Source: Anaerolineales bacterium
Lineage (GTDB): Bacteria; Chloroflexota; Anaerolineae; Anaerolineales; E44-bin32
Direction: 5' to 3'
Assembly (NCBI GenBank): GCA_048054495.1
Contig: JBGMQN010000069.1
Location: 83,444-141,642, forward strand
DNA length: 58,199 nucleotides
In this document: positions 1 to 58,199 of the stretch, one piece after another
Layout: each line of letters opens with the position of its first letter
How positions within the stretch are numbered: position 1 is the first letter of the stretch
Made by a program: the position numbers and the translations under genes
Notes under the pieces: model-generated
Databases searched by the model: none
What the model was told of the DNA's origin: nothing
Seen by the model: the letters and a program-made list of their open reading frames with translations, nothing else

Positions 1-65
1 CCGCCTACACGTACAAAAGGCGGTCATGGCGCTGACGATGAAGTGAGGCGAAGGGAGAAGCTAAC

Positions 66-1013
66 TTGGCAGAGAAAAAAGTAGCGGTGGTCGCCGTCGG
101 CGGCAACTCGCTGATCAAAGACAAGGGACACAAAAGCGTTCAGGACCAGTACGAAGCGGCGGCCGAGTCAATGAAGCACATCGCGGGCATGATTGAAGAC
201 GACTGGGATGTGGTGATTACCCACGGCAACGGGCCGCAAGTGGGCTTCATTCTCAGGCGATCCGAGCTCGCGAAGCATGAGCTTCACGAGGTGCCGCTGG
301 ACTACTGCGGCGCCGACAGCCAGGGCGCCATTGGCTATATGTTCCAGCAGTCGCTCTACAATGAGTTCACGCGACGCGGAATCGAGAAGCAGGCAGCCAC
401 CGTGGTCACACAGGTGCTTGTCGACCGCGACGACCCCGCCTTCGAGGCGCCCACTAAACCGATCGGATCCTTCATGGATGAATCGACCGCCAATCAGCGG
501 GCGGATGCCGAAGGATGGGTCGTGGTGGAAGACGCCGGCCGAGGATGGCGCCGGATTGTACCTTCACCGTTGCCGGTGCGTATTGTCCAGCAGGACGCGA
601 TCGATTCGCTTATCAAAGACGGCTTTGTCGTGATCGCCGTGGGAGGCGGTGGGATCCCCGTCGTTCAAGACGAGGCGGGGAATTTAACTGGAGTCGAGGC
701 GGTCATCGACAAGGACTTTGCCTCAGCATTGCTGGCCTCTCAGATCGGCGCCGATTTGCTACTTATCTCAACAGCAGTCCCGCAGATTGCGTTAAACTAT
801 AGCCTGCCAGACCAGCAGTGGTTAGACACGATGACCCTGGCGGAAGCCAAGGCCTACATGGAGCAGGGCCATTTTGCCAAAGGAAGTATGGAGCCTAAGG
901 TACAGGCGATCATCAACTACCTGGAGGCTGGGGGGCAAGAAGCCCTGGTGACAGATCCGCTAAATATCGAGCGAGCGCTCGCCGGCGAGACCGGGACCCG
1001 AATAGTCCCTTGA
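66..1013 (+). CDS. arcC: carbamate kinase
   Basis: 315-aa ORF. The MAEKKVAVVAVGGNSL N-terminus and ITHGNGPQVG motif fit carbamate kinases. TTG start at 66 with GGGAG 8 nt upstream. Confidence 0.88.
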   Translation: MAEKKVAVVAVGGNSLIKDKGHKSVQDQYEAAAESMKHIAGMIEDDWDVVITHGNGPQVGFILRRSELAKHELHEVPLDYCGADSQGAIGYMFQQSLYNEFTRRGIEKQAATVVTQVLVDRDDPAFEAPTKPIGSFMDESTANQRADAEGWVVVEDAGRGWRRIVPSPLPVRIVQQDAIDSLIKDGFVVIAVGGGGIPVVQDEAGNLTGVEAVIDKDFASALLASQIGADLLLISTAVPQIALNYSLPDQQWLDTMTLAEAKAYMEQGHFAKGSMEPKVQAIINYLEAGGQEALVTDPLNIERALAGETGTRIVP

Positions 1014-1117
1014 CCGCCGGCGACTCGTTAAACGAGAGGAGGTGAGGGCGCTCGGTTTGTGAGGAACTGAATTCGGATTTGCGATACGGAAAGTGATAAT
1101 CATTGGAGGAGATTTGG

Positions 1118-2380
1118 ATGATGCGCAACAAGATGCGGATATTGATCGGTCTGTCGCTGGGCGCGCTTGTGCTCGCTGCCTGTTCCACCGCGACGCCAGA
1201 GCCAGAGGAGATCACGGTCTCGGGATTCGGGGACGATGTGACTGTCACGCTTCCCGAACCCGAGGAAGGCAAGACTAATGTGGCGTTCGTGTACATTGGG
1301 CCGATCGGCGATGCTGGGTGGACCTACGCCCACAATCAGGGTCGAGAGTACCTGGAGCAGAATGTAGACAACGTTCACACCGTCTTTCTGGAGTCCATCC
1401 TTTCCGAGGCGGACGCGGCTCGGGTCATGCGCAACCTGGCGCGCAAAGGCTTTGATGCCATCATCGCTACCAGCTTCGAGTTCCAATTCCCGATGCCCGA
1501 GATTGCTGAAGAGTTTCCAGATACCGCCTTCTTACACGTGTCGGGATTTCTGAAGAACGACGAAAACTTCGGAAATCTGTTCGGAGCGATGGAGCAGACC
1601 AAGTTCTTGGCCGGGATGGTCGCAGGTGCGCGCGCCAAGGAAGACGGGAGCAACCGTGTTGGCTACATCGCACCCTGGCCGATCGCGGAAGTGGTTCGGT
1701 TGAGTAATGCCCTAACGATGGGTGTGCGCGAGACCTGCCCCGAGTGTCAGGTCGACGTTCGCTGGATCTTCACCTGGTTCGATCCCGACAAGGAAATCCA
1801 AGCCGGTGAATCGCTGCTCGACGCAGGGGCCACGGTGGTCGTGACGGGTGCAGACACGCCCGGGCCGGTCCAGGCCGCCGGAGAGCGTGGACTGTGGGGA
1901 ATTGCCTATGACAGCAATACCTCCTGCGACGCCGATCCTGAGGCCTGCCTGACGGTTCCCTACTGGAACTGGGGCGTGGCCTATGTGGAATTCATCGAAG
2001 AAGTACAGGCGGGAACGTGGACGCCCTCAGACTGGTATCCGGGTGCGGAGAGCGGTATCGTCGGTCTGCTGGGCCTGACCGACGGCGAGTTTCCTGATGC
2101 TGTGCCGGAATGGGTGATCCCCCTGGTTGAGGAGAAATGGGCCGAGATGCAGAGCGGCGAGTTCGACCGCTTCGATCTGTTTACGGGTCCCATATACGAC
2201 AACAAGGGCAACCTTGTCATCGGCGAGGGAGTGGTGCCAACTCAGGAAGATCTTGAGGGACTCGACCAGGCTACGATCGACAGCTTCGGACTCGACCGCG
2301 AGCCGTGCACAATATGCATGAACTTTCTCGTAGAGGGATTCCTGCCGGAGGCTGAAATTCCTTCAATGAGCGGCGGATAG
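1118..2380 (+). CDS. BMP-family (PnrA/Med-like) ABC substrate-binding lipoprotein, probably nucleoside-binding
   Basis: ORF 1103-2380. Signal peptide with lipobox LAAC and BMP core NVAFVYIGPIGDAGWTYAHN. Start moved to ATG 1118 (GGAGGAG at 1105-1111, 6-nt spacer). Confidence 0.8.
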   Translation: MMRNKMRILIGLSLGALVLAACSTATPEPEEITVSGFGDDVTVTLPEPEEGKTNVAFVYIGPIGDAGWTYAHNQGREYLEQNVDNVHTVFLESILSEADAARVMRNLARKGFDAIIATSFEFQFPMPEIAEEFPDTAFLHVSGFLKNDENFGNLFGAMEQTKFLAGMVAGARAKEDGSNRVGYIAPWPIAEVVRLSNALTMGVRETCPECQVDVRWIFTWFDPDKEIQAGESLLDAGATVVVTGADTPGPVQAAGERGLWGIAYDSNTSCDADPEACLTVPYWNWGVAYVEFIEEVQAGTWTPSDWYPGAESGIVGLLGLTDGEFPDAVPEWVIPLVEEKWAEMQSGEFDRFDLFTGPIYDNKGNLVIGEGVVPTQEDLEGLDQATIDSFGLDREPCTICMNFLVEGFLPEAEIPSMSGG

Positions 2381-2420
2381 TCGATTCTGCAACGCAGGAA
2401 GTAGGTCGTTAGAAAACAGA

Positions 2421-2455
2421 TACCGGACAGGTTCGTAACGCGGACCTGTCCGGTA
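2421..2455 (+). promoter_or_regulatory. intercistronic stem-loop after the BMP binding-protein gene
   Basis: TACCGGACAGGTTCG / CGGACCTGTCCGGTA form about 15 bp with a 5-nt loop. No U-tract. Lies 18 nt before the ATPase start. Confidence 0.6.
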
Positions 2456-2472
2456 CCCCTTCACTCTAGGAG

Positions 2473-4023
2473 TTGAATGCTGCTGTGAACGAGAATGGCC
2501 TCGCCATTGAAATGCGAGGCATCGTCAAGCGCTTCCCCGGCGTGTTAGCCAACGATCACGTCGACCTTGCCATCCGGGCGGGGGAAGTGCACGCACTGCT
2601 GGGCGAGAACGGGGCGGGCAAGAGTACGCTCATGAACATCCTGTCCGGGCTTTATCACGCGGACGAGGGTGAGATCTATGTGGACGGAGCAAAGGTCAAC
2701 TTTGGATCGCCGAAGGACGCCATCCACAACGGCATCGGAATGATCCATCAGCATTTCATGTTGGTACCCGTCCTCTCCGTTGCCGAGAATCTGGTTCTGG
2801 GACTGGATGAAACCCGATTTATTCTTCGCCCCCAGAAGGTCGTGGCGGAGGTGGAAGCGCTCAGCCAGCGGTTCAACATCAGCGTCGATCCGCGTGCCAA
2901 GATCTGGCAACTCTCCGTAGGTGAGCAGCAGCGAGTGGAAGTCTTGAAGATGCTCTACCGGGGAGCCAACATCCTCATAATGGACGAGCCCACAGCGGTG
3001 CTTACGCCTCAAGAGGTGGAGGAGCTCTTCCACACGCTGCGTGAGATGGCGAGCTCTGGCAAGACGATCATCTTCATCAGCCACAAGTTGCACGAAGTAC
3101 TCGAGATCGCGGATCGGATCAGCGTCTTGCGGCTCGGGCGCACGGTGGCCAGCGGCATTGACCTCGAAGGAGTGACGAAGAAGGATCTGGCAAGGCTCAT
3201 GGTCGGACGAGAGGTTTTGTTCCGAATCGATCGAAAGGCCGCGACTCCCGGCGAGCCCGTTCTAGAGATCAGGAACCTCCAGGCCTTTGACGATAAGGGT
3301 CTTCCGGCTCTGAAGGGGATATCGCTGGAGGTGCGTGCAGGTGAAATCCTTGCCCTGGCGGGAGTGTCGGGGAACGGTCAGAGAGAGCTTGCCGAAGCAG
3401 TTACAGGGCTGCGCGAGGCGACGGGAGGATCGGTCATCGCGCAGGGTCGCGAAGTTACGAACGCTTCGCCCGGCCGTGTGATCGAAGCGGGACTATCTTT
3501 CGTTCCCGAAGACCGAGTAGGAATGGGCAGTGTTCCCAACATGAACGTATCTGAGAACTTGGCCTTACGAAATTACCGCATCCCGCCCATTGGAAACGGA
3601 TGGGTGATGAATCTTGTCGCCATGCGCGAGCAGGCCGAGAAACTCGTTGACGAGTTCGATATCGCTACTCCCTCGATTGAAACTCCCTCGCGCCTGCTTT
3701 CGGGCGGTAATTTACAAAAGCTTATCCTGGCGCGAGAGATCTCCGGAGCTCCTGAAATGCTGGTTGCCATGCAGCCCACTCGCGGACTGGACGTGGGCGC
3801 CACCGAAGCCGTCCATCGCATCTTGTTGGAGCAGCGAGACGAAGGCGCAGCCATTCTTATGATTTCCGAAGATCTGGACGAGATCATGGCGCTGGCCGAC
3901 CGCATTGCCGTGATCTACGAGGGCCAAATCATGGGCGAGATGAGCGCTGAAGGTGCCGATATCGAGGAAATCGGTCTGATGATGGCCGGTACGAGAACAG
4001 CTCACAATGTCAAAGCCGGATAG
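2473..4023 (+). CDS. ABC transporter ATP-binding protein with duplicated ATPase domains
   Basis: Two Walker A motifs (GENGAGKST, GVSGNGQRE) and two signature motifs (LSVGEQQR, LSGGNLQK). Start could instead be GTG 2485. Confidence 0.9.
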   Translation: MNAAVNENGLAIEMRGIVKRFPGVLANDHVDLAIRAGEVHALLGENGAGKSTLMNILSGLYHADEGEIYVDGAKVNFGSPKDAIHNGIGMIHQHFMLVPVLSVAENLVLGLDETRFILRPQKVVAEVEALSQRFNISVDPRAKIWQLSVGEQQRVEVLKMLYRGANILIMDEPTAVLTPQEVEELFHTLREMASSGKTIIFISHKLHEVLEIADRISVLRLGRTVASGIDLEGVTKKDLARLMVGREVLFRIDRKAATPGEPVLEIRNLQAFDDKGLPALKGISLEVRAGEILALAGVSGNGQRELAEAVTGLREATGGSVIAQGREVTNASPGRVIEAGLSFVPEDRVGMGSVPNMNVSENLALRNYRIPPIGNGWVMNLVAMREQAEKLVDEFDIATPSIETPSRLLSGGNLQKLILAREISGAPEMLVAMQPTRGLDVGATEAVHRILLEQRDEGAAILMISEDLDEIMALADRIAVIYEGQIMGEMSAEGADIEEIGLMMAGTRTAHNVKAG

Positions 4024-4029
4024 CTGAAA

Positions 4030-5199
4030 ATGAGCGCTCAGAGCTCGATCGCCGAACGGTTTCCATACCGCATCCGCATCCAAAAGCGCCTGGACAATCC
4101 GCGCTGGCTCTCGATCCTCTCCCCCGTCGTCCTGGTGATCGGAGCGCTGATCGTCGGTGGGGTGCTGCTATCGATCGTGGGTGTCAGCCCTTTCGTGGCG
4201 TATTCTCGCATCTTCCGGGCCGCCTTCGGCACACCTGCCGGCTGGCTGAGAGGTGAGCTCTATCCGCTGTCCGATACGACCATCAAGGCCACACCACTGC
4301 TGCTGGCTGGTCTCAGCGTCGCGCTCGCTTTTCGCATGCAGCTGTGGAACATTGGCGCGGAGGGCCAGCTCCTGATTGGAGCCTGGGCAGCAACCGGTGT
4401 GGCACTCAAGCTGCTCAGCCCGGATACGCCGGCTTTCATCATGATCCCCGCAATGATGCTGGCTGCCTTCCTGGCAGGAGGACTTTACGGTGCGGTTCCC
4501 GGTGCGCTGAAGGCCTGGTTAGGCGTGAATCTCATCATCACCACTCTGATGCTGAATTATGTGGCCGCGTTTTGGAACAACTTCTTCATCTACGGGCCAT
4601 GGTCGCTGCGTGGCTTTGGATTGACGCCGAAGTTTCCGCGGACTGCATGGCTGCCGCGGCTGACTGAGTTCGCCGACCAATTGCCAATTCTGCGAGGACT
4701 GACTGCGCACGCCGGAATCCTGATCGGCCTCGCGGCCGCCTTCATCCTTTGGTACGTGCTGCGCAAAAGCAAGTTCGGCTACGAGATCAAGGTCATTGGC
4801 GATAATCCTGAAGCCGCGCGCTATGCAGGCATGAACATCAAACGCAACATCCTGCTGGTGATGCTGATCAGCGGCGGCCTGGCTGGGCTGGCCGGAATGG
4901 CCGAGGTCTCCGGCGTCATTCACATTTTTCAAGAGCGCATCTCTCCCGGATACGGGTTTACGGCCATCATCGTCGCCTGGCTCGCAAAACTCAACCCCTG
5001 GGGAGTGGTTTTGGTGGCCTATCTTTTCGGCGGACTGCTGGTAGGCGGCGACGAGATTCAACCGTTCGGCATCGTGTCTATGCTGAACGGGGTGATCTTG
5101 TTTGTCGTGGTGGGCGGTGAGCTTCTCCTGCGGTACCGCGTGCGAGTCGAGCGCAGCGAGCCTGTTGTGCAGCCCGCGGCGGCTGGAGGGGGTCAGTGA
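4030..5199 (+). CDS. ABC transporter permease (BMP-type system)
   Basis: 389-aa polytopic hydrophobic ORF directly after the ATPase gene. Confidence 0.85.
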   Translation: MSAQSSIAERFPYRIRIQKRLDNPRWLSILSPVVLVIGALIVGGVLLSIVGVSPFVAYSRIFRAAFGTPAGWLRGELYPLSDTTIKATPLLLAGLSVALAFRMQLWNIGAEGQLLIGAWAATGVALKLLSPDTPAFIMIPAMMLAAFLAGGLYGAVPGALKAWLGVNLIITTLMLNYVAAFWNNFFIYGPWSLRGFGLTPKFPRTAWLPRLTEFADQLPILRGLTAHAGILIGLAAAFILWYVLRKSKFGYEIKVIGDNPEAARYAGMNIKRNILLVMLISGGLAGLAGMAEVSGVIHIFQERISPGYGFTAIIVAWLAKLNPWGVVLVAYLFGGLLVGGDEIQPFGIVSMLNGVILFVVVGGELLLRYRVRVERSEPVVQPAAAGGGQ

Positions 5200-6173
5200 G
5201 CAACTACCTGATCTTCATCACAACCATCCTTGCCGCGGGTGTGGCCTCGGGCACTCCGGTGCTGTTTGCAACGATTGGCGAGCTCTTCGCCGAGCGCGCG
5301 GGTGTGATAAACCTCGGCGTCGAGGGCATGATGTTGATGGGAGCAGTGACCGCATTTCTCGTGTCACACACCCTCGGGGATCCGTGGATTGCCTTGTTAG
5401 TGGGGATGATTGTAGGCGGCCTAATGAGCCTGCTTCACGCGCTGGCTTCGATCACCTTGCGGGCCGATCAGGTAGTGAGTGGGCTGGCGCTCACCTTTGT
5501 CGGGGCAGGCCTCAGCTCAGTGATTGGCTGGTCTCTGGTGGATGTTCGGGATGCCCCGCGCTTGCCCGCGCTGGATATCCCGCTGCTCGGGCAGATCCCT
5601 GTGCTGGGGCAGATCTTTTTTCAGCATAACGTCATCGTCTATTTGGGTTTCATCGTGGTGCCAATCGCCTGGTTCATCATCAATCGAACGCGGCCGGGCC
5701 TAAACATGCGTGCAGTAGGCGAGTATCCGGCCGCGGCGGACTCGGTGGGGATCAACGTGTTCCGGCTGCGGTACCTCTACGTCTTCGTTGGAGGGCTGCT
5801 TGCAGGATTGGCCGGGGCCAGCTTGAGCCTGGCGATCACTCCGCTTTGGATCGACGGCCTCACGGCCGGACAGGGCTGGATCGCGCTCGGTCTTGTGATC
5901 TTCGCGGGTTGGGGTCCATTCCGAGCGGCATTCGGAGCCTACCTCTTCGGCGCGATCCGCCGTCTACCGCTCGATCTACAGGGCGCTCCGCCGCTGCCAT
6001 TGGATGCACATCTCATCCTCCGGGACCCATTGCTCAGCTATTTTGCCAACATGCTGCCATATCTGTTCGTAATCCTCGTGCTCGTGATCGCTTCCGGAGA
6101 GGCATTGCGAAAGCGACTTGGGGCACCAGCGGCGTTGGGGATTCCCTATATTCGTGGGGAGAGAGGAATCTAG
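5196..6173 (+). CDS. ABC transporter permease (BMP-type system)
   Basis: 325-aa polytopic ORF. GTGA start/stop overlap with the preceding permease gene. Confidence 0.85.
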   Translation: MSNYLIFITTILAAGVASGTPVLFATIGELFAERAGVINLGVEGMMLMGAVTAFLVSHTLGDPWIALLVGMIVGGLMSLLHALASITLRADQVVSGLALTFVGAGLSSVIGWSLVDVRDAPRLPALDIPLLGQIPVLGQIFFQHNVIVYLGFIVVPIAWFIINRTRPGLNMRAVGEYPAAADSVGINVFRLRYLYVFVGGLLAGLAGASLSLAITPLWIDGLTAGQGWIALGLVIFAGWGPFRAAFGAYLFGAIRRLPLDLQGAPPLPLDAHLILRDPLLSYFANMLPYLFVILVLVIASGEALRKRLGAPAALGIPYIRGERGI

Positions 6174-6215
6174 AGACGCGGGAGTACCATTTGAGCCAGC
6201 TTATGTTTACAACGC

Positions 6216-6237
6216 AGACGCCCGCACAGGCGTCTTT
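6216..6237 (+). terminator. weak hairpin / partial terminator between permease and ade
   Basis: AGACGCC-cgcaca-GGCGTCT followed by TT C. Short U-tract. Confidence 0.3.
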
Positions 6238-6245
6238 CAGCATCT

Positions 6246-8015
6246 GTGGAGTCTATGGACGATTTAGCCGCACTTGAGGCACGCGTTCGCGCTGCGCTGG
6301 GTAGTGAACCGCTCGATCTTCTCATACGTGGCGTGCAACTCGTGGATGTCTTTTCGGGGCGGGTCGCGGAAACCGACATCGGAATCCGAGCAGAGCGGAT
6401 CGTCTCGATCTTTCCGAGAGGCGAAGCTGCCTCGCGCGAGACAATCGAAGCGGAAGGGCTTTACGCGCTCCCTGGGTTTATTGATGCTCACGTCCACATC
6501 GAGAGCACTCTGCTCACTCCCGCCAGCCTGTCGGAAGTAATCGTCCCCACCGGAACAACGACCCTCCTCGTCGACCCCATGGAGGTGGCTAACGTCGCGG
6601 GTATCGAGGGCCTCGAAGCCTTTTTTAGCGGGGTCGAAGAGTTACCTTATCGAATGTTCGTTCAGGTGTCGTCGCGCGTGCCCACTGCGCCCGGGCTAGA
6701 GACGACCGGCGGAGATCTCGGAATCGAGCAGGTCAAGCGGATCCTCGCCTGGCCCGAAACTGTTAGCCTGGGAGAGCTTGATCCTTCAAAGGTCTTGAGC
6801 TTGTCCGCCGAGCATCTGCAGAAGGTGCTGGCTGCCTCAAAGCTTGGAAAGATCGCCAATGGGCACGCCATCGGCCTGGAAGGCGTGGAACTTGAGGCCT
6901 ACGCCTCTGTCGGAATAACGGACGACCATGAGTGTGTGACCGTGGATCAGCTAGAGGCTCGTTTGGCGGTCGGTATGGCAGCCATGATACGGGAAGGTAG
7001 CTCAGAGCGGAACCTGCATGACTTGATTGCAGGCATCCTGGAGCGCCAGATTGACACGCGCCATCTCATGTTTTGCACGGACGACAAGCATCCCTCTGAT
7101 ATCCGACGCGAGGGGCATATCAATTACAACGTCAATGAGGCCATACGCATGGGTCTGAGTCCGCTGCAAGCGATTCAAATGGCTTCGATCAATGCGGCGG
7201 AGCACTTCAGGGTGGGTCATTTAGTAGGGGCGATCGCGCCCGGGCGCTTCGCCGACATTCTGTTGTGCGCCTCTCTCGACGAAATCCGACCAGAGATGGT
7301 GCTGGTCGGGGGCCGAGTCGTGGCAGAGGACGGTTCGCTCACAGACGATGTCAAGCCGCAAGAGTTCCCTGACTGGCTGAAGCGGACGGTTCGCGTTCTG
7401 GCGGATCTCGAGCCCACTGTATTTGAGTTTCCCGCGCAAGGCACGACCGTGCGACTGCGCGTCATCGAGATCGTTCCGGATCAGATCTTCAACCATCTAC
7501 GCGAGGCCGTACTCCCAATCAAGGACGGCTCGGCGCAGGCCGCGCCTGAGCTCGATGTTCTCAAGCTCGCGGTCGTGGAGCGGTACGGCAAGAATGGAAA
7601 TGTCGCCGTCGGATGGACGAAGGGATTCGGACTCAAACGGGGAGCGATCGCCGGGTCGGTGGCGCACGACCACCATAACATTCTTGTGGTCGGAACCAAT
7701 GATGAAGATATGCTCCAGTGCGTAAGAGCCCTGGAAGAATCCCAGGGCGGCTTCGTCGTTGTAGAGAAAGGTAGAATCCTCGAAAGACTGCCGCTCCCGC
7801 TAGCGGGCCTCATGAGCGAGCTGCCGGCCAGCGAGGTCGAAACGCAACTCGAAAAGGTCCGCGCCGCTGCGGCGTCTCTGGGATGCCAATTGAAGACGCC
7901 ATTTATGACGCTCTCCTTCATATCACTTCCCTCGATCCCGGAGGCCGGCTTCTCCGACCGAGGACTAATTGATGGGGCGAAACAAGCGCTGGTCCCTGTG
8001 CGACTCGACGGATAG
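6246..8015 (+). CDS. ade: adenine deaminase
   Basis: 589-aa amidohydrolase. LPGFIDAHVHIESTLL metal-binding motif and overall length fit the Ade family. Confidence 0.82.
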   Translation: MESMDDLAALEARVRAALGSEPLDLLIRGVQLVDVFSGRVAETDIGIRAERIVSIFPRGEAASRETIEAEGLYALPGFIDAHVHIESTLLTPASLSEVIVPTGTTTLLVDPMEVANVAGIEGLEAFFSGVEELPYRMFVQVSSRVPTAPGLETTGGDLGIEQVKRILAWPETVSLGELDPSKVLSLSAEHLQKVLAASKLGKIANGHAIGLEGVELEAYASVGITDDHECVTVDQLEARLAVGMAAMIREGSSERNLHDLIAGILERQIDTRHLMFCTDDKHPSDIRREGHINYNVNEAIRMGLSPLQAIQMASINAAEHFRVGHLVGAIAPGRFADILLCASLDEIRPEMVLVGGRVVAEDGSLTDDVKPQEFPDWLKRTVRVLADLEPTVFEFPAQGTTVRLRVIEIVPDQIFNHLREAVLPIKDGSAQAAPELDVLKLAVVERYGKNGNVAVGWTKGFGLKRGAIAGSVAHDHHNILVVGTNDEDMLQCVRALEESQGGFVVVEKGRILERLPLPLAGLMSELPASEVETQLEKVRAAAASLGCQLKTPFMTLSFISLPSIPEAGFSDRGLIDGAKQALVPVRLDG

Positions 8016-8062
8016 CGAGGTGGCCTTCAGTAGACACCATAGGAATTTAGGGAGCTGACATC

Positions 8063-9310
8063 TTGCCACACTTCATTCGCTATCGCTGCTCTACCTGTGC
8101 TGAAGAATATGACTGGGAGGATCCGGTCATGGTCTGTAGCAGGGACGGAGGCAACTTAGACATACTCCTGGACATCGATTCTGTAATGCGAGCCTGCTCG
8201 CCCACAGAGATCGGCTCAAGCCGTGAGAATTCGATTTGGCGCTACTTGCCGCTGCTCCCGGTCGCGGATCCAGGAAATCAGGGCACCCAGCTGCGGGCAG
8301 TGGGCTGGACACCGCTCTTGAAGTCCCGTCGGATAGCGGCCGACTTGGGCCTGGAGAATCTGTGGTTCAAAGACGACGGCCGCAACCCAACCGCTTCCTT
8401 TAAGGACCGTGCCAGCGCAGTGGTCGTGGCGCGGGCACGAGAAATCGGCGCGGATACGGTAGTCACCGCCTCCACCGGCAACGCGGGCGCCGCGCTGGCC
8501 GGCATGGCCGCTGCGGTAGGGGTGCCGGCGGTGATCCTGGCCCCCGCCAATGCCCCACAAGCCAAGGTCGCTCAGCTCTTAATCTATGGAGCTCAAGTTG
8601 TGCTCGTGGACGGTAACTACGATCAGGCCTTCGAACTCTCGTTGGAGGCTGCGGAGGAGTTTGGCTGGTACTGCCGTAACACCGGCTACAACGCGTTCAC
8701 GGCCGAAGGAAAAAAGACCGCCGCGTTCGAAATCTGTGAGCAGCTCTCGCACCCAGAGGCTGATCGATGGGAGGCGCCAGAAGCGGTCTTCGTGTCCGTG
8801 GGTGACGGAAATATCATCACCGGCCTGCATAAGGGCTTCAAGGACCTATTTGAGCTGGGCTGGATCGATCATGTGCCTCGGCTCTATGGCATTCAATCCA
8901 CGGGATCGGCGGCGGTGACGCATGCCTTTGAGTCGGGTGCGGAGGTGATTCAGCCCGTCCAGTCCGACACCATTGCGGACAGCATTTCGGTCGATCTTCC
9001 GCGTGATGGGCTGCGCGCCTTGCGTGCGGTACGCGAAACGGATGGGGCGATGATCGCCGTCGAGGATGGAGCGATCCTGGAGGCGATCCGCACGCTCGGC
9101 CGCGAGGCGGTCTTTGCGGAGCCGGCCGGGGCAACCGCCTACGCAGGCCTGGAAGCCGCGATCGAGAGCGATCGCGTAGCATCCGACGAGCGGATCGTGG
9201 TGGTGATCACCGGCAGCGGACTCAAGGACGTTCCGGCTGCCATGCGTGCCGCCGGCGAGGCGACCGTGATAGAACCGACGCTGGAGGCGCTTCGCGGTGT
9301 CATGCGCTAG
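8063..9310 (+). CDS. threonine-synthase-like PLP enzyme (fold type II) with N-terminal Zn-ribbon
   Basis: CSTC...VCSRDGG ribbon, PLP-lysine motif SFKDRAS, and TASTGNAG. TTG start with AGGGAG 8 nt upstream. The true substrate cannot be called from sequence. Confidence 0.7.
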   Translation: MPHFIRYRCSTCAEEYDWEDPVMVCSRDGGNLDILLDIDSVMRACSPTEIGSSRENSIWRYLPLLPVADPGNQGTQLRAVGWTPLLKSRRIAADLGLENLWFKDDGRNPTASFKDRASAVVVARAREIGADTVVTASTGNAGAALAGMAAAVGVPAVILAPANAPQAKVAQLLIYGAQVVLVDGNYDQAFELSLEAAEEFGWYCRNTGYNAFTAEGKKTAAFEICEQLSHPEADRWEAPEAVFVSVGDGNIITGLHKGFKDLFELGWIDHVPRLYGIQSTGSAAVTHAFESGAEVIQPVQSDTIADSISVDLPRDGLRALRAVRETDGAMIAVEDGAILEAIRTLGREAVFAEPAGATAYAGLEAAIESDRVASDERIVVVITGSGLKDVPAAMRAAGEATVIEPTLEALRGVMR

Positions 9311-9414
9311 CTCAGACACCGGCATGGCTCAGCGCATCGGCGGCTGGCCATGGGGCTCGTGCGATTCGCCGCGATGCGCGGTGGGCTTCCATGGTCTAAG
9401 TAGTTCGACTCCCG

Positions 9415-9483
9415 AAAAGCATGCGCATAGCCGATTCTGTAGTGTGCGAGCGATCCGGAGAGAAATCGAGCGCGTGCTTTTTT
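9415..9483 (+). terminator. probable intrinsic terminator after the ThrC-like gene
   Basis: AAAA-GCATGCGC ... GCGCGTGC-TTTTTT. An alternative inner hairpin spans 9446-9473. T6 run at 9478-9483. Confidence 0.4.
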
Positions 9484-9514
9484 CGTTGGAATGGCATAGC
9501 ATATCGCCGGAGAT

Positions 9515-10483
9515 ATGGAAGCAAAAATAGCAAACGAAAAGCCGACTTTCTCGGTGGTCGGGCCAGTGTTCGACGAAGTCGAAACGCTTCGTGAATTCTA
9601 CGGCCGGGTGCAGGCCGCCATGGATGCTATCGGGGAGCCCTGGGAGCTTGTGTTAGTGGATGATGGCAGCATGGACGGTTCCTCTGACATCATTCATGAC
9701 TTGGCCTTTGAAGACCTCCGAGTGCGTCCGGTGCTTTTCTCCCGCAACTTTGGACACCAGATCGCCGTGACGGCTGGGCTGGACTACAGCCGGGGTCAGG
9801 CGGTGGTGATCATCGATACCGACCTCCAGGACCCCCCGGAGCTCATTTCCGAGCTGGCCGAGAAATGGCGTGAGGGCTACGAAGTGGTCTACGCGGTGCG
9901 CACCGAGCGCGAGGGGGAAAGCTGGTTCAAACGCGCAACGGCGGCCGTGTTTTACCGGGTGATCAATCGCATCACCGAGGTTGACATTCCGCCCGACGCG
10001 GGCGATTTCCGCCTGCTCGACCGTAAGGTGGTGGAGGCGCTCAAGAAAATGCGCGAGCACCATCGCTTCCCACGTGCCATGACCGCCTGGGTGGGCTTCA
10101 AGCAGGTCGGTGTTCCATACAAGCGCTCTGCCCGCCAGGCGGGTGATACCAAGTATCCCTTTCGCAAGATGCTCCGGCTGGCAATCAACGCCGTCACCGG
10201 CTTCTCTTATTTTCCATTGCAGCTCGCGACCTATTTTGGTTTCCTCAGCGCAACACTAGCTATCCTGGCAATTCCGATCGTGATTTACCTTCGGCTGTCG
10301 GGAAGAGCGGAGCTCTCGGGCCAGGCCACCACGCTCATCGCAGTTCTATTCCTGGGAGGCGTTCAGCTCATCTCTCTGGGAATTCTCGGCGAGTACATCG
10401 GCCGGCTGTACGACGAGGCGAAAAACCGTCCCTTATACGTGCTGCGTGAGGAACCAGAGGAGGTCGCGGAGACAGAAAGGTAA
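9515..10483 (+). CDS. GT2 glycosyltransferase, polyprenyl-phosphate (DPM1/GtrB/ArnC-like) type
   Basis: VDDGSMDGS and DTDLQDPPE motifs, plus two C-terminal TM helices. Confidence 0.85.
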   Translation: MEAKIANEKPTFSVVGPVFDEVETLREFYGRVQAAMDAIGEPWELVLVDDGSMDGSSDIIHDLAFEDLRVRPVLFSRNFGHQIAVTAGLDYSRGQAVVIIDTDLQDPPELISELAEKWREGYEVVYAVRTEREGESWFKRATAAVFYRVINRITEVDIPPDAGDFRLLDRKVVEALKKMREHHRFPRAMTAWVGFKQVGVPYKRSARQAGDTKYPFRKMLRLAINAVTGFSYFPLQLATYFGFLSATLAILAIPIVIYLRLSGRAELSGQATTLIAVLFLGGVQLISLGILGEYIGRLYDEAKNRPLYVLREEPEEVAETER

Positions 10484-10485
10484 CT

Positions 10486-11946
10486 ATGATTGACTTAACA
10501 ATGCACGAGGATCGGCTCGAACGAGCCGCCGGCCGCGCAAAGGAGCGCGGCGTTGTCGTCCCCACCTTCGCCCAGATGAAGGACCCTGCCAGCATTCCGG
10601 AGGGAATCCGCGAAAGGCTTGGCCAGGTCGGACTGTGGGATGTGGACCCCTTGAACCTCTTCCGCATCAGCTGGAAGAACGAGCCCGTTGAAACCGGCGG
10701 CGGTTTTGGGGGAGTGAACTATATCGAATTCCCCAGCAGCCTGACCGGAGTCGAAGCTCGGATCCTTGCATTGGTCGGCAAGTGGTTCCCGACCGGGGCG
10801 CATAAGGTGGGCGCGGCATTTGGCTGTCTCGTGCCCAGCCTCGTGACCGGCCAATTCGATCCTACTGCTCAGAAGGCGGTCTGGCCCTCGACCGGTAATT
10901 ACTGCCGGGGGGGTGCCTACGACTCGGCCCTGCTTGGCACTGAGTCGGTGGCGATCTTGCCGGAAGGGATGAGCAAGGAACGCTTCGATTGGCTGGCCAA
11001 CATAGCAGGCGAGGTAATCAAGACCCCCGGAAGCGAATCGAATGTGAAGGAGATCTTCGACAAAACCTGGGAGCTGCGCGAGTCGGGAGAAGATCTGATG
11101 ATCTTCAACCAGTTCGAGCAATTCGGGAATTACCTCTGGCACTACGAGGTGACCGGGCATGCCATGCTGGAGGTGCTCGAGCAGGAGCTTGGCCCCGGCG
11201 ATGAATATCGCGGCGTCACGCTCACGACCGGCTCGGCGGGCACGATTGGCTGCGGGGACTTCTTGAAACAGCAGTTCCCGGCGAGCAAGATCGCCGCCGG
11301 CGAGGCCTCTCAATGCCCGACCCTGCTCGAGAACGGATTCGGCGTGCACCGCATCGAAGGTATTGGAGATAAACATGTGCCTTGGATCCACAATGTCAAG
11401 AACACCGACATGGTGATCGACCTGGACGACAACGTGGTCGTGCACCTGGCGCGGCTCTTCAATGAATCCGCCGGCCAGAGCTACCTTGCATCACAGGGAG
11501 TGCCCGAGGCGACCATGGAGCAGCTGAATCTGCTCGGTTTCTCCGGAATCGCCAACCTCTCTATGGCCATCAAGTTCGCCAAATACTACGAGCTGGGAAG
11601 CTCGGATGTCGTGATCACCGTGCTCACCGATTCGATGGATCTGTATCAAAGCCGCCTGGAGGAGATGCGCCAGGAGCATGGCGAGTACACTGATCTGGAC
11701 GCGGCAGCTGATTTCGCTCGCTACCTGTTGGGTCTCACCACCGAGAATTTGCTGGAGCTCCGCTACACCGATCGGCGCCGTATCCACAACTTGAAATACT
11801 TCACTTGGGTAGAGCAGCAGGGCCGAACCTATGAGGAGATCATGGCCCAGTGGTACGATCGAAATTACTGGACGGCCACGCAGGGCCAGGTCGATGAGAT
11901 CGACCAGCACATAAAGGAATTCAATGCGCGGGTCGGCTTGGGCTAG
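10486..11946 (+). CDS. PLP-dependent enzyme, tryptophan-synthase-beta superfamily, unknown specificity
   Basis: 486 aa. FPTGAHKVGAA (candidate PLP lysine) and a TTGSAGT-type loop. Start lies 2 nt after the GT2 stop. Confidence 0.55.
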   Translation: MIDLTMHEDRLERAAGRAKERGVVVPTFAQMKDPASIPEGIRERLGQVGLWDVDPLNLFRISWKNEPVETGGGFGGVNYIEFPSSLTGVEARILALVGKWFPTGAHKVGAAFGCLVPSLVTGQFDPTAQKAVWPSTGNYCRGGAYDSALLGTESVAILPEGMSKERFDWLANIAGEVIKTPGSESNVKEIFDKTWELRESGEDLMIFNQFEQFGNYLWHYEVTGHAMLEVLEQELGPGDEYRGVTLTTGSAGTIGCGDFLKQQFPASKIAAGEASQCPTLLENGFGVHRIEGIGDKHVPWIHNVKNTDMVIDLDDNVVVHLARLFNESAGQSYLASQGVPEATMEQLNLLGFSGIANLSMAIKFAKYYELGSSDVVITVLTDSMDLYQSRLEEMRQEHGEYTDLDAAADFARYLLGLTTENLLELRYTDRRRIHNLKYFTWVEQQGRTYEEIMAQWYDRNYWTATQGQVDEIDQHIKEFNARVGLG

Positions 11947-11968
11947 CCGCGTTTTCCTCCGTCTCAAG

Positions 11969-11989
11969 CCTCCCCGAAAGGGGAGGTTT
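11969..11989 (+). terminator. hairpin terminator after the 486-aa PLP enzyme gene
   Basis: CCTCCCC-GAAA-GGGGAGG followed by TTT. Confidence 0.5.
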
Positions 11990-12045
11990 CAGTTAAGGGG
12001 GAAATTCATAGTTGACGGCCTAGAACAAATGATCTAATATAGTGG

Positions 12046-12573
12046 ATGCTTATGACATCCGGCCGCCAGATAATGACACGTGATTGGGAGGAGAACCCGC
12101 CAGGAGCGGAAGATCTGGTGCTCGTGGCGATCTTGAACACCCCGCGGGACTTAGAGATTGCGCAGACTCTGGGGTGGTATCGGATCCCACTCGTGACCGC
12201 GCCCCGCACGGTTCGAGTAGATTGGCTGGCGTTTTACCTTCCAGCACCGTTTGGCGAGCATCGCTGGACGGTGAGTTACCTGGCCGAAGTGCGCGGGTAT
12301 GAGCTGAGAACGCGCCGGGAGCTGCTTTTCCGGGAAACCGACCATGAGCGGGTGGATGAGCCCTACTTCAAAATGCAGTTGGGACCCGTACTCGAGCTCT
12401 TCCCGCCCATTACATCTCGCTCCTGGCGGCGGTTTACCTTCCTCTTCACCACCGGGGATAGGCTATTGAATGCGGTCGACCTGACTGATCTGACCATCCC
12501 GCAGAGCCAGATTCGCGCACGCTTGTTGCGCGAGCGGGCTGGCTCGATCCCCTCGACTCAGATCCCACTCTAG
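12046..12573 (+). CDS. conserved hypothetical protein
   Basis: 175-aa ORF with coding-like composition (LVAILNTPRDLEIAQTLGWYRIP...). No family recognised. Confidence 0.5.
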   Translation: MLMTSGRQIMTRDWEENPPGAEDLVLVAILNTPRDLEIAQTLGWYRIPLVTAPRTVRVDWLAFYLPAPFGEHRWTVSYLAEVRGYELRTRRELLFRETDHERVDEPYFKMQLGPVLELFPPITSRSWRRFTFLFTTGDRLLNAVDLTDLTIPQSQIRARLLRERAGSIPSTQIPL

Positions 12574-12671
12574 TTTCAAAACCCGCCCAATCTGAGACGA
12601 GCCGCACCAGCCAGAACTGCATCACATTACGGTGCACGGATACTCGTCGCACAAATAGGACGCGGATTGGC

Positions 12672-12700
12672 TCGACTTGTGGGGAGCTCGAATGTATCAT
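12672..12700 (+). promoter_or_regulatory. candidate sigma70-like promoter for the DUF2207 gene
   Basis: TCGACT-17 nt-TATCAT, 26 nt upstream of ATG 12726. Confidence 0.25.
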
Positions 12701-12725
12701 TTGTGCGCTTGAGCTAACGTTACAC

Positions 12726-14600
12726 ATGCGACGACTGCGCATCTTCCTACCCCTGCTGATTGCCTTTGGGCTGATCGTGATCAGCCAGCCAGCCCACGCC
12801 CAGACCAAGTCCCTCTATTGGGACGGATGGGACACGACCCTCACCATTCTTCCCAATGGCGACCTGCACGTGCTCGAACGTCAAAGCATCAATTTCACCA
12901 ACGGCACCTTCACCTTCGGATTTCGCGAAATCCCGCTCGCCAAGACCGGCGGGATTACCGGGATTTCGGTTAGCGAGCCGGGAGTCGGCGTCTATAGTGA
13001 GGGCGGTTTCAGCAAGCAGCCCTTCACCTTCGATGCCACGCAAGAGGGCGGGGACATGGCGATTCGCTGGTATTTCCCGCCGACCGCCAATCAAATCCGT
13101 ACCTTCGATATCGCCTATACGGTAAAGGATGCGCTGCGCGTTTATGACTCGGGCGACAAGCTCCAGTGGCAAGCCATCGCCACCGACCGCGACTTCCCCA
13201 TCCAGGAAGCCAATGTGACGGTCGTTCTGCCGCAAGGTGCCCAATTCCAGATCATCGATTCGGCTGGCGTTGCTGCGACATGGGGTCAGAGCCAGGATGG
13301 ATCAAGCGTGACCTTCCTGGCCAACGAACCCATGTCTCCTTCCGATTCATTGGAAGTGGGTATCGAATTCACCCATGGCATTATCCCGAATGAGGTACCC
13401 GCGTGGCAAGAGGAATTCGATAACGAGTTCTTTTACGACGAAAACGTGAAGCCGTTCGTGAACGCCGGACTGGGATTGCTAGCGGTGATGCTGATCATCG
13501 GCGGCCCGGCGCTTGTGTTTCTGGTATGGTATTTGCGAGGGCGAGATCCGCAGGTTGGCCCGGTTCCGGAGTACCTTACGGAACCGCCGGACGATCTTCC
13601 ACCCGGCGTTCTCGGCACCTTGATCGACGAGAAGGCGGATATGCGCGATGTGGTCGCCACGATCGTCGATCTTGGACGCAAAGGGGCGCTCAGAATCGAA
13701 GAGACCGAGAAGAAGGGCTGGCTCGGTCTGGGATCTTCGGACTTCGTCTTTCGGAAGCTGGAGAGTGACGTCCCGCTGAATGCAGTCGAAACGGCAATCA
13801 TAGGAGGCATATTCAAGCGTGGGCGGGATAGCGTCGAGCTCAGCGACCTGCGCAACAAGTTTTACCAGACTCTACCCAAGATCCAATCCAAGCTCTACAA
13901 GGAGATGGTATCTCGAAAACTGTTCCGCAAGAATCCGGATTCAACTCGCAAGTTGTGGCGCGGGATCGGGTTTGCGCTGGTGGCCTTCGGGATCGGAATC
14001 GGGATCCTGCTCGGGGCGGTGCTCTCGAGGTACACCACCATGTTCCCCTGCCTCTTTGGTGGAATGGTATTGACCGGAATCGCAGTGATCATCGCCGGCG
14101 GAGCGATGCCGGCCAAGACGGTCAAGGGATCCGAAGCAGCCGCCCGTTGGAAGGCCTTCAAGGTATACCTGCAGCGGATCGACAAGATCGAAGACCTTAA
14201 GATGATCGGCGAGCTATTCGAGAAGTACTTGCCCTATGCCATCGCGCTTGGGATTCGCGACTCGTATGTTCGCAAGTTCGCGGCCGAGCCAAGCACGCCG
14301 GTGCCGACCTGGTGGGTGCCGTACGGAGCCTATATGTATGGGAGACCAGCCACTTCGTCAATCGGCCGAACCAGCCGAGCCGGCGGACCCCGAGGAGCGG
14401 GCGGGCTTGAAGGCATGGCGGGGAGCATGACCGGGGGATTAGCGAGCATGAGCGCCGGGCTGACAAGCATGCTCAACAGCACCGGCCGCGTGCTGCGATC
14501 GGCTCCCTCCTCGAGCGGTACCAGCGGAGGCGGAGGATTCAGCGGTGGTGGCTTCAGTGGAGGCGGCGGTGGGGGGGGCGGATCGGCGGGGTTTGGATAA
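12726..14600 (+). CDS. DUF2207-family membrane protein with Gly-rich C-terminal tail
   Basis: Signal peptide, an N-terminal beta-rich domain (LYWDGWDTTLTILPNGDLHVLERQSINF), several TM helices, and a terminal GGGGFSGGGFSGGGGGGGG tail. Confidence 0.7.
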   Translation: MRRLRIFLPLLIAFGLIVISQPAHAQTKSLYWDGWDTTLTILPNGDLHVLERQSINFTNGTFTFGFREIPLAKTGGITGISVSEPGVGVYSEGGFSKQPFTFDATQEGGDMAIRWYFPPTANQIRTFDIAYTVKDALRVYDSGDKLQWQAIATDRDFPIQEANVTVVLPQGAQFQIIDSAGVAATWGQSQDGSSVTFLANEPMSPSDSLEVGIEFTHGIIPNEVPAWQEEFDNEFFYDENVKPFVNAGLGLLAVMLIIGGPALVFLVWYLRGRDPQVGPVPEYLTEPPDDLPPGVLGTLIDEKADMRDVVATIVDLGRKGALRIEETEKKGWLGLGSSDFVFRKLESDVPLNAVETAIIGGIFKRGRDSVELSDLRNKFYQTLPKIQSKLYKEMVSRKLFRKNPDSTRKLWRGIGFALVAFGIGIGILLGAVLSRYTTMFPCLFGGMVLTGIAVIIAGGAMPAKTVKGSEAAARWKAFKVYLQRIDKIEDLKMIGELFEKYLPYAIALGIRDSYVRKFAAEPSTPVPTWWVPYGAYMYGRPATSSIGRTSRAGGPRGAGGLEGMAGSMTGGLASMSAGLTSMLNSTGRVLRSAPSSSGTSGGGGFSGGGFSGGGGGGGGSAGFG

Positions 14601-15119
14601 ATGAATTTGGGCAGAGTAGCCGGCATTCTCATGATCGTTGGAGGGATCGTGATCTTTGGATTTGGCGCCCTGTTCTCTCTTGGACAGAGAGCGGCCGGTG
14701 AACTGAATGTTGGCGGTGCAATTGTCGGGCTTGGCCTGGTCAGTATTCCGGCCCTGATTCTTGTCGGGATTGGCATCGTGCTTCTTACGCGGTCCCGCCA
14801 GGAGCAGGAAGAGGGCGAAGAACGCGCCGAGCTTCGCAAGATCATGGACGTGGTTTTGAGCAGGGGCGAGGTTCAAATCAGCGACCTGGTGCTCGAAATG
14901 GGTACGAGCCGCAAAGAAGTGCAGGACCAGATCTACGTGCTGGTCGGCATGGGCCTGTACAGCGGCTACATAAATTGGGATGAGGGCACGCTGTATTCCG
15001 CTGAGGCCTCCAGCATTCGCGACTTGCGACGCTGCAAATTTTGCGGGGGAGAGGTGGAATTTGCGGGCAAAGGCGTACTGCACTGCCCGTACTGTGGCGC
15101 GGAGTATTTCATAAGCTGA
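14601..15119 (+). CDS. membrane protein with cytoplasmic helical domain and C-terminal Zn-ribbon
   Basis: Two N-terminal TM helices and CKFCGG...CPYCG. ATG immediately follows the DUF2207 TAA stop. Confidence 0.55.
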   Translation: MNLGRVAGILMIVGGIVIFGFGALFSLGQRAAGELNVGGAIVGLGLVSIPALILVGIGIVLLTRSRQEQEEGEERAELRKIMDVVLSRGEVQISDLVLEMGTSRKEVQDQIYVLVGMGLYSGYINWDEGTLYSAEASSIRDLRRCKFCGGEVEFAGKGVLHCPYCGAEYFIS

Positions 15120-15147
15120 TGTTGCTCCAGGTTCTAGCGCCCGCTAC

Positions 15148-15171
15148 GCGCCCCACGGGGCGCTTTTTTTT
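15148..15171 (+). terminator. rho-independent terminator
   Basis: GCGCCC-CACG-GGGCGC followed by T8, 29 nt after the Zn-ribbon gene stop. Confidence 0.85.
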
Positions 15172-15220
15172 GGTGAAAGCGAACAGGCGCCGGGGTCACT
15201 ATGATGATCTCTGAAGATCC

Positions 15221-15226
15221 TATAAT
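15221..15226 (+). promoter_or_regulatory. candidate -10 element upstream of the hydantoinase gene
   Basis: Perfect TATAAT in a GC-rich background, 21 nt before TTG 15248. No convincing -35. Confidence 0.25.
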
Positions 15227-15247
15227 TGCGTTCGTGGAGGACTTAAG

Positions 15248-16669
15248 TTGACCCCGCTCTTGATCAAAGGCGGCACGCTGCTCACCGTGCGCGGCCAGGA
15301 ACTCGGTGATGTGCTCATCGAGGGCGAGACCATCGAGCGAATTGGCTTGGACCTGGAGGCCGAAGGAGCCGAGCTGGTGGACGCAGCCGGCAAGCTACTG
15401 ATGCCGGGTGGGATCGATCCCCATACACACCTGGATCTCCCCATGTTCGGCACCATTTCATCCGACGATCATTACACGGGCATGAAGGCCGCCGCGTTTG
15501 GTGGAACAACGACCGTTTTGGATTTCGTCCCATTGGATCGGCCTACGATCATCGAGAGCGTCGACGAATGGCTGGCGAAGGCTGAGCCCAAAGCAGCGGT
15601 CGATTTTGGCCTACACATGAACATCACCCGCCTGGATGAGGCCATCCGGGCCGAGATCCCAGGCCTGATTGAGCATGGGATCACTACCCTGAAGGTCTTC
15701 ACCGCCTACAATGGTCGACTCCGTTTGAAGGACGGGGAACTCTTCGAAGTCATGCGCCTCGCCGCCGAACACGGGATGCTGACCCTGTTGCATGCCGAAA
15801 ACGGAGATGTGATCGAGATTCTGACCGCCGAGGCTCTTGCCGCCGGTCACATCGCGCCGGAATGGCACGCGCATACGCGGCCGACATGGGGGGCAGTAGA
15901 AGCCGTGCTTCGGGGGATCGCGCTAGCAGAGCAGGCTCATGCGCCGCTGTACGTTGTGCACGTTAACACGGCCGGTGGCTTGGATCAGATCCGTTACGGG
16001 AGAGCGCGAGGCGTCAGAGTAATGGGCGAGACTTGCCCGCAGTATCTGTTCTTCACCGAGGAGCACCTCAGCCGACCGGATGGCGCGAAGTGGATTTGCT
16101 CTCCCCCGATGCGGTCACGCGCAGACAACGGTGCCCTATGGGAAGGGATCTCCGACGATAGCCTGCAAACCATCGGCACCGATCACTGTCCATTCTTCTA
16201 CGACGGCGCCACACCCATCGAATACGAAGGTGAGCTAGTCGCCATCCCGGGCAAGGAATTGGGAGCCAATGACTTCACCAAGATTCCGAACGGCCTGCCG
16301 GGAGTGGGGGATCGCATGCCGGTTCTCTGGACATTCGGGGTCGGGCAAGGACGCATCAAGCCTGAGCAGTTCGTGGCCTTGATGTCCACCAATCCAGCGA
16401 AGATCTTCGGTCTCTATCCCAAGAAGGGGGAACTGCTGCCGGGCTCGGACGCGGATCTGGTGATCTGGGACCCCGAGCGCTCCTTAGTATATGGCCTGGA
16501 ACACGTGCACCATCGGACCGACTACAACATCTATGAAGGCTGGGAGCTGAAGGGATTTCCCGAGAAGGTGTTCCTGCGCGGCCAGCTCATCGTCGACGGC
16601 GATCGATGGCTGGGCCGGCCTGGGATGGGGCGCTTCGTCGACCGGTCGGCCGGGGCCGAGGTGATTTAG
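15248..16669 (+). CDS. dihydropyrimidinase / D-hydantoinase
   Basis: 473 aa. GGIDPHTHLDLP metal motif and cyclic-amidohydrolase length. TTG start with GGAGGA 6 nt upstream. Confidence 0.88.
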   Translation: MTPLLIKGGTLLTVRGQELGDVLIEGETIERIGLDLEAEGAELVDAAGKLLMPGGIDPHTHLDLPMFGTISSDDHYTGMKAAAFGGTTTVLDFVPLDRPTIIESVDEWLAKAEPKAAVDFGLHMNITRLDEAIRAEIPGLIEHGITTLKVFTAYNGRLRLKDGELFEVMRLAAEHGMLTLLHAENGDVIEILTAEALAAGHIAPEWHAHTRPTWGAVEAVLRGIALAEQAHAPLYVVHVNTAGGLDQIRYGRARGVRVMGETCPQYLFFTEEHLSRPDGAKWICSPPMRSRADNGALWEGISDDSLQTIGTDHCPFFYDGATPIEYEGELVAIPGKELGANDFTKIPNGLPGVGDRMPVLWTFGVGQGRIKPEQFVALMSTNPAKIFGLYPKKGELLPGSDADLVIWDPERSLVYGLEHVHHRTDYNIYEGWELKGFPEKVFLRGQLIVDGDRWLGRPGMGRFVDRSAGAEVI

Positions 16670-16817
16670 TCTGCGGCAGGCATTTCGCCTCCGACCTCAC
16701 CAACTGCCACGGCGACCAATCCCTCACCTGGTGAGGGAACATCCTGAATTTAACTGCTTCCATGGGTATCATTGTCTTATCATCCTTTGAAAGGAACGTT
16801 CAAACCTTCGGAATACG

Positions 16818-17978
16818 ATGGTCGAAAAAGAACCCACTCCGACGCGAGCCTCCTCTTCACGACTGATCGCGCTCATCGTCTTAACCGCGCTCCTTTCAAG
16901 CCTATTTACAGTTCTCATCATGAGTCTTCTCGGCTCGAGGGCCCAGCTGCTCGCAGAATCGATTCTTGGTGGTCCCCCCTCCTCGGAAGAAGCAAGGTCG
17001 CAGAATCAGGACATGGATCCGGAGGATTTGGCAATCCTGTTTGATTTAATTTCCCCGTCGGTCGTTCGCGTCTCGGTGATCACGGAGGGTGGCGGCGGGA
17101 GCGGATCTGGTTTTGTCATACAGGAGGGAGGGCTCATCCTTACCAATAACCACGTTGTCGAAAACGCTGTATCTGTCAGCGTGATCCTAAAGGACGGCAC
17201 CGAGCTGCAGGCGGAGGTCTTGGGGCGCGACCCGTCTACAGATGTCGCGTTACTAAGAGTCGCAACGCGAACGCTTCCTCCCGTTGGGATGGGAGACTCG
17301 GACCAGGTCAGGATCGGCGAACAGGCGATCGTCATCGGCAGCCCCTTTGGATTTGATCAAAGCCTGACCGCCGGTTATATCAGCGCGCTAGGTAGAATGC
17401 TCCAAAGTGGAGACGATTATGGGACCGAGATCGACAACGTGATCCAGACTGATGCGGCGGTGAACCCGGGCAACTCAGGCGGACCGCTGCTCAATACTGA
17501 AGGAGAAGTGATCGGGATCACAACCGCCATCTTCTCGACCGGAGGCGGCTTCCAGGGGATCGGCTTCGCGGTCCCCATCAATACGGCCAGAGCAGTGGCA
17601 GACGAGTTAAGAGATCGCGGCTACGTCAAGCGTCCGTTTCTGGGAATTGCCGGACTGGACTTGACGCCACAACTCTCTCAACGGCTGGATCTGCCAGTGG
17701 AAGGAGGCATCCTGGTTCAACTTGTGCACGAAGGATCTGCCGCGGCAGAAGCCGATGTTCGCGCGGGCGACCAAGAAATTGAGACGCCTTTTGGAACCAT
17801 CGTCTTGGGCGGGGACGTTCTGGTGGCCATTAATGGGGAATCCGTGTCAAGCATGGCCGATGTGAACCGGCTCGTGCAGAGCCGTGAAATCGGGGATAGG
17901 ATCACACTCGAGGTAGTACGTGGGGCCGAGAGCATCCTTGTCAGCGGAACTCTCAGCGAGCAGCCCAGGCCAGATTAG
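16818..17978 (+). CDS. HtrA/DegP-family serine protease with one PDZ domain
   Basis: N-terminal TM helix. Catalytic triad context TNNHVV, DVALLRV, GNSGGPLL, with a PDZ-like C-terminus. Confidence 0.9.
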   Translation: MVEKEPTPTRASSSRLIALIVLTALLSSLFTVLIMSLLGSRAQLLAESILGGPPSSEEARSQNQDMDPEDLAILFDLISPSVVRVSVITEGGGGSGSGFVIQEGGLILTNNHVVENAVSVSVILKDGTELQAEVLGRDPSTDVALLRVATRTLPPVGMGDSDQVRIGEQAIVIGSPFGFDQSLTAGYISALGRMLQSGDDYGTEIDNVIQTDAAVNPGNSGGPLLNTEGEVIGITTAIFSTGGGFQGIGFAVPINTARAVADELRDRGYVKRPFLGIAGLDLTPQLSQRLDLPVEGGILVQLVHEGSAAAEADVRAGDQEIETPFGTIVLGGDVLVAINGESVSSMADVNRLVQSREIGDRITLEVVRGAESILVSGTLSEQPRPD

Positions 17979-18154
17979 CGTTCTACAACTATCTTCATTC
18001 CTCGAGGATTTCATCTTCACCTGCTATCAGCCCTGGTCCAAGCATCATTGGTCGACGCGGCGAGTTGAGCTTGCCACTCGAATGTGGTGGCCAGCAAGCC
18101 AGTTAATGGACGATCGCCTCCGTACCCCGAGAGCCGGAAAAAACAAAGCTCAAG

Positions 18155-19078
18155 ATGGAAATTAGACAAATAGAGCCTGAAGAGCGACGGGTGTCACTTG
18201 AAGGGATGTATTTGAGTCATAGGCTCCAGGAATTGGCAAAAAGGATGGATCGCCCGATCGTGGTTGCCAACTACGTAACCGACATAAACGATGTGATTGC
18301 CGTTGAGGGCATACGGGGCTCGCCCGAAGAACTTAAGAACCCTTCGGATTGGAGGCTCTTTCAAGAACTCACTGCCCAAGCTGACGCAATAATCACCGGT
18401 GCAAGTTATATGACCGAGTTTGAGGAAAATGGTGAAAGTGTTCAAAACGTGCTCACCCAATTTGACAAAGGTAGCAGTTTTGAGGATTTAGGAGACTGGA
18501 GAGAACAAAATGGCCTTAAGAGAAACCCCGATCTTGTGGTCGTAAGCAGGAGCTTGAGTTTTGGTATTCCCAAGGCAATTTCCGAAGGCGGAAGAAGGAT
18601 CCTTATCTTCACCACCAATTCAATGGAAGGTAGCAAGAATGCCAGAGAGCTTGAAAAAGCCGGAGCCACGGTTATCGGGGCAGGGAAAAAAGGAGTTGAT
18701 GGCGCGGCGATGATTGAGCGCTTGGGCCAAGAAGGTTATAGAGTTATCAAAATGATTACGGGCCCGAGAGTCTTGAAAATACTTATGGATGCAGAATTCA
18801 AGAACCAAGAAGGCGAGGTAATCCGCAGGGGAGCTCTTGACAGGCTCTATATCACAAGGGTGGATAGAAAAATAATCGATGATCTATCAGGTGCAGTCAC
18901 CGTTCTAGAGGGGATAACAGTAGATGACCTGACTTTCGAGGGAGGAGGCTTTCGGCTGATCCAAAGATCTACCCACGACGCAATTGTCGGAAATGATAGC
19001 TACGAAACTTCTCAAGAATTCCTCGTTTTCGAAAGACACGATCTCGCCTCTGGGAGCCCGGAGCGCGTCGATGTGTAG
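18155..19078 (+). CDS. RibD C-terminal-domain-like (DHFR-fold) reductase, AT-rich gene
   Basis: Order of motifs fits RibD_C: IVVANYVTDINDVIAVEG, then ADAIITGASY, then PDLVVVS, then a GP-containing C-terminal half. Composition is clearly AT-richer than the flanks. Confidence 0.5.
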   Translation: MEIRQIEPEERRVSLEGMYLSHRLQELAKRMDRPIVVANYVTDINDVIAVEGIRGSPEELKNPSDWRLFQELTAQADAIITGASYMTEFEENGESVQNVLTQFDKGSSFEDLGDWREQNGLKRNPDLVVVSRSLSFGIPKAISEGGRRILIFTTNSMEGSKNARELEKAGATVIGAGKKGVDGAAMIERLGQEGYRVIKMITGPRVLKILMDAEFKNQEGEVIRRGALDRLYITRVDRKIIDDLSGAVTVLEGITVDDLTFEGGGFRLIQRSTHDAIVGNDSYETSQEFLVFERHDLASGSPERVDV

Positions 19079-19092
19079 CTTCGAAGAATCTA

Positions 19093-19114
19093 CATTACGC
19101 ACATGTGCGTAGTG
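19093..19114. promoter_or_regulatory. perfect 16-bp palindrome TACGCACATGTGCGTA (operator or hairpin)
   Basis: Core at 19096-19111 is self-complementary and the flanks add 2 more pairs. Lies 18 nt after the stop of the AT-rich gene. Confidence 0.5.
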
Positions 19115-19200
19115 ACAGCTCCCGCTACGGCCGTTAGACTCGCTATCCCAGAAAAAAGCTGGTACAAATTTGTGCCCTTTGGGAACATCCCAACAGGAAA

Positions 19201-19242
19201 CTCAGGCGAGTACACTCAGGTGAGCACACTCTGGCGAGTGCG
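19201..19242. repeat. three tandem imperfect 14-nt repeats
   Basis: CTCAGGCGAGTACA / CTCAGGTGAGCACA / CTCTGGCGAGTGCG, about 160 nt upstream of the xfp start. Confidence 0.7.
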
Positions 19243-19402
19243 AGCGGGCAAGCAGGAAGCTCGAAGCCGTTAGCGGGCGCCCGGCGCGATGTTGGCTCCG
19301 GGGCATCCCCAGAGTTGCGATGAAACCAGGCATCCGGCCCGGGTGCTTTGCCGAAAGGCCGACGCGATCTCAAAGTTCGCAATGAGGAGGACCAGAGTGG
19401 AC

Positions 19403-21835
19403 ATGCCAAAGACGCCGTCAGCGGTGGGAGGAGTCGACCAAGGCTCAGTTGGGGAAAGCGTAGCAGGGGAGATGCGAATCGTGGATGCGTCGCCGCTGGC
19501 TCATGCCGAGCTGGAGCGGTTGGACGCTCACTGGCGGGCGGCCAATTACCTATCGGTGGGCCAGATCTACCTCCTCGACAACCCTTTGCTCAAGGAGGAA
19601 CTTCGCGCCGAGAACGTCAAGCCCCGGCTCCTGGGTCACTGGGGCACGACCCCAGGACTCAACTTTGTCTACACTCATCTCAACAGGCTCATCGTCTCCC
19701 AGGACCTCGACCTGATGTATGTTATCGGACCCGGACATGGTGGTCCCGGCATTTTGGCCAACACGTGGCTAGAAGGTTCCTACAGCGAGCTCTACCCGGG
19801 GATCGGTCGAGACGCCGGCGGTATGGCCCGTCTCTTCAAGCAGTTTTCCTTCCCGGGCGGGGTGCCGAGCCACGTGGCGCCCGAGGTCCCGGGCTCGATC
19901 CACGAAGGCGGAGAGCTGGGGTATTCCCTGGCACACGCCTACGGAGCGGCCTTCGACAACCCAGATCTCGTCGTGGCCTGCGTGATCGGGGATGGCGAAG
20001 CCGAGACCGGCCCTTTGGCGGCGGCGTGGCATTCGAACAAGTTCCTCGATCCGGTCGGCGACGGAGCCGTACTGCCGATCCTGCATCTCAACGGCTACAA
20101 GATCGCCAACCCAACCGTTCTGGCGCGTATCGACGAAGGGGAGCTGGCCCGCCTGCTCGAGGGCTACGGACACCTCCCCTACCTTGTCGAGGGCAACGAT
20201 CCGGAAGAGGTCCATCAGAAGATGGCAGCCACGCTCGACGAGGTCTTCGTCGAAATCCGCCGTATCCAACACCAGGCGAGGGTCGACGGGGTCGAGACGC
20301 GACCCCGGTGGCCCATGATTGTGCTTCGGACCCCGAAGGGCTGGACCGGACCGGATGAGGTCGACGGGGTCGCCGTTGAAGACACTTGGCGCTCGCATCA
20401 GGTCCCCCTCAGCAACGTCCGGAAGAACCAGGAGCACCTCCACAGGCTTGAGGACTGGATGCGCAGCTACCGGCCCGACGAGCTGTTCGACGAGAATGGA
20501 CATCCGCGAGACGTGGTCACTGGCTGGCTGCCGCAGGGGGCACGCCGCATGGGGGCCAATCCCCACGCCAACGGCGGTCTCTTAGTGCGTGATCTCGAGA
20601 TGCCCGACTTCCGGGACTACGCGGTCGATGTGGAACAGCCAGGGCGCAGCACGGCCGAGCCGACCCGGGTCCTGGGTCAGTTCCTGCGGGATATCATGCG
20701 GATCAATCCGAACAACTTCCGCCTCTTCGGACCCGACGAGACCGCCTCGAATCGTCTCGACGCCGTTTACGAAGTCACCGACAAGGTGTGGAACGCCGCG
20801 ATCCTGCCCGGGGACGAGCACCTGGCCCGGCAGGGCCGCGTCATGGAGATCCTCAGCGAGCACACCTGCCAGGGGTGGCTCGAGGGCTACCTGCTCACGG
20901 GCCGCCACGGCCTTTTCTCGTGCTACGAGGCCTTCATCCACATCATCGACTCGATGTTCAACCAGCACGCCAAATGGCTGACAGTAACCAGGGACCTGGA
21001 ATGGCGGCGCCGCGTCCCTTCGCTCAACTATCTCCTGACCTCCCACGTATGGCGGCAAGACCACAACGGGTTCTCTCACCAGGATCCCGGGTTCATCGAT
21101 CACGTCATCAACAAGAAGGCCGACGTCATCCGCGTCTACTTGCCGCCGGATGCCAACAGCCTTCTGTCGGTGGCCGACCACGTACTGCGCAGTCGAGACT
21201 ACGTCAATGTGATCGTGGCGGGTAAGCAGCCCCAGCCCAACTGGATGGGGATGGACGACGCCGTGCTCCATGCCACTCGTGGGCTGGGAATCTGGGACTG
21301 GGCGAGCAACGGTGAAGGAGACCCGGATGTCGTGATGGCCTGCGCCGGCGACACGCCGACCCTGGAGACGATCGCGGCTGTGGACCTGCTGCGTCGTCAT
21401 CTCCCGGATCTCAAGGTACGGGTGATAAACATCATCGACCTCATGCGGCTTCAAGCCGAGACCGAGCACCCTCACGGGTTACCCGACCGCGAGTTCGATG
21501 CGTTGTTCACTGTCGATCGGCCGATCATCTTCGCCTATCATGGATACCCGTGGCTCATCCACCGCCTCACCTATAGTCGCAGCAACCACCGAAACATGCA
21601 TGTCCGCGGCTACAAGGAGGAAGGCACCACGACCACCCCCTTCGATATGGTGGTGCTCAACGACATGGACCGCTTCCACCTCGTGATGGATGTCATCGAT
21701 CGAGTCCCCGGCCTCGGTCAGCGGGCGGCTACGGTTCGCCAGTTGATGGTCGATAAGAGGACCGAGCACCGTGCGTACATCCAGGAGCACGGCGAAGACC
21801 TCCCCGAGATTCGGGACTGGACCTGGGCGGACTAA
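19403..21835 (+). CDS. xfp: xylulose-5-phosphate/fructose-6-phosphate phosphoketolase
   Basis: [15 protein letters not shown] and GDGEAETGP signatures. ORF opens at 19289, but AGGAGG at 19385-19390 favours ATG 19403 (or GTG 19397). Confidence 0.9.
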
Positions 21836-22935
21836 TTAGAGTCCTTGTCGTCAACGCCGGCTCGTCGAGCCTCAAACTCCGCCTCCTCGGGCCGGAGGAC
21901 GAATTGTTGGCCGACCGAAAAATCGACCAATGGAAAGAAGGCGACGCAGGATCCGTCGCCGAGCTTCTCAAGGGCTTGGACGGTGTCGATGCCGTCGGGC
22001 ACCGAATTGTTCATGGCGGTGCGTCCTTTCGAGACGCGATCCGCATCGACGACCAGGTCCTCGATCAGATCGCCGAGCTCACTCCGCTAGCGCCGCTCCA
22101 CCAACCCCGGGCTCTGGCCGGAATCAAGGCTGTGCGGGCCGTCCTGCCGGACATACCATCAATCGCCTGCTTCGACACCGCCTTCCATGCCCAGATGCCC
22201 GCCCGGTCGGCCGAATATGCCCTTCCTGAGGACTGGCGTAAGCGGTGGAAGCTGCGCCGCTATGGATTCCACGGTCTCTCCCATGCCCATGCGGCCCGGC
22301 GCGCAACCTCCATGCTGGCCCGCCCTGAAGCAAGATTGCGGATCGTGACCTGCCACCTCGGAGCCGGCGCATCACTCGCCGCGGTAGAGAACGGACACTC
22401 CATCGACACCACTATGGGTTTCACGCCGCTGGAAGGGCTGGTGATGGCCACTCGCTCGGGAACCGTCGATCCCGGGCTCGTGCTCTGGCTCATCACAGAA
22501 GCCAACCTCGACCCGCATGAGGTCCGACGCGGGCTCGAAGAACGCTCCGGTCTAGTCGGCCTCGCAGGTGGCTCGGGGGACATGCGGGAGGTGCTCGCCG
22601 CCCGGGAGCAAGGAGATGCGCTGGCCATCTTCGCCTTCGATACCTACATCCACCGCCTCGTGCGAGAGATTGGCGCCATGTCGGCGATCCTCAATGGTCT
22701 CGACGTGCTGGTCTTCACCGGTGGCGTAGGAGAGCACGCGTCTCCAGTACGGGCCGAGGCCGCCGGCCGGCTGACCCACCTGGGTGTGGCCATCGACGAA
22801 CAACGGAACGCGAGCGCTTCGACCGACACTGACATCAGCGCCGATCATGCCGCCGTATCGACGCTTGTCATCGAGTCCCGCGAAGACCTCGAGATCGCGA
22901 GCCAGACGCGCCGAGTTCTCTCCACCACGGTGTAG
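21835..22935 (+). CDS. ackA: acetate kinase
   Basis: The ORF-track start (TTG 21904) cuts off the in-frame conserved N-terminus RVLVVNAGSSSLK (21838-21876). The only in-frame upstream candidates are ATT 21835 and CTG 21823 or 21817. The 5' end is therefore uncertain. Confidence 0.8.
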   Translation: MRVLVVNAGSSSLKLRLLGPEDELLADRKIDQWKEGDAGSVAELLKGLDGVDAVGHRIVHGGASFRDAIRIDDQVLDQIAELTPLAPLHQPRALAGIKAVRAVLPDIPSIACFDTAFHAQMPARSAEYALPEDWRKRWKLRRYGFHGLSHAHAARRATSMLARPEARLRIVTCHLGAGASLAAVENGHSIDTTMGFTPLEGLVMATRSGTVDPGLVLWLITEANLDPHEVRRGLEERSGLVGLAGGSGDMREVLAAREQGDALAIFAFDTYIHRLVREIGAMSAILNGLDVLVFTGGVGEHASPVRAEAAGRLTHLGVAIDEQRNASASTDTDISADHAAVSTLVIESREDLEIASQTRRVLSTTV

Positions 22936-23302
22936 AGTGCGGTAAGAGTTAACACGTAAATTCTCTAGCCAACGGAAAAGAAAAGAGACACATATAGCCA
23001 AGCCAGCCCATGCCGTTTTTTCGCATCGGGGCCAAATGGACAATACTATGGCGGCCAGTGCCTATCCAATTAGCCAAGCGAACTGGGCCCGCGCGCTGTG
23101 CAATTGTAGGCAGGAAAGCTTTGCGGCCGCAGGCAAGCAGGCAGAACGCACTTTCTTCGCAGCACAAGCAGCCGCTAGATGTAAGCTGTTGTCCAACCTT
23201 TCTGCGTCAGCTGGGACCTTAACCTCTGGGCCTGCAGGTACCCTGGAGTGAACCCACAGACTGCTGGCACGTGGAGACCCTTAACGCTGGCGGCCTCTTT
23301 TC

Positions 23303-23331
23303 TTGATTGGCTCCATTACAAGTGCTAGAAT
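23303..23331 (+). promoter_or_regulatory. strong sigma70-like promoter in front of hydroxylase module A
   Basis: TTGATT-17 nt-TAGAAT, with TGC immediately 5' of the -10 (extended -10). Roughly 100-nt 5'UTR with a hairpin at 23350-23377. Confidence 0.55.
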
Positions 23332-23434
23332 GACTTAGCCCGATCGGTGGTCGTTCGCAGGGCGGACCTGCGACGGCGTTGAGCATCCTCGCTCATCGAT
23401 AAGTGCCGGCCGGTCCCAAGTACTTCTCAAACAG

Positions 23435-24328
23435 ATGAGCCTTTGGCAGCAGTATCTGCGACCGCAGAGTCTGGCCGATGCATTGGACACATTGGCGGCG
23501 CTCAGTGATTCCGGCGAAGCCGTAGCGGTAGTTGCGGGCGGCACAGACATTCTGCTGGATTTGGATCAGGGCCGACACGCGGCGGTCGAGACTCTGGTCG
23601 ACGTGACGGCCGTAGAGGAGATGCTGGAGATCCGGCAGGTGGACGAGACCATCCATATCGGCGCGGCCGTTCCGCTGCGAGAGGTGATTGACGATGCACT
23701 GGTGCGTGCCAATGCGACCGCCCTTGTAGAGGCGTGCGAACTCATCGGAGGGCCGCAGGTGCGCAATGTCGCGACCTTGGGCGGCAACGTGGCGCACGCA
23801 CTTCCAGCCGCCGATGGAACGATAGCGCTGCTCGCGCTGGGCGCAGAGGCGCAGGTCGCCTCCGCGCAAGGTGCGACCTGGGTCCCAATGGAGGAGCTGT
23901 TTGTCTCTCCCGGTGAGCCCAACTTCGATCGCGCTCACGAGCTGGTAGTGAGATTTCGTTTTCCCGCGTTGCGCGAGGGTGAGGCCTCCGCGTTTCGCCG
24001 TGTCATGCGCCCGCAGGGGGTGGCCATCGCGATCCTGAATATGGCCGTTCGACTGTATCTAGACGAGGGCGGGATCATCCAGGAAGCTCGCCTGGCAATC
24101 GGGCCGGCCGGACCGCGACCGCTGCGTGCTCGGGCGGCGGAGCAGGCCATCGAAGGGAACATGCTCGATGAGGCTGCTTTCTCGGCCGCGCTGAACGCAC
24201 TCAGCGGAGAAGTGAGCCTGCGAACCAGCCCGCACCGTGCCACTGCAGAATACCGGAGCCACCTGCTTGCAAGCCTGCTGCGGCAGACTCTGGAGGCGGC
24301 TTTGTCTCGCGTGGAGCACGCAGTATGA
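23435..24328 (+). CDS. molybdenum hydroxylase module A, FAD-binding subunit (CoxM/XdhB-like)
   Basis: VVAGGTDILLDL and RNVATLGGNVAHA motifs. Confidence 0.85.
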   Translation: MSLWQQYLRPQSLADALDTLAALSDSGEAVAVVAGGTDILLDLDQGRHAAVETLVDVTAVEEMLEIRQVDETIHIGAAVPLREVIDDALVRANATALVEACELIGGPQVRNVATLGGNVAHALPAADGTIALLALGAEAQVASAQGATWVPMEELFVSPGEPNFDRAHELVVRFRFPALREGEASAFRRVMRPQGVAIAILNMAVRLYLDEGGIIQEARLAIGPAGPRPLRARAAEQAIEGNMLDEAAFSAALNALSGEVSLRTSPHRATAEYRSHLLASLLRQTLEAALSRVEHAV

Positions 24329-27129
24329 GCGATCGTAGCCCCGACCCTGAGCCTCAGATGATGGATTTCGAGGTCAATGGCGAGCTGAGGCGCGTGCGTG
24401 CCGGGCCAGGGGAAATGCTTTCCGATGTGCTGCGCTACCAGCTCGAGCTCACGGGCACCAAGATAGGTTGTGGAGAGGCCGAATGCGGCACCTGCACTGT
24501 ATTGGTCGATGGCCATCCGGTGCTGTCGTGTGTCTACCCCGCCATGAAAGCCGCCGGTCGGTCGGTCCGAACCATCGAGGGATTGGCCAAGAACGGCCAC
24601 CTCCATCCACTGCAAGAAGCGTTTGTGAAGTACGGCGCCGTGCAGTGTGGCTTCTGCATCCCGGGCCAGATAATGACCGCCGCGGCACTTCTGGAAACTA
24701 TTCCCGATCCGTCGGAGGCCGAGATCCGCAAGGCGCTCAAGGACACTCTCTGTCGCTGCGCCGGCTATCCCACCATCATTCGGTCCATTCGGGCCGCCGC
24801 GCTCAGCGTGCGAACGGGCGAAGCCATTGCTGAGCCGGATTTGCCAACTGCAGGCGATACGCGTGTCGTGGGGCAGCTCGTTGCACGGCCGGATGCGGTG
24901 GAGAAGGTCGACGGAAGTGCTAAGTTCGCCGACGACTATTCCTTTCCCGGAATGCTCTTTGGGGCCACCCTCAGAGCCGGAAGACCCCATGCGGTGCTGC
25001 GTAGACTCGACATAAGTGCCGCCAGCGAGGCGGAGGGGGTAGTGGCTGTCCTGACTGCAGAGGACATCGAGGGCGAGATCCATCATGGGCTGGTCGTGAA
25101 GGATTGGCCGGCGCTGGTGGGCGTGGATGAGAAGGTTCGCTATGTCGGCGATGCGATCGCATTGGTTGCGGCCGACACGCTTGAGGCGGCTCAGCTTGCG
25201 CTGGATCTCATCGAAGCCGATTACGAGGAACTGCCTGTGGTTTCGGATCCCGTGCAGGCCCGTTCGGCGGATGCGCCGGAAGTACATGAAAGCGGCAACC
25301 TGCTCAAGCACATCAAGGTCCGGAAAGGCGATCTCAAGGCGGGCTTCGAAGAGGCTGACATCATCATAGAAGACACCTACCACACAGCCATCACAGAGCA
25401 CGCCTTCCTCGAACCTGAATGTGCCATTGCGCGACTTACGGATGAGGGACGCCTCGAGGTCTATGTCGGTTCCCAGATCCCGTATGCCGACCGCAGTCAG
25501 ATCGCGCGCTGTCTGGGTATGGCCGATAATGAAGTTAGAGTTATCGGCACGCTCATTGGAGGCGGCTTTGGCGGCAAAGAAGACATCGCGGGCCAGATCC
25601 ACGCCGCGATGCTCGCCAAGGCCACCGGGCGACCCGTCAAAATCCTCTACGACCGGCACGAAAGTCTGCTGGTCCATCCGAAGCGCCACGCCACTCAAAT
25701 TCGTGTGAAGCTGGGTGCGAAGGCAGATGGGACGCTCGTGGCCGCGGAGACCGAGCTCTATGGCGACACCGGCGCTTACGCCTCGCTCGGCGAAAAGGTC
25801 ATGACGCGTGCCACCACTCACTCCGCCGGACCGTACGTCGTCCCGCATGTCAAAGCCGACTGCTACGCGATGTACACCAACAACCCACCCGCGGGAGCGT
25901 TCCGGGGGTTCGGAGTGACACAATCTGCGTTCGCGATCGAGTCCATCATGGATGATCTGGCGAGACAGCTGGGTATGGACCCGATCGAACTGCGATTGAA
26001 AAACGCGCTGGAAGTTGGAACATTGACCAACACCGGGCAGGAGCTGCGGGAGAGCGTCGGACTGGTCGAGTGCATCGAGCGGGTGTCGGCCAGGATGCAC
26101 GAGTTCTCAACAGAACCCTTCGTCTCTAAGACGCCCGAAGGTCAGCCCGGCATACGTCGCGCTTGGGGCCTGGCTGCCGCCTACAAGAACACCGGCCTGG
26201 GGGGTGGAGCTCCAGACAAAGCCTCCGCCGAAGTTGAAATCTATGAGGATGGCACGGCAGAGGTCAGGACCTCTTCGGCTGAGATTGGACAAGGGCTGGT
26301 GGCGGTGCTGCAGATGATCGCAGCGGAGGAGCTCACGCTTCCGCCTGACCGCGTGCGGGTGCTGCTGTCGGACACCGATCTCACGCCAGACGGCGGACCG
26401 ACTACCGCCTCGCGCCAGACCTACGTGACCGGAAATGCAGTTCGCTACGCCACCGATGTCGTCAAACAGGCCATGGCCTCGACCCTGGCGGAGCACTTTG
26501 ATGTCCCTCCGGCGCAAATCAAATTCCACGAAGGTTTGGCACAAGTTAACGGACGCCAGGTTGAGCTCGGCGATGCCGTAGGAATCATGAAGGAAGAAGG
26601 CCGTCAAGCTCGAGCGACCTACGAATATTGGGCACCTACCACGCAGGCGCTGGGTACTGGCGGAGACATGCACTTTGTCTTTTCGTTTGCCGCTCAAGCG
26701 GCGGAGGTTGAAGTGAATCTGGACACCGGTGAGGTGCACGTATTACGCGTGATCGCAGCCAACGACGTAGGCAAGGTGATCAATCCGCTTGGACTCCTGG
26801 GTCAGGTCGAAGGCGGCGTGATGATGGGATTAGGCAATGCCATCACCGAGCATTTCATTGTGGAGCAGGGAAGAGTGATCACCGATCGATTGGCACGATA
26901 TCGTATGCCGGGGATCCTGCATACGCCCGAGATCGTCTCCATCCCGGTCGAGCACCCGGCGGCCGACGGGCCGTACGGAGCGAAGGGGGTGGGCGAGATT
27001 ACGAGCATACCCACAACGCCGGCGATCACCAACGCCATCTACCACGCATGCGGCGTGCGGATCAAACACCTGCCTGTCGATCAAGACTGGCTCGCGCTTG
27101 AACTGGCCGGGCTAAACGGCGGAAGTTAA
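24325..27129 (+). CDS. molybdenum hydroxylase module A, fused [2Fe-2S] + molybdopterin-binding subunit
   Basis: CGEAECGTCTV, CGFCIPG and CRCAGY, followed by GGGFGGKED, AFRGFGVTQ and KGVGE. ATGA overlap with the FAD subunit gene. Confidence 0.9.
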   Translation: MSDRSPDPEPQMMDFEVNGELRRVRAGPGEMLSDVLRYQLELTGTKIGCGEAECGTCTVLVDGHPVLSCVYPAMKAAGRSVRTIEGLAKNGHLHPLQEAFVKYGAVQCGFCIPGQIMTAAALLETIPDPSEAEIRKALKDTLCRCAGYPTIIRSIRAAALSVRTGEAIAEPDLPTAGDTRVVGQLVARPDAVEKVDGSAKFADDYSFPGMLFGATLRAGRPHAVLRRLDISAASEAEGVVAVLTAEDIEGEIHHGLVVKDWPALVGVDEKVRYVGDAIALVAADTLEAAQLALDLIEADYEELPVVSDPVQARSADAPEVHESGNLLKHIKVRKGDLKAGFEEADIIIEDTYHTAITEHAFLEPECAIARLTDEGRLEVYVGSQIPYADRSQIARCLGMADNEVRVIGTLIGGGFGGKEDIAGQIHAAMLAKATGRPVKILYDRHESLLVHPKRHATQIRVKLGAKADGTLVAAETELYGDTGAYASLGEKVMTRATTHSAGPYVVPHVKADCYAMYTNNPPAGAFRGFGVTQSAFAIESIMDDLARQLGMDPIELRLKNALEVGTLTNTGQELRESVGLVECIERVSARMHEFSTEPFVSKTPEGQPGIRRAWGLAAAYKNTGLGGGAPDKASAEVEIYEDGTAEVRTSSAEIGQGLVAVLQMIAAEELTLPPDRVRVLLSDTDLTPDGGPTTASRQTYVTGNAVRYATDVVKQAMASTLAEHFDVPPAQIKFHEGLAQVNGRQVELGDAVGIMKEEGRQARATYEYWAPTTQALGTGGDMHFVFSFAAQAAEVEVNLDTGEVHVLRVIAANDVGKVINPLGLLGQVEGGVMMGLGNAITEHFIVEQGRVITDRLARYRMPGILHTPEIVSIPVEHPAADGPYGAKGVGEITSIPTTPAITNAIYHACGVRIKHLPVDQDWLALELAGLNGGS

Positions 27130-27279
27130 CATAACTGCACATGAGCCAGATAAAGACTGGTGGACGCAGATAAGCAATCAGCCTGGACTGGCTCGGGCTC
27201 AACCTGGCCAGAGCAAGGTCGGAGTATAAACAAGTGAATACAATAGGATAAAGATCGATAGCCGGAGAGAACTTCTGAA

Positions 27280-28641
27280 ATGCTGATCCAGAACGCCAAG
27301 GTCATCACCTGGGGTGAACCCAACCAAATCCTCGAAGATTATGGCTTGTATATCGAGGGCGGTTTGATCCGTGAACTGGGCCCGACCCAGGAACTCGCCG
27401 CCAAGCATGCGGACGAGGAGAGCCTGGATGCCGCAGGCCAATATGTCATGCCGGGCAATATCTGTGCCCACACGCATTTCTACGGTGCATTCGCGCGCGG
27501 TATGGCGATTCCGGGGCGGGCACCGAAGGATTTCCCTGAGATCCTCGAAAGGCTCTGGTGGCCGCTGGACAAGGCCCTGACGGATGAGGATGTTCGCTAT
27601 TCGGCGCTGGTATCAATGGTGGATGCCATCAAGCACGGCACGACCATGCTCATCGACCATCACGCCTCTCCGAATGCCATCGATGGCTCGCTGGACACCA
27701 TCGGCGACGCCGTGGAGCAGGCAGGATTGCGAGCCGTGCTCTGCTATGAAGTCACCGATCGGGATGGGGAGCAAAAGGCTCAGGCCGGGATCGCAGAAAA
27801 CGTGCGCTTCATACGGCGCTGTGATGCGGAGCGGCCTGCCGATGGCAGGCTGGCGGCGAGCTTTGGACTGCATGCAAGCCTGACGCTATCGGACGAGACG
27901 CTGGACGCCTGTGCCGAGCGCGCACCGGCGGGGACCGGCTTCCACATCCACGTGGCAGAGCATGAGGCGGATGAATATGACAGCCAGAACAAGAGCGAGA
28001 TGCGCGTGGTCGACCGCCTGGCAAAGCATGGTATCCTGAGCGAAAGCACGATCGTAGCCCATGCTGTGCACGTAGATACGCGTGAGATTGAAATACTCGC
28101 GGACAGCGGTAGCTGGGTGAGCCATCAGCCGCGATCGAACATGAATAACGCCGTCGGAGTAGCGGAGGTGGAATCGATGATGCGCGCCGGCGTCAATGTT
28201 TGCCTGGGCAACGATGGCTTTTCGAATGCCATGTGGGAAGAGTGGAAGACCGCTTATCTTGTGCACAAGGTGTGGCGGCGAGACCCACGGCGCATGGGCG
28301 GTGGGGACATCATCCAAATGGCCGTGCGCAACAATTCTGCTCTAGCAAGAAAATTCTTTCTAAGCGCGCCGGTCGGAGTGATCGAGCCCGGTGCGCATGC
28401 CGATCTGATCTTTGTCGATTACCATCCCACAACGCCCCTGTCCGCTGATAATCTCCCCTGGCACATCCTGTTCGGCTTTCACGAATCCATGGTCACCACG
28501 ACCCTCGTGGCCGGCAATGTGCTGATGCGGGATCGGGAGCTTCTCACTCTGGACGAGGCGGAGATCACCGCCCACTCTCGGGCACTGGCGCTGGCCGTGT
28601 GGGATCGGTATCAGGGCAACGTACCCATGGAGCATCTATGA
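27280..28641 (+). CDS. ssnA: SsnA-family aminohydrolase
   Basis: Amidohydrolase HTH motif. LWWPLDKALTDED and IDHHASPNAIDGSL closely resemble E. coli SsnA as I recall it. Confidence 0.78.
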   Translation: MLIQNAKVITWGEPNQILEDYGLYIEGGLIRELGPTQELAAKHADEESLDAAGQYVMPGNICAHTHFYGAFARGMAIPGRAPKDFPEILERLWWPLDKALTDEDVRYSALVSMVDAIKHGTTMLIDHHASPNAIDGSLDTIGDAVEQAGLRAVLCYEVTDRDGEQKAQAGIAENVRFIRRCDAERPADGRLAASFGLHASLTLSDETLDACAERAPAGTGFHIHVAEHEADEYDSQNKSEMRVVDRLAKHGILSESTIVAHAVHVDTREIEILADSGSWVSHQPRSNMNNAVGVAEVESMMRAGVNVCLGNDGFSNAMWEEWKTAYLVHKVWRRDPRRMGGGDIIQMAVRNNSALARKFFLSAPVGVIEPGAHADLIFVDYHPTTPLSADNLPWHILFGFHESMVTTTLVAGNVLMRDRELLTLDEAEITAHSRALALAVWDRYQGNVPMEHL

Positions 28642-29312
28642 CCGATCGATTGATCCTGACCCTGGCAATACTTGGCGGAACCGGCAACGAGGGCACCGGA
28701 CTGGCCTACCGCTGGGCCAGGGCCGGCTACCACGTGATCATCGGATCTCGCTCAAGCAAAAAGGCGAAACGCGTCGCAAAAGAGTTGAATGCGCGTCTGG
28801 AACGGGATTTTGTGGAAGGCATGCGAAATGCCGATGCGGCCAGGGCATGCGATATCGCGGTCCTGACCGTCCCGTATCCCGCTCAACGCGACACGTTGGA
28901 AGCGCTGAAGGATGAGCTTTCGGGCAAGCTCTTGGTAGATGTAACTGTGCCGCTGGATGAGGACGAAGCGACGCTGGTGAAGATGCCGCCCGCTGGCAGT
29001 GCGGCGCAGGAAGCGCAAGAAATCCTTGGCGATGAGGTGTCGGTCACCGCTGCATTTCACGTCATTTCTCATACCCATCTTCGTCAAGATGGCCCGATCG
29101 CCAGCGATGTGCTGATCTGTGGGGATAGCGAGGCGGCGAAAGAGCAGACGATGCAGCTGGTTGCGGCGGCCGGGCTGGCCGGCTGGGACGCAGGGGGTCT
29201 GCAAAATGCGGTTGTGGCGGAAGGCCTGGTGCCCGTGCTAATCGGCATCAACAAGCGCTACAAGATCAAATCCGCCGGCATCCGTATTACCGGAGAGCAG
29301 GCGCCGACCTAG
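28638..29312 (+). CDS. fno: NADPH-dependent F420 reductase (F420:NADP oxidoreductase)
   Basis: LAILGGTGNEGTGLAYRWARAGYHVIIGSRS Rossmann N-terminus. Start taken at ATG 28638, which makes an ATGA overlap with the ssnA stop. Confidence 0.8.
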   Translation: MTDRLILTLAILGGTGNEGTGLAYRWARAGYHVIIGSRSSKKAKRVAKELNARLERDFVEGMRNADAARACDIAVLTVPYPAQRDTLEALKDELSGKLLVDVTVPLDEDEATLVKMPPAGSAAQEAQEILGDEVSVTAAFHVISHTHLRQDGPIASDVLICGDSEAAKEQTMQLVAAAGLAGWDAGGLQNAVVAEGLVPVLIGINKRYKIKSAGIRITGEQAPT

Positions 29313-29323
29313 CCACGCTTACA

Positions 29324-30076
29324 ATGCAGATGACCTTAACTGCCCTGCCGGGGATCCCGTTGATCCGACCTGGGGATGACCTGGCAGGGTTGATTCTCGC
29401 CAGCGCCGAAGAGAGCGGAATCGAGCTAGAGACGGGCGATGTGCTGGCCGTGGCACAGAAGGTCGTATCGAAGGCTGAAAACAGGCTGGTGGATCTGGGC
29501 CAGATCCAGCCTTCGAAACCAGCCTTGAAGCTCGCTGAAGAGGCGCGAAAGGATCCCCGATTGGTTGAGGTGATCCTATCTGAATCCAGGGAAGTGCTTC
29601 GCGTACGCCCCGGCCTGGTCATTGTCGAGCACCGCCTGGGATTCGTGTGTGCGAACGCCGGCGTGGATCACTCGAACGTGGAAGGCCATCAGACCGTGCT
29701 GCTGCTGCCGGAGAATCCCGAGCGATCCGCAAGTGAGATCCGGGAGTCTCTCGAGCGCGCGACTGGCGCATCGCTAGGAGTCCTGATCATCGATTCGCAC
29801 GGACGCGCCTGGCGCATGGGAACGGAGGGAGTCGCCATTGGTGTCAGCGGATTTCCGGCCTTGTTGGACCTAAGGGGTACGCCAGACCTGTTCGGTCGTA
29901 CGCTCAAGGTCACACAAGTAGGTCTGGCGGACGAGATGGCGGCGGCGGCCTCGCTCGTGATGGGGCAGGGCGATGAAGAGCGGCCGGTGGTTCACGTGCG
30001 TGGATTTCCTTATCCACTCCGAGAAGGATCCGTCCAGGAGATCTTGAGGCCTAAGGAATTTGACCTCTTTCGATAG
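29324..30076 (+). CDS. cofE: coenzyme F420-0:L-glutamate ligase
   Basis: LPGIPLIRPGDDLAGLI...GDVLAVAQKVVSKAE is a CofE/FbiB-N signature. Confidence 0.85.
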   Translation: MQMTLTALPGIPLIRPGDDLAGLILASAEESGIELETGDVLAVAQKVVSKAENRLVDLGQIQPSKPALKLAEEARKDPRLVEVILSESREVLRVRPGLVIVEHRLGFVCANAGVDHSNVEGHQTVLLLPENPERSASEIRESLERATGASLGVLIIDSHGRAWRMGTEGVAIGVSGFPALLDLRGTPDLFGRTLKVTQVGLADEMAAAASLVMGQGDEERPVVHVRGFPYPLREGSVQEILRPKEFDLFR

Positions 30077-30144
30077 TGGCAAAGCCAACCCGCTCGCCGC
30101 ACGGAACATCGCTCGCGGCCCTAATTCAGGACTAGGAGCACCCT

Positions 30145-30537
30145 ATGTTCCCTGAGAGTCACCTAGATCTGCTGTCAGATGAGAAACGGGCGGCGGCTTA
30201 CCTGGCAACCCTGATGCCGGATGGGAGTCCGCAGGTCACGCCGGTCTGGTTCTCGTATGAAAACAACCGGCTGAGGATCAACACTAACAGGGGCCGAGTG
30301 AAGGAAAAGAATTTATCGGCCCGGCCTCAAGTTGCCCTGGTGATACAGGATCCAAACGACACCTACCGGTTTATTCAGATCCGCGGAGCAGCTGCCAAGC
30401 CGATCGAGGAAGGAGCGGTCGACCATATTGAACGCTTGTCGCAAAAATATCACGGCGTGCCGTTTCGACCGCTGCGTCCGGGCGAAGTGCGAGTGATTTT
30501 CGAGATCGAGCCGTCTTCGATAAGTACAAACGAATGA
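30145..30537 (+). CDS. PPOX-class (pyridoxamine-5'-phosphate-oxidase fold) probable F420-dependent enzyme
   Basis: LATLMPDGSPQVTPVWFSYENNRLRINT...KEKNL...PQVALVI pattern. AGGAG precedes the ATG. Confidence 0.68.
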   Translation: MFPESHLDLLSDEKRAAAYLATLMPDGSPQVTPVWFSYENNRLRINTNRGRVKEKNLSARPQVALVIQDPNDTYRFIQIRGAAAKPIEEGAVDHIERLSQKYHGVPFRPLRPGEVRVIFEIEPSSISTNE

Positions 30538-31148
30538 GTTCGGGTCCTGCGGAATTTGAAGCCCTGGCAAACAGTCGGAAGTCGGTCCGCGAATTCAGCG
30601 ACGCTCCATTGGAGCTCGAGTTGGTGGATCGGCTGTTGTCCACCGCATGCCAGGCACCCTCGGCGCACAATCGTCAGCCCTGGCGGTTTGCCGTGCTCTG
30701 GGAATTTGATGCTCGAGACAAACTGGCGCGCGCGATGGGGGAGAAGCTGCGCGCGGACCGTCTGTCAGACGGCGAAGATCCGCATGAAATTAAGAAGGAC
30801 ATTGAGCGCTCGTGGAATCGGATCACCGGCGCGCCGGTGGCGATACTCGTATGCCTGACCATGGAGGACATGGACAAGTATCCGGATCGGGAGCGCAGAC
30901 GAGCCGAGTTTCGAATGGCCGTGCAAGGAATTGCCATGGCGGGCGAGAATCTACTGCTCGCGGCCCATGCACACGGGCTGGGAGCGTGCTGGATGTGTGC
31001 CCCGCTCTTCGCCCAGGAGGCTGTGATCGCAGCGCTGGACCTTCCGTCTTCCTGGGAACCTCAAGGCCTGGTGCTCCTCGGCTGGCCGGCCGGCCCGGGG
31101 AGGGCGCAAGCGCGGAGGCCGCTGGAGGAAGTAGCGGTCTACCTGTGA
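30534..31148 (+). CDS. nitroreductase-family protein, FbiB C-terminal-domain-like
   Basis: RKSVREF...[12 protein letters not shown] nitroreductase motif. ATGA overlap with the PPOX gene, and located in the cofE/cofD block. Confidence 0.62.
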
Positions 31149-31174
31149 GGGCCCATGATTGAGGGGACACAATC

Positions 31175-32106
<932 letters not shown>

Positions 32107-32110
<4 letters not shown>

Positions 32111-32718
32111 GCCTCTGGGGCATCGTTCCGGTCAAGGCGCTGGATGAAAGCAAGTCTCGTTTGCGAGGCGTGCTGACCCCAGACCAACGCGTGGAGCTCA
32201 GCCGGGAGATGCTGCTTCACACGCTGCAAGTTCTCTTAGAAATCCCCGAGGTGGAGCGGACACTGGTCGTCAGCGCGGATCCGAAGGTATTGGCTTTGGC
32301 TCGAGAGCATGGGGCCGAGGCCCTGGAAGAGCGGGGCTCCCCCGAGCTTAACAAAGCCCTGAGCCAGGCAACGGCGCTCGCGCAGGATTCGAACGCGAAG
32401 GCGGTCTTGGTGCTGCCAGCGGATCTGCCGCTGATTCAGGCAACGGATGTGAGGGCTTTGATTGAGCTGACGCAGGACCCGCCAGTCGTCGTTATCTCAC
32501 CCGATAGGACACACAGCGGGACGAACGCGCTGTTGGTGGCTCCCCTGGGCAAGTTAGAATATGCCTTCGGGCCGGACAGCTACAATCACCACGTCCGACG
32601 AGCAGAGGTTGCTGGGGCTCGAATTGAGATCATTGAGCTCCCGGCGCTTGGCCTGGATTTAGATGCCCCCGAAGACCTCGAAATTTATCGAAATCGCTTT
32701 GCTCTGATAAAGGAGTAG
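32107..32718 (+). CDS. cofC: 2-phospho-L-lactate / PEP guanylyltransferase
   Basis: [18 protein letters not shown]-terminus. Start set to TTG 32107 (TTGA overlap with the cofD stop). The longer ORF from 31978 overlaps cofD. Confidence 0.78.
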
Positions 32719-32722
32719 GAAT

Positions 32723-33724
32723 TTGGCTGCACGGGTCGCTCTCTATCTGCAAGACGCGCACAACCTGCGCGATGGCTTGCACTACGTTCAGTATGCGGAG
32801 AAGCAGGGCTTTGAGGCTGTCTGGCAGGCCGAATCCAGGCTCGTGCGGGATGCGATTGTGCCCATGGCGGGCTATGCGGCAGTGACCGAGAAACTAAAAG
32901 TGGGTTCGGGCGTAATCAACAACTGGACGCGCAACATCGGACTGCTGGCCGCCACCTTCCTGACCCTGGACGACCTGGCCCCCGGGCGTGTTATCTGTGG
33001 CATCGGCGCATGGTGGGACCCGCTCGCCAAGAATGTAGGAATCGAGCGGAGGAAACCGCTCACCGCCATGCGGGAGACGGTCGAGCTCTTGCGAAGACTG
33101 CTTAATATGGAGCGCGTCACCTTCCATGGTGAATTCCATTCCGTAGATGGGATTGAGTTGGACGTGGTGCACGGGCGCAGGGAGCCACGCGAGGTCCCGA
33201 TCATGATTGGGGCTACCGGGCTGAAGATGATGGAGCTCGCCGGAGAGATCGCCGACGGCGTGGTGCTGAATTACTGCGTTCCACCGGAGTACAACGATGA
33301 GGCGCTGGAGCATTTGGAGATCGGTGCCAGGCGTGCGGGGCGCACGCTGGATGACCTCGACCGACCCCAACTGGTCGTGTGCTCGGTAGACCCGGACCGG
33401 AATAAGGCTTTTGACAGCAGCCGCGAGCTCCTGACGCAATACCTGGCTCAGCAGCCGCACATCGCCAGGGCCAGTGGAGTATCGCAGGAAATCGTGACCG
33501 AGATCCAGTCCATCCTGGGCTGGCCGGCAACGCATGAGCAGATTCAAAAGGCGAAGCATTTAGTTCCCGACGAATTGATCGAGCGCATCACGGCCTCAGG
33601 AACTCCGGAGGAGTCGCGCGCCAAGGTTCAGGAGTACATCGATCACGGCGCTACAACCCCTATCCTCTACCCGGTCGGCGGCGACGTCGAACTTCTGGTG
33701 GACACCTTCAGCCCATTGAGCTGA
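32723..33724 (+). CDS. LLM-class (luciferase-like) F420-dependent oxidoreductase
   Basis: Luciferase-like TIM-barrel pattern ([16 protein letters not shown]..., LGIGAWW-like segment). Lies 4 nt after cofC. Confidence 0.78.
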
Positions 33725-33739
33725 TCATCGGAGATTTCC

Positions 33740-34222
33740 ATGACAGATACCACCCGACAGCGTACCAAGCAGCCCAATTCAAAATATTGTTTTGTCTGTG
33801 GTGTCGAGAACCATCATGGTCTTCAGCTGGCCTTCTACTACGATGAAAGCGGAACGGTTTATGCGGAAGCGACGGTGCCAGATCAGTTTCAGGGCTATCC
33901 CGGTACCGTGCATGGAGGAATCGTGGCTGCCATGCTGGACGAAGTAGCGACCCGAGCGGCAATGGTGGTGGATCCGAACGCTTTCAAAGTGACCGCGAGG
34001 ATGACTCTCCGCTATCGAAAGAAAGTGCCGACCGGCGAGCCGCTGCAAATGATTGGATGGATCGAACGCGAGAGCGGCAGAGCGTCGAAGGCCGCTGCTG
34101 AGATTCGGCTCCCGGATGGAAGCCTGGGTGCGGAAGTGGAAGCCCTGATGGTCGATTACCCCGATCCGTTTGCCGAGGAGGGCGAACTGGATCGATTGGG
34201 CTGGAAAGTGTATCCGGATTGA
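33740..34222 (+). CDS. PaaI-type hotdog-fold thioesterase
   Basis: CFVCG...HGLQL and GTVHGGIVAAMLDEV motifs. Confidence 0.7.
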   Translation: MTDTTRQRTKQPNSKYCFVCGVENHHGLQLAFYYDESGTVYAEATVPDQFQGYPGTVHGGIVAAMLDEVATRAAMVVDPNAFKVTARMTLRYRKKVPTGEPLQMIGWIERESGRASKAAAEIRLPDGSLGAEVEALMVDYPDPFAEEGELDRLGWKVYPD

Positions 34223-34283
34223 AATCCGTCCGCTGCGGCCTACCCAAACTTTCTCGACGGCCGTCGGACACTTAAGGGGACTC

Positions 34284-35045
34284 ATGACTTCACTCGAATA
34301 CCACCGGCCCCAAACTCTAGATGAAGCTCTTGAGCTTTTGGAAAGAGGCGTGCCGCTGGCCGGCGGCACGTGGCTAACGCCCCGCCTGCGCGGGATCGGG
34401 GCGCTAGTCGATCTGCAGGACCTGGGCCTCGACCGGATTGGGGCCACTGATGCAGCCCTGGTTATTGGCGGGACCGCCACGCTCCAGGGGTTGGTTGAAA
34501 ACTCCGCACTGCTCCCCGACGACCTGGTGCGGGCCGCCCGGCTGGAAGCCGGCTGGAACATCCGAAACAAGGCCACCGTGGCCGGAACGATCGTAACCGG
34601 CGATGGTCGCTCGGCCCTGCTGACCGTCCTGCTGGCTTTAGATGCAGAGCTGGAAGTCGCGCCGGGTGACGAACGCGTCTCGCTGGGCGAATTCCTGGGT
34701 AGGGGCGCCGATCGGACCGACGGCAAGCTGATCACGGCGATCCACGCCGCCAATCCAAGCCGTCTGCGATACGCGCAGGTGGCTCGCTCGCCTGCGGATC
34801 GGCCGCTGCTCTGCGTGGCAGTCGGGGTAGATAGGGCGGAGACCAGGGTGCTGGTCGCGCTCGGTGGCTTCGGACCCCACCCGCAGCTATTGTCACGGGA
34901 CGAGACTTCCGATGCTCAGGAGGCCGCGCAACGGGCTGGGGCCATGTACGCGGATGCCAGCGACCAGTGGGCCAGCGCCGAATATCGCTCCTCCGCGGCT
35001 GCCACGCTCGTAGCCAGGCTGCTAACGGAGGTACATCCGAAATGA
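34284..35045 (+). CDS. molybdenum hydroxylase module B, FAD-binding-type subunit (divergent)
   Basis: MTSLEYHRPQTLDEALELL...LAGGTWL. Start ATG 34284 with AAGGGGA upstream. The second FAD motif is altered (RNKATVAGTIV instead of GGN/AGN). Confidence 0.75.
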   Translation: MTSLEYHRPQTLDEALELLERGVPLAGGTWLTPRLRGIGALVDLQDLGLDRIGATDAALVIGGTATLQGLVENSALLPDDLVRAARLEAGWNIRNKATVAGTIVTGDGRSALLTVLLALDAELEVAPGDERVSLGEFLGRGADRTDGKLITAIHAANPSRLRYAQVARSPADRPLLCVAVGVDRAETRVLVALGGFGPHPQLLSRDETSDAQEAAQRAGAMYADASDQWASAEYRSSAAATLVARLLTEVHPK

Positions 35046-35097
35046 GGCGCACATCCAGGATCATGCTCCGTCATTGCTGCGCGAAGGATTTCCTCCC

Positions 35098-38088
35098 ATG
35101 AAGATCGAATTTAGCCTGAACGGTCAGCCGGTCGAACTGGAGCTTCCCTCATCCACGACGCTGTTAGCGGCTCTGCGCGATAGCCTTGCGGTTTTTGGCG
35201 TCAAACACGGCTGCGAGACCGGGGAGTGCGGCGCCTGTACGGTCCTACTGGATGGACTGCCGGTCAACACCTGCGTGATGCTGGCCGCGCAGGCGGATGG
35301 AAAGGACCTTCAGACCATAGAGGCTGTCGGGCAACACCCCGAACTAGGATGGCGACGCACCGACGGGCTGAGCCCCATTCAGGAGGCATTCGTCGAGACG
35401 GGCGCTATTCAATGCGGATACTGCACCCCTTCTATGGTGCTGGCCGCACAATCACTGATTAGCAACAACCCCACCCCTGACGAGCAAGAGGTTCGCGAGG
35501 CGCTCTCCGGAATACTCTGCCGCTGTACGGGCTACCTGAAGCCGGTTCAGGCCATCCTGCGGGCGGCGGCGGTGCTGCGCGGAGAGACCCCCGAACCCAT
35601 CGACGGCGCGATTCTGGCTCCTCCCGAGCTTTTTGGAATTGAGGATGCGCCCTCCTTAGGCACGCCTGACGCTGGGCCGGAGCTCTTGACGCGCGTGATG
35701 CCGCGTATCAAAGTTGTTCCTGAGGTCGAGTCTCTCCGAATCGTAGGCAAACCGGCGCGTAAAGTCGACGCGGTCAAGCTGGTCCAGGGCAAGCCGGCCT
35801 TTGCAGCGGATATAGAAATGAGGGGGATGCTGACCGCCAAGATCCTGAAGAGCCCATTGGCGCATGCCCGCATCCAGAAGATTGATGCTTCCAAAGCGCG
35901 TGAGCATCCAGGAGTAGCGGCGGTGCTCACTTGGGAAGACCTCCCCCGCGTGGTGTATACCACCGCCGGGCAATCGGATCCCATCCCCGGTCCGCTCGAC
36001 GCATTTTCCTTAGACAACAAGGTGCGCTTCGTGGGCGATCGAGTGGCGCTTGTGGCGGCCGAGACCGAGCAAGCCGCCAAGGAAGCGCTCGAGCTGATCG
36101 AGGTCGAATATGAGGAACTTCCCGCCATCCTGGATCCGCGCAATGCAATGGAGCAGGGCGCGCCGCAGATTCATGATGAGCCGGAATACGTCGATTTTGA
36201 GCAGTCGGATCCCAGCCGCAACCTGGCAGCCGAAATTCGTGTTGATATCGGTGATGTCGAGAAAGGATTCGAGGCGGCGGACCTTATCGTAGAGGGGACC
36301 TATGAGGTCCCCAAGGTTCAGCAGGCGTCCATCGAACCGCATGTGGTTCTTACCTATTGGGACGAGGATGACCGCCTGGTCATCCGCACCAGCACGCAGG
36401 TCCCGTTTCATGTGCGACGGCAGCTGGCACCGGTGCTCGGGCTGCCGCCCAAGCGCATCCGAGTGGTCAAACCCCGCATCGGCGGCGGATTCGGCGGCAA
36501 GCAGGAAGTGATGATCGAAGATGTTGCGGCGCATCTGACGATTGCTACCGGCCGGCCAGTGCGCTTTGAATACACACGGGCAGAGGAGTTCCACGCCGGC
36601 CGATCGCGGCACCCGATGCGCCTGAAGATGAAGACCGGCCTCAAGAAGGACGGCACGATCACCGCCAATGAAATGTACTGCCTGAGCGACACCGGGGCTT
36701 ATGGCTGCCACGCACTGACGGTGGCTGGCAACGCAGGCCACAAAAGCATGGCGCTTTACGTGGGTGACGGCGAATTCCGAGAGGCGCCCAACATTCGCTT
36801 CCACGCCGATGTGGTTTACACCAATACGCCGCCCTCCGGAGCCTACCGCGGCTATGGCGTGCCGCAGGGGTTCTGGGCCGTCGATCGTCATATGGAGACC
36901 ATCGCAAGGCAGCTGGAGCTGGATCCGCTCGAGTTTCGGCTGAAAAACGCGCTCCGAGCGGGAGAAATTCAGCCCTTCAGCACCGCGTGGTCAGAAGGCC
37001 GAGAACCAATACCTGAGATCATCCACACTAATGGTCTGGAAGAGTGCGTGGAGCAGGGAATCGCCGCCTCCGGCTGGGTTGAAAAGTACGGCCGGGAGGA
37101 CTGGCACACGGTCCCCGGAAAGCCCTATCTTCGTCGCGGCATCGGGGTAGCACTGGCAATGCAAGGAACGGCGATTCCCTATTTGGACATGGGCGGCGCA
37201 AGCATCAAGATCAACGACGACGGGTCCTTCAATCTGCTGGTCGGCGCAACCGATCTGGGAACCGGATCCGATACGGTGTTGGTGCAGCAGGCTGCGGAGG
37301 TGCTGGGCGTGCCGCTGGATGACATCGTGATCTACTCTTCCGACACCGATTTCACCCCCTTCGACAAGGGGGCCTATGCCTCCAGTACGACCTACATTTC
37401 CGGCGCAGCCGTCGTCGGAGCCGCGGAACAGGTCGCAGCACGCATTCGAGCTCGAGCCGCCCGTATGCTCTCTAAGCGAGGCGGTGAGCAGGTCAAGCCC
37501 GAGCTGATCACTCTGGCCGACTCTCAAGCCTGGGCTCCGGATGGGCGCTCGGTCACGATGGAAGAGGTGGCACTGAATGCGCTTCATCATGAGCACCAGG
37601 AGCAGATCATGGGCGTAGCGTCCTACGTCTCACCGGTTGCGCCTCCGCCGTTCGTAGCTCAATTTGCAGAAGTGACGGTGGATATCGAGACTGGTCAGGT
37701 GACGGTGGATCGGCTGGTCATAGCGGTAGACTCCGGAGTGATTGTGAATCCACTGACCGCCTCGGGCCAGATCGAAGGGGGTATGACCCAGGCACTGGGC
37801 TATGCGGTGAGTGAAGAGATGCTGTATGACGAGGCGGGCCACCCGCGTGAGGTGGACTTCACCGACTACCATATCTTTTCCGCGCATGAGATGCCCGAGC
37901 TGGAGACCATGTTCATCGAAACCTTCGAGCCTTCCCACCCGTTTGGCGTGAAGGGGGTTGCGGAGATCCCAATGGACGGAGTGGCACCCGCGGTGGGGAA
38001 CGCGGTGCTCGACGCCTGCGGCGCAAGCGTAAACGTCGCGCCGATCACTCCCGAACGGGTCTGGCGCGAGCTGAGGGCGAAAGCCTGA
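35098..38088 (+). CDS. molybdenum hydroxylase module B, fused [2Fe-2S] + molybdopterin-binding subunit
   Basis: CETGECGACTV, CGYCTPS and CRCTGY, followed by GGGFGGKQE, AYRGYGVPQ and KGVAE. Start taken at ATG 35098 (MKIEFSLNGQ). Confidence 0.9.
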   Translation: MKIEFSLNGQPVELELPSSTTLLAALRDSLAVFGVKHGCETGECGACTVLLDGLPVNTCVMLAAQADGKDLQTIEAVGQHPELGWRRTDGLSPIQEAFVETGAIQCGYCTPSMVLAAQSLISNNPTPDEQEVREALSGILCRCTGYLKPVQAILRAAAVLRGETPEPIDGAILAPPELFGIEDAPSLGTPDAGPELLTRVMPRIKVVPEVESLRIVGKPARKVDAVKLVQGKPAFAADIEMRGMLTAKILKSPLAHARIQKIDASKAREHPGVAAVLTWEDLPRVVYTTAGQSDPIPGPLDAFSLDNKVRFVGDRVALVAAETEQAAKEALELIEVEYEELPAILDPRNAMEQGAPQIHDEPEYVDFEQSDPSRNLAAEIRVDIGDVEKGFEAADLIVEGTYEVPKVQQASIEPHVVLTYWDEDDRLVIRTSTQVPFHVRRQLAPVLGLPPKRIRVVKPRIGGGFGGKQEVMIEDVAAHLTIATGRPVRFEYTRAEEFHAGRSRHPMRLKMKTGLKKDGTITANEMYCLSDTGAYGCHALTVAGNAGHKSMALYVGDGEFREAPNIRFHADVVYTNTPPSGAYRGYGVPQGFWAVDRHMETIARQLELDPLEFRLKNALRAGEIQPFSTAWSEGREPIPEIIHTNGLEECVEQGIAASGWVEKYGREDWHTVPGKPYLRRGIGVALAMQGTAIPYLDMGGASIKINDDGSFNLLVGATDLGTGSDTVLVQQAAEVLGVPLDDIVIYSSDTDFTPFDKGAYASSTTYISGAAVVGAAEQVAARIRARAARMLSKRGGEQVKPELITLADSQAWAPDGRSVTMEEVALNALHHEHQEQIMGVASYVSPVAPPPFVAQFAEVTVDIETGQVTVDRLVIAVDSGVIVNPLTASGQIEGGMTQALGYAVSEEMLYDEAGHPREVDFTDYHIFSAHEMPELETMFIETFEPSHPFGVKGVAEIPMDGVAPAVGNAVLDACGASVNVAPITPERVWRELRAKA

Positions 38089-38103
38089 TCCCGGAGGCCT
38101 CGG

Positions 38104-38925
38104 CTGTCGACTCATCGGTTTTTCGCCCGAATTGCAGAGCTTCAGGAGGCCGGGAAGCCTGTGGCAGTGGCCACGGTCGTGCACACAACCGGATCGGTCC
38201 CCAGGCACGAAGGGACCCGCATGCTCATCCATCCCGACGGTCAGATCGAGGGAACCGTGGGGGGCGGCCAGCTCGAGGGCCGCGTGATCCAGGCCGCGCT
38301 GGCGGCCCTGGAGGATGGCCTCCCGAAGAACCTGCATTATAAGTTCCGGGATGTTGAGCAGGGTGACGCGGGTGTCTGTGGCGGAGAGATGGAGGTATTC
38401 GTGGAGGCAGTGAGACCCTCACCTACAGTGGTCGTCGTCGGCGGAGGGCATGTCGGAAGCTCCGTCGCCCATCTGGCCCATTGGCTGGGATTTCGCGTCA
38501 TCGTCTCCGATGACCGTCCCGAATTCGCCACGCCGGAGGCGGTGCCCGGGGCAGATGAGTACATCCAGGGGCCGCTGGCTGAATTGCCCGGCAAGATCAC
38601 TATCACTCCCGAAACCTACCTCATGCTGACAACGCGCGGCGTGCCGGTCGATGTGGACGGCCTGCCACTATTGCTGGACAGTGAGGCCGGATATATCGGA
38701 GTGATTGGATCCAAGCGTCGCTGGGATGCCTGCGCGCAGCAGCTGGCCGAGCGAGGGGTCTCGCAAGAGAAGATCGCGCGGGTTGTGTCTCCGATGGGTC
38801 TCGAACTGAACGCCGAAACGCCGGAGGAAATCGCGATCAGTATGCTGGCCCAGATCATCATGCTGCGCAGGGGCGGCAGTGGCGAGCACATGGCGCACAA
38901 GCCCAAGATTCGGAAACAGGCATGA
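38104..38925 (+). CDS. xdhC: XdhC/CoxI-family molybdenum cofactor insertion chaperone
   Basis: The conserved N-terminal helix FFARIAELQEAGKPVAVATVVHTTGSVPR begins upstream of the first canonical start (GTG 38161). CTG 38104 sits 6 nt after GGAGG (38093-38097). C-terminal Rossmann VVVVGGGHVG. Confidence 0.78.
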   Translation: MSTHRFFARIAELQEAGKPVAVATVVHTTGSVPRHEGTRMLIHPDGQIEGTVGGGQLEGRVIQAALAALEDGLPKNLHYKFRDVEQGDAGVCGGEMEVFVEAVRPSPTVVVVGGGHVGSSVAHLAHWLGFRVIVSDDRPEFATPEAVPGADEYIQGPLAELPGKITITPETYLMLTTRGVPVDVDGLPLLLDSEAGYIGVIGSKRRWDACAQQLAERGVSQEKIARVVSPMGLELNAETPEEIAISMLAQIIMLRRGGSGEHMAHKPKIRKQA

Positions 38926-38958
38926 GGCCCGTGCGACCTAAGGAGCGCTGAGCACACG

Positions 38959-40389
38959 ATGTGGGAGCGCTACCATACCGTTCGTTCCGTGGACGAGGCG
39001 GTCGATCTGCTTGCCAAATACGCCGGCTCGGCGCGCATCGTGGCCGGCGCCACGGATTTGATCCTCGAGATTGAGGGCGGCCTGCGGCCGGACCTGCATG
39101 GCCTGATCGATATCACGCGTATCCCAGGGCTGGATCACATCACTCTGGATGACGATGGATGGATTCACCTCGGCCCGCTCGTCACGCACAACCACTGTGC
39201 CGTTTCTGAGCTGATCATTGAGCGCGCCTACGCGCTCGCCCGTGCCTGCTGGGAGGTAGGCGCCCCGCAGATCCGCAATCGGGGCACGGTTGCGGGAAAC
39301 CTGATCACCGCCTCGCCCGCCAACGATTCGATCACTCCGCTTATGGCGCTCGATGCGCAGGTGACTCTTCGATCCACCTCTGACGAGCGCATAGTCCCGC
39401 TGAAGGACTTCTACACCGGCGTACGCCAGACCGTAATGCAGGACGACGAGTTCATGGCCGACATTGCCTTCCCGGCGCCGCCCGAGGGGAGCCCTTCGAC
39501 GTTCATCAAGCTGGGTTTGCGCCGTGCCCAGGCCATCTCCATCGTCAATATCGCCGCGGTGCTTGAGATGCAAGACGCCCAGGTAGTGGAGGCCTCCATC
39601 GCGTTGGGTTCGGTGAAACCGACGATCGTGCGAGCGGAAGCGGCGGAGGATTACTTGCGAGGTAAAGCGCTCGACGACGAGACCATCCGGCGGGCGAGCG
39701 AACTGGCGGTCGAGGCCGCCTCCCCGATCGACGACGTCCGAGCTTCTGCACGCTACCGAGCGGAGATGGTGCGCGTCTGCACTCGTCGGGCATTGCAGAG
39801 CCTGGCGGACGGAACGGAGCGCGCCGACTATCCCGAGGCTCCCGTCACCCTCTGGGGGCCGGAAGAGCGGCACTGGTCGCGGGAGCTCACCGAGTCGACC
39901 GTACATCCCGGGACGATCGAAACCGTGATCAATGGCCGCCCCTATCAATTCGAATCGGGTTCGGGGAAAACGTTGCTCCGGTTGCTGAGAGAAGAAGGGA
40001 GTCTCACGGGTACTAAGGAGGGCTGTGCGGAGGGTGAGTGTGGGGCTTGCACCGTCGACCTGGACGGCATGGCAGTCATGGCCTGCATGGTCCCTGCTCC
40101 CCGGGCTCACGGCGCCGAGATCCGCACCGTAGAGGGTCTGTCAAGTGATGGCGCGCTGCACCCCATTCAACGGGGATTCATCGAGGCGGGTGCGGTCCAG
40201 TGCGGGTATTGCACTCCGGGATTCCTGATGTCGGGTGCCATGCTGTTGGAGGAGCGTCCCGATCCGGATACTAAGGAGATACGCCAATCCATCACCGGCA
40301 ATCTGTGCCGCTGTACCGGGTATTATTCGATTGTGAGCGCATTCGAACGCGCGGCCGAGCTCAGTAGGGATAGTTCTAATTTGCCGTAG
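38959..40389 (+). CDS. molybdenum hydroxylase module C, fused FAD-binding + [2Fe-2S] subunit
   Basis: IVAGATDLILEI and RNRGTVAGNLITASPANDS in the FAD part. From about nt 39913: CAEGECGACTV, CGYCTPG and CRCTGY. Confidence 0.87.
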   Translation: MWERYHTVRSVDEAVDLLAKYAGSARIVAGATDLILEIEGGLRPDLHGLIDITRIPGLDHITLDDDGWIHLGPLVTHNHCAVSELIIERAYALARACWEVGAPQIRNRGTVAGNLITASPANDSITPLMALDAQVTLRSTSDERIVPLKDFYTGVRQTVMQDDEFMADIAFPAPPEGSPSTFIKLGLRRAQAISIVNIAAVLEMQDAQVVEASIALGSVKPTIVRAEAAEDYLRGKALDDETIRRASELAVEAASPIDDVRASARYRAEMVRVCTRRALQSLADGTERADYPEAPVTLWGPEERHWSRELTESTVHPGTIETVINGRPYQFESGSGKTLLRLLREEGSLTGTKEGCAEGECGACTVDLDGMAVMACMVPAPRAHGAEIRTVEGLSSDGALHPIQRGFIEAGAVQCGYCTPGFLMSGAMLLEERPDPDTKEIRQSITGNLCRCTGYYSIVSAFERAAELSRDSSNLP

Positions 40390-40487
40390 ACGGCGGAAAA
40401 GGCCGCAAATAGAGTGGGAGCTGCCCGGTCGTTCCTTTGCGCATAGCCAATTGCGGTGGACGCGGGCGGACATCAGGTAGTACGAGA

Positions 40488-40589
40488 GACCGTGAAGGTT
40501 TGGGACAGAAGGAGGAGGCAGGACCGCGATGTTTTGGGATAGAAGAAAGACGTAGGACCGCGAAGGTTTGTGGCAGGAGGAGATCGAGA
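40488..40589. repeat. three tandem imperfect 34-nt repeats
   Basis: GACCGTGAAGGTTTGGGACAGAAGGAGGAGGCAG / GACCGCGATGTTTTGGGATAGAAGAAAGACGTAG / GACCGCGAAGGTTTGTGGCAGGAGGAGATCGAGA. About 24-26 of 34 positions are identical pairwise. Confidence 0.75.
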
Positions 40590-40672
40590 CTCGTCTTGCG
40601 GCGGTCGATGGGGATCGAGGCAGGAAATCAATTTGGCTAGTGAGGTTGGGCACCACAGGATGGGAGGGACAC

Positions 40673-41053
40673 ATGGGTAGAAGAAGCTCATGGCAGTTCC
40701 AGCAACACGAACGAGAACGCAAGGAAGCCAAGAAGATGAACCCGGTATGGCGCGGGGTCGGCTGCCTGCTTGTCGTGGCGATCGGTGCGCTGGGATTCCT
40801 GTTCGCGAATTGGTTCCTGGTTCAGAATGCAATCAACGGCTGGATCTACCTCCCGCCCGAGGTGATCAATCCAAATGTACGCGGGATCGGCAGTTTCCTC
40901 GCGGGCGGCAATCTGGTTCGTTTCGTGGTAGCTCTGACGTTTCTGCTGTTCGCATTTGCTTTCGTGAATTTCTTGTACGCCATCTTCTTTCCTGTGCAGC
41001 CCGGAGAGTACGACCTCCCCACGCCCAAGCGCCGGCGAAAACCTCGCCGATAG
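40673..41053 (+). CDS. small two-TM membrane protein (hypothetical)
   Basis: GGGAGGG lies 4 nt before ATG 40673; ATG 40736 is an alternative start. Two hydrophobic helices and a basic tail KRRRKPRR. No family recognised. Confidence 0.45.
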   Translation: MGRRSSWQFQQHERERKEAKKMNPVWRGVGCLLVVAIGALGFLFANWFLVQNAINGWIYLPPEVINPNVRGIGSFLAGGNLVRFVVALTFLLFAFAFVNFLYAIFFPVQPGEYDLPTPKRRRKPRR

Positions 41054-41098
41054 CGCGGTTTACATAACCTAGAGTTCAGAAAGCCGGAGGACACACAC

Positions 41099-43303
41099 TT
41101 GATCGGTGAATCAGTTTCGCGCGTCGATGCGCTCGGCAAGGTGACGGGGGAAGCGCTGTTCCCGGGCGATATCGACATGCCTAATCAGGCCTACATGAAG
41201 ATCCTTTTCGCGGCCCGCCCCCACGCCATCATTCGTCGGCTCGATCCCTCGGCCGCGGAAGCGGTTCCCGGCGTGCTGGGCGTGTTCACGGCGAAGGACG
41301 TTCCGGTCAATGAGTACGGAATGCTCCTGAATGATCAGCCCGTTTTGTGCGGCCCCGGCTCCAGCAAGCCGTACGCGGAGCGGGTGCGCTTCATCGGGGA
41401 CCAGGTGGCGCTTGTTGTGGCGGAGAGCGAGCAGATCGCAGCGGAGGCGACGAAGTTGATCGAGGTCGAATTTGAAGACCTGGCAGTAATTACCGATCCT
41501 GAGCAAGCCATGCAGCAAGGGGCCCCGCTGCTTCATCCGGATCGAGAGAGCAACATTTTCCAACACAATCGCATTCGGAAGGGGGATGTCGAGGCGGGGT
41601 TTGCCGAAGCGGCGGTAGTGATCGAGAGCGAATATCGCACTCCAGCTCAAGAGCATGCCTATCTCCAACCGGAGGCCGGACTGGCTTATATCGATGATGA
41701 AGGCCGGGTGACGGTCCAGATAGCTGGCCAGTGGACCCATGAGGATCAGGAGGAGATCGCACACGCGCTGGATTTACCCGTGGACAAGGTCCGCGTGAGA
41801 TACGCCGCGGTCGGCGGCGCGTTCGGCGGCCGGGAAGACATGTCGGTGCAGATCGTGCTGGCACTGGCGGCGTGGCGGCTGCACGAGCGGGGGATCGATC
41901 GACCGGTCAAGATCATCTGGTCGCGCGAGGAATCCATCTACGGCCACCACAAGCGGCATCCTTTTGTTCTGCGTTCCAAATGGGGAGTGAGCGCGGAAGG
42001 CAAGTTGCTGGCGGCGGAAGTGCAGGTCATCCAGGACGGTGGAGCCTATGCTAGCACTTCGACCAAGGTGCTGGGTAACGCAACGCTGATGTGTACCGGC
42101 CCCTACCGTGTCCCCAACGTGAAGGTAGATGCCTACTCGGTCTATACCAACCACATCCCGGGCGGAGCCTTTCGCGGCTTCGGGGGGCCGCAGGCGGCGT
42201 TCTCGGCCGAGATGCAAATGGAGAAGCTGGCGGTCGCGCTGGGCATGGACCCGGTTGAACTGCGCGCCCGAAATGTACTAAAGGAAGGCGATTTGCTCTC
42301 CGTCGGATCGCCGCTTCCCGAGGGCGTGACATTGGATCGGGTGATTGAAAGCTGCGCGGAGAATGCGGGGTGGGGTAGAACCAACGACGGCTGGGTCGCC
42401 CCCGATGTGGAGCAACCAGTTGAGCCCCACCTACGCCGAGGGATCGGCGTAGCGTGCGGCTTCAAGAACGTGGGCTTCTCGTTCGGCTTCCCGGAGCAAT
42501 GCTGGGCGACGGTTGAGCTTCATGGAGGTGAAGAGATTGAAGAAGTTGTCCTTCGCCACGCCGGCGCCGAGGTCGGACAGGGGGCTCACACGGCCCTGGT
42601 GCAGATGGCGGCCGAGGCGGTAGGGGTGCCGCTTGGGAAGGTGCGGCTCGACCCATCGGACACAGCCACCAGCGAAAACTCCGGCTCATCCTCTGCATCC
42701 AGAATGACCTTTATGGCGGGCCATGCCATACGCGGCGCAGTAGAAGCGGCGATGGTGAAGTGGCAGGATGAGGATCGCCCGGCCATCGCCAAATATCAGT
42801 ATCGGCCGCCTCCCACCACGCCATTCGATCCCGAGACGGGCCAAACTGAACCCAATTTTGCCTATGGCTACGTAGCTGAAGCGGCAACGGTCGAAGTCGA
42901 CACGGAGACGGGCGCGGTGCGCATTCTGGACGTCGTCTGCGCAGACGACGTCGGGCGAGTGGTCAATCCACAGGGCGTACGCGGACAGATCGAGGGCGGC
43001 GTCGTACAGGCGGCTGGCTATGCGATTTTGGAGGACTTTCGTCAAGAGGGCGGCGAAGTCCAGACCGGGCTCTTTTCGACCTACCTCATCCCAGGTATCG
43101 GGGACATCCCCGAGCGCGTGAAATCCGTCATATTGGAATACGAAGATCCCGGGGGCCCCTGGGGCGTGCGCGGAATGGCCGAAATGCCTTTCATACCGCT
43201 GACGCCTGCGGTTGTGGCCGCCGTGCACAATGCCACGGGCGTCTGGTTCGATGAGTTCCCGCTCACTCCGGAGCGGGTGCTGTGGGGCATCCGGGGAGAT
43301 TGA
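41099..43303 (+). CDS. molybdenum hydroxylase module C, molybdopterin-binding large subunit (most XDH-like)
   Basis: TTG start with GGAGG 8 nt upstream. IGESVSRVDALGKVTGEA, GGAFGGRED, AFRGFGGPQ and RGMAE motifs. Confidence 0.9.
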   Translation: MIGESVSRVDALGKVTGEALFPGDIDMPNQAYMKILFAARPHAIIRRLDPSAAEAVPGVLGVFTAKDVPVNEYGMLLNDQPVLCGPGSSKPYAERVRFIGDQVALVVAESEQIAAEATKLIEVEFEDLAVITDPEQAMQQGAPLLHPDRESNIFQHNRIRKGDVEAGFAEAAVVIESEYRTPAQEHAYLQPEAGLAYIDDEGRVTVQIAGQWTHEDQEEIAHALDLPVDKVRVRYAAVGGAFGGREDMSVQIVLALAAWRLHERGIDRPVKIIWSREESIYGHHKRHPFVLRSKWGVSAEGKLLAAEVQVIQDGGAYASTSTKVLGNATLMCTGPYRVPNVKVDAYSVYTNHIPGGAFRGFGGPQAAFSAEMQMEKLAVALGMDPVELRARNVLKEGDLLSVGSPLPEGVTLDRVIESCAENAGWGRTNDGWVAPDVEQPVEPHLRRGIGVACGFKNVGFSFGFPEQCWATVELHGGEEIEEVVLRHAGAEVGQGAHTALVQMAAEAVGVPLGKVRLDPSDTATSENSGSSSASRMTFMAGHAIRGAVEAAMVKWQDEDRPAIAKYQYRPPPTTPFDPETGQTEPNFAYGYVAEAATVEVDTETGAVRILDVVCADDVGRVVNPQGVRGQIEGGVVQAAGYAILEDFRQEGGEVQTGLFSTYLIPGIGDIPERVKSVILEYEDPGGPWGVRGMAEMPFIPLTPAVVAAVHNATGVWFDEFPLTPERVLWGIRGD

Positions 43304-43390
43304 AATCGCGCCACCGCCACTAGGCCAGGGTGGTAGAGGGCCCACCGCTCTCGCCGAACCGATAAGCAAGTCGCAGCCCAGTGGGAATCC

Positions 43391-44218
43391 ATGACCCATC
43401 TAGCACCTCTGATCCTTCTACGCGGCGGGGGTGATCTCGCCACCGGAGTTGCTGCACGTCTCTGGCGCGGCGGCTTCGGAGTCGTGGTCACCGAGACCGA
43501 GCAGCCGAGAGCGGTGCGACGACTGGTTTCACTGGCTGAAGCGGTCTACGCGGGATCGGTCGCCGTCGAGGATCTGCGCGGGGAGCGGGTTAGCGACGCC
43601 GCGCAAGCGTCCGCCGTGCTCCATCGGAGCGCGATCCCCGTCCTGGTCGATCCAACCGCAGCGATTCGGAATGATCTGGAACCTGCGGCCTTGGTGGATG
43701 CGCGCATGACGAAAGCGGAACCCGATCTAGATCTTAGTGCCGCGCCTTTCGTGGTCGGCCTTGGCCCAGGCTTTACGGTCGGATTCCACGCGCATGCCGT
43801 TGTTGAGACCAATCGCGGCCATCGCATGGGAAGAGTCTATTGGGAGGGCGCCGCGCAACCGGACACCGGCATTCCCGATTCGGTTCATGGGCATGATGCT
43901 GACCGGGTGCTGCGTGCCCCCGCAGACGGGGTGTTTGAGCCGGCAGCTGAAATCGGCACCCTGGTGAAATCCGGTGAGGTTCTTGCTCAAGTCGATGGCG
44001 TCGCGATCGTTGCCGCCTTCGATGGAGCACTGCGTGGCTTGCTCCACGGCGGTATTGAGGTCGAGGCAGGCGTCAAGGTGGGGGATCTCGATCCGCGACA
44101 GGATCTAGGCTTGTGCAGCTTGATCTCCGATAAATCGCTGGCGGTCGGAGGCGGCGTACTGGAGGCGCTGCTCAGCCAACGCACCATCCGAAAGCAGCTG
44201 GCTGCCTCTTCCAATTAA
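43391..44218 (+). CDS. YqeB/EF2563-family selenium-dependent molybdenum hydroxylase system protein
   Basis: LILLRGGGDLATGVAARLWRGGFGVVVTETEQPRAVRRLVSLAEAVYAGSV matches my recollection of the EF2563/YqeB C-terminal family (TIGR03309). Confidence 0.72.
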   Translation: MTHLAPLILLRGGGDLATGVAARLWRGGFGVVVTETEQPRAVRRLVSLAEAVYAGSVAVEDLRGERVSDAAQASAVLHRSAIPVLVDPTAAIRNDLEPAALVDARMTKAEPDLDLSAAPFVVGLGPGFTVGFHAHAVVETNRGHRMGRVYWEGAAQPDTGIPDSVHGHDADRVLRAPADGVFEPAAEIGTLVKSGEVLAQVDGVAIVAAFDGALRGLLHGGIEVEAGVKVGDLDPRQDLGLCSLISDKSLAVGGGVLEALLSQRTIRKQLAASSN

Positions 44219-44237
44219 AGAGAGCTAGCCCTATGGC

Positions 44238-45581
44238 ATGCAGCTAAGTAGAGCGCTCCGTATCGTGCCGGGTCTTGCGGTTGCCTTTACGGGAGCCGGC
44301 GGCAAGACGAGCGCCATCCGCCGGATGGCGCAGGAGATCGCGCAAACCTCCGATAGTGAGCCCAACTCCCTTGTCATTACGACCACCACTCGGCTCGGGC
44401 ACAACCAGCGTGATCTGGGCAATCATCATCTCGTCGATCCCACCCAAGATCAGATTACTGCATTGCCCGACCTGCTAGCGGAGCACGGGTCGGTGCTCGT
44501 TACCGGCCCGGCGGTGGAGGACAAGTGGAGCTCACCCTCAGATTCCACGTTGGAACAGCTTCACCACCTCGCATCGGAAAACGGATCGGTACTGCTTATC
44601 GAGGCCGATGGCGCCCAGGGGCGCAGCCTGAAGGCGCCTGCCGAACACGAGCCGGCCATCCCGAAGTTTGTGGATCTGGTTGTCCCGATGGCCGGCCTGG
44701 ATGCCCTGGGTCAGGCGATCGAGTCTGAGGTCGTGCACCGACCGGAGTTCGTCGCGGCCGTGCTGGATACGCCGCAGGAAGCCGAGGTCGGGCCGGTCGA
44801 GCTGGCGGCCGTGCTTGCCGCGGAGCAGGGTGGATTGAAAGGGGTACCGGACGGCGCGGAAGTCCGGGTGCTGCTCAACAAGGCCGAGGGCTCCGCCATG
44901 GAACCTGGGCGTCAGATCGCGCAGGCCTTGTTAGGAACCGGTCGAATCCAGTCGGTCGCGCTGGCTTCCGTACTTGAAGAGGATCCAGTGCGGGAGGTGC
45001 GCGGGCGCGTGGCGGGAGTGGTGCTTGCCGCCGGCGGCTCTTCGCGGTTGGGTGAGCCGAAGCAGCTGATCCAGTGGCGAGGCCACCCGTTGGTCTGGCA
45101 CGCGGTACGCGCAGGCGTGGAAGGCGGCCTGGGCCCAGTCGTCGTGGTCGTCGGCGAAACGGCGGACGGACTGCGTCAAGTGCTGGCGGGCGAAGCGATC
45201 GACATTATTGAAAACCCGGATTGGAGAGCGGGTCAGAGCGGCTCAGTCCGGCTTGGACTTGAGGCGGCATCGGAAGGAACGGAGGGGGTCGTGTTCCTGC
45301 TGGCCGATTTGCCCTTCGTGGGGCCGGATCTGGTCAGCGCCCTGATTGAGCGTCACCGCCAGACGCTGGCGCCATTGGTCGCAACCTGGGCCGGAGGGCG
45401 AAGGGCCAATCCAGTGCTGTTCGACCGGAAGACCTATTCCGATCTCCAATCGCTCAGCGGCGACCAGGGGGGAAGGGCAATCTTCCGGCGATTTGAACCT
45501 GAATTTGTGGAATGGGACGACTCGATATTGCTGGACGTGGACACGCCTGAGGACCTTGAGCGGCTGCGCCAGCTAGAATGA
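44238..45581 (+). CDS. fusion of a YqeC-family accessory protein with MocA-like molybdenum cofactor cytidylyltransferase
   Basis: N-terminal half has AVAFTGAGGKTSAIRRMA (YqeC-like P-loop). From about aa 257 (nt ~45006): GVVLAAGGSSRLGEPKQL (MobA/MocA NTP-transferase). Confidence 0.75.
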   Translation: MQLSRALRIVPGLAVAFTGAGGKTSAIRRMAQEIAQTSDSEPNSLVITTTTRLGHNQRDLGNHHLVDPTQDQITALPDLLAEHGSVLVTGPAVEDKWSSPSDSTLEQLHHLASENGSVLLIEADGAQGRSLKAPAEHEPAIPKFVDLVVPMAGLDALGQAIESEVVHRPEFVAAVLDTPQEAEVGPVELAAVLAAEQGGLKGVPDGAEVRVLLNKAEGSAMEPGRQIAQALLGTGRIQSVALASVLEEDPVREVRGRVAGVVLAAGGSSRLGEPKQLIQWRGHPLVWHAVRAGVEGGLGPVVVVVGETADGLRQVLAGEAIDIIENPDWRAGQSGSVRLGLEAASEGTEGVVFLLADLPFVGPDLVSALIERHRQTLAPLVATWAGGRRANPVLFDRKTYSDLQSLSGDQGGRAIFRRFEPEFVEWDDSILLDVDTPEDLERLRQLE

Positions 45582-45602
45582 TCGTCGATCGAGCTCACAG
45601 AC

Positions 45603-45635
45603 GCGCAATGAAGGCCCAAGCGGCCTTCATTGTGC
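45603..45635. terminator. hairpin between convergent operons
   Basis: GCGCAATGAAGGCC-caagc-GGCCTTCATTGTGC forms 14 bp including one G-U. No clear U-tract on either strand. Confidence 0.5.
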
Positions 45636-45664
45636 AGTACGGAGTCCCCTGAGGGGGGCCTGGA

Positions 45665-46318
45665 CTAGCTCGATCTTCCCTTTTCGACCTCTTCCCTAAA
45701 ACGCTGTGCGCGCGCTGCAAGTGCGTCGAAGTCTCCCTCGTCGAGCAGCTTCTGATTGATCAGCGCGCTGCCGACCCCTAAGGCATCTGCTCCCATTTGT
45801 ATGAACTCCGACGCGGTATCGAGATTCACGCCGCCGACGGGGCAAAGCTTCAGTTGCGGCAGGGGTGCCTTGATCGCTTTGAAATACTTAGGACCGCCGA
45901 CGCTGGCAGGGAAGATCTTGATCAAATCTGCCCCGGCGTTCCATGCGCTCAATGCCTCGGTGGCCGTGAAGGCGCCCGGGATCACTGGAATCGAGTAGCG
46001 GTGGCACAGCTCGATCAGCGGCAAATCCAGCGTCGGCCCGACGATAAACTGCGCGCCGGCCAGGATTGCCGTCCGTCCCGTTTCGGCGTCCAGCACGGTC
46101 CCCGCACCGAAGAGCACCTCCTCGCCGTAGCGAGCACGAGCCTCCTCGATTACTTTTAACGCGCCCGGCGTCGTCATCGTGACCTCGATGACCTGCACCC
46201 CCCCAGACCTGATCGAGTCTGCAGCCTGGAGCAGCTGATCGCTGCTTTTGGCACGCATTATGGCGATGACCCCAGTGTCCAGAATGATCTTCAGTGCTTG
46301 ATCCTTATTCATCGTCAT
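45665..46318 (-). CDS. eda: KDPG / KHG aldolase
   Basis: 217 aa. GVQVIEVTMTTPGAL, KIFPA and CPVGGVNLD motifs. Confidence 0.85.
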   Translation of the reverse strand: MTMNKDQALKIILDTGVIAIMRAKSSDQLLQAADSIRSGGVQVIEVTMTTPGALKVIEEARARYGEEVLFGAGTVLDAETGRTAILAGAQFIVGPTLDLPLIELCHRYSIPVIPGAFTATEALSAWNAGADLIKIFPASVGGPKYFKAIKAPLPQLKLCPVGGVNLDTASEFIQMGADALGVGSALINQKLLDEGDFDALAARAQRFREEVEKGRSS

Positions 46319-46322
46319 ATCC

Positions 46323-47405
46323 TCATCTCAGCTCGATCGAGCCGTCGACGCCGATCTTTTTCACACCGGAGCCCTCGTAGGCGACCGCGGCCAACTCCGT
46401 TTCGATGACCTGCCCGGGTTTCATTATTAACGCGGTCTTGTTTTCAATCGCATTCTTCACTCCCGCAGGTGGATAGCTGGTGAATGGCTCCAGCGCACAG
46501 TTGTACGTGCGCCCGTACCAGGGGTAGTCGTCGTGGCCTCCATAGACTTGCCACATCCACAGGTACTTGAAGAGTTGAGCTTCCCAGGCCATTCCGAAGC
46601 CCACCTGCTTGTCCCGATTGGTCAGCCCGTACCAGCCTTGCTTCAAATCCTTGAAGAACACCACATCGACGGAACCGGTATCTCGCGGCAGCACATGGGT
46701 GACGTCCTGCAGTTCGTTCGTTCTTCGGTTCATGACCTGAGGGAACTCGTAGCCACCGCCGGGTTCCCATAGCCCGTTGTCGTGATAGGCGAGCACTTCC
46801 ACTTCTGAAGCTTCGGTCTCGACGATGCAGCTGCTGTCCAGGAATGGCTCGCCGAAGGCCGGATGATGCCCCCACATGATCGCAAACTCCACCGGAGCTT
46901 CGTTCTCCAGCCGTTCCTGAATGAGCAATGCCGGCCGGTCCTTTTCGAGGCTCATCGTTCGCTGAAGCTTGAGCGGAGAGCGGTAGGTGCGGGTAGATAC
47001 CGTCAACGACACCCGCTCCGGCAGGTCTTCCACGATCTGGGCCTGGAAGGGAAGCAGCGATACCTCCCCATGCAGTCCTTGATAGGTTCCCAGATAAGGG
47101 TCGGAAGCCCAGCCGGCGGAGGGAAGTACCTCCTGCCAGCCTCCGTAGTAGTAATCGTGGAACGCACCCTCGGGAAGCGCGCTCGTAGATGTGAAGGGTC
47201 GGCGCATCTCAATGGGTGAGTGCCACAAAAAATTCAGATCGGTTGGTTTGTAGGTGAAGTCGAAGATATCCGCGCCTTTGTCCAGCAGCACTCCGACCCT
47301 CAGCAGCTCATTCTCTAAGTACGCAATGCGCATGCCCTTGTACTCATAGTCGAGGCTAATGCGGCAGCCCTGTGATCTTCCATGCGTGTACATTGGTAAA
47401 GTCAC
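46323..47405 (-). CDS. aldose-1-epimerase-fold protein (DUF4432-like)
   Basis: 360 aa. Beta-rich mutarotase-like pattern (LRVGVLLDKGADIFDFTYKPTDLNFLWHSP). Call is tentative. Confidence 0.5.
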   Translation of the reverse strand: MTLPMYTHGRSQGCRISLDYEYKGMRIAYLENELLRVGVLLDKGADIFDFTYKPTDLNFLWHSPIEMRRPFTSTSALPEGAFHDYYYGGWQEVLPSAGWASDPYLGTYQGLHGEVSLLPFQAQIVEDLPERVSLTVSTRTYRSPLKLQRTMSLEKDRPALLIQERLENEAPVEFAIMWGHHPAFGEPFLDSSCIVETEASEVEVLAYHDNGLWEPGGGYEFPQVMNRRTNELQDVTHVLPRDTGSVDVVFFKDLKQGWYGLTNRDKQVGFGMAWEAQLFKYLWMWQVYGGHDDYPWYGRTYNCALEPFTSYPPAGVKNAIENKTALIMKPGQVIETELAAVAYEGSGVKKIGVDGSIELR

Positions 47406-47504
47406 CTCCTGATGTTCCGTTTGCTGGACGGGCCAAAAACCGGTATGCCATCACTACCAATTGGAATTACTCCCCGGCCTGGTGCTGGTCCGTGAAAAAT
47501 CGGC

Positions 47505-48494
47505 TTAGCTGTTTTCCTTTCGTCGGAAGGAAAAGACTCGTGACAAGCCGCGCCCCACGTCGCTGCTCCACATATCCACTCCGACAGCCAGGACGATGAT
47601 CACTCCCAAAGTAATGTTCTGGTAAGCAGCAGGGACGGCATTCAGGTTCAATCCATTCTGGACTACAGCTACGGTCAGCGCGCCAAATAGTGTAGACACG
47701 ATGTTGCCCTCGCCTCCTGCCAAGCTGGCTCCGCCGATCACTGCCGCCGCGATGGTAGCTAATTCCATGGCCACACCGTAGTTCGGTGAGCCGGAATTCA
47801 ACCGGGCCGCGATCATTACACCAGCAATGGCGGCCGTCAGGCCTGCCAGGACAAAGACCAGCAGGTGGATCCGCTTGACCTGGATGCCCGAGAGCCGCGC
47901 AGCGGACTCGTTGCCTCCCACCGCGTAGATGGCCCTTCCAGGGCTTGTGTACTTAAGAAACACAAAGGTAATGCCGTACAACACCGCCACATAAATGACC
48001 GGTAGAGGTATCCCTGCTATCCGACCATAGAAGAGGCGATCCAGATTTGGAGAAATCGAGAAAATCGGAGTTCCCTTAGTAACCAAGAATGCTAATCCCC
48101 GGAATATGCTGAAAGTTGCCAGGGTCGCGATAAAGGAAGGGATCCGGCCGTAGGCGACTAGTCCTCCGTTGATGGCTCCAAGCCCTGCCCCCATAATCAG
48201 CGCTAGCACAATCCCCAAGGGTAGGGGCAGCCCCAGAATCTTCACCAGCACGGCAAGAATGGAGGCCGTCAGGGCCACGAGCGAACCCGGCGAGAGATCA
48301 ATGCCCGCCGTCAGAATGACGAGCGTGCTCCCAATGGCTGCGATTGCCACGCCGCTCACTTGTAGCGAGACATTTGACAGGTTCTGGGCTGTAAGGAAGC
48401 GATCTGTGGATAGTGAAACGACTATGACCGCCAAGATCAATGCGCTCAGTGGGCCGGCGATGGGCGACCGAAAGAATCTGGCAAGGCTTTCCAA
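47505..48494 (-). CDS. sugar ABC transporter permease (RbsC/AraH type)
   Basis: 329-aa polytopic ORF typical of CUT2 permeases. Confidence 0.88.
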   Translation of the reverse strand: MESLARFFRSPIAGPLSALILAVIVVSLSTDRFLTAQNLSNVSLQVSGVAIAAIGSTLVILTAGIDLSPGSLVALTASILAVLVKILGLPLPLGIVLALIMGAGLGAINGGLVAYGRIPSFIATLATFSIFRGLAFLVTKGTPIFSISPNLDRLFYGRIAGIPLPVIYVAVLYGITFVFLKYTSPGRAIYAVGGNESAARLSGIQVKRIHLLVFVLAGLTAAIAGVMIAARLNSGSPNYGVAMELATIAAAVIGGASLAGGEGNIVSTLFGALTVAVVQNGLNLNAVPAAYQNITLGVIIVLAVGVDMWSSDVGRGLSRVFSFRRKENS

Positions 48495-48544
48495 ACCGAT
48501 CTCCCTCTCTATTCGCGTGTGCTAGCTATCGGATACCTGCGCCT

Positions 48545-50107
48545 TCACATGCGGAGGGTTCCGTTGCCGTTGCTGGCATCGGCCCCTGAGGCGATTGAAA
48601 GAAGTTTGTATTCGTTGAGCTCATTTGCAGGTGCGACATGCAGGATGCGGCCATCTCGAATGACTGCAATCCTGTCGCTTATTGCCAGGAGCTCCGGATA
48701 GTCGGAGCTGATGAGTATGATGCTAATTCCCTGCTCCGTCAGTTCATTGATTACCTGATAGACCTCCAACTTGGCTCCGATATCCACTCCCTGAGTCGGC
48801 TCGTCGAGAATCAGGAGCTTGGCCCTGGAGAAGAGCCAGCGGGCAATCACGACCTTCTGCTGATTGCCGCCAGATAAGAACTCCACCGTGCGTTCGAGGG
48901 AGGTGGGCGTGATGCGGAGGCGGTCGACGTACTCCCTGCCCGCCTGTCGCTCGGCGGCAAGACTCAGAAACGGTCCACGAAGAAGGGTCCTCAGGCGCGA
49001 AATGGTGATATTCGGCGGACCCTCAAAATTGTAGAATAAGCCATCAGCCTTTCGGTTCTCGGGAACGAGCCCCACTCCGGCCGCGACCGCTTCCGTGGGG
49101 GTGGAGAACCGAACGGGCTTGCCGAAAAGTTGCATGGTACCACCCTCTAGTTGGTCCACCCCGTAGAGGGCGCGTGCGATTTCTGTTCGGCCGGCGCCGA
49201 CCATTCCGCCTAGTCCAAAGACCTCACCAGCATGAACGTCGAAGCTGACCCCATTTACGCCGTTCTCCGTTACGAGGTCTCGAACCTGAAGGCAGACCTC
49301 CGAACGGGCGTTGTGCTCCTTCGGATAGTGCTGCTCGATATCGATCCCGACCATCATCTGCACCACATCGCTCATGTCCAACTCAGCCAGCGGGCTCGTG
49401 TCGATGCGAAGCCCGTCTTTGAGCACCGTGATGACGTCGGCAATTTGGAAGACTTCATCCAGTCGATGGGAGATATAGAGTATGGCCTTGCCCCGCTTGG
49501 TAAGTCTGCGAATTAGCTCATGCAGGCGTCGGGTTTCGGCGAGACCGAGTGCGGCCGTCGGCTCGTCCATGATGACCAGGGATGATTCCAGCGATATGGC
49601 TTTGGCAATCTCTATGAGCTGCTGTTCGGCCCCCGAGAGGCTCTGCACAACCGCATTGGGATCCATCTGTATCGCAAGCTCTTGCAGCGTAACCCGGGTC
49701 ATCCGGCGCATCTGTTCCCAATCGATCAGACCAGTCTTGGCCTTTGTCAGCGGACGCCCCAGAAAGATGTTCTCGGCGACGGTGAGCGCTGGAACCAGGG
49801 AGAGCTCCTGGTAGATTGTGGCCACTCCATGTGCGACTGCGTCGAGAGGGTGATCCAGAACCACGGGTTCGCCCTGCAGCAACATTTCCCCGGAGTCGGG
49901 CTGATGGGCGCCAGCCAGGCATTTCGCGAGTGTGGTCTTTCCGCTTCCATTCTCTCCAAGCAAAGCGTGAATCTGCCCCCGCCGGAGGGAGAGCGAGACC
50001 TTGTCGAGAGCCTGCACTCCGGGGAATGCCTTTGAGATCTCTCGCAGTTCCCAGAGCGGGCGGCTATCTTGTGATTCGTGTGAAATCAAGGTTTCTGGGT
50101 TTGGCAC
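48545..50107 (-). CDS. sugar ABC transporter ATP-binding protein (duplicated ATPase, CUT2 type)
   Basis: GENGSGKTT and GMVGAGRTE Walker A motifs. LSGAEQQ and LSGGNQQK signatures. GTG start. Confidence 0.9.
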   Translation of the reverse strand: MPNPETLISHESQDSRPLWELREISKAFPGVQALDKVSLSLRRGQIHALLGENGSGKTTLAKCLAGAHQPDSGEMLLQGEPVVLDHPLDAVAHGVATIYQELSLVPALTVAENIFLGRPLTKAKTGLIDWEQMRRMTRVTLQELAIQMDPNAVVQSLSGAEQQLIEIAKAISLESSLVIMDEPTAALGLAETRRLHELIRRLTKRGKAILYISHRLDEVFQIADVITVLKDGLRIDTSPLAELDMSDVVQMMVGIDIEQHYPKEHNARSEVCLQVRDLVTENGVNGVSFDVHAGEVFGLGGMVGAGRTEIARALYGVDQLEGGTMQLFGKPVRFSTPTEAVAAGVGLVPENRKADGLFYNFEGPPNITISRLRTLLRGPFLSLAAERQAGREYVDRLRITPTSLERTVEFLSGGNQQKVVIARWLFSRAKLLILDEPTQGVDIGAKLEVYQVINELTEQGISIILISSDYPELLAISDRIAVIRDGRILHVAPANELNEYKLLSIASGADASNGNGTLRM

Positions 50108-50108
50108 G

Positions 50109-50136
50109 CCCGGCCGCGCCTGAGGACGCGGCCGGG
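50109..50136 (-). promoter_or_regulatory. intercistronic GC-rich stem-loop after the sugar binding-protein gene
   Basis: CCCGGCCGCG-8 nt-CGCGGCCGGG, a perfect 10-bp stem. It abuts the GTG start of the ATPase gene. Confidence 0.6.
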
Positions 50137-50166
50137 AATTGCCATTCGCTTGGCCTCAAACCCTTC

Positions 50167-51273
50167 CTATTTGCAAGGGTAATCCTTCGAAGGAGCAGGA
50201 TTGAGGACTTCCGGGCGGCAAAGGTACTGGTTGACGTTTGAAGCATCGACGATGACGGTTGGCGTCTCAGTCCATCCGCCTGGATAGACCCCGTTCAGGC
50301 AGTCCACCGCCACCTGGAGCGCTACTTTGCCCATGAGGTAAGGCGTCGTGTTGACTGTGGCTTGCCAGCGACCGGCTGCGATGTCCTCCAGTCCGGTCGT
50401 ATCGCCGTCGTTCCCGAGGATAATCACGTCCTCGCGTCCCAACGCCTCTGCGGCGCGGGCAGCACCGATGGATATGTAGTCATTGGCGGTGACCACCACT
50501 TCGATCTCCGGATTGGCTTGCAGCAGGTCCATCATGGCCGTATTGCCGGTTTCCACGTTCCAAGCCGTAGGCAGACTGGCCACGATTTCCATGCCCGGAT
50601 AGTCGGCGAACGCGTCGAGGTATCCTCCGATGCGCTCGGTGGAATGGTAGCCTGGCAGCCCTTCCAGCACCCCGACTTTGGCCTCGCCGCCGACCAAACC
50701 GACGGTGTACATGCCTTCCTTGAAGGTGCCTTTGCGTTGGCTGTAGCCGACCACGCCGTTAACGGCGGTGGGGAAGTTGGCGATATCGGAGTTGACGATA
50801 ATCACCGCCACCCCATCCTCCACGGCCTGTCTCACAAGCGGTTCAGCTGCGAACTCGTCGTGAGTGGATAGGATGATCGCGTCAACCTCCTGTGTCAGCA
50901 CATCTTGGATCATCCCCATCTGCCCCTCGATGTCGGAGCCGCTCTGGGGAGCGAGCATGAAGGTCTCCACCCCTAGGTCTCCAGCGGCGTCTTCTATCCC
51001 GGCACCGATGGCGATGTAGTAGTTAAACTCCGTTGCCGGGGGCATATAGGCGATAGTGGCCGGCGAGCTGCCGTCGTAGGCCACAGCGGCGCACGAAGCT
51101 TGAGCGCCTTCCTCGAGCGGCACCGGGTTATACGCGGGTTCCGGCGCGGTGTATGCGCCGGCCGGAATCTCGGCCGCTTCGTCTACCGGCGCGGCTTCCT
51201 CCGGTGTAGTAGCTGTGCTACACCCTATCAGAACTAGGGCGAAAGCCAAAAACAAGAGAATTCGGTATTTCAT
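50167..51273 (-). CDS. sugar ABC substrate-binding lipoprotein (periplasmic binding protein type I)
   Basis: Start moved to ATG at 51273-51271 (MKYRILLFLAFALVLIGCS, lipobox LIGC). PBP-I pattern. Confidence 0.85.
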   Translation of the reverse strand: MKYRILLFLAFALVLIGCSTATTPEEAAPVDEAAEIPAGAYTAPEPAYNPVPLEEGAQASCAAVAYDGSSPATIAYMPPATEFNYYIAIGAGIEDAAGDLGVETFMLAPQSGSDIEGQMGMIQDVLTQEVDAIILSTHDEFAAEPLVRQAVEDGVAVIIVNSDIANFPTAVNGVVGYSQRKGTFKEGMYTVGLVGGEAKVGVLEGLPGYHSTERIGGYLDAFADYPGMEIVASLPTAWNVETGNTAMMDLLQANPEIEVVVTANDYISIGAARAAEALGREDVIILGNDGDTTGLEDIAAGRWQATVNTTPYLMGKVALQVAVDCLNGVYPGGWTETPTVIVDASNVNQYLCRPEVLNPAPSKDYPCK

Positions 51274-51393
51274 TCCAGTTCCTTTCTTCTTCTCCTCACC
51301 GCGGATTGTAAGCAGAGGTACTGGTAGCCTAACTCTTAGAGTCTCAGTGCCGGCCACCTCCCTTCTCATTCATGATCAACAGATATACGCTAA

Positions 51394-52548
51394 TCAACGC
51401 GCCGTGCGCTTTCCGCCTCCAAGCACGTCGGTATTAAGCAATGCCTGTACTTCCGCTTTGGTCACAATCGGAAGATCGAACATCAGGGTCTGCTTTAGCC
51501 GGGTGGCCGCGTCTCCAACAAGAAGCCCTTTTTGAATGCCGGCCGAGTCGAACCCTTCGGTGAGCAATCCGTAGTAAAAGCCGCCGTTCCAGCTATCCCC
51601 ACCGCCAAGTCGATCCCCTAGTGTGATGGGTCGGATAGCAGGGGAACGGACAAGGCGCCCGTCTCGATCCATGGCGGCCGACTCCCACCGATGCTGCTCG
51701 AATGTATCCGGGTAACGAATCGTGATGGCGATGATCTGTGCCTCGAACCGCTCCGCCAACTCCGAGCAAAAGGCTCGCAGGTCCACGTCGCGGAGCTCGC
51801 CGATATCGCCTTTCACGATTTGTTCCGAGCTGTACTGGCCACAACCAATCTCGTAGATCTTGGCCATATCCTCGATGGTGGTGACAAAAATGTCCACGTG
51901 CTCGGTGACGAGCGGTGTCATGGTTTCCCGGCATTGCTCGGGACTCCAGAGCGTGGCCCGGTAGTTGAAGTCGAGGCCGACGCGGCAGCCCGCTGGCCTG
52001 GCCTGCATCGCCTCATGAAAGGCGTCCAGCAGGTAGTTCTGTTCGTAGCCGCTGTGGGTTGCCAGGCCAAAGGTAATCCCCGAGGTGTGGAACAGCCGGC
52101 AATCCTTGAGCGCGGCGGACCAATCCACCATCCCCGAGCCGAGCCGACTGGCGGCTGAGTACATGCGCTGATACCAGCCGGTATTCTTGCGGGGCGTGCG
52201 CCCGATCTCGTAAATGAATCTACCGATGGGTTCTGCCCTGGGCGCCCAGGCGATGAAGTCGGTATTCACGCCCTGACCACGCGCGGTGTCGCGCAGCAGC
52301 CACCCATAAGGATTATCCGGAACGCGCGTAACGTAGGCGGAAGGAATTCCAAAACGAGCGAGCGCAACCGCCAGCGTGAGTTCGGAGCCAGCGAGCGATA
52401 GCAGCACGCGCCGAGTACGCTCCGGCCGCTCAAGGTCGTCCGGTGTATCGCGCAGCATCGTTTCGCCCAGACCAACAAAGGCAGGGCCTGATTCCGCAAA
52501 AGCCGACAAATCATCGGTCGTGATTTCGTATGGGATAGCCGCCATCAT
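51394..52548 (-). CDS. PfkB-family sugar/ketodeoxy-sugar kinase (KdgK-like)
   Basis: 384 aa. C-terminal LGGGDSWNGGFYYGLL resembles the PfkB GAGD motif. Confidence 0.75.
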   Translation of the reverse strand: MMAAIPYEITTDDLSAFAESGPAFVGLGETMLRDTPDDLERPERTRRVLLSLAGSELTLAVALARFGIPSAYVTRVPDNPYGWLLRDTARGQGVNTDFIAWAPRAEPIGRFIYEIGRTPRKNTGWYQRMYSAASRLGSGMVDWSAALKDCRLFHTSGITFGLATHSGYEQNYLLDAFHEAMQARPAGCRVGLDFNYRATLWSPEQCRETMTPLVTEHVDIFVTTIEDMAKIYEIGCGQYSSEQIVKGDIGELRDVDLRAFCSELAERFEAQIIAITIRYPDTFEQHRWESAAMDRDGRLVRSPAIRPITLGDRLGGGDSWNGGFYYGLLTEGFDSAGIQKGLLVGDAATRLKQTLMFDLPIVTKAEVQALLNTDVLGGGKRTAR

Positions 52549-52555
52549 CGTTGCT

Positions 52556-53326
52556 CTACCAAGATTCGAGCTGCGCGGTCAGGCCACCGTCCACAAAGAG
52601 TTGGGTGCCGGTGATAAAGGCTGACTCGTCGCTGGCCAGAAACGCGGCCGCATAGCCAATATCCTCCGGCCGGCCAATGCGCTTCATGACTTGCCGCTCC
52701 TCCACCAGGCGCTGCTGCTCGGCCGAATCGTCCTGGCTGTCGAAAATTCCCTGGATCAGCGGTGTGAGCACCCAGCCGGGCGCAATTGCGTTCACCCGGA
52801 TCGTCGGTCCGTAGTCGATCGCCATGTTGCGGGTGAGCGCGGTCAGTCCTCCCTTAGAGGCCGCGTAGGGAGCTACTCCATTCACGGTGGCGTGAGAGTG
52901 GACGGAAGAGATATTAACGATGGCACCCTTGCCCGCCTTCTGCATATGTGGGATGGCGTATTTAGAGCACAGAAAGCCGCCTTTGAGATTCACTGCCAGG
53001 CAGTGGTCCCAGTCTTCGCTGCTCGTCTCAAGGACCGGCGTGTAGATCCCTACTCCGGCGTTGTTGACCAGAATGTCGAGCCCGTGGAGGGCCGCGACCG
53101 CTTTGGCGACCATGGCTTTGACCTGTTCTTCGTTGGATACGTCGCATTCGATGAAGATCGCCTCGCCGCCTGCTTCCTTAAACGCTAACGTGCTGGCCTC
53201 TCCGGTCTCCTTGTCCCAGTCAACGAGCGCTACCTTGGCGCCTTCCTCTAGGAATACCTTGGTAATCCCCCAGCCGATTCCCTTGGCGGCGCCGGTCACA
53301 ATAGCCGCCTTGCCTTTTAGTTTCAT
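52556..53326 (-). CDS. SDR-family oxidoreductase
   Basis: TGAAKGIGWG, NNAG and YAASKGG motifs. Confidence 0.9.
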   Translation of the reverse strand: MKLKGKAAIVTGAAKGIGWGITKVFLEEGAKVALVDWDKETGEASTLAFKEAGGEAIFIECDVSNEEQVKAMVAKAVAALHGLDILVNNAGVGIYTPVLETSSEDWDHCLAVNLKGGFLCSKYAIPHMQKAGKGAIVNISSVHSHATVNGVAPYAASKGGLTALTRNMAIDYGPTIRVNAIAPGWVLTPLIQGIFDSQDDSAEQQRLVEERQVMKRIGRPEDIGYAAAFLASDESAFITGTQLFVDGGLTAQLESW

Positions 53327-53396
53327 GGTTCCTCTCCTACAAATGGACCGTGGGCCGCTGAGCTTGGCGCAAACAGCGGAGATTCCCCCGGCTTGC

Positions 53397-54575
53397 CTAC
53401 CAGGGCTCGCGGGGAGTCGAAAGGAAGTCCGGTTCCTCCGCGCCCACGGCTACGTTGTCTTCGATCCGGATGCCGCCGAAATCGGGGATGTACACGCCCG
53501 GCTCCACGCTGCTGACCATTCCCAGCTCCAGCGTTCCCTCCGCCCCGGGCATGAGGAACGGGATGAATTCGTGATAACGGTATCCGACCGCGTGGCCCGT
53601 GATATGTACGAAATACTCGCCCAGTCCCGCTCTCTCAAGCACCTTCCGCGCGGCACTGTCCGGGTCCGAGAAGGAGGCCCCTGCGACCATCTTGGATGCC
53701 GCCGCTTGCTGGGCTTCTAGCACCGCGTTGTAGACCTCGCGCTGCCGTTCGTTCGGTTCGCCCGCCACCGACACCCAGGTCAGATCCGACCAGTAGCCGT
53801 CCACCACGGTGGCCAGCTCTACCATCACGATGTCACCCTCGTTGATGACCCGAGTTGTGGACGGCACCAACAGGGTGCCTTTGGTGCTGCCTATTGGGCC
53901 GGCGCCTACTTCTGCGGAAGGGCGCACCAACCGTGCGCCGTCGACCCCCGGGCCCTCGGCCCGGATCTTCGCTTCCACGAGCGCCCCCACCTCCACCTCC
54001 GTCATACCCGCGGTCAGCTGCTCGACAAAGGCCCTCATCCCGATCTCCGCGATCGAGTTTGCAGTTCGCAGTCTCTGGAGCTCATAGGGCGTCTTGACCG
54101 CGCGTGCGCCGGCGATCAGGCCAGAAACATCCGACAGGTCTGCGTTAGAAAACGTCTGCTCCAACAGGCCAGACCAGAGGCCGCCGGGCACGACCGGCTC
54201 TGCCATGCGATAGGTGGGGCCGGTGATCTCCAGATCGCGCTCCACTCCGATCTTTGAATTGTTGAGCCTCAGTCGAGTCTTGATCTCGTCCAGAATCGCA
54301 GCGTAGCTGTCGTAAAGATCACCGTCCTTGAGCAGGCCCCAGCCAAAGGTAGAGACCTCGGCCCAATCGGGGTCGGCGTAGTCCTCCTCGATTTCAGGCA
54401 GGAAAAGCAGCGCCTGGCCCTCGTTCGTGAAAGCCGCGACGGAAAAACCATGGTGGGGCCAGTAGTTAGTCAGGTAGACCACATTCTCCGGAAGCTTGCA
54501 AATGACTGCTTCCAGCCCCGCTTCCGCCATCCTCTCCCGGAGTCGGTCCCGTCTCAGATTGTCAACTTCGGTCAT
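53397..54575 (-). CDS. M24-family metallopeptidase / creatinase-prolidase fold hydrolase
   Basis: Creatinase-like N-domain. C-domain has HITGHAVG, VEPGVY and IRIEDNV metal ligand context. Confidence 0.8.
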   Translation of the reverse strand: MTEVDNLRRDRLRERMAEAGLEAVICKLPENVVYLTNYWPHHGFSVAAFTNEGQALLFLPEIEEDYADPDWAEVSTFGWGLLKDGDLYDSYAAILDEIKTRLRLNNSKIGVERDLEITGPTYRMAEPVVPGGLWSGLLEQTFSNADLSDVSGLIAGARAVKTPYELQRLRTANSIAEIGMRAFVEQLTAGMTEVEVGALVEAKIRAEGPGVDGARLVRPSAEVGAGPIGSTKGTLLVPSTTRVINEGDIVMVELATVVDGYWSDLTWVSVAGEPNERQREVYNAVLEAQQAAASKMVAGASFSDPDSAARKVLERAGLGEYFVHITGHAVGYRYHEFIPFLMPGAEGTLELGMVSSVEPGVYIPDFGGIRIEDNVAVGAEEPDFLSTPREPW

Positions 54576-54667
54576 ATTGCTCTCCTCAACGACTACTTGA
54601 TGCTCAAGTGGAACCGTGGGCTCGCTTGAGCATCGGGCTGACCCAATGCTCCGCCCCCATCTCGGAC

Positions 54668-55348
54668 TCAGAGCCTGCCGAACTCGGCCAGCAGCTCCTC
54701 GACCGATTTACCTTCCTTGATGCGCTTGCGGGTCTCTTCTTCCTTTTCTGCCTGTTCCCGAGCTGCGCGCAGGATCCCTTCCGCAGCCGACAAGGCCACG
54801 ACCGTCACTCCCACCTCGTCTCCAATAACGATGTCCCCCGGGTTGACGATCACCCCGCCGCATTGAATGGGAACATTGATCTCGAGCGGCTCCATGCGGC
54901 CGGAAAAGGGAGTGTGTGTGGAGCGTGGGACGATGGCCTTGGAGAAAATGTGGAAGCCGAGATCACGGATCTCATCCGTGTCGCGAATAGCGCCATCAAC
55001 CACCGCGCCTACCACGCCCTTCATCTGGGAAAGACCAGCCATCAGCCCACCCCAGATCGAGGTTTCGGTTTCGCCGGCGGCATCGACGACGATGACGTCC
55101 CCGGATTCAGCGACTGATAATGCGTCGAGGCAGTCCACCTGATTCCCGGGCTCCAGCCGCACGGTCAGGGCTGGGCCGGCAAAACGCACGCTCTGGGTCA
55201 GGGGACGAATATCGCTGTGCATGACGCCCGCCCGTTTTTGAGCATCCGCAACTACACACGACGGGCTGTAGATCTCAAGCAGATCCACGAATCCCTGCAG
55301 GACCTCTGAACTCGGTCCCACTTCACGCGGCAATGCTTTCTTACCCAA
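54668..55348 (-). CDS. RraA-family protein (putative 4-hydroxy-2-oxoacid aldolase / oxaloacetate decarboxylase type)
   Basis: GDVIVVDAAGE...WGGLMA...VVDGAIRDTDEIRDLGFHIF motif. Confidence 0.8.
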   Translation of the reverse strand: MGKKALPREVGPSSEVLQGFVDLLEIYSPSCVVADAQKRAGVMHSDIRPLTQSVRFAGPALTVRLEPGNQVDCLDALSVAESGDVIVVDAAGETETSIWGGLMAGLSQMKGVVGAVVDGAIRDTDEIRDLGFHIFSKAIVPRSTHTPFSGRMEPLEINVPIQCGGVIVNPGDIVIGDEVGVTVVALSAAEGILRAAREQAEKEEETRKRIKEGKSVEELLAEFGRL

Positions 55349-56162
55349 GCGTAGCCTCCTTCCTCGAGACGCCGGCTGCTCGCGCCTCGATGTACCCTAA
55401 ATCCCGTGAGATGCCTTGCGAGGCACGCACCGTCCTGCCGACTAAATCCTGCTCGTCCATTAACGACTTAATTCGACCTGCAGGCCCGCTGACGCTCACG
55501 GCCGCCACCACTTCGCCGTTCGGATCAAACACCGGGGCCGCAACGCAGCGAACCTCCGGTTCGTGCTCCTCCATATCAAGGGCATAACCTTGCTGCTGGA
55601 TCCGACTCAGGTGGCGGATAAGTTCGCCGAGGTTTGTAATGGTGTTAGGAGTGAATCGGTGGAGCCTTCGCACGTCGAAGTGCGATCTTACGGTCTCCGG
55701 ATCGAGGTAGGCAAGCAGTGCTTTTCCAAGGCCTGTGCAGTAGGAGGGCGATCGTCCGCCCACCTGAGAGGACATGATCCCGATGGCGTGCAATCCGGGT
55801 AGCTTTTCCAGGTAGACCACCTCCATGTCTGCGAGCAGCCCCAGGTGCACCGTCTCGGACGTCTCATCTCGCAACGCCTCCAGTTCTGGGAGTGCGACCT
55901 GGCGCATGTCGCTTCCGGCCTGATAGGCGCGGGCCAGCTCGAGACAGGCCAATCCGAGGCGGTAACCGCCCCTGCGCTTGTCGTGCGCCACATAATCGTG
56001 GCTGGTGAGGGTAGAGAGCAGCCTGTAGGTGGAGCTTTCGCTCAGCTCGATGCTTTTGGCGAGCTCGGGCAGCCTCTTCGTTTGGCCGTCGGAGAGCAGT
56101 GATAGCAGGGCGATGGCTCGCTCGAGCACACGGATGTTGTAGCGGCCATGGGTCTCTTGCAT
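55341..56162 (-). CDS. IclR-family transcriptional regulator
   Basis: N-terminal wHTH (ELAKSIELSESSTYRLLSTL) plus an IclR effector domain. AGGAGAGG precedes the ATG. 8-nt overlap with the RraA-like gene. Confidence 0.9.
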   Translation of the reverse strand: MQETHGRYNIRVLERAIALLSLLSDGQTKRLPELAKSIELSESSTYRLLSTLTSHDYVAHDKRRGGYRLGLACLELARAYQAGSDMRQVALPELEALRDETSETVHLGLLADMEVVYLEKLPGLHAIGIMSSQVGGRSPSYCTGLGKALLAYLDPETVRSHFDVRRLHRFTPNTITNLGELIRHLSRIQQQGYALDMEEHEPEVRCVAAPVFDPNGEVVAAVSVSGPAGRIKSLMDEQDLVGRTVRASQGISRDLGYIEARAAGVSRKEATLG

Positions 56163-56675
56163 CGTCCTCTCCTATTCCGCCCCGCCCGCCTCCGAACCTG
56201 CGTCGCGCGGGTAGGCAATAATGTAAGAATTAGGCCTCTAACTCACCGATCGCAGTGAGCCTACGAGCGGAGCTGCTGTCGATCGATCAAAATTCACTTA
56301 TCGATTCGTTCGAGCAAGGCATCGGACAGGAGCGATTGCTCCAGTCCCAAATGGGTGAATTCTGCAAAGGTGAGACTTTTATCAATTGAAAGCGGCTTTT
56401 ACTGTACGAAAATGTAGCAGGGTATTCTCGTCCTGTCAAGCCACGCAATCAATGGTGTCCGATTTCGGTCAGTGAAAACCGTTTTCGATGAATAAAAGTG
56501 TACGGGCCCGCGCGGGTCATTGCAATCGATAAATGTCACTTCCCCGGTATGGTTGCCTGCCCTCGTCTTTGTGCGTGGGACAGTGAAGCCATGGAAGATG
56601 CCAGAATACGCAGACGCTGCCATTGTGGTGTCTGAGCCGAACGAAGGGCAAGGCGGAAGGCTGATTTGCACCGCA

Positions 56676-56684
56676 TGCTATAAT
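56676..56684 (+). promoter_or_regulatory. extended -10 promoter element (TGCTATAAT)
   Basis: TGn + perfect TATAAT in a GC-rich genome, with no good -35. The expected TSS near 56690-56692 lies just upstream of ATG 56695. Confidence 0.4.
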
Positions 56685-56694
56685 CTGCGCCGCG

Positions 56695-56769
56695 ATGCGT
56701 GTGGACACCCGAGCCAATTCGAACGATAACAATCCCGAAAGTCATCGGGTAGGCACGCGCACAGGCTAG
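56695..56769 (+). CDS. candidate leader peptide MRVDTRANSNDNNPESHRVGTRTG
   Basis: 24-codon ORF between an extended -10 promoter and the aspS-proximal terminator. Codons 8-13 are Asn-Ser-Asn-Asp-Asn-Asn. No SD, so it would have to be translated leaderless or nearly so. Confidence 0.3.
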   Translation: MRVDTRANSNDNNPESHRVGTRTG

Positions 56770-56791
56770 CTAAGTTCAAACAGAATTGCGC

Positions 56792-56828
56792 CGCCGCCCG
56801 AGAGGCTCTTCCGGGCGGCGTTGTTTTT
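56792..56828 (+). terminator. intrinsic terminator inside the aspS leader (attenuator)
   Basis: CGCCGCCCG / CGGGCGGCG form a 9-bp all-GC stem with an 11-nt loop, followed by TTGTTTTTAT. It ends 3 nt before the aspS SD. Confidence 0.8.
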
Positions 56829-56841
56829 ATAAGGAGGCAAT

Positions 56842-58199
56842 ATGTTCAAGACACATGGCTGTGGCGAACTTCGTGTCGAGCACGTGGGCGAGCAGGTCGA
56901 GCTGGCCGGCTGGGTCAATCGCAGGCGAGATCATGGCGGACTGACCTTCGTGGACCTGCGCGATAGGTCGGGCGTGGTCCAGACCGTCTCGAACCCCGAG
57001 CTCTCGAAGGAGGTGCACGCCATCGCCGAACAGGTCCGTTCTGAATGGGTGCTGCATATCGTGGGGGAGGTCCGTGCGCGACCGGAGGGCATGCAGAACA
57101 CGAGCCTGCCGACGGGCGAGGTGGAGGTCGAGATCAAAGAACTCGAAGTCCTCAACCCGGCCAAGACTCCGCCGTTCACGATCAACGAAGAGTCGGAGGT
57201 GGACGAAATGGTGCGCCTGAAGTATCGCTATCTGGACCTGCGCAGAGAACGCCTGCAGCGGAACCTCGAGCTCCGTCACAATGTGATCCAGTTCATCCGG
57301 GACGAACTCGGAGCGCGCGGCTTCTGGGAGATCGAGACCCCGATCCTGTTTAAAGCCACGCCGGAAGGAGCACGGGACTACCTGGTGCCATCCCGTCTCT
57401 ACCCGGGGGAGGCCTACGCGCTGCCCCAGTCGCCCCAGCAGCTCAAGCAGCTGCTGATGGTGGCCGGAACCGAGCGGTACTTCCAAATCGCGCGCTGTTT
57501 CCGTGACGAGGACCAGCGCGGCGACCGGCAACCCGAGTTCACGCAGCTAGATATAGAGATGTCCTTCGTAGAGCGCGAGGATGTCATGCAGCTGCTCGAG
57601 GGAGTTTATTCATCGCTGGTCGAGCAGCTCTTTCCTGAGCGAGCGGTATTCGCAAAGCCCTGGCCGCGTCTCACCTATCAAGAGTCGATGGATCGTTTCG
57701 GCACGGATCGCCCGGATCTGAGGTTCGGATTGGAGCTCAAGGATATTTCCGATCTGGCGGCGGGGAGCGGCTTCAAGGTCTTCGAGGGGGCGGTCGACAG
57801 CGGAGGCGAGGTGCGGGGCATCAACTGCGAGGGATGTGGACACTTCAGCCGGCGCGAGATCGATGAATTGACGGAGATGATCAAACCATTTGGGGCGCAG
57901 GGGCTGGCATATCTGGCGCCGCAGGAGTCGGGCGAGCCCCGATCATCGTTTGCCAAATTCCTACCCTCCGACCGCTCCTATGCCATCATCAAGCGGATGG
58001 AGGCGAACCCCGGTGATCTGCTTCTGTTTGTGGCCGGCAAGCGGGGGGTGGTGCTTGAGTCGCTGAGCCGGCTCCGCGCGCACCTTGGAGCCCGCCTCGA
58101 ACTCTATGATTCGGACCTGCTGGCGTTTTGCTGGGTGATCGACTTCCCGCTGGTTCAGTGGGATCCTGACGGTGAGCGCTGGGATCCGAGCCACCATCT
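56842..58199 (+). CDS. aspS: aspartate--tRNA ligase (3'-truncated by the window end)
   Basis: Absent from the ORF track because it has no stop in the window. ATG 56842 follows AAGGAGG (56831-56837). MFKTHGCGELRVEHVGEQVELAGWVNRRRDHGGLTFVDLRDRSG and class-II motif FQIARCFRDED. Confidence 0.9.
   Translation, partial: MFKTHGCGELRVEHVGEQVELAGWVNRRRDHGGLTFVDLRDRSGVVQTVSNPELSKEVHAIAEQVRSEWVLHIVGEVRARPEGMQNTSLPTGEVEVEIKELEVLNPAKTPPFTINEESEVDEMVRLKYRYLDLRRERLQRNLELRHNVIQFIRDELGARGFWEIETPILFKATPEGARDYLVPSRLYPGEAYALPQSPQQLKQLLMVAGTERYFQIARCFRDEDQRGDRQPEFTQLDIEMSFVEREDVMQLLEGVYSSLVEQLFPERAVFAKPWPRLTYQESMDRFGTDRPDLRFGLELKDISDLAAGSGFKVFEGAVDSGGEVRGINCEGCGHFSRREIDELTEMIKPFGAQGLAYLAPQESGEPRSSFAKFLPSDRSYAIIKRMEANPGDLLLFVAGKRGVVLESLSRLRAHLGARLELYDSDLLAFCWVIDFPLVQWDPDGERWDPSHH

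Follow-up and report, generated by a model that had tools for sequence, protein, structure and literature searches.

A conserved ssnA-F420 gene unit in Anaerolineales with a candidate F420H2-dependent reductase for purine degradation

Introduction

Which enzyme reduces the purine ring at an ssnA locus that holds no ygfK? The question is raised by 58,199 nucleotides of contig JBGMQN010000069.1 (positions 83,444 to 141,642, assembly GCA_048054495.1) from an Anaerolineales bacterium, hereafter the window. In E. coli and Clostridium the roles of XdhD, YgfK, SsnA, HyuA, YgeW and YqeA are established, and reduction by YgfK requires coupling to SsnA (PMC12507026; bioRxiv 10.1101/2025.04.24.650524). 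SsnA acts on reduced 2,8-dioxopurine, whose ring it opens (Li et al. 2025, PMC12507026). The original prediction, made from the sequence of the window, placed an F420 system where ygfK would be expected, as hydride source for purine-ring reduction, and named YgfK as the presumed ring reductase. The reductase role holds, but the word presumed is outdated. [quoted passage not shown]

Results

A block of 19 same-strand ORFs at 23435-45581 contains three xanthine-dehydrogenase-family modules (A, B and C), SsnA, F420 genes, an LLM-class enzyme and maturation genes:

23435-24328, +: module A, FAD subunit (XdhB-like, 2e-54)
24325-27129, +: module A, 2Fe-2S + Mo subunit (TIGR03311, 796 bits, just below the cut-off of 830)
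27280-28641, +: SsnA amidohydrolase (NF005540, 536 bits, cut-off 444)
28638-29312, +: Fno, NADPH:F420 oxidoreductase (TIGR01915, 207 bits, cut-off 150)
29324-30076, +: CofE, F420-0:glutamate ligase (TIGR01916, 282 bits, cut-off 181)
30145-30537, +: PPOX-class F420-dependent oxidoreductase, Rv1155 family (TIGR03618, 98 bits, cut-off 79)
30534-31148, +: stand-alone nitroreductase, FbiB C-terminal-domain-like (PF00881; TIGR03553, 137 bits, below the cut-off of 250), presumed dehydro-F420-0 reductase
31175-32110, +: CofD (FbiA) (TIGR01819, 312 bits, cut-off 257)
32107-32718, +: CofC (FbiD) (TIGR03552, 167 bits, cut-off 105)
32723-33724, +: LLM-class enzyme, Mer-like fold (PF00296, 1.5e-66)
33740-34222, +: 4HBT hotdog-fold protein (thioesterase; PF03061)
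34284-35045, +: module B, FAD subunit, YgfM-like (top NCBIfam match TIGR03312, weak)
35074-38088, +: module B, 2Fe-2S + Mo subunit, XdhD-like (match to E. coli XdhD)
38161-38925, +: XdhC-family Mo-cofactor insertion chaperone (family assignment)
38959-40389, +: module C, fused FAD + 2Fe-2S subunit (family assignment)
40568-41053, +: conserved hypothetical ORF, 161 aa, no family match
41099-43303, +: module C, Mo subunit, PucD-like (TIGR03196, 606 bits, below the cut-off of 784)
43391-44218, +: YqeB, selenium-dependent Mo-cofactor maturation protein (TIGR03309, 307 bits, cut-off 220)
44238-45581, +: YqeC-MocA fusion (YqeC part TIGR03172, 150 bits, cut-off 73; MocA part TIGR03310, 136 bits, below the cut-off of 186)

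NCBIfam/Pfam scans and the ORF layout bore out every gene annotation of the original prediction. Its count of 21 genes has to be lowered to 19, two of the ORFs being domain fusions (FAD+2Fe-2S, YqeC+MocA), and the same-strand run, placed from 23303, already begins at base 66. As predicted, most gaps are below 90 nt (16 of 18 intergenic gaps; the larger ones are 150 nt 5' of ssnA and 178 nt 5' of the ORF at 40568), four junctions are start/stop overlaps (ATGA at 24325, 28638 and 30534, TTGA at 32107), the ssnA stop overlaps the fno start, and gaps of 15 and 61 nt follow the LLM gene. The spacing between cofC and the LLM gene is 4 nt.

The promoter predicted at 23303-23331 (+ strand) exists as a site, TTGATT-17-TAGAAT with a TG extension and a 9/12 match. 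However, three such sites were found against 5.0 expected in shuffled sequence, and since these matches are not commoner than in shuffled sequence the site is a candidate promoter only. No terminator-like site was found on the + strand within any intergenic gap. The predicted hairpin between the convergent genes (45603-45635) has a 14-bp perfect stem and lacks a U-tract (-30.5 kcal/mol for 45585-45650). The block genes may be co-transcribed; transcription units cannot be established from promoter and terminator scans.

Further genes of the presumed purine island lie upstream:

66-1013, +: carbamate kinase, YqeA-like (NCBIfam carbamate kinase, 409 bits, cut-off 266; 51% identity to E. coli YqeA)
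1103-6173, +: BMP-family ABC transporter (binding protein, ATPase, two permeases; family assignments)
6246-8015, +: adenine deaminase (TIGR01178, 494 bits, cut-off 472.5)
8063-9310, +: threonine-synthase-like PLP enzyme (PF00291, 4.6e-80)
10486-11946, +: CysK-like PLP enzyme, 486 aa (PF00291)
15248-16669, +: hydantoinase/dihydropyrimidinase, HyuA role (TIGR02033, 506 bits, cut-off 393; 38% identity to E. coli HyuA)

The hydantoinase and carbamate kinase expected of a ygeW-ygfK-type set are thus within the window but outside the 23435-45581 block; the kinase nevertheless belongs to the same pathway. Carbamoyltransferase, carbamate kinase, transporter, deaminases and hydantoinase are syntenic with the island. 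A carbamoyltransferase gene lies just 5' of the kinase in a 99%-identical contig (L096), and the transporter, which likely imports purines or nucleosides, is syntenic with the kinase in many metagenome loci. Of 60 informative loci, 14 have the hydantoinase gene within 10 kb on the 5' side of ssnA, mostly next to it or separated by a single gene. No YgeY or YgeX homologue was detected in the window by homology search. The threonine-synthase-like enzyme may take the part of YgeX in the final C-N lyase step; its gene is kept beside a GT2 gene, the hydantoinase gene and the CysK-like gene in roughly 25 loci, and the CysK-like gene is itself syntenic with the hydantoinase.

As predicted, the window is without a YgfK homologue (tblastn, E <= 1e-5); YgfT was likewise not found there, nor was either within 10 kb of ssnA across 80 related genomes. 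In the place of YgfK stands a conserved unit. Of 77 informative loci, all from different Anaerolineales species, 76 have fno after ssnA, at SsnA identities down to 67%; the LLM gene lies downstream in 49 of 52. The ssnA-fno-cof-LLM unit is kept in nearly all of the 80 Anaerolineales species loci, while the flanking genes vary. The F420 block therefore stays linked to hydroxylase/ssnA loci in relatives, a linkage whose absence the original prediction had named as refuting. Cofactor operons can hitch-hike in genomes, and the promoter and terminator scans leave room for an unrelated F420 operon inside a purine cluster. Against this stand the overlap of ssnA with fno, the 4-nt cofC-LLM gap and a gene order whose sole exception (L068) has the classical ygeY-ygeW-yqeA-ssnA layout. 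The linkage of ssnA to the F420 genes is not chance, and we regard the unrelated-operon explanation as the least credible of those considered here.

No FO synthase candidate (CofG/H or FbiC) was found near ssnA in any of the related loci, to which this search was confined; F420 production is for this reason unproven.

The gene of the LLM enzyme is the best conserved: the median identity between species is 83%, and that of the cof genes 51-63%. The nine top matches of the enzyme among PDB sequences are all F420 enzymes, as are the top structure matches of its AlphaFold model (pLDDT 95), which superimposes on F420-bound jMer with a TM-score of 0.89. An aromatic-rich signature (Y8, W68, AWW[D/E]P, NY, Y240) is common to the clade of 43-51% identity only. 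Most likely the enzyme is an F420H2-dependent 2,8-dioxopurine reductase standing in for YgfK, with F420H2 supplied by Fno. We infer this substrate from the gene neighbourhood alone.

It is conceivable that the unit acts on another N-heterocycle (a pterin, a purine isomer or a pyrimidine derivative), or that the LLM enzyme is a Mer/MTHFR-like one-carbon enzyme with inherited XDH synteny. Its closest solved relatives are methylene-H4MPT reductases, and the JGI family name is 'Mer'. Such high conservation would fit an enzyme of central metabolism, FolD occurs in the wider neighbourhood of L089 and L114, and of 43 loci informative on both sides, 14 carry the unit without any XDH-family or hydantoinase gene in the flanks examined. 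SsnA, moreover, is just 36% identical to its E. coli counterpart. On the other hand, it passes both curated SsnA cut-offs (TIGR03314, 503 bits, cut-off 455), whereas the LLM enzyme widely misses the Mer cut-offs (174 vs 276; 167 vs 349). The catalytic Glu of Mer/MTHFR, jMer Glu6 (PMC11094777), corresponds to an invariant Tyr in the LLM clade, and Mer was rejected as an identity for the enzyme.

More distant relatives bear on the same point. LLM homologues of 45-47% identity on other contigs lie beside SsnA-like amidohydrolases in different gene orders, two of three contexts also having XDH-family genes. L090 reads LLM, SsnA-like gene, XDH, hydantoinase and M20 peptidase, and includes a 30%-identical homologue of the threonine-synthase-like enzyme. 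In L093 the LLM gene overlaps an amidohydrolase start and is followed by YgfM/XdhD-like, SsnA-like, XdhC, YqeB and YqeC genes; L086 reads hydantoinase, LLM and SsnA-like gene. Since these contexts differ in gene order, inherited synteny fails as an explanation, and we judge a different substrate or a Mer-like function to be unlikely. Counting against the ring-reductase reading, a lineage at 51% LLM identity (L083, L095) has the fno-cof-LLM unit with no SsnA nearby; L089 (46%) shares that layout, with an 8-oxoguanine deaminase in SsnA's stead.

Alternatively, the PPOX enzyme could be the 2,8-dioxopurine reductase and the LLM enzyme could serve another step, e.g. F420H2 regeneration from some unknown donor. 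The PPOX gene lies inside the block, its product passes the family cut-off, and PPOX/FDOR-B enzymes reduce conjugated heterocycles with F420H2 (review PMC8498797). However, it is found in only 49 loci (median identity 52%), being absent from many that are otherwise complete, and is therefore regarded as dispensable. The L090 and L093 clusters have an LLM gene but no PPOX gene, which makes this assignment quite improbable and leaves the LLM enzyme as the preferred ring reductase.

The 2Fe-2S + Mo subunit of module A resembles the selenium-dependent XDH family and is probably a hypoxanthine/xanthine hydroxylase; 18 of 60 loci carry its gene on the 5' side of ssnA. Within the window, E. coli XdhD matches module B best, with 523 bits; modules A and C reach 272 and 223 bits. 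Module B falls below the TIGR03313 cut-off (669 vs 1102) and shares with XdhD an XdhD-specific insertion carrying Glu606; we propose that its 2Fe-2S + Mo subunit reduces urate to 2,8-dioxopurine. Its FAD gene is downstream of the LLM gene in 29 of 49 loci, and the 4HBT gene is kept between the two in 33. Homologues of the 161-aa ORF (44-46% identity) lie 3' of the FAD/Fe-S gene in L014 and L024.

The original prediction had alternatively offered F420 as acceptor for these hydroxylases. This gains no support. The FAD subunits of all three modules are of the ordinary FAD_binding_5, NAD(P)/XDH type. No F420-using molybdenum hydroxylase is known to us. A shared carrier, accepting or donating electrons while the LLM enzyme stays outside ring reduction, would be tidy in that the hypoxanthine-to-urate oxidations and the two later reductions would balance in electrons, and in the literature the clostridial 2,8-dioxopurine dehydrogenase has no known physiological partner. 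Yet E. coli XdhD-YgfM uses NADH (PMC12507026), and the F420 review PMC8498797 does not mention xanthine, purine or uric. As this role for F420 would also leave the YgfK step unfilled and the LLM conservation unexplained, we hold it to be very improbable.

Discussion

In our view the block probably forms the centre of a catabolic island for purines and urate in Anaerolineales, in which the known reductive pathway (2,8-dioxopurine, 'yanthine') proceeds by means of another ring reductase. Adenine deaminase and modules A and C would convert purines to urate. Module B, an XdhD/YgfM-type hydroxylase judged selenium-dependent because of YqeB and YqeC-MocA, would then remove the 6-oxo group to give 2,8-dioxopurine. 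With F420H2 as donor, the LLM enzyme (32723-33724) would place a hydride on the purine, probably on C6, and hydrolytic ring opening by SsnA to ureidomethyl-hydantoin would draw the unfavourable reduction forward. Hydantoinase, carbamoyltransferase(s) with carbamate kinase, and PLP enzymes would complete the pathway with formation of ATP. Fno would regenerate F420H2 from NADPH. CofC, CofD, the nitroreductase and CofE would build the F420 tail on FO; the FO itself would have to be made by genes in another part of the genome or be obtained from the surroundings. Two enzymes, Fno and the LLM enzyme, linked by F420 as a diffusible cofactor, would do what YgfK does as a single NAD(P)H/FAD/Fe-S/FMN enzyme. 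The conserved unit, the absence of YgfK nearby and the distant LLM/SsnA-like contexts all favour the F420 system as hydride source.

With the E. coli ygeW-xdhD and Clostridium clusters the window and its relatives have in common SsnA, an XdhD/YgfM-type FeS+Mo and FAD pair, a HyuA-type hydantoinase, carbamate kinase with adjacent carbamoyltransferase, XdhC, YqeB, YqeC and MocA, as well as additional XDH modules and purine deaminases. In contrast to those clusters, the window has the LLM enzyme, Fno and F420 tail-biosynthesis genes instead of YgfK and UacX, two fold-type-II PLP enzymes instead of YgeY and YgeX, and a hotdog-fold protein between the LLM enzyme and module B; its relatives have two non-YgeW carbamoyltransferases.

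The closest solved relative of the LLM enzyme (29-30% identity) is Mer (jMer, PDB 8QPL), a TIM-barrel F420H2 hydride transferase acting on a fused N-heterocycle. Besides missing the Mer models and having Tyr for Glu6, the LLM enzyme differs in that jMer Asp96 aligns with a Trp of its AWW[D/E]P motif, and its context is bacterial purine catabolism, not methanogenesis.

Bacterial F420 operons combine FbiD/CofC and FbiA/CofD with FbiB or with CofE plus a nitroreductase (Bashiri et al. 2019, PMC6450877). CofC, CofD, CofE and the stand-alone FbiB-C-like nitroreductase of the window match this set, which fits the PEP/dehydro-F420-0 route. Unlike in those operons, the genes are flanked by those of an amidohydrolase and of the reductase presumed to partner it, all inside a catabolic operon, with FO synthase missing near ssnA in the related loci searched.

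The cluster had been called an undescribed variant; Li et al. 2025 (PMC12507026) had already suggested it from gene neighbourhoods. In their SsnA sequence-similarity network, Chloroflexota neighbourhoods have a PF00296 'putative F420-dependent reductase' replacing YgfK/UacX, and this is the same thing as the window cluster. Their account consists of one sentence and a coloured network and does not include Fno, the cof genes between ssnA and the LLM gene, the near-universal conservation, the LLM sequence signature or the altered downstream steps. What is added here is how widely the arrangement is conserved, together with the cofactor genes embedded in it, the clade-specific aromatic signature and the different downstream half of the pathway.

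Results

Organization of the gene block

The block at 23435-45581 comprises 19 ORFs, all on the same strand. The ORF layout defined the genes, and names were assigned by NCBIfam and Pfam profile searches.

Genes of the block (coordinates, strand, product; basis of assignment in brackets)
23435-24328, +, module A FAD subunit, XDH family (profile search)
24325-27129, +, module A 2Fe-2S+Mo subunit (profile search)
27280-28641, +, SsnA (NF005540, 536 bits vs cut-off 444; TIGR03314, 503 vs 455)
28638-29312, +, Fno (TIGR01915, 207 bits vs 150)
29324-30076, +, CofE (above curated NCBIfam cut-off)
30145-30537, +, PPOX-class F420 protein (above curated NCBIfam cut-off)
30534-31148, +, FbiB-C-like stand-alone nitroreductase (best match TIGR03553, 137 bits vs cut-off 250)
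31175-32110, +, CofD (above curated NCBIfam cut-off)
32107-32718, +, CofC (above curated NCBIfam cut-off)
32723-33724, +, LLM-class enzyme (PF00296)
33740-34222, +, 4HBT hotdog protein (profile search)
~34284-35045, +, module B FAD subunit (TIGR03312, weak match)
35074-38088, +, module B 2Fe-2S+Mo subunit, 1004 aa (TIGR03313, 669 bits vs cut-off 1102)
38161-38925, +, XdhC (profile search)
38959-40389, +, module C fused FAD+2Fe-2S subunit (profile search)
40568-41053, +, 161-aa ORF without family match, between the module C genes (ORF layout)
41099-43303, +, module C Mo subunit (profile search)
43391-44218, +, YqeB (307 bits vs cut-off 220)
44238-45581, +, YqeC-MocA fusion (YqeC part 150 bits vs cut-off 73)

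The original prediction had counted 21 genes in a same-strand run from 23303; 19 ORFs were counted here, and the run opens already at base 66. The four start/stop overlaps, the gaps of 15 nt and 61 nt 3' of the LLM gene and the hairpin at the block end were found as it had described them. The promoter-like site upstream of module A is likewise present, at a match frequency not above chance. The intergenic gaps of the block hold no internal terminator-like sites, and a search for internal promoters or terminators able to split the block gave nothing beyond shuffled-sequence expectation. No purine or MoCo riboswitches were detected by Rfam in the whole window.

Homologues of the 161-aa ORF lie at the equivalent position in two related loci, L014 and L024 (44-46% identity), and the contig L095 has a weak match; the ORF probably represents a genuine gene. 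In 33 loci the 4HBT 'thioesterase' gene is kept in place between LLM and module B; the distant locus L089 encodes a 4HBT protein 30% identical to that of the window. No CoA thioester occurs in the known pathway.

According to profile searches, the upstream part of the window likewise concerns purine catabolism.

Upstream genes of the window (coordinates, strand, product; basis of assignment in brackets)
66-1013, +, carbamate kinase (51% identity to E. coli YqeA)
1103-6173, +, BMP-type ABC transporter (profile search)
6246-8015, +, adenine deaminase (profile search)
8063-9310, +, thrC-like fold-type-II PLP enzyme (profile search)
10486-11946, +, CysK-like fold-type-II PLP enzyme, 486 aa (profile search)
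15248-16669, +, hydantoinase (TIGR02033, 506 bits vs 393; 38% identity to E. coli HyuA)

The window start is a contig end; on a 99%-identical metagenome contig, L096, a carbamoyltransferase (L096 1-918) lies directly upstream of the carbamate kinase. HtrA, a RibD_C-like pyrimidine reductase, phosphoketolase and acetate kinase lie between hydantoinase and module A (16818-22935), an insertion seen in no locus other than the window and L001, its nearest relative. Downstream of the block, genes for sugar catabolism are found on the opposite strand.

The YgfK step appears to be the only missing core step

In the reductive urate pathway of E. coli and Clostridium, the first reduction, by XdhD-YgfM (named DOPDH in Clostridium), turns urate into 2,8-dioxopurine, which is then dearomatised with NAD(P)H by YgfK or, in C. 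difficile, by UacX instead. SsnA then opens the ring, and the reduction is detectable only if coupled to SsnA. HyuA, YgeW/YqeA or UacY, YgeY and YgeX complete the pathway to pyruvate, and its Mo enzymes require the YqeB/YqeC/SelD selenium trait (Li et al. 2025, PMC12507026; Liu et al. 2025, bioRxiv 10.1101/2025.04.24.650524).

Within the window, E. coli XdhD is closest to module B (523 bits; modules A and C, 272 and 223 bits). Module B and its orthologues without exception carry the XdhD insertion of about 11 residues in which Glu606 lies, an insertion lacking from modules A and C and from E. coli XdhA. On this mapping, the only core step that appears to be missing is that of YgfK. The predicted absence of ygfK from the window was borne out by tblastn (E <= 1e-5). 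Moreover, none of the 80 related loci contains a YgfK homologue (E <= 1e-8), and neither the window nor any of these loci contains a YgfT homologue. As to UacX, judged from the gene annotations of block and flank, no DHO_dh-type (PydA-like) family is among them.

Concerning F420 biosynthesis, CofC, CofD and CofE all score above curated cut-offs, whereas the nitroreductase, a candidate dehydro-F420-0 reductase, remains below that of TIGR03553. A weak screen, restricted to the 80 loci outside the window, found within 10 kb of ssnA no unannotated ORF of >250 aa with the CxxxCxxC radical-SAM motif of an FO synthase (CofG/CofH or FbiC); FO would accordingly have to be supplied from another source.

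Conservation of the F420 genes in Anaerolineales

SsnA relatives of 67-94% identity were compared from 80 species-level genomes, almost all of them Anaerolineales/Chloroflexota MAGs. Two complete MAG chromosomes, CP070708.1 and CP070639.1, carry the cluster. fno lies 3' of ssnA in 76 of the 77 loci extending far enough, and LLM comes after it in 49 of 52. The customary order is ssnA-fno-cofE-(ppox)-nitroreductase-cofD-cofC-LLM. L068, with its classical ygeY-ygeW-yqeA-ssnA layout, is the sole locus without F420 genes. That the F420 genes are a passenger operon only, against which their linkage in nearly all loci speaks, we regard as very improbable.

LLM is the best conserved of the proteins compared (median identity to the window protein 83%), followed by the module B Mo subunit and the hydantoinase (72% each), SsnA (70%), Fno (55%) and the cof gene products (51-63%). 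Module B is found 3' of LLM in 29 of 49 loci, and module A or hydantoinase 5' of ssnA in 28 of 60. In 14 of the 43 loci with both flanks informative, the available sequence around the ssnA-F420-LLM unit shows no XDH-family gene and no hydantoinase. We hold F420 as redox partner of the Mo-hydroxylases to be highly improbable. The PPOX-class protein, likewise of an F420 class, could in principle be the ring reductase. It was found in only 49 loci and is therefore dispensable, and we consider such a function distinctly improbable.

Several further features of these loci were observed. Directly 5' of ssnA, 28 related loci carry a gene for a 216-aa Nudix hydrolase (e.g. L006 805-1455), sometimes together with a PTP-like phosphatase; at this position the window shows nothing but a 150-nt gap (27130-27279). 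A 2H-phosphoesterase or pyrophosphatase-like gene lies inside the F420 block of some related loci. By eye, Fno identities to the window protein apparently form two groups, about 40-50% and 54-68%, unlike those of the neighbouring gene products, which vary smoothly; these sequences hint that a second Fno type replaced the first in some lineages. L019 (JAIWHF010000079.1), filed as 'Methanosarcinales archaeon', bears an Anaerolineales-type ssnA-F420-LLM-module B cluster (SsnA 70% identity) and is probably a mis-binned contig.

The LLM protein resembles F420 enzymes and is not a Mer

The nine best PDB sequence matches of LLM are all F420 enzymes (2e-40 to 4e-12), Mer at 2e-40 being followed by Fgd and Adf; FMN enzymes gave 1e-8 or weaker. 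A first AlphaFold run, using only homologues of at least 85% identity, had a pLDDT of 59 and was replaced by a run with a deeper alignment (pLDDT 95.2). The resulting model superposes on F420-bound jMer (methylene-H4MPT reductase, PDB 8QPL) with a TM-score of 0.89, and its top 30 Foldseek matches are all F420 enzymes. Judged by sequence and model, the LLM fold is closer to F420 than to FMN enzymes, and F420 binding and use are predicted.

A Mer/MTHFR-like role or another substrate for LLM we deem unlikely. A true Mer was ruled out by profile scores of 174 vs cut-off 276 and 167 vs 349, and by the active site: the catalytic glutamate at the end of strand beta-1, Glu6 in jMer (PMC11094777), aligns with a Tyr8 invariant in the LLM clade. 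jMer Asp96 aligns with a Trp in the AWW[D/E]P motif of LLM. The family stands alone when clustered at 50%, its nearest full-length representatives being 43-51% identical; an aromatic-rich signature (Y8, W68, AWW[D/E]P, N183-Y184, Y240) is common to these representatives and absent from more distant LLMs.

The JGI annotation of the family reads '5,10-methylenetetrahydromethanopterin reductase', which is likely to be a systematic error in metagenomes of Anaerolineae. This widespread 'mer' label can mislead inferences on one-carbon metabolism or methanogenesis.

LLM relatives accompany SsnA-like and Mo-hydroxylase genes in other contexts

Contigs encoding LLM relatives of 45-51% identity extend the picture to other arrangements. 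In L090-L092 (21 contigs), genes for GntR and LLM precede those for an SsnA-like amidohydrolase (closest to the SsnA family, though short of its cut-off), a three-subunit XDH, hydantoinase and an M20 peptidase, accompanied by a thrC-like PLP enzyme; no cof genes lie nearby. In the 280-member cluster L093/L094, the stop codon of LLM overlaps an amidohydrolase start; then come genes for a FAD subunit like YgfM, an FeS+Mo subunit like XdhD, an SsnA-like amidohydrolase, XdhC, YqeB and YqeC. L086 carries hydantoinase, LLM and an SsnA-like gene. The order fno-cofE-nitroreductase-cofD-cofC-LLM is kept in L083, L089 and L095, none of which has SsnA nearby; L089 has 8-oxoguanine deaminase, Nudix and 4HBT genes, XdhC and an XDH FAD/Fe-S subunit, and L095 a YqeC-MocA fusion. 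That LLM is repeatedly paired with SsnA-like amidohydrolase and Mo-hydroxylase genes in varied orders favours a functional couple over inherited synteny.

The lineage with a 51%-identical LLM always has a gene for an 818-821-aa protein after LLM (L083 1891-4356, L089 11002-13458, L095 11043-13508). A hidden Mo enzyme was considered and rejected: by our own reading of the sequence the product resembles a polytopic membrane protein, and it has neither a family match nor a counterpart in the window.

The downstream half of the pathway

YgeY has no match in the window and was found in one of the 53 larger (at least 6 kb) metagenome loci (L142). A YgeX search of the window returned only a 44-bit match, to the PLP gene at 8063-9310. 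In the relatives, where YgeX never occurs, aspartate-carbamoyltransferase-like and ornithine-carbamoyltransferase-like enzymes precede carbamate kinase. Both are seen in L114 (7993-9966), where the ornithine/YgeW-like one reaches 192 bits, with 453 required for YgeW, and comes closer to ornithine carbamoyltransferase. Because YgeY is almost always absent and two carbamoyltransferases are present, phosphorolysis might act on both ureido groups, with a possible gain of two ATP.

The thrC-like PLP enzyme (8063-9310), a GT2 glycosyltransferase (9515-10483), the CysK-like PLP enzyme (10486-11946) and a small unknown protein (12046-12573) form a unit that sits between carbamate kinase and hydantoinase in about 25 loci. 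Its PLP enzymes may replace YgeX. The GT2 and small-protein genes also precede fno in the distant locus L089.

Discussion

Digesters, sediments and activated sludge count Anaerolineales among their most abundant bacteria. We propose that in this order F420 is dedicated largely to one catabolic pathway, with the tail genes and fno co-transcribed with ssnA and a tightly conserved new LLM family. LLM would be an F420H2:2,8-dioxopurine (yanthine) reductase, a purine reductase that dearomatises its substrate and is unrelated to YgfK/UacX, and the downstream half would differ too, two carbamoyltransferases leading to carbamate kinase and PLP lyases standing in for YgeY/YgeX. We give this proposal as a whole an even chance of being correct. 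In the mechanism that we infer, CofC, CofD, the nitroreductase and CofE would assemble the F420 tail and NADPH would reduce F420 via Fno. LLM would catalyse hydride transfer from F420H2, with C6 of 2,8-dioxopurine as the probable acceptor position, and SsnA would hydrolyse the reduced product, drawing the equilibrium forward.

The discussion of Li et al. (2025, PMC12507026) names a putative F420-dependent yanthine reductase, so the central idea is already in print, as a neighbourhood inference only. The gene arrangement described by the original prediction is confirmed; its reading that F420 serves ring reduction is supported, but anticipated, and its variant cannot be called undescribed. The text of Li et al. 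mentions neither Fno nor cofE, and full-text searches revealed no further publication that connects F420 with this pathway. A review of F420 (PMC8498797) contains no occurrence of purine, xanthine or uric and notes that experimental work on F420-dependent enzymes has yet to include any from Chloroflexota. New are the embedded cofactor and recharging genes with their near-universal conservation, the distinct signature of LLM and its exclusion from Mer, the extension of the LLM link to other lineages, and the different downstream half.

If true, the proposal would give F420 its first defined physiological role in Chloroflexota and in anaerobic purine catabolism, and the cluster offers this role in concrete, testable form, as hydride donor for purine dearomatisation. 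An LLM family without Fe-S clusters could also interest developers of urate-degrading probiotics, whose host must make or receive F420.

Compared with the reductive urate cluster, no YgfK/UacX ring reductase was found in the window, whereas SsnA, a HyuA-type hydantoinase, YqeB and YqeC are present above cut-offs; carbamate kinase lies in the window and a carbamoyltransferase, as seen in L096, just beyond its start. These data support the view that the cluster is the Anaerolineales version of the known reductive urate pathway with another ring reductase, which would add a third way, non-homologous to the other two, of carrying out the hardest step when urate is broken down anaerobically.

Follow-up and report, generated by a model that had tools for sequence, protein, structure and literature searches.

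Layout of the aspS locus

The window, by which we mean the whole 58,199-nt stretch of DNA that was analysed, ends within aspS, a plus-strand gene for a bacterial-type aspartate--tRNA ligase (AspRS) that starts with the ATG at 56842-56844 and is cut by the window edge (56842-58199). Its product scores 601 bits against NCBIfam NF001750 (cutoff 443) and carries the Pfam domains tRNA-synt_2, GAD and OB anticodon. A 4.8-kb contig that is 99.8% identical to the window, traced via the M24 peptidase, also breaks off inside aspS, at an earlier point than the window does. The upstream neighbour is divergent, as a preliminary description of this DNA had stated, and was found to be an IclR-family gene on the minus strand (55341-56162). 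No tRNA gene was found in the whole window, and no asnS was found elsewhere within it.

All features of the aspS leader lie on the plus strand. The 9-bp all-GC hairpin with a U-tract that had been described at 56792-56828 is present: the hairpin (56792-56820) consists of a 9-bp G-C stem with arms at 56792-56800 and 56812-56820, 3 inner pairs and a GCUC loop, folds with -24 kcal/mol (z = -2.85), and is followed by the U-tract UUGUUUUU (56821-56828). In a custom scan of the plus strand of the window, all other clean GC hairpins with a T-tract were weaker. An intrinsic terminator stands right before the structural gene. The Shine-Dalgarno (SD) sequence of aspS, AAGGAGG (56831-56837), begins 3 nt after the U-tract, which leaves an aspS promoter no space between the terminator and the SD, in agreement with the earlier claim that aspS can be reached only by way of the terminator.

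At the other end of the leader, the extended -10 element TGCTATAAT lies where it had been placed (56676-56684), with no recognisable -35 element, and an equivalent box was found in all 22 leaders considered below. A simple promoter/terminator scanner called neither the leader promoter nor the terminator (-35 match absent; outer loop longer than 8 nt). Ten nucleotides after the -10 box and without an SD, the ATG at 56695 opens a short upstream ORF (uORF) of 24 codons plus stop, MRVDTRANSNDNNPESHRVGTRTG (56695-56769), whose start and stop codon (56767-56769) are those of the preliminary description. A short ORF therefore stands between the promoter and the structural gene, and equivalents of 23-42 codons occur in 21 relatives. 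Because the gap between the -10 box and the ATG is short and there is no SD, the uORF of the window is probably leaderless or nearly so.

Within the uORF, the codons at 56716-56733 read AAT TCG AAC GAT AAC AAT (N S N D N N), which amounts to five Asn or Asp (N/D) codons in six, as had been noted. Not one of 300 dinucleotide shuffles of the window leader reached at least five N/D codons in six in any forward frame. This is a cluster of codons cognate to the product under proposed control, the presumed targets being aspS and, in eight of the related loci, asnS as well.

Alternative pairings in the leader RNA

The whole leader has a minimum-energy fold of -61.9 kcal/mol (z = -2.84), and its predicted alternative pairings involve a segment inside the uORF, region 2 (UCGGGUAGGCACGCGC, 56745-56761), which RNAduplex and folding identify as the 5' strand of an antiterminator. 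Its partner, region 3 (GCGCCGCCGCCCGA, 56788-56801), rests on folding and covariation and is common to the antiterminator and the 5' arm of the terminator, where it pairs with region 4. The 2:3 pairing joins about 56742-56766 with about 56785-56806 at -24.3 kcal/mol, and RNAduplex gives -25.6 kcal/mol for regions 2 and 3, a value equalled or bettered by 7 of 300 shuffles. The pairing that had been described as sequestering the 5' arm of the terminator is hence predicted here as well, and it is kept in relatives with compensatory changes.

Region 2 can also be captured from upstream. The previously described 1:2 pairing of CCCGA (56734-56738) with UCGGG (56745-56749) is present as a duplex of -8.3 kcal/mol, and we add a second copy of region 1. 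This copy, region 1a (ACCCGA, 56707-56712), lies 5' of the N/D codons and is the one paired with region 2 in the minimum-energy fold, which places the N/D codons in a loop; region 1b (CCCGA, 56734-56738) includes a Pro codon and is the alternative partner of region 2. The pairing of region 1b is found in the closest relative, the metagenome contig L081, with an A-U pair replaced by G-U. An analogous arrangement occurs in L090, L016, L030 and L101, where CUUCGCC, which contains the F-A codons ahead of the N run, forms a stem with GGGCGAAG downstream of the run, and the N/D codons again lie in the loop. A predicted 1:2 pairing that would sequester region 2 is thus present in the window and has an analogue in these four loci.

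The position of a translating ribosome would decide between these predicted pairings. When a ribosome was modelled with its A site on any of the N/D codons and the 3' arm of the terminator was untranscribed, the antiterminator folded with -22 to -27 kcal/mol. A ribosome placed at the stop codon left the terminator as the only structure to form, with -24 kcal/mol. The predicted pairings thus provide an antiterminator that excludes the terminator, with region 2 free under a stalled ribosome. When the 3' arm is present and region 2 is free, the terminator is still favoured (whole fold -31 kcal/mol versus -22 to -27 kcal/mol for the antiterminator state). Since the terminator state is the more stable one once all of the RNA is present, the decision to read through would be kinetic. 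Read-through at the trp attenuator is likewise kinetic.

Conservation of the leader among Chloroflexota

The AspRS of the window is closest to those of Chloroflexota, mostly Anaerolineae, with 66% identity to the best species representative and 86% to that of L081. By reading the 260 nt 5' of aspS and scanning all loci for N/D clusters, we found the same layout before aspS in 21 other Chloroflexota loci with AspRS proteins 55-86% identical to that of the window (L081, L082, L083, L085, L086, L087, L088, L090, L091, L092, L094, L002, L005, L006, L007, L010, L013, L016, L030, L048 and L101), so that an N/D-rich uORF upstream of aspS recurs in relatives. The leader is absent from about half of the closest aspS loci. 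The common layout comprises a -10 box (mostly TGnTATAAT), the uORF, the N/D cluster, a GGGCG-type segment, the stop codon, the GC hairpin and the U-tract, and in the 22 leaders the GGGCG-type segment lies within the uORF and shows complementarity to the terminator's 5' arm. The stop codon precedes the terminator stem by 16-25 nt (median 19) in all 22 leaders, despite the differing lengths of the peptides, and the median distance from the last N/D codon to region 2 is about 7 nt. From the -10 hexamer to the ATG of the uORF there are 6-10 nt without an SD in 13 of the 22 leaders, among them the window with 10 nt, and the gap is 19-36 nt in the remaining nine, some of which have SD-like sequences. 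Examples of the encoded peptides are MFNANLSALNDNNDPVLRRARGFTRQQS (L088), MKPELLFALNNNNNNNDDRMAAVGRSASG (L030) and MKSGLNFANNNNNDNDNNSRIVGRSIAG (L101).

Because the 22 leaders were chosen partly by eye for N/D clusters, the following enrichment figures are biased upward: clusters of at least four N/D codons in six occur in 17 of the 22 leaders and in 2.4% of shuffles of the same leaders, and clusters of at least five in six occur in 11 of 22 and in 0.09% of the shuffles, while fewer than one cluster of the latter kind would be expected by chance over all of the approximately 150 upstream regions. In the best 8-residue window of each peptide, Asn makes up 43% and Asp 17%; the corresponding shares are 2.5% and 2.3% for the remainder of the peptides and 2.4% and 6.4% for the AspRS proteins. 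The Asp enrichment is confined to the cluster, as Asp over the whole leader peptide (6.5%) equals the level in AspRS (6.4%) almost exactly. The cluster contains Asn in 22 of 22 leaders and Asp in 18 of 22, and Asn codons outnumber Asp codons with or without asnS in the operon. Codon usage is shifted as well, with AAT:AAC at 57:29 in the leaders and 90:148 in aspS (p = 8e-6). The clusters are weak in four leaders, namely L082 and L083 (two of six) and L048 and L094 (three of six).

For the RNA pairings, the 2:3 complementarity of the family has a mean z of -2.76 against shuffles (RNAduplex). The consensus of region 2 is CGUYGGGCG, the typical 2:3 core pairs CGUYGGGCGA with UCGCCCRACG, and the GGGCG motif is carried by regions 2 and 4 alike, so that both compete for the CGCCC of region 3. 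In alignment A2 (14 sequences, MAFFT, without the window and L081), the antiterminator helix is 89% paired and slid registers reach at most 45%; one of its pairs appears as CG in eight sequences, UA in three, GC in one and UG in one. The terminator helix is 93% paired across the same alignment, with four pairs changed on both sides.

These regularities bear on an alternative reading, which is that the uORF is an unregulated small gene or the hairpin a constitutive leaky terminator or insulator, with aspS expressed by constant partial read-through. A similar hairpin does stand directly after a co-directional upstream gene in L008 and L084, and in L084 TGCTATAAT occurs a second time, after the D/E-rich ORF and before the hairpin. 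However, such an arrangement would leave unexplained why the codons are cognate to the downstream synthetase or synthetases, why the 2:3 complementarity is conserved and covaries, why the spacing from stop codon to terminator is fixed, and why there is no space for an aspS promoter. We therefore hold constant read-through to be very improbable.

A covariance model, R1, was built from A2 and thus without the window and L081. R1 recovers the window leader at full length (56725-56827, 24.3 bits, rough E of about 3e-6), as well as the non-seed leaders of L007, L005, L086 and L081 and the variant in L084. Its other matches are reverse strands of palindromic terminators or plain terminators. The match in L158 (6469-6551) was discarded as an ordinary terminator after a gene, and that at 15134-15172 of the window was discarded as it covers the terminator part of the model only.

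Similarity between the window and L081 sets in abruptly at the -10 box, and the sequences 5' of the box are unrelated. The two uORFs share length, frame and stop codon and differ by two synonymous changes, by one GAT to AAC codon change (D to N) that takes two substitutions, and by a total of 9 of 24 residues in the peptide, as selection on codon identity and RNA pairing, and not on the peptide sequence, would predict. This comparison is relevant to the idea that the uORF encodes an arrest peptide akin to TnaC or SecM, in which a nascent chain of the type N/D-Pro...RRxxGF, maybe together with free Asn or Asp, would stall the ribosome; the output would still be antitermination, and the supply of charged tRNA would not be the signal. 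The idea draws on the N-P or D-P dipeptide with which the cluster ends in 12 of 22 leaders and on a recurring basic stretch similar to R-R-x-x-G-F. However, the residues that recur after the cluster are encoded by the nucleotides of regions 1 and 2 (CCC GA.., CGU CGG GCG A..), which covary with region 3, the window and L081 have the pairings and the N/D codons in common although 9 of 24 positions of the peptide differ, and the subfamilies have no conserved peptide sequence beyond the cluster. An arrest peptide thus appears quite improbable to us.

Another possibility is that the element acts mainly on translation or mRNA stability, through access to the aspS SD or through re-initiation, and that the hairpin is not a regulated terminator. 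In the minimum-energy fold of the window, the U-tract can form weak pairs with the SD region, and PMC13236596 and PMC13402693 cite leaderless Cys uORFs of mycobacteria as translational attenuators. However, the aspS ATG follows the end of the terminator after as few as 9 nt in one leader and as many as 117 nt in another, and SD pairing is therefore not conserved, which rules out the U-tract/SD pairing as the main, translational switch. The conserved part is instead a canonical GC hairpin with a U-tract and a competition for its 5' arm, and control mainly at the level of translation seems highly unlikely.

Structured sensors were considered as well, i.e., a T-box, another riboswitch, or a tRNA-mimic operator that AspRS would bind as in the thrS case of E. 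coli. The T-box (RF00230), which had been named as the competing model, fails: a search with Rfam 15 gave no match at E of at most 10 in 56100-56950 and none at gathering score in the whole window, and the leader is only about 135 nt long. The amino-acid leader families of Rfam (Trp, His, Leu, Thr and others) had no match in the window, and none of them reached gathering score in ten leader-bearing loci. The same search finds a T-box 5' of hisS-aspS in the Firmicute locus L029 (106 bits), which served as the positive control. A tRNA mimic would be suggested by the 1:2 loop of the window, AAGUCA, which contains the Asp anticodon GUC. The corresponding loop of L081 is UAUCCA, GUC is absent from it, and the anticodon mimic was rejected. 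We regard any sensor of this kind as extremely unlikely.

Proposed mechanism of attenuation

We propose that aspS is controlled by a ribosome-mediated (leader-peptide) transcription attenuator of the trp and pheST type, which would read the charging of Asn- and Asp-tRNA, and we assign this reading a probability of about 0.8. The Asp/Asn-sensing attenuator that the preliminary description had deduced from one sequence gains support from conservation, covariation, spacing, the onset of similarity at the -10 box and the failure of the T-box model, and the anatomy of the element, as far as it can be read from sequence, matches the defining features of classical ribosome-mediated attenuation. The position of the transcription start, the translation of the uORF, the stalling and the choice between termination and read-through are steps that we infer.

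Transcription would start a few nucleotides after TGCTATAAT, and a ribosome would initiate at the ATG at 56695 on an almost leaderless mRNA and trail the polymerase. When Asn-tRNA(Asn) and Asp-tRNA(Asp) are plentiful, the ribosome would pass the N/D codons and region 2 and reach the stop codon at 56767. Region 2 would then be unwound, occluded or re-captured by region 1, region 3 would pair with region 4, the GC hairpin and U-tract would form, and transcription would end 14 nt before the aspS ATG. When either tRNA(Asn) or tRNA(Asp) is poorly charged, the ribosome would stall on 56716-56733 and cover both copies of region 1, leaving region 2 free to pair with the emerging region 3, so that the terminator would be blocked and the polymerase would read into aspS. 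To our knowledge, neither transcription-translation coupling nor the efficiency of intrinsic terminators has been documented in Chloroflexota.

If the proposed mechanism is true, Asn and Asp would join the short list of amino acids that are read by classical leader-peptide attenuators, and aspS and aspS-asnS would join the few synthetase genes controlled in this way (pheST; trpS and leuS in Streptomyces). It would also mean that Chloroflexota, a poorly studied and mostly uncultured group, regulate genes by transcription-translation coupling and intrinsic terminators. The conserved leader provides a ready model for annotation and, being compact, a candidate part for reporters of Asn- and Asp-tRNA charging.

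Relation to known regulatory systems

The closest parallels are the synthetase attenuators of the pheST type, with which the aspS leader shares a short ORF with cognate codons, the alternative pairings 1:2, 2:3 and 3:4, and an intrinsic terminator immediately upstream of the gene. It differs from them in the amino acids read (Asn and Asp), in the genes (aspS or aspS-asnS) and in the phylum, there is no sequence similarity, the uORF begins 6-10 nt after the -10 box in most members, and region 2 lies inside the ORF. The trp, his, leu, thr and ilv leaders of Proteobacteria (Trp_leader, His_leader, Leu_leader, Thr_leader) belong to the same mechanism class, but they control biosynthetic operons, whereas the aspS leader would control a synthetase. 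The aspS leader, with its N and D codons, would resemble the thr and ilv leaders in responding to more than one amino acid.

In Firmicutes, aspS and asnS are regulated by T-boxes. Those T-boxes (RF00230; aspS, hisS-aspS, asnS) are similar to the leader proposed here in that low charging of the cognate tRNA prevents a terminator 5' of the synthetase gene. However, the T-box senses uncharged tRNA bound to a structured RNA of about 200 nt, whereas the aspS leader, with its approximately 135 nt, contains an N/D ORF that looks translated.

The leaderless polycysteine uORFs of mycobacteria (Canestrari et al. 2020, as cited in PMC13402693) are likewise short and marked by a run of codons for the amino acid relevant to the downstream genes, and the aspS uORF may resemble them in being leaderless as well. 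According to PMC13236596, these Cys uORFs, which regulate genes of cysteine biosynthesis, exert at least part of their effect on translation. Unlike them, the aspS leader has a canonical intrinsic terminator and a competing antiterminator. Full-text searches of the literature turned up neither an Asn/Asp leader peptide nor an attenuator of aspS. A prior prediction may be contained in the 2010 work of Lopatovskaya, Seliverstov and Lyubetsky (PMID 20198868), which is said to be a broad survey of synthetase-operon attenuators across bacteria.

Asn-tRNA route and genes downstream of aspS

The genes that follow aspS indicate what the leader might control beyond aspS itself. In eight loci (L002, L006, L016, L088, L090, L091, L092 and L101), asnS lies directly 3' of aspS, and the N/D leader there would thus control both synthetases. 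The asnS products of L002 and L016 score 540 and 516 bits against NCBIfam NF003037 (cutoff 414), and those of the other six loci were identified by tblastn with 67-83% identity. No asnS was found within 2-2.6 kb in L007, L013, L030 and L048. The dominance of Asn codons fits the aspS-asnS operons of the eight relatives. For operons that lack asnS, such as that of L081, either AspRS may also serve tRNA(Asn) by the indirect GatCAB pathway, or the codons may be a legacy of an ancestor with an aspS-asnS operon. The prevalence of Asn codons gives a concrete handle on which Asn-tRNA route these organisms depend on.

With its motifs RRRDHGG and RPEG, the AspRS of the window resembles the structurally characterised Asp/Asn ligases from P. 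aeruginosa and M. tuberculosis/smegmatis (4WJ3, 4RMF). At these positions the window enzyme has His and Gly and the E. coli enzyme Leu and Lys, while AspRS1 of T. thermophilus has Leu and lacks the Gly position. The His of the window type, however, is also present in loci where asnS adjoins aspS. The functional role of these residues in Asp/Asn ligases was reportedly treated by Suzuki et al. in 2015.

We put forward only tentatively, and consider rather doubtful, the more specific reading that the leader chiefly senses the Asn-tRNA(Asn) of the indirect route and that AspRS is non-discriminating where asnS is not in the operon. It would fit the RRRDHGG and RPEG motifs of the window AspRS and the presence of glnA, which supplies the amide donor, directly after aspS in two members (L010 and L094). 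If it is true, the attenuator would adjust a single synthetase gene to how well two tRNAs are charged, and the leader would in effect monitor the output of the pathway formed by non-discriminating AspRS and GatCAB.

Other genes follow aspS as well. A 6S RNA gene comes after aspS in several members, and co-transcription, which would place it under control of the leader too, is a possibility. In L083, aspS is followed by recA, and in L081 by the 6S RNA gene, after which comes an ORF that begins much like the recA of L083.

Variant loci and sequence features of the window

In addition to the 22 leaders (the window and 21 Chloroflexota loci), several of the aspS loci compared with the window carry related arrangements. 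In locus L084 (2881-2990 and upstream), the end of a D/E-rich ORF, MVTDDDLDDDEDFDEDAEIEEI, is in frame with the co-directional upstream gene, region 2, the uORF segment that would pair with the 5' arm of the terminator, is degenerate, and a second TGCTATAAT lies immediately 5' of the conserved hairpin. In L008, a hairpin without a uORF is found 5' of aspS, immediately 3' of the upstream gene. Both loci may represent decayed or rearranged attenuators. L003 has a short ORF, MQRNENFRNGTL, about 100 nt 5' of aspS, and 4 nt separate its end from a GC hairpin whose T-tract adjoins the aspS SD; this may be a compact or divergent version of the aspS leader device, and L003 was left out of the count of 22. 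L004 and L095, the two close relatives in which the AspRS N-terminus carries Leu in place of His (RDLGG, the form of discriminating enzymes), are both without the N/D leader, a sample of two that is too small for inference.

The loop of the 1:2 hairpin in the window (56739-56744, AAGUCA) includes the Asp anticodon GUC, which was set aside as a coincidence because it is not kept in the closest relative, L081, where the loop is UAUCCA. A terminator shaped like that of the leader, CGCCCG...GGGCG followed by U8, also occurs at 15134-15172, 3' of the ORF 14601-15119, and the match there of R1, the covariance model of the leader built without the window and L081, is confined to the terminator part of the model.

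A spacer of about 510 nt (56163-56675), with lower GC content (45-50%) and no similarity to L081, separates the leader promoter from the divergent IclR gene. On its minus strand, this spacer holds a candidate iclR promoter, a sigma-70-like site (56439-56411) with TTGACA and TACATT 17 nt apart and a TG in front of TACATT. Small ORFs in this region, at 56399-56671 (minus) and 56520-56729 (plus), found no support.

Genes downstream of aspS

A 6S RNA (RF00013) gene lies directly 3' of aspS or aspS-asnS, on the same strand, in L081 (4840-5013), L082 (4822-4994), L002 (6269-6444) and L088 (5802-5977), and likewise in L026, L029, L035, L057 and L058. As the arrangement is present in both Chloroflexota and Firmicutes loci, the aspS/6S RNA synteny is kept across phyla; the window stops short of the place where the 6S RNA would be expected. 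Glutamine is the amide donor in tRNA-dependent Asn synthesis. In two leader-bearing loci, L010 (2611-3942) and L094 (4801-5463), aspS is followed at a distance of about 30 nt by a glutamine synthetase gene (Pfam Gln-synt_N and Gln-synt_C), which would therefore be behind the same predicted attenuator.
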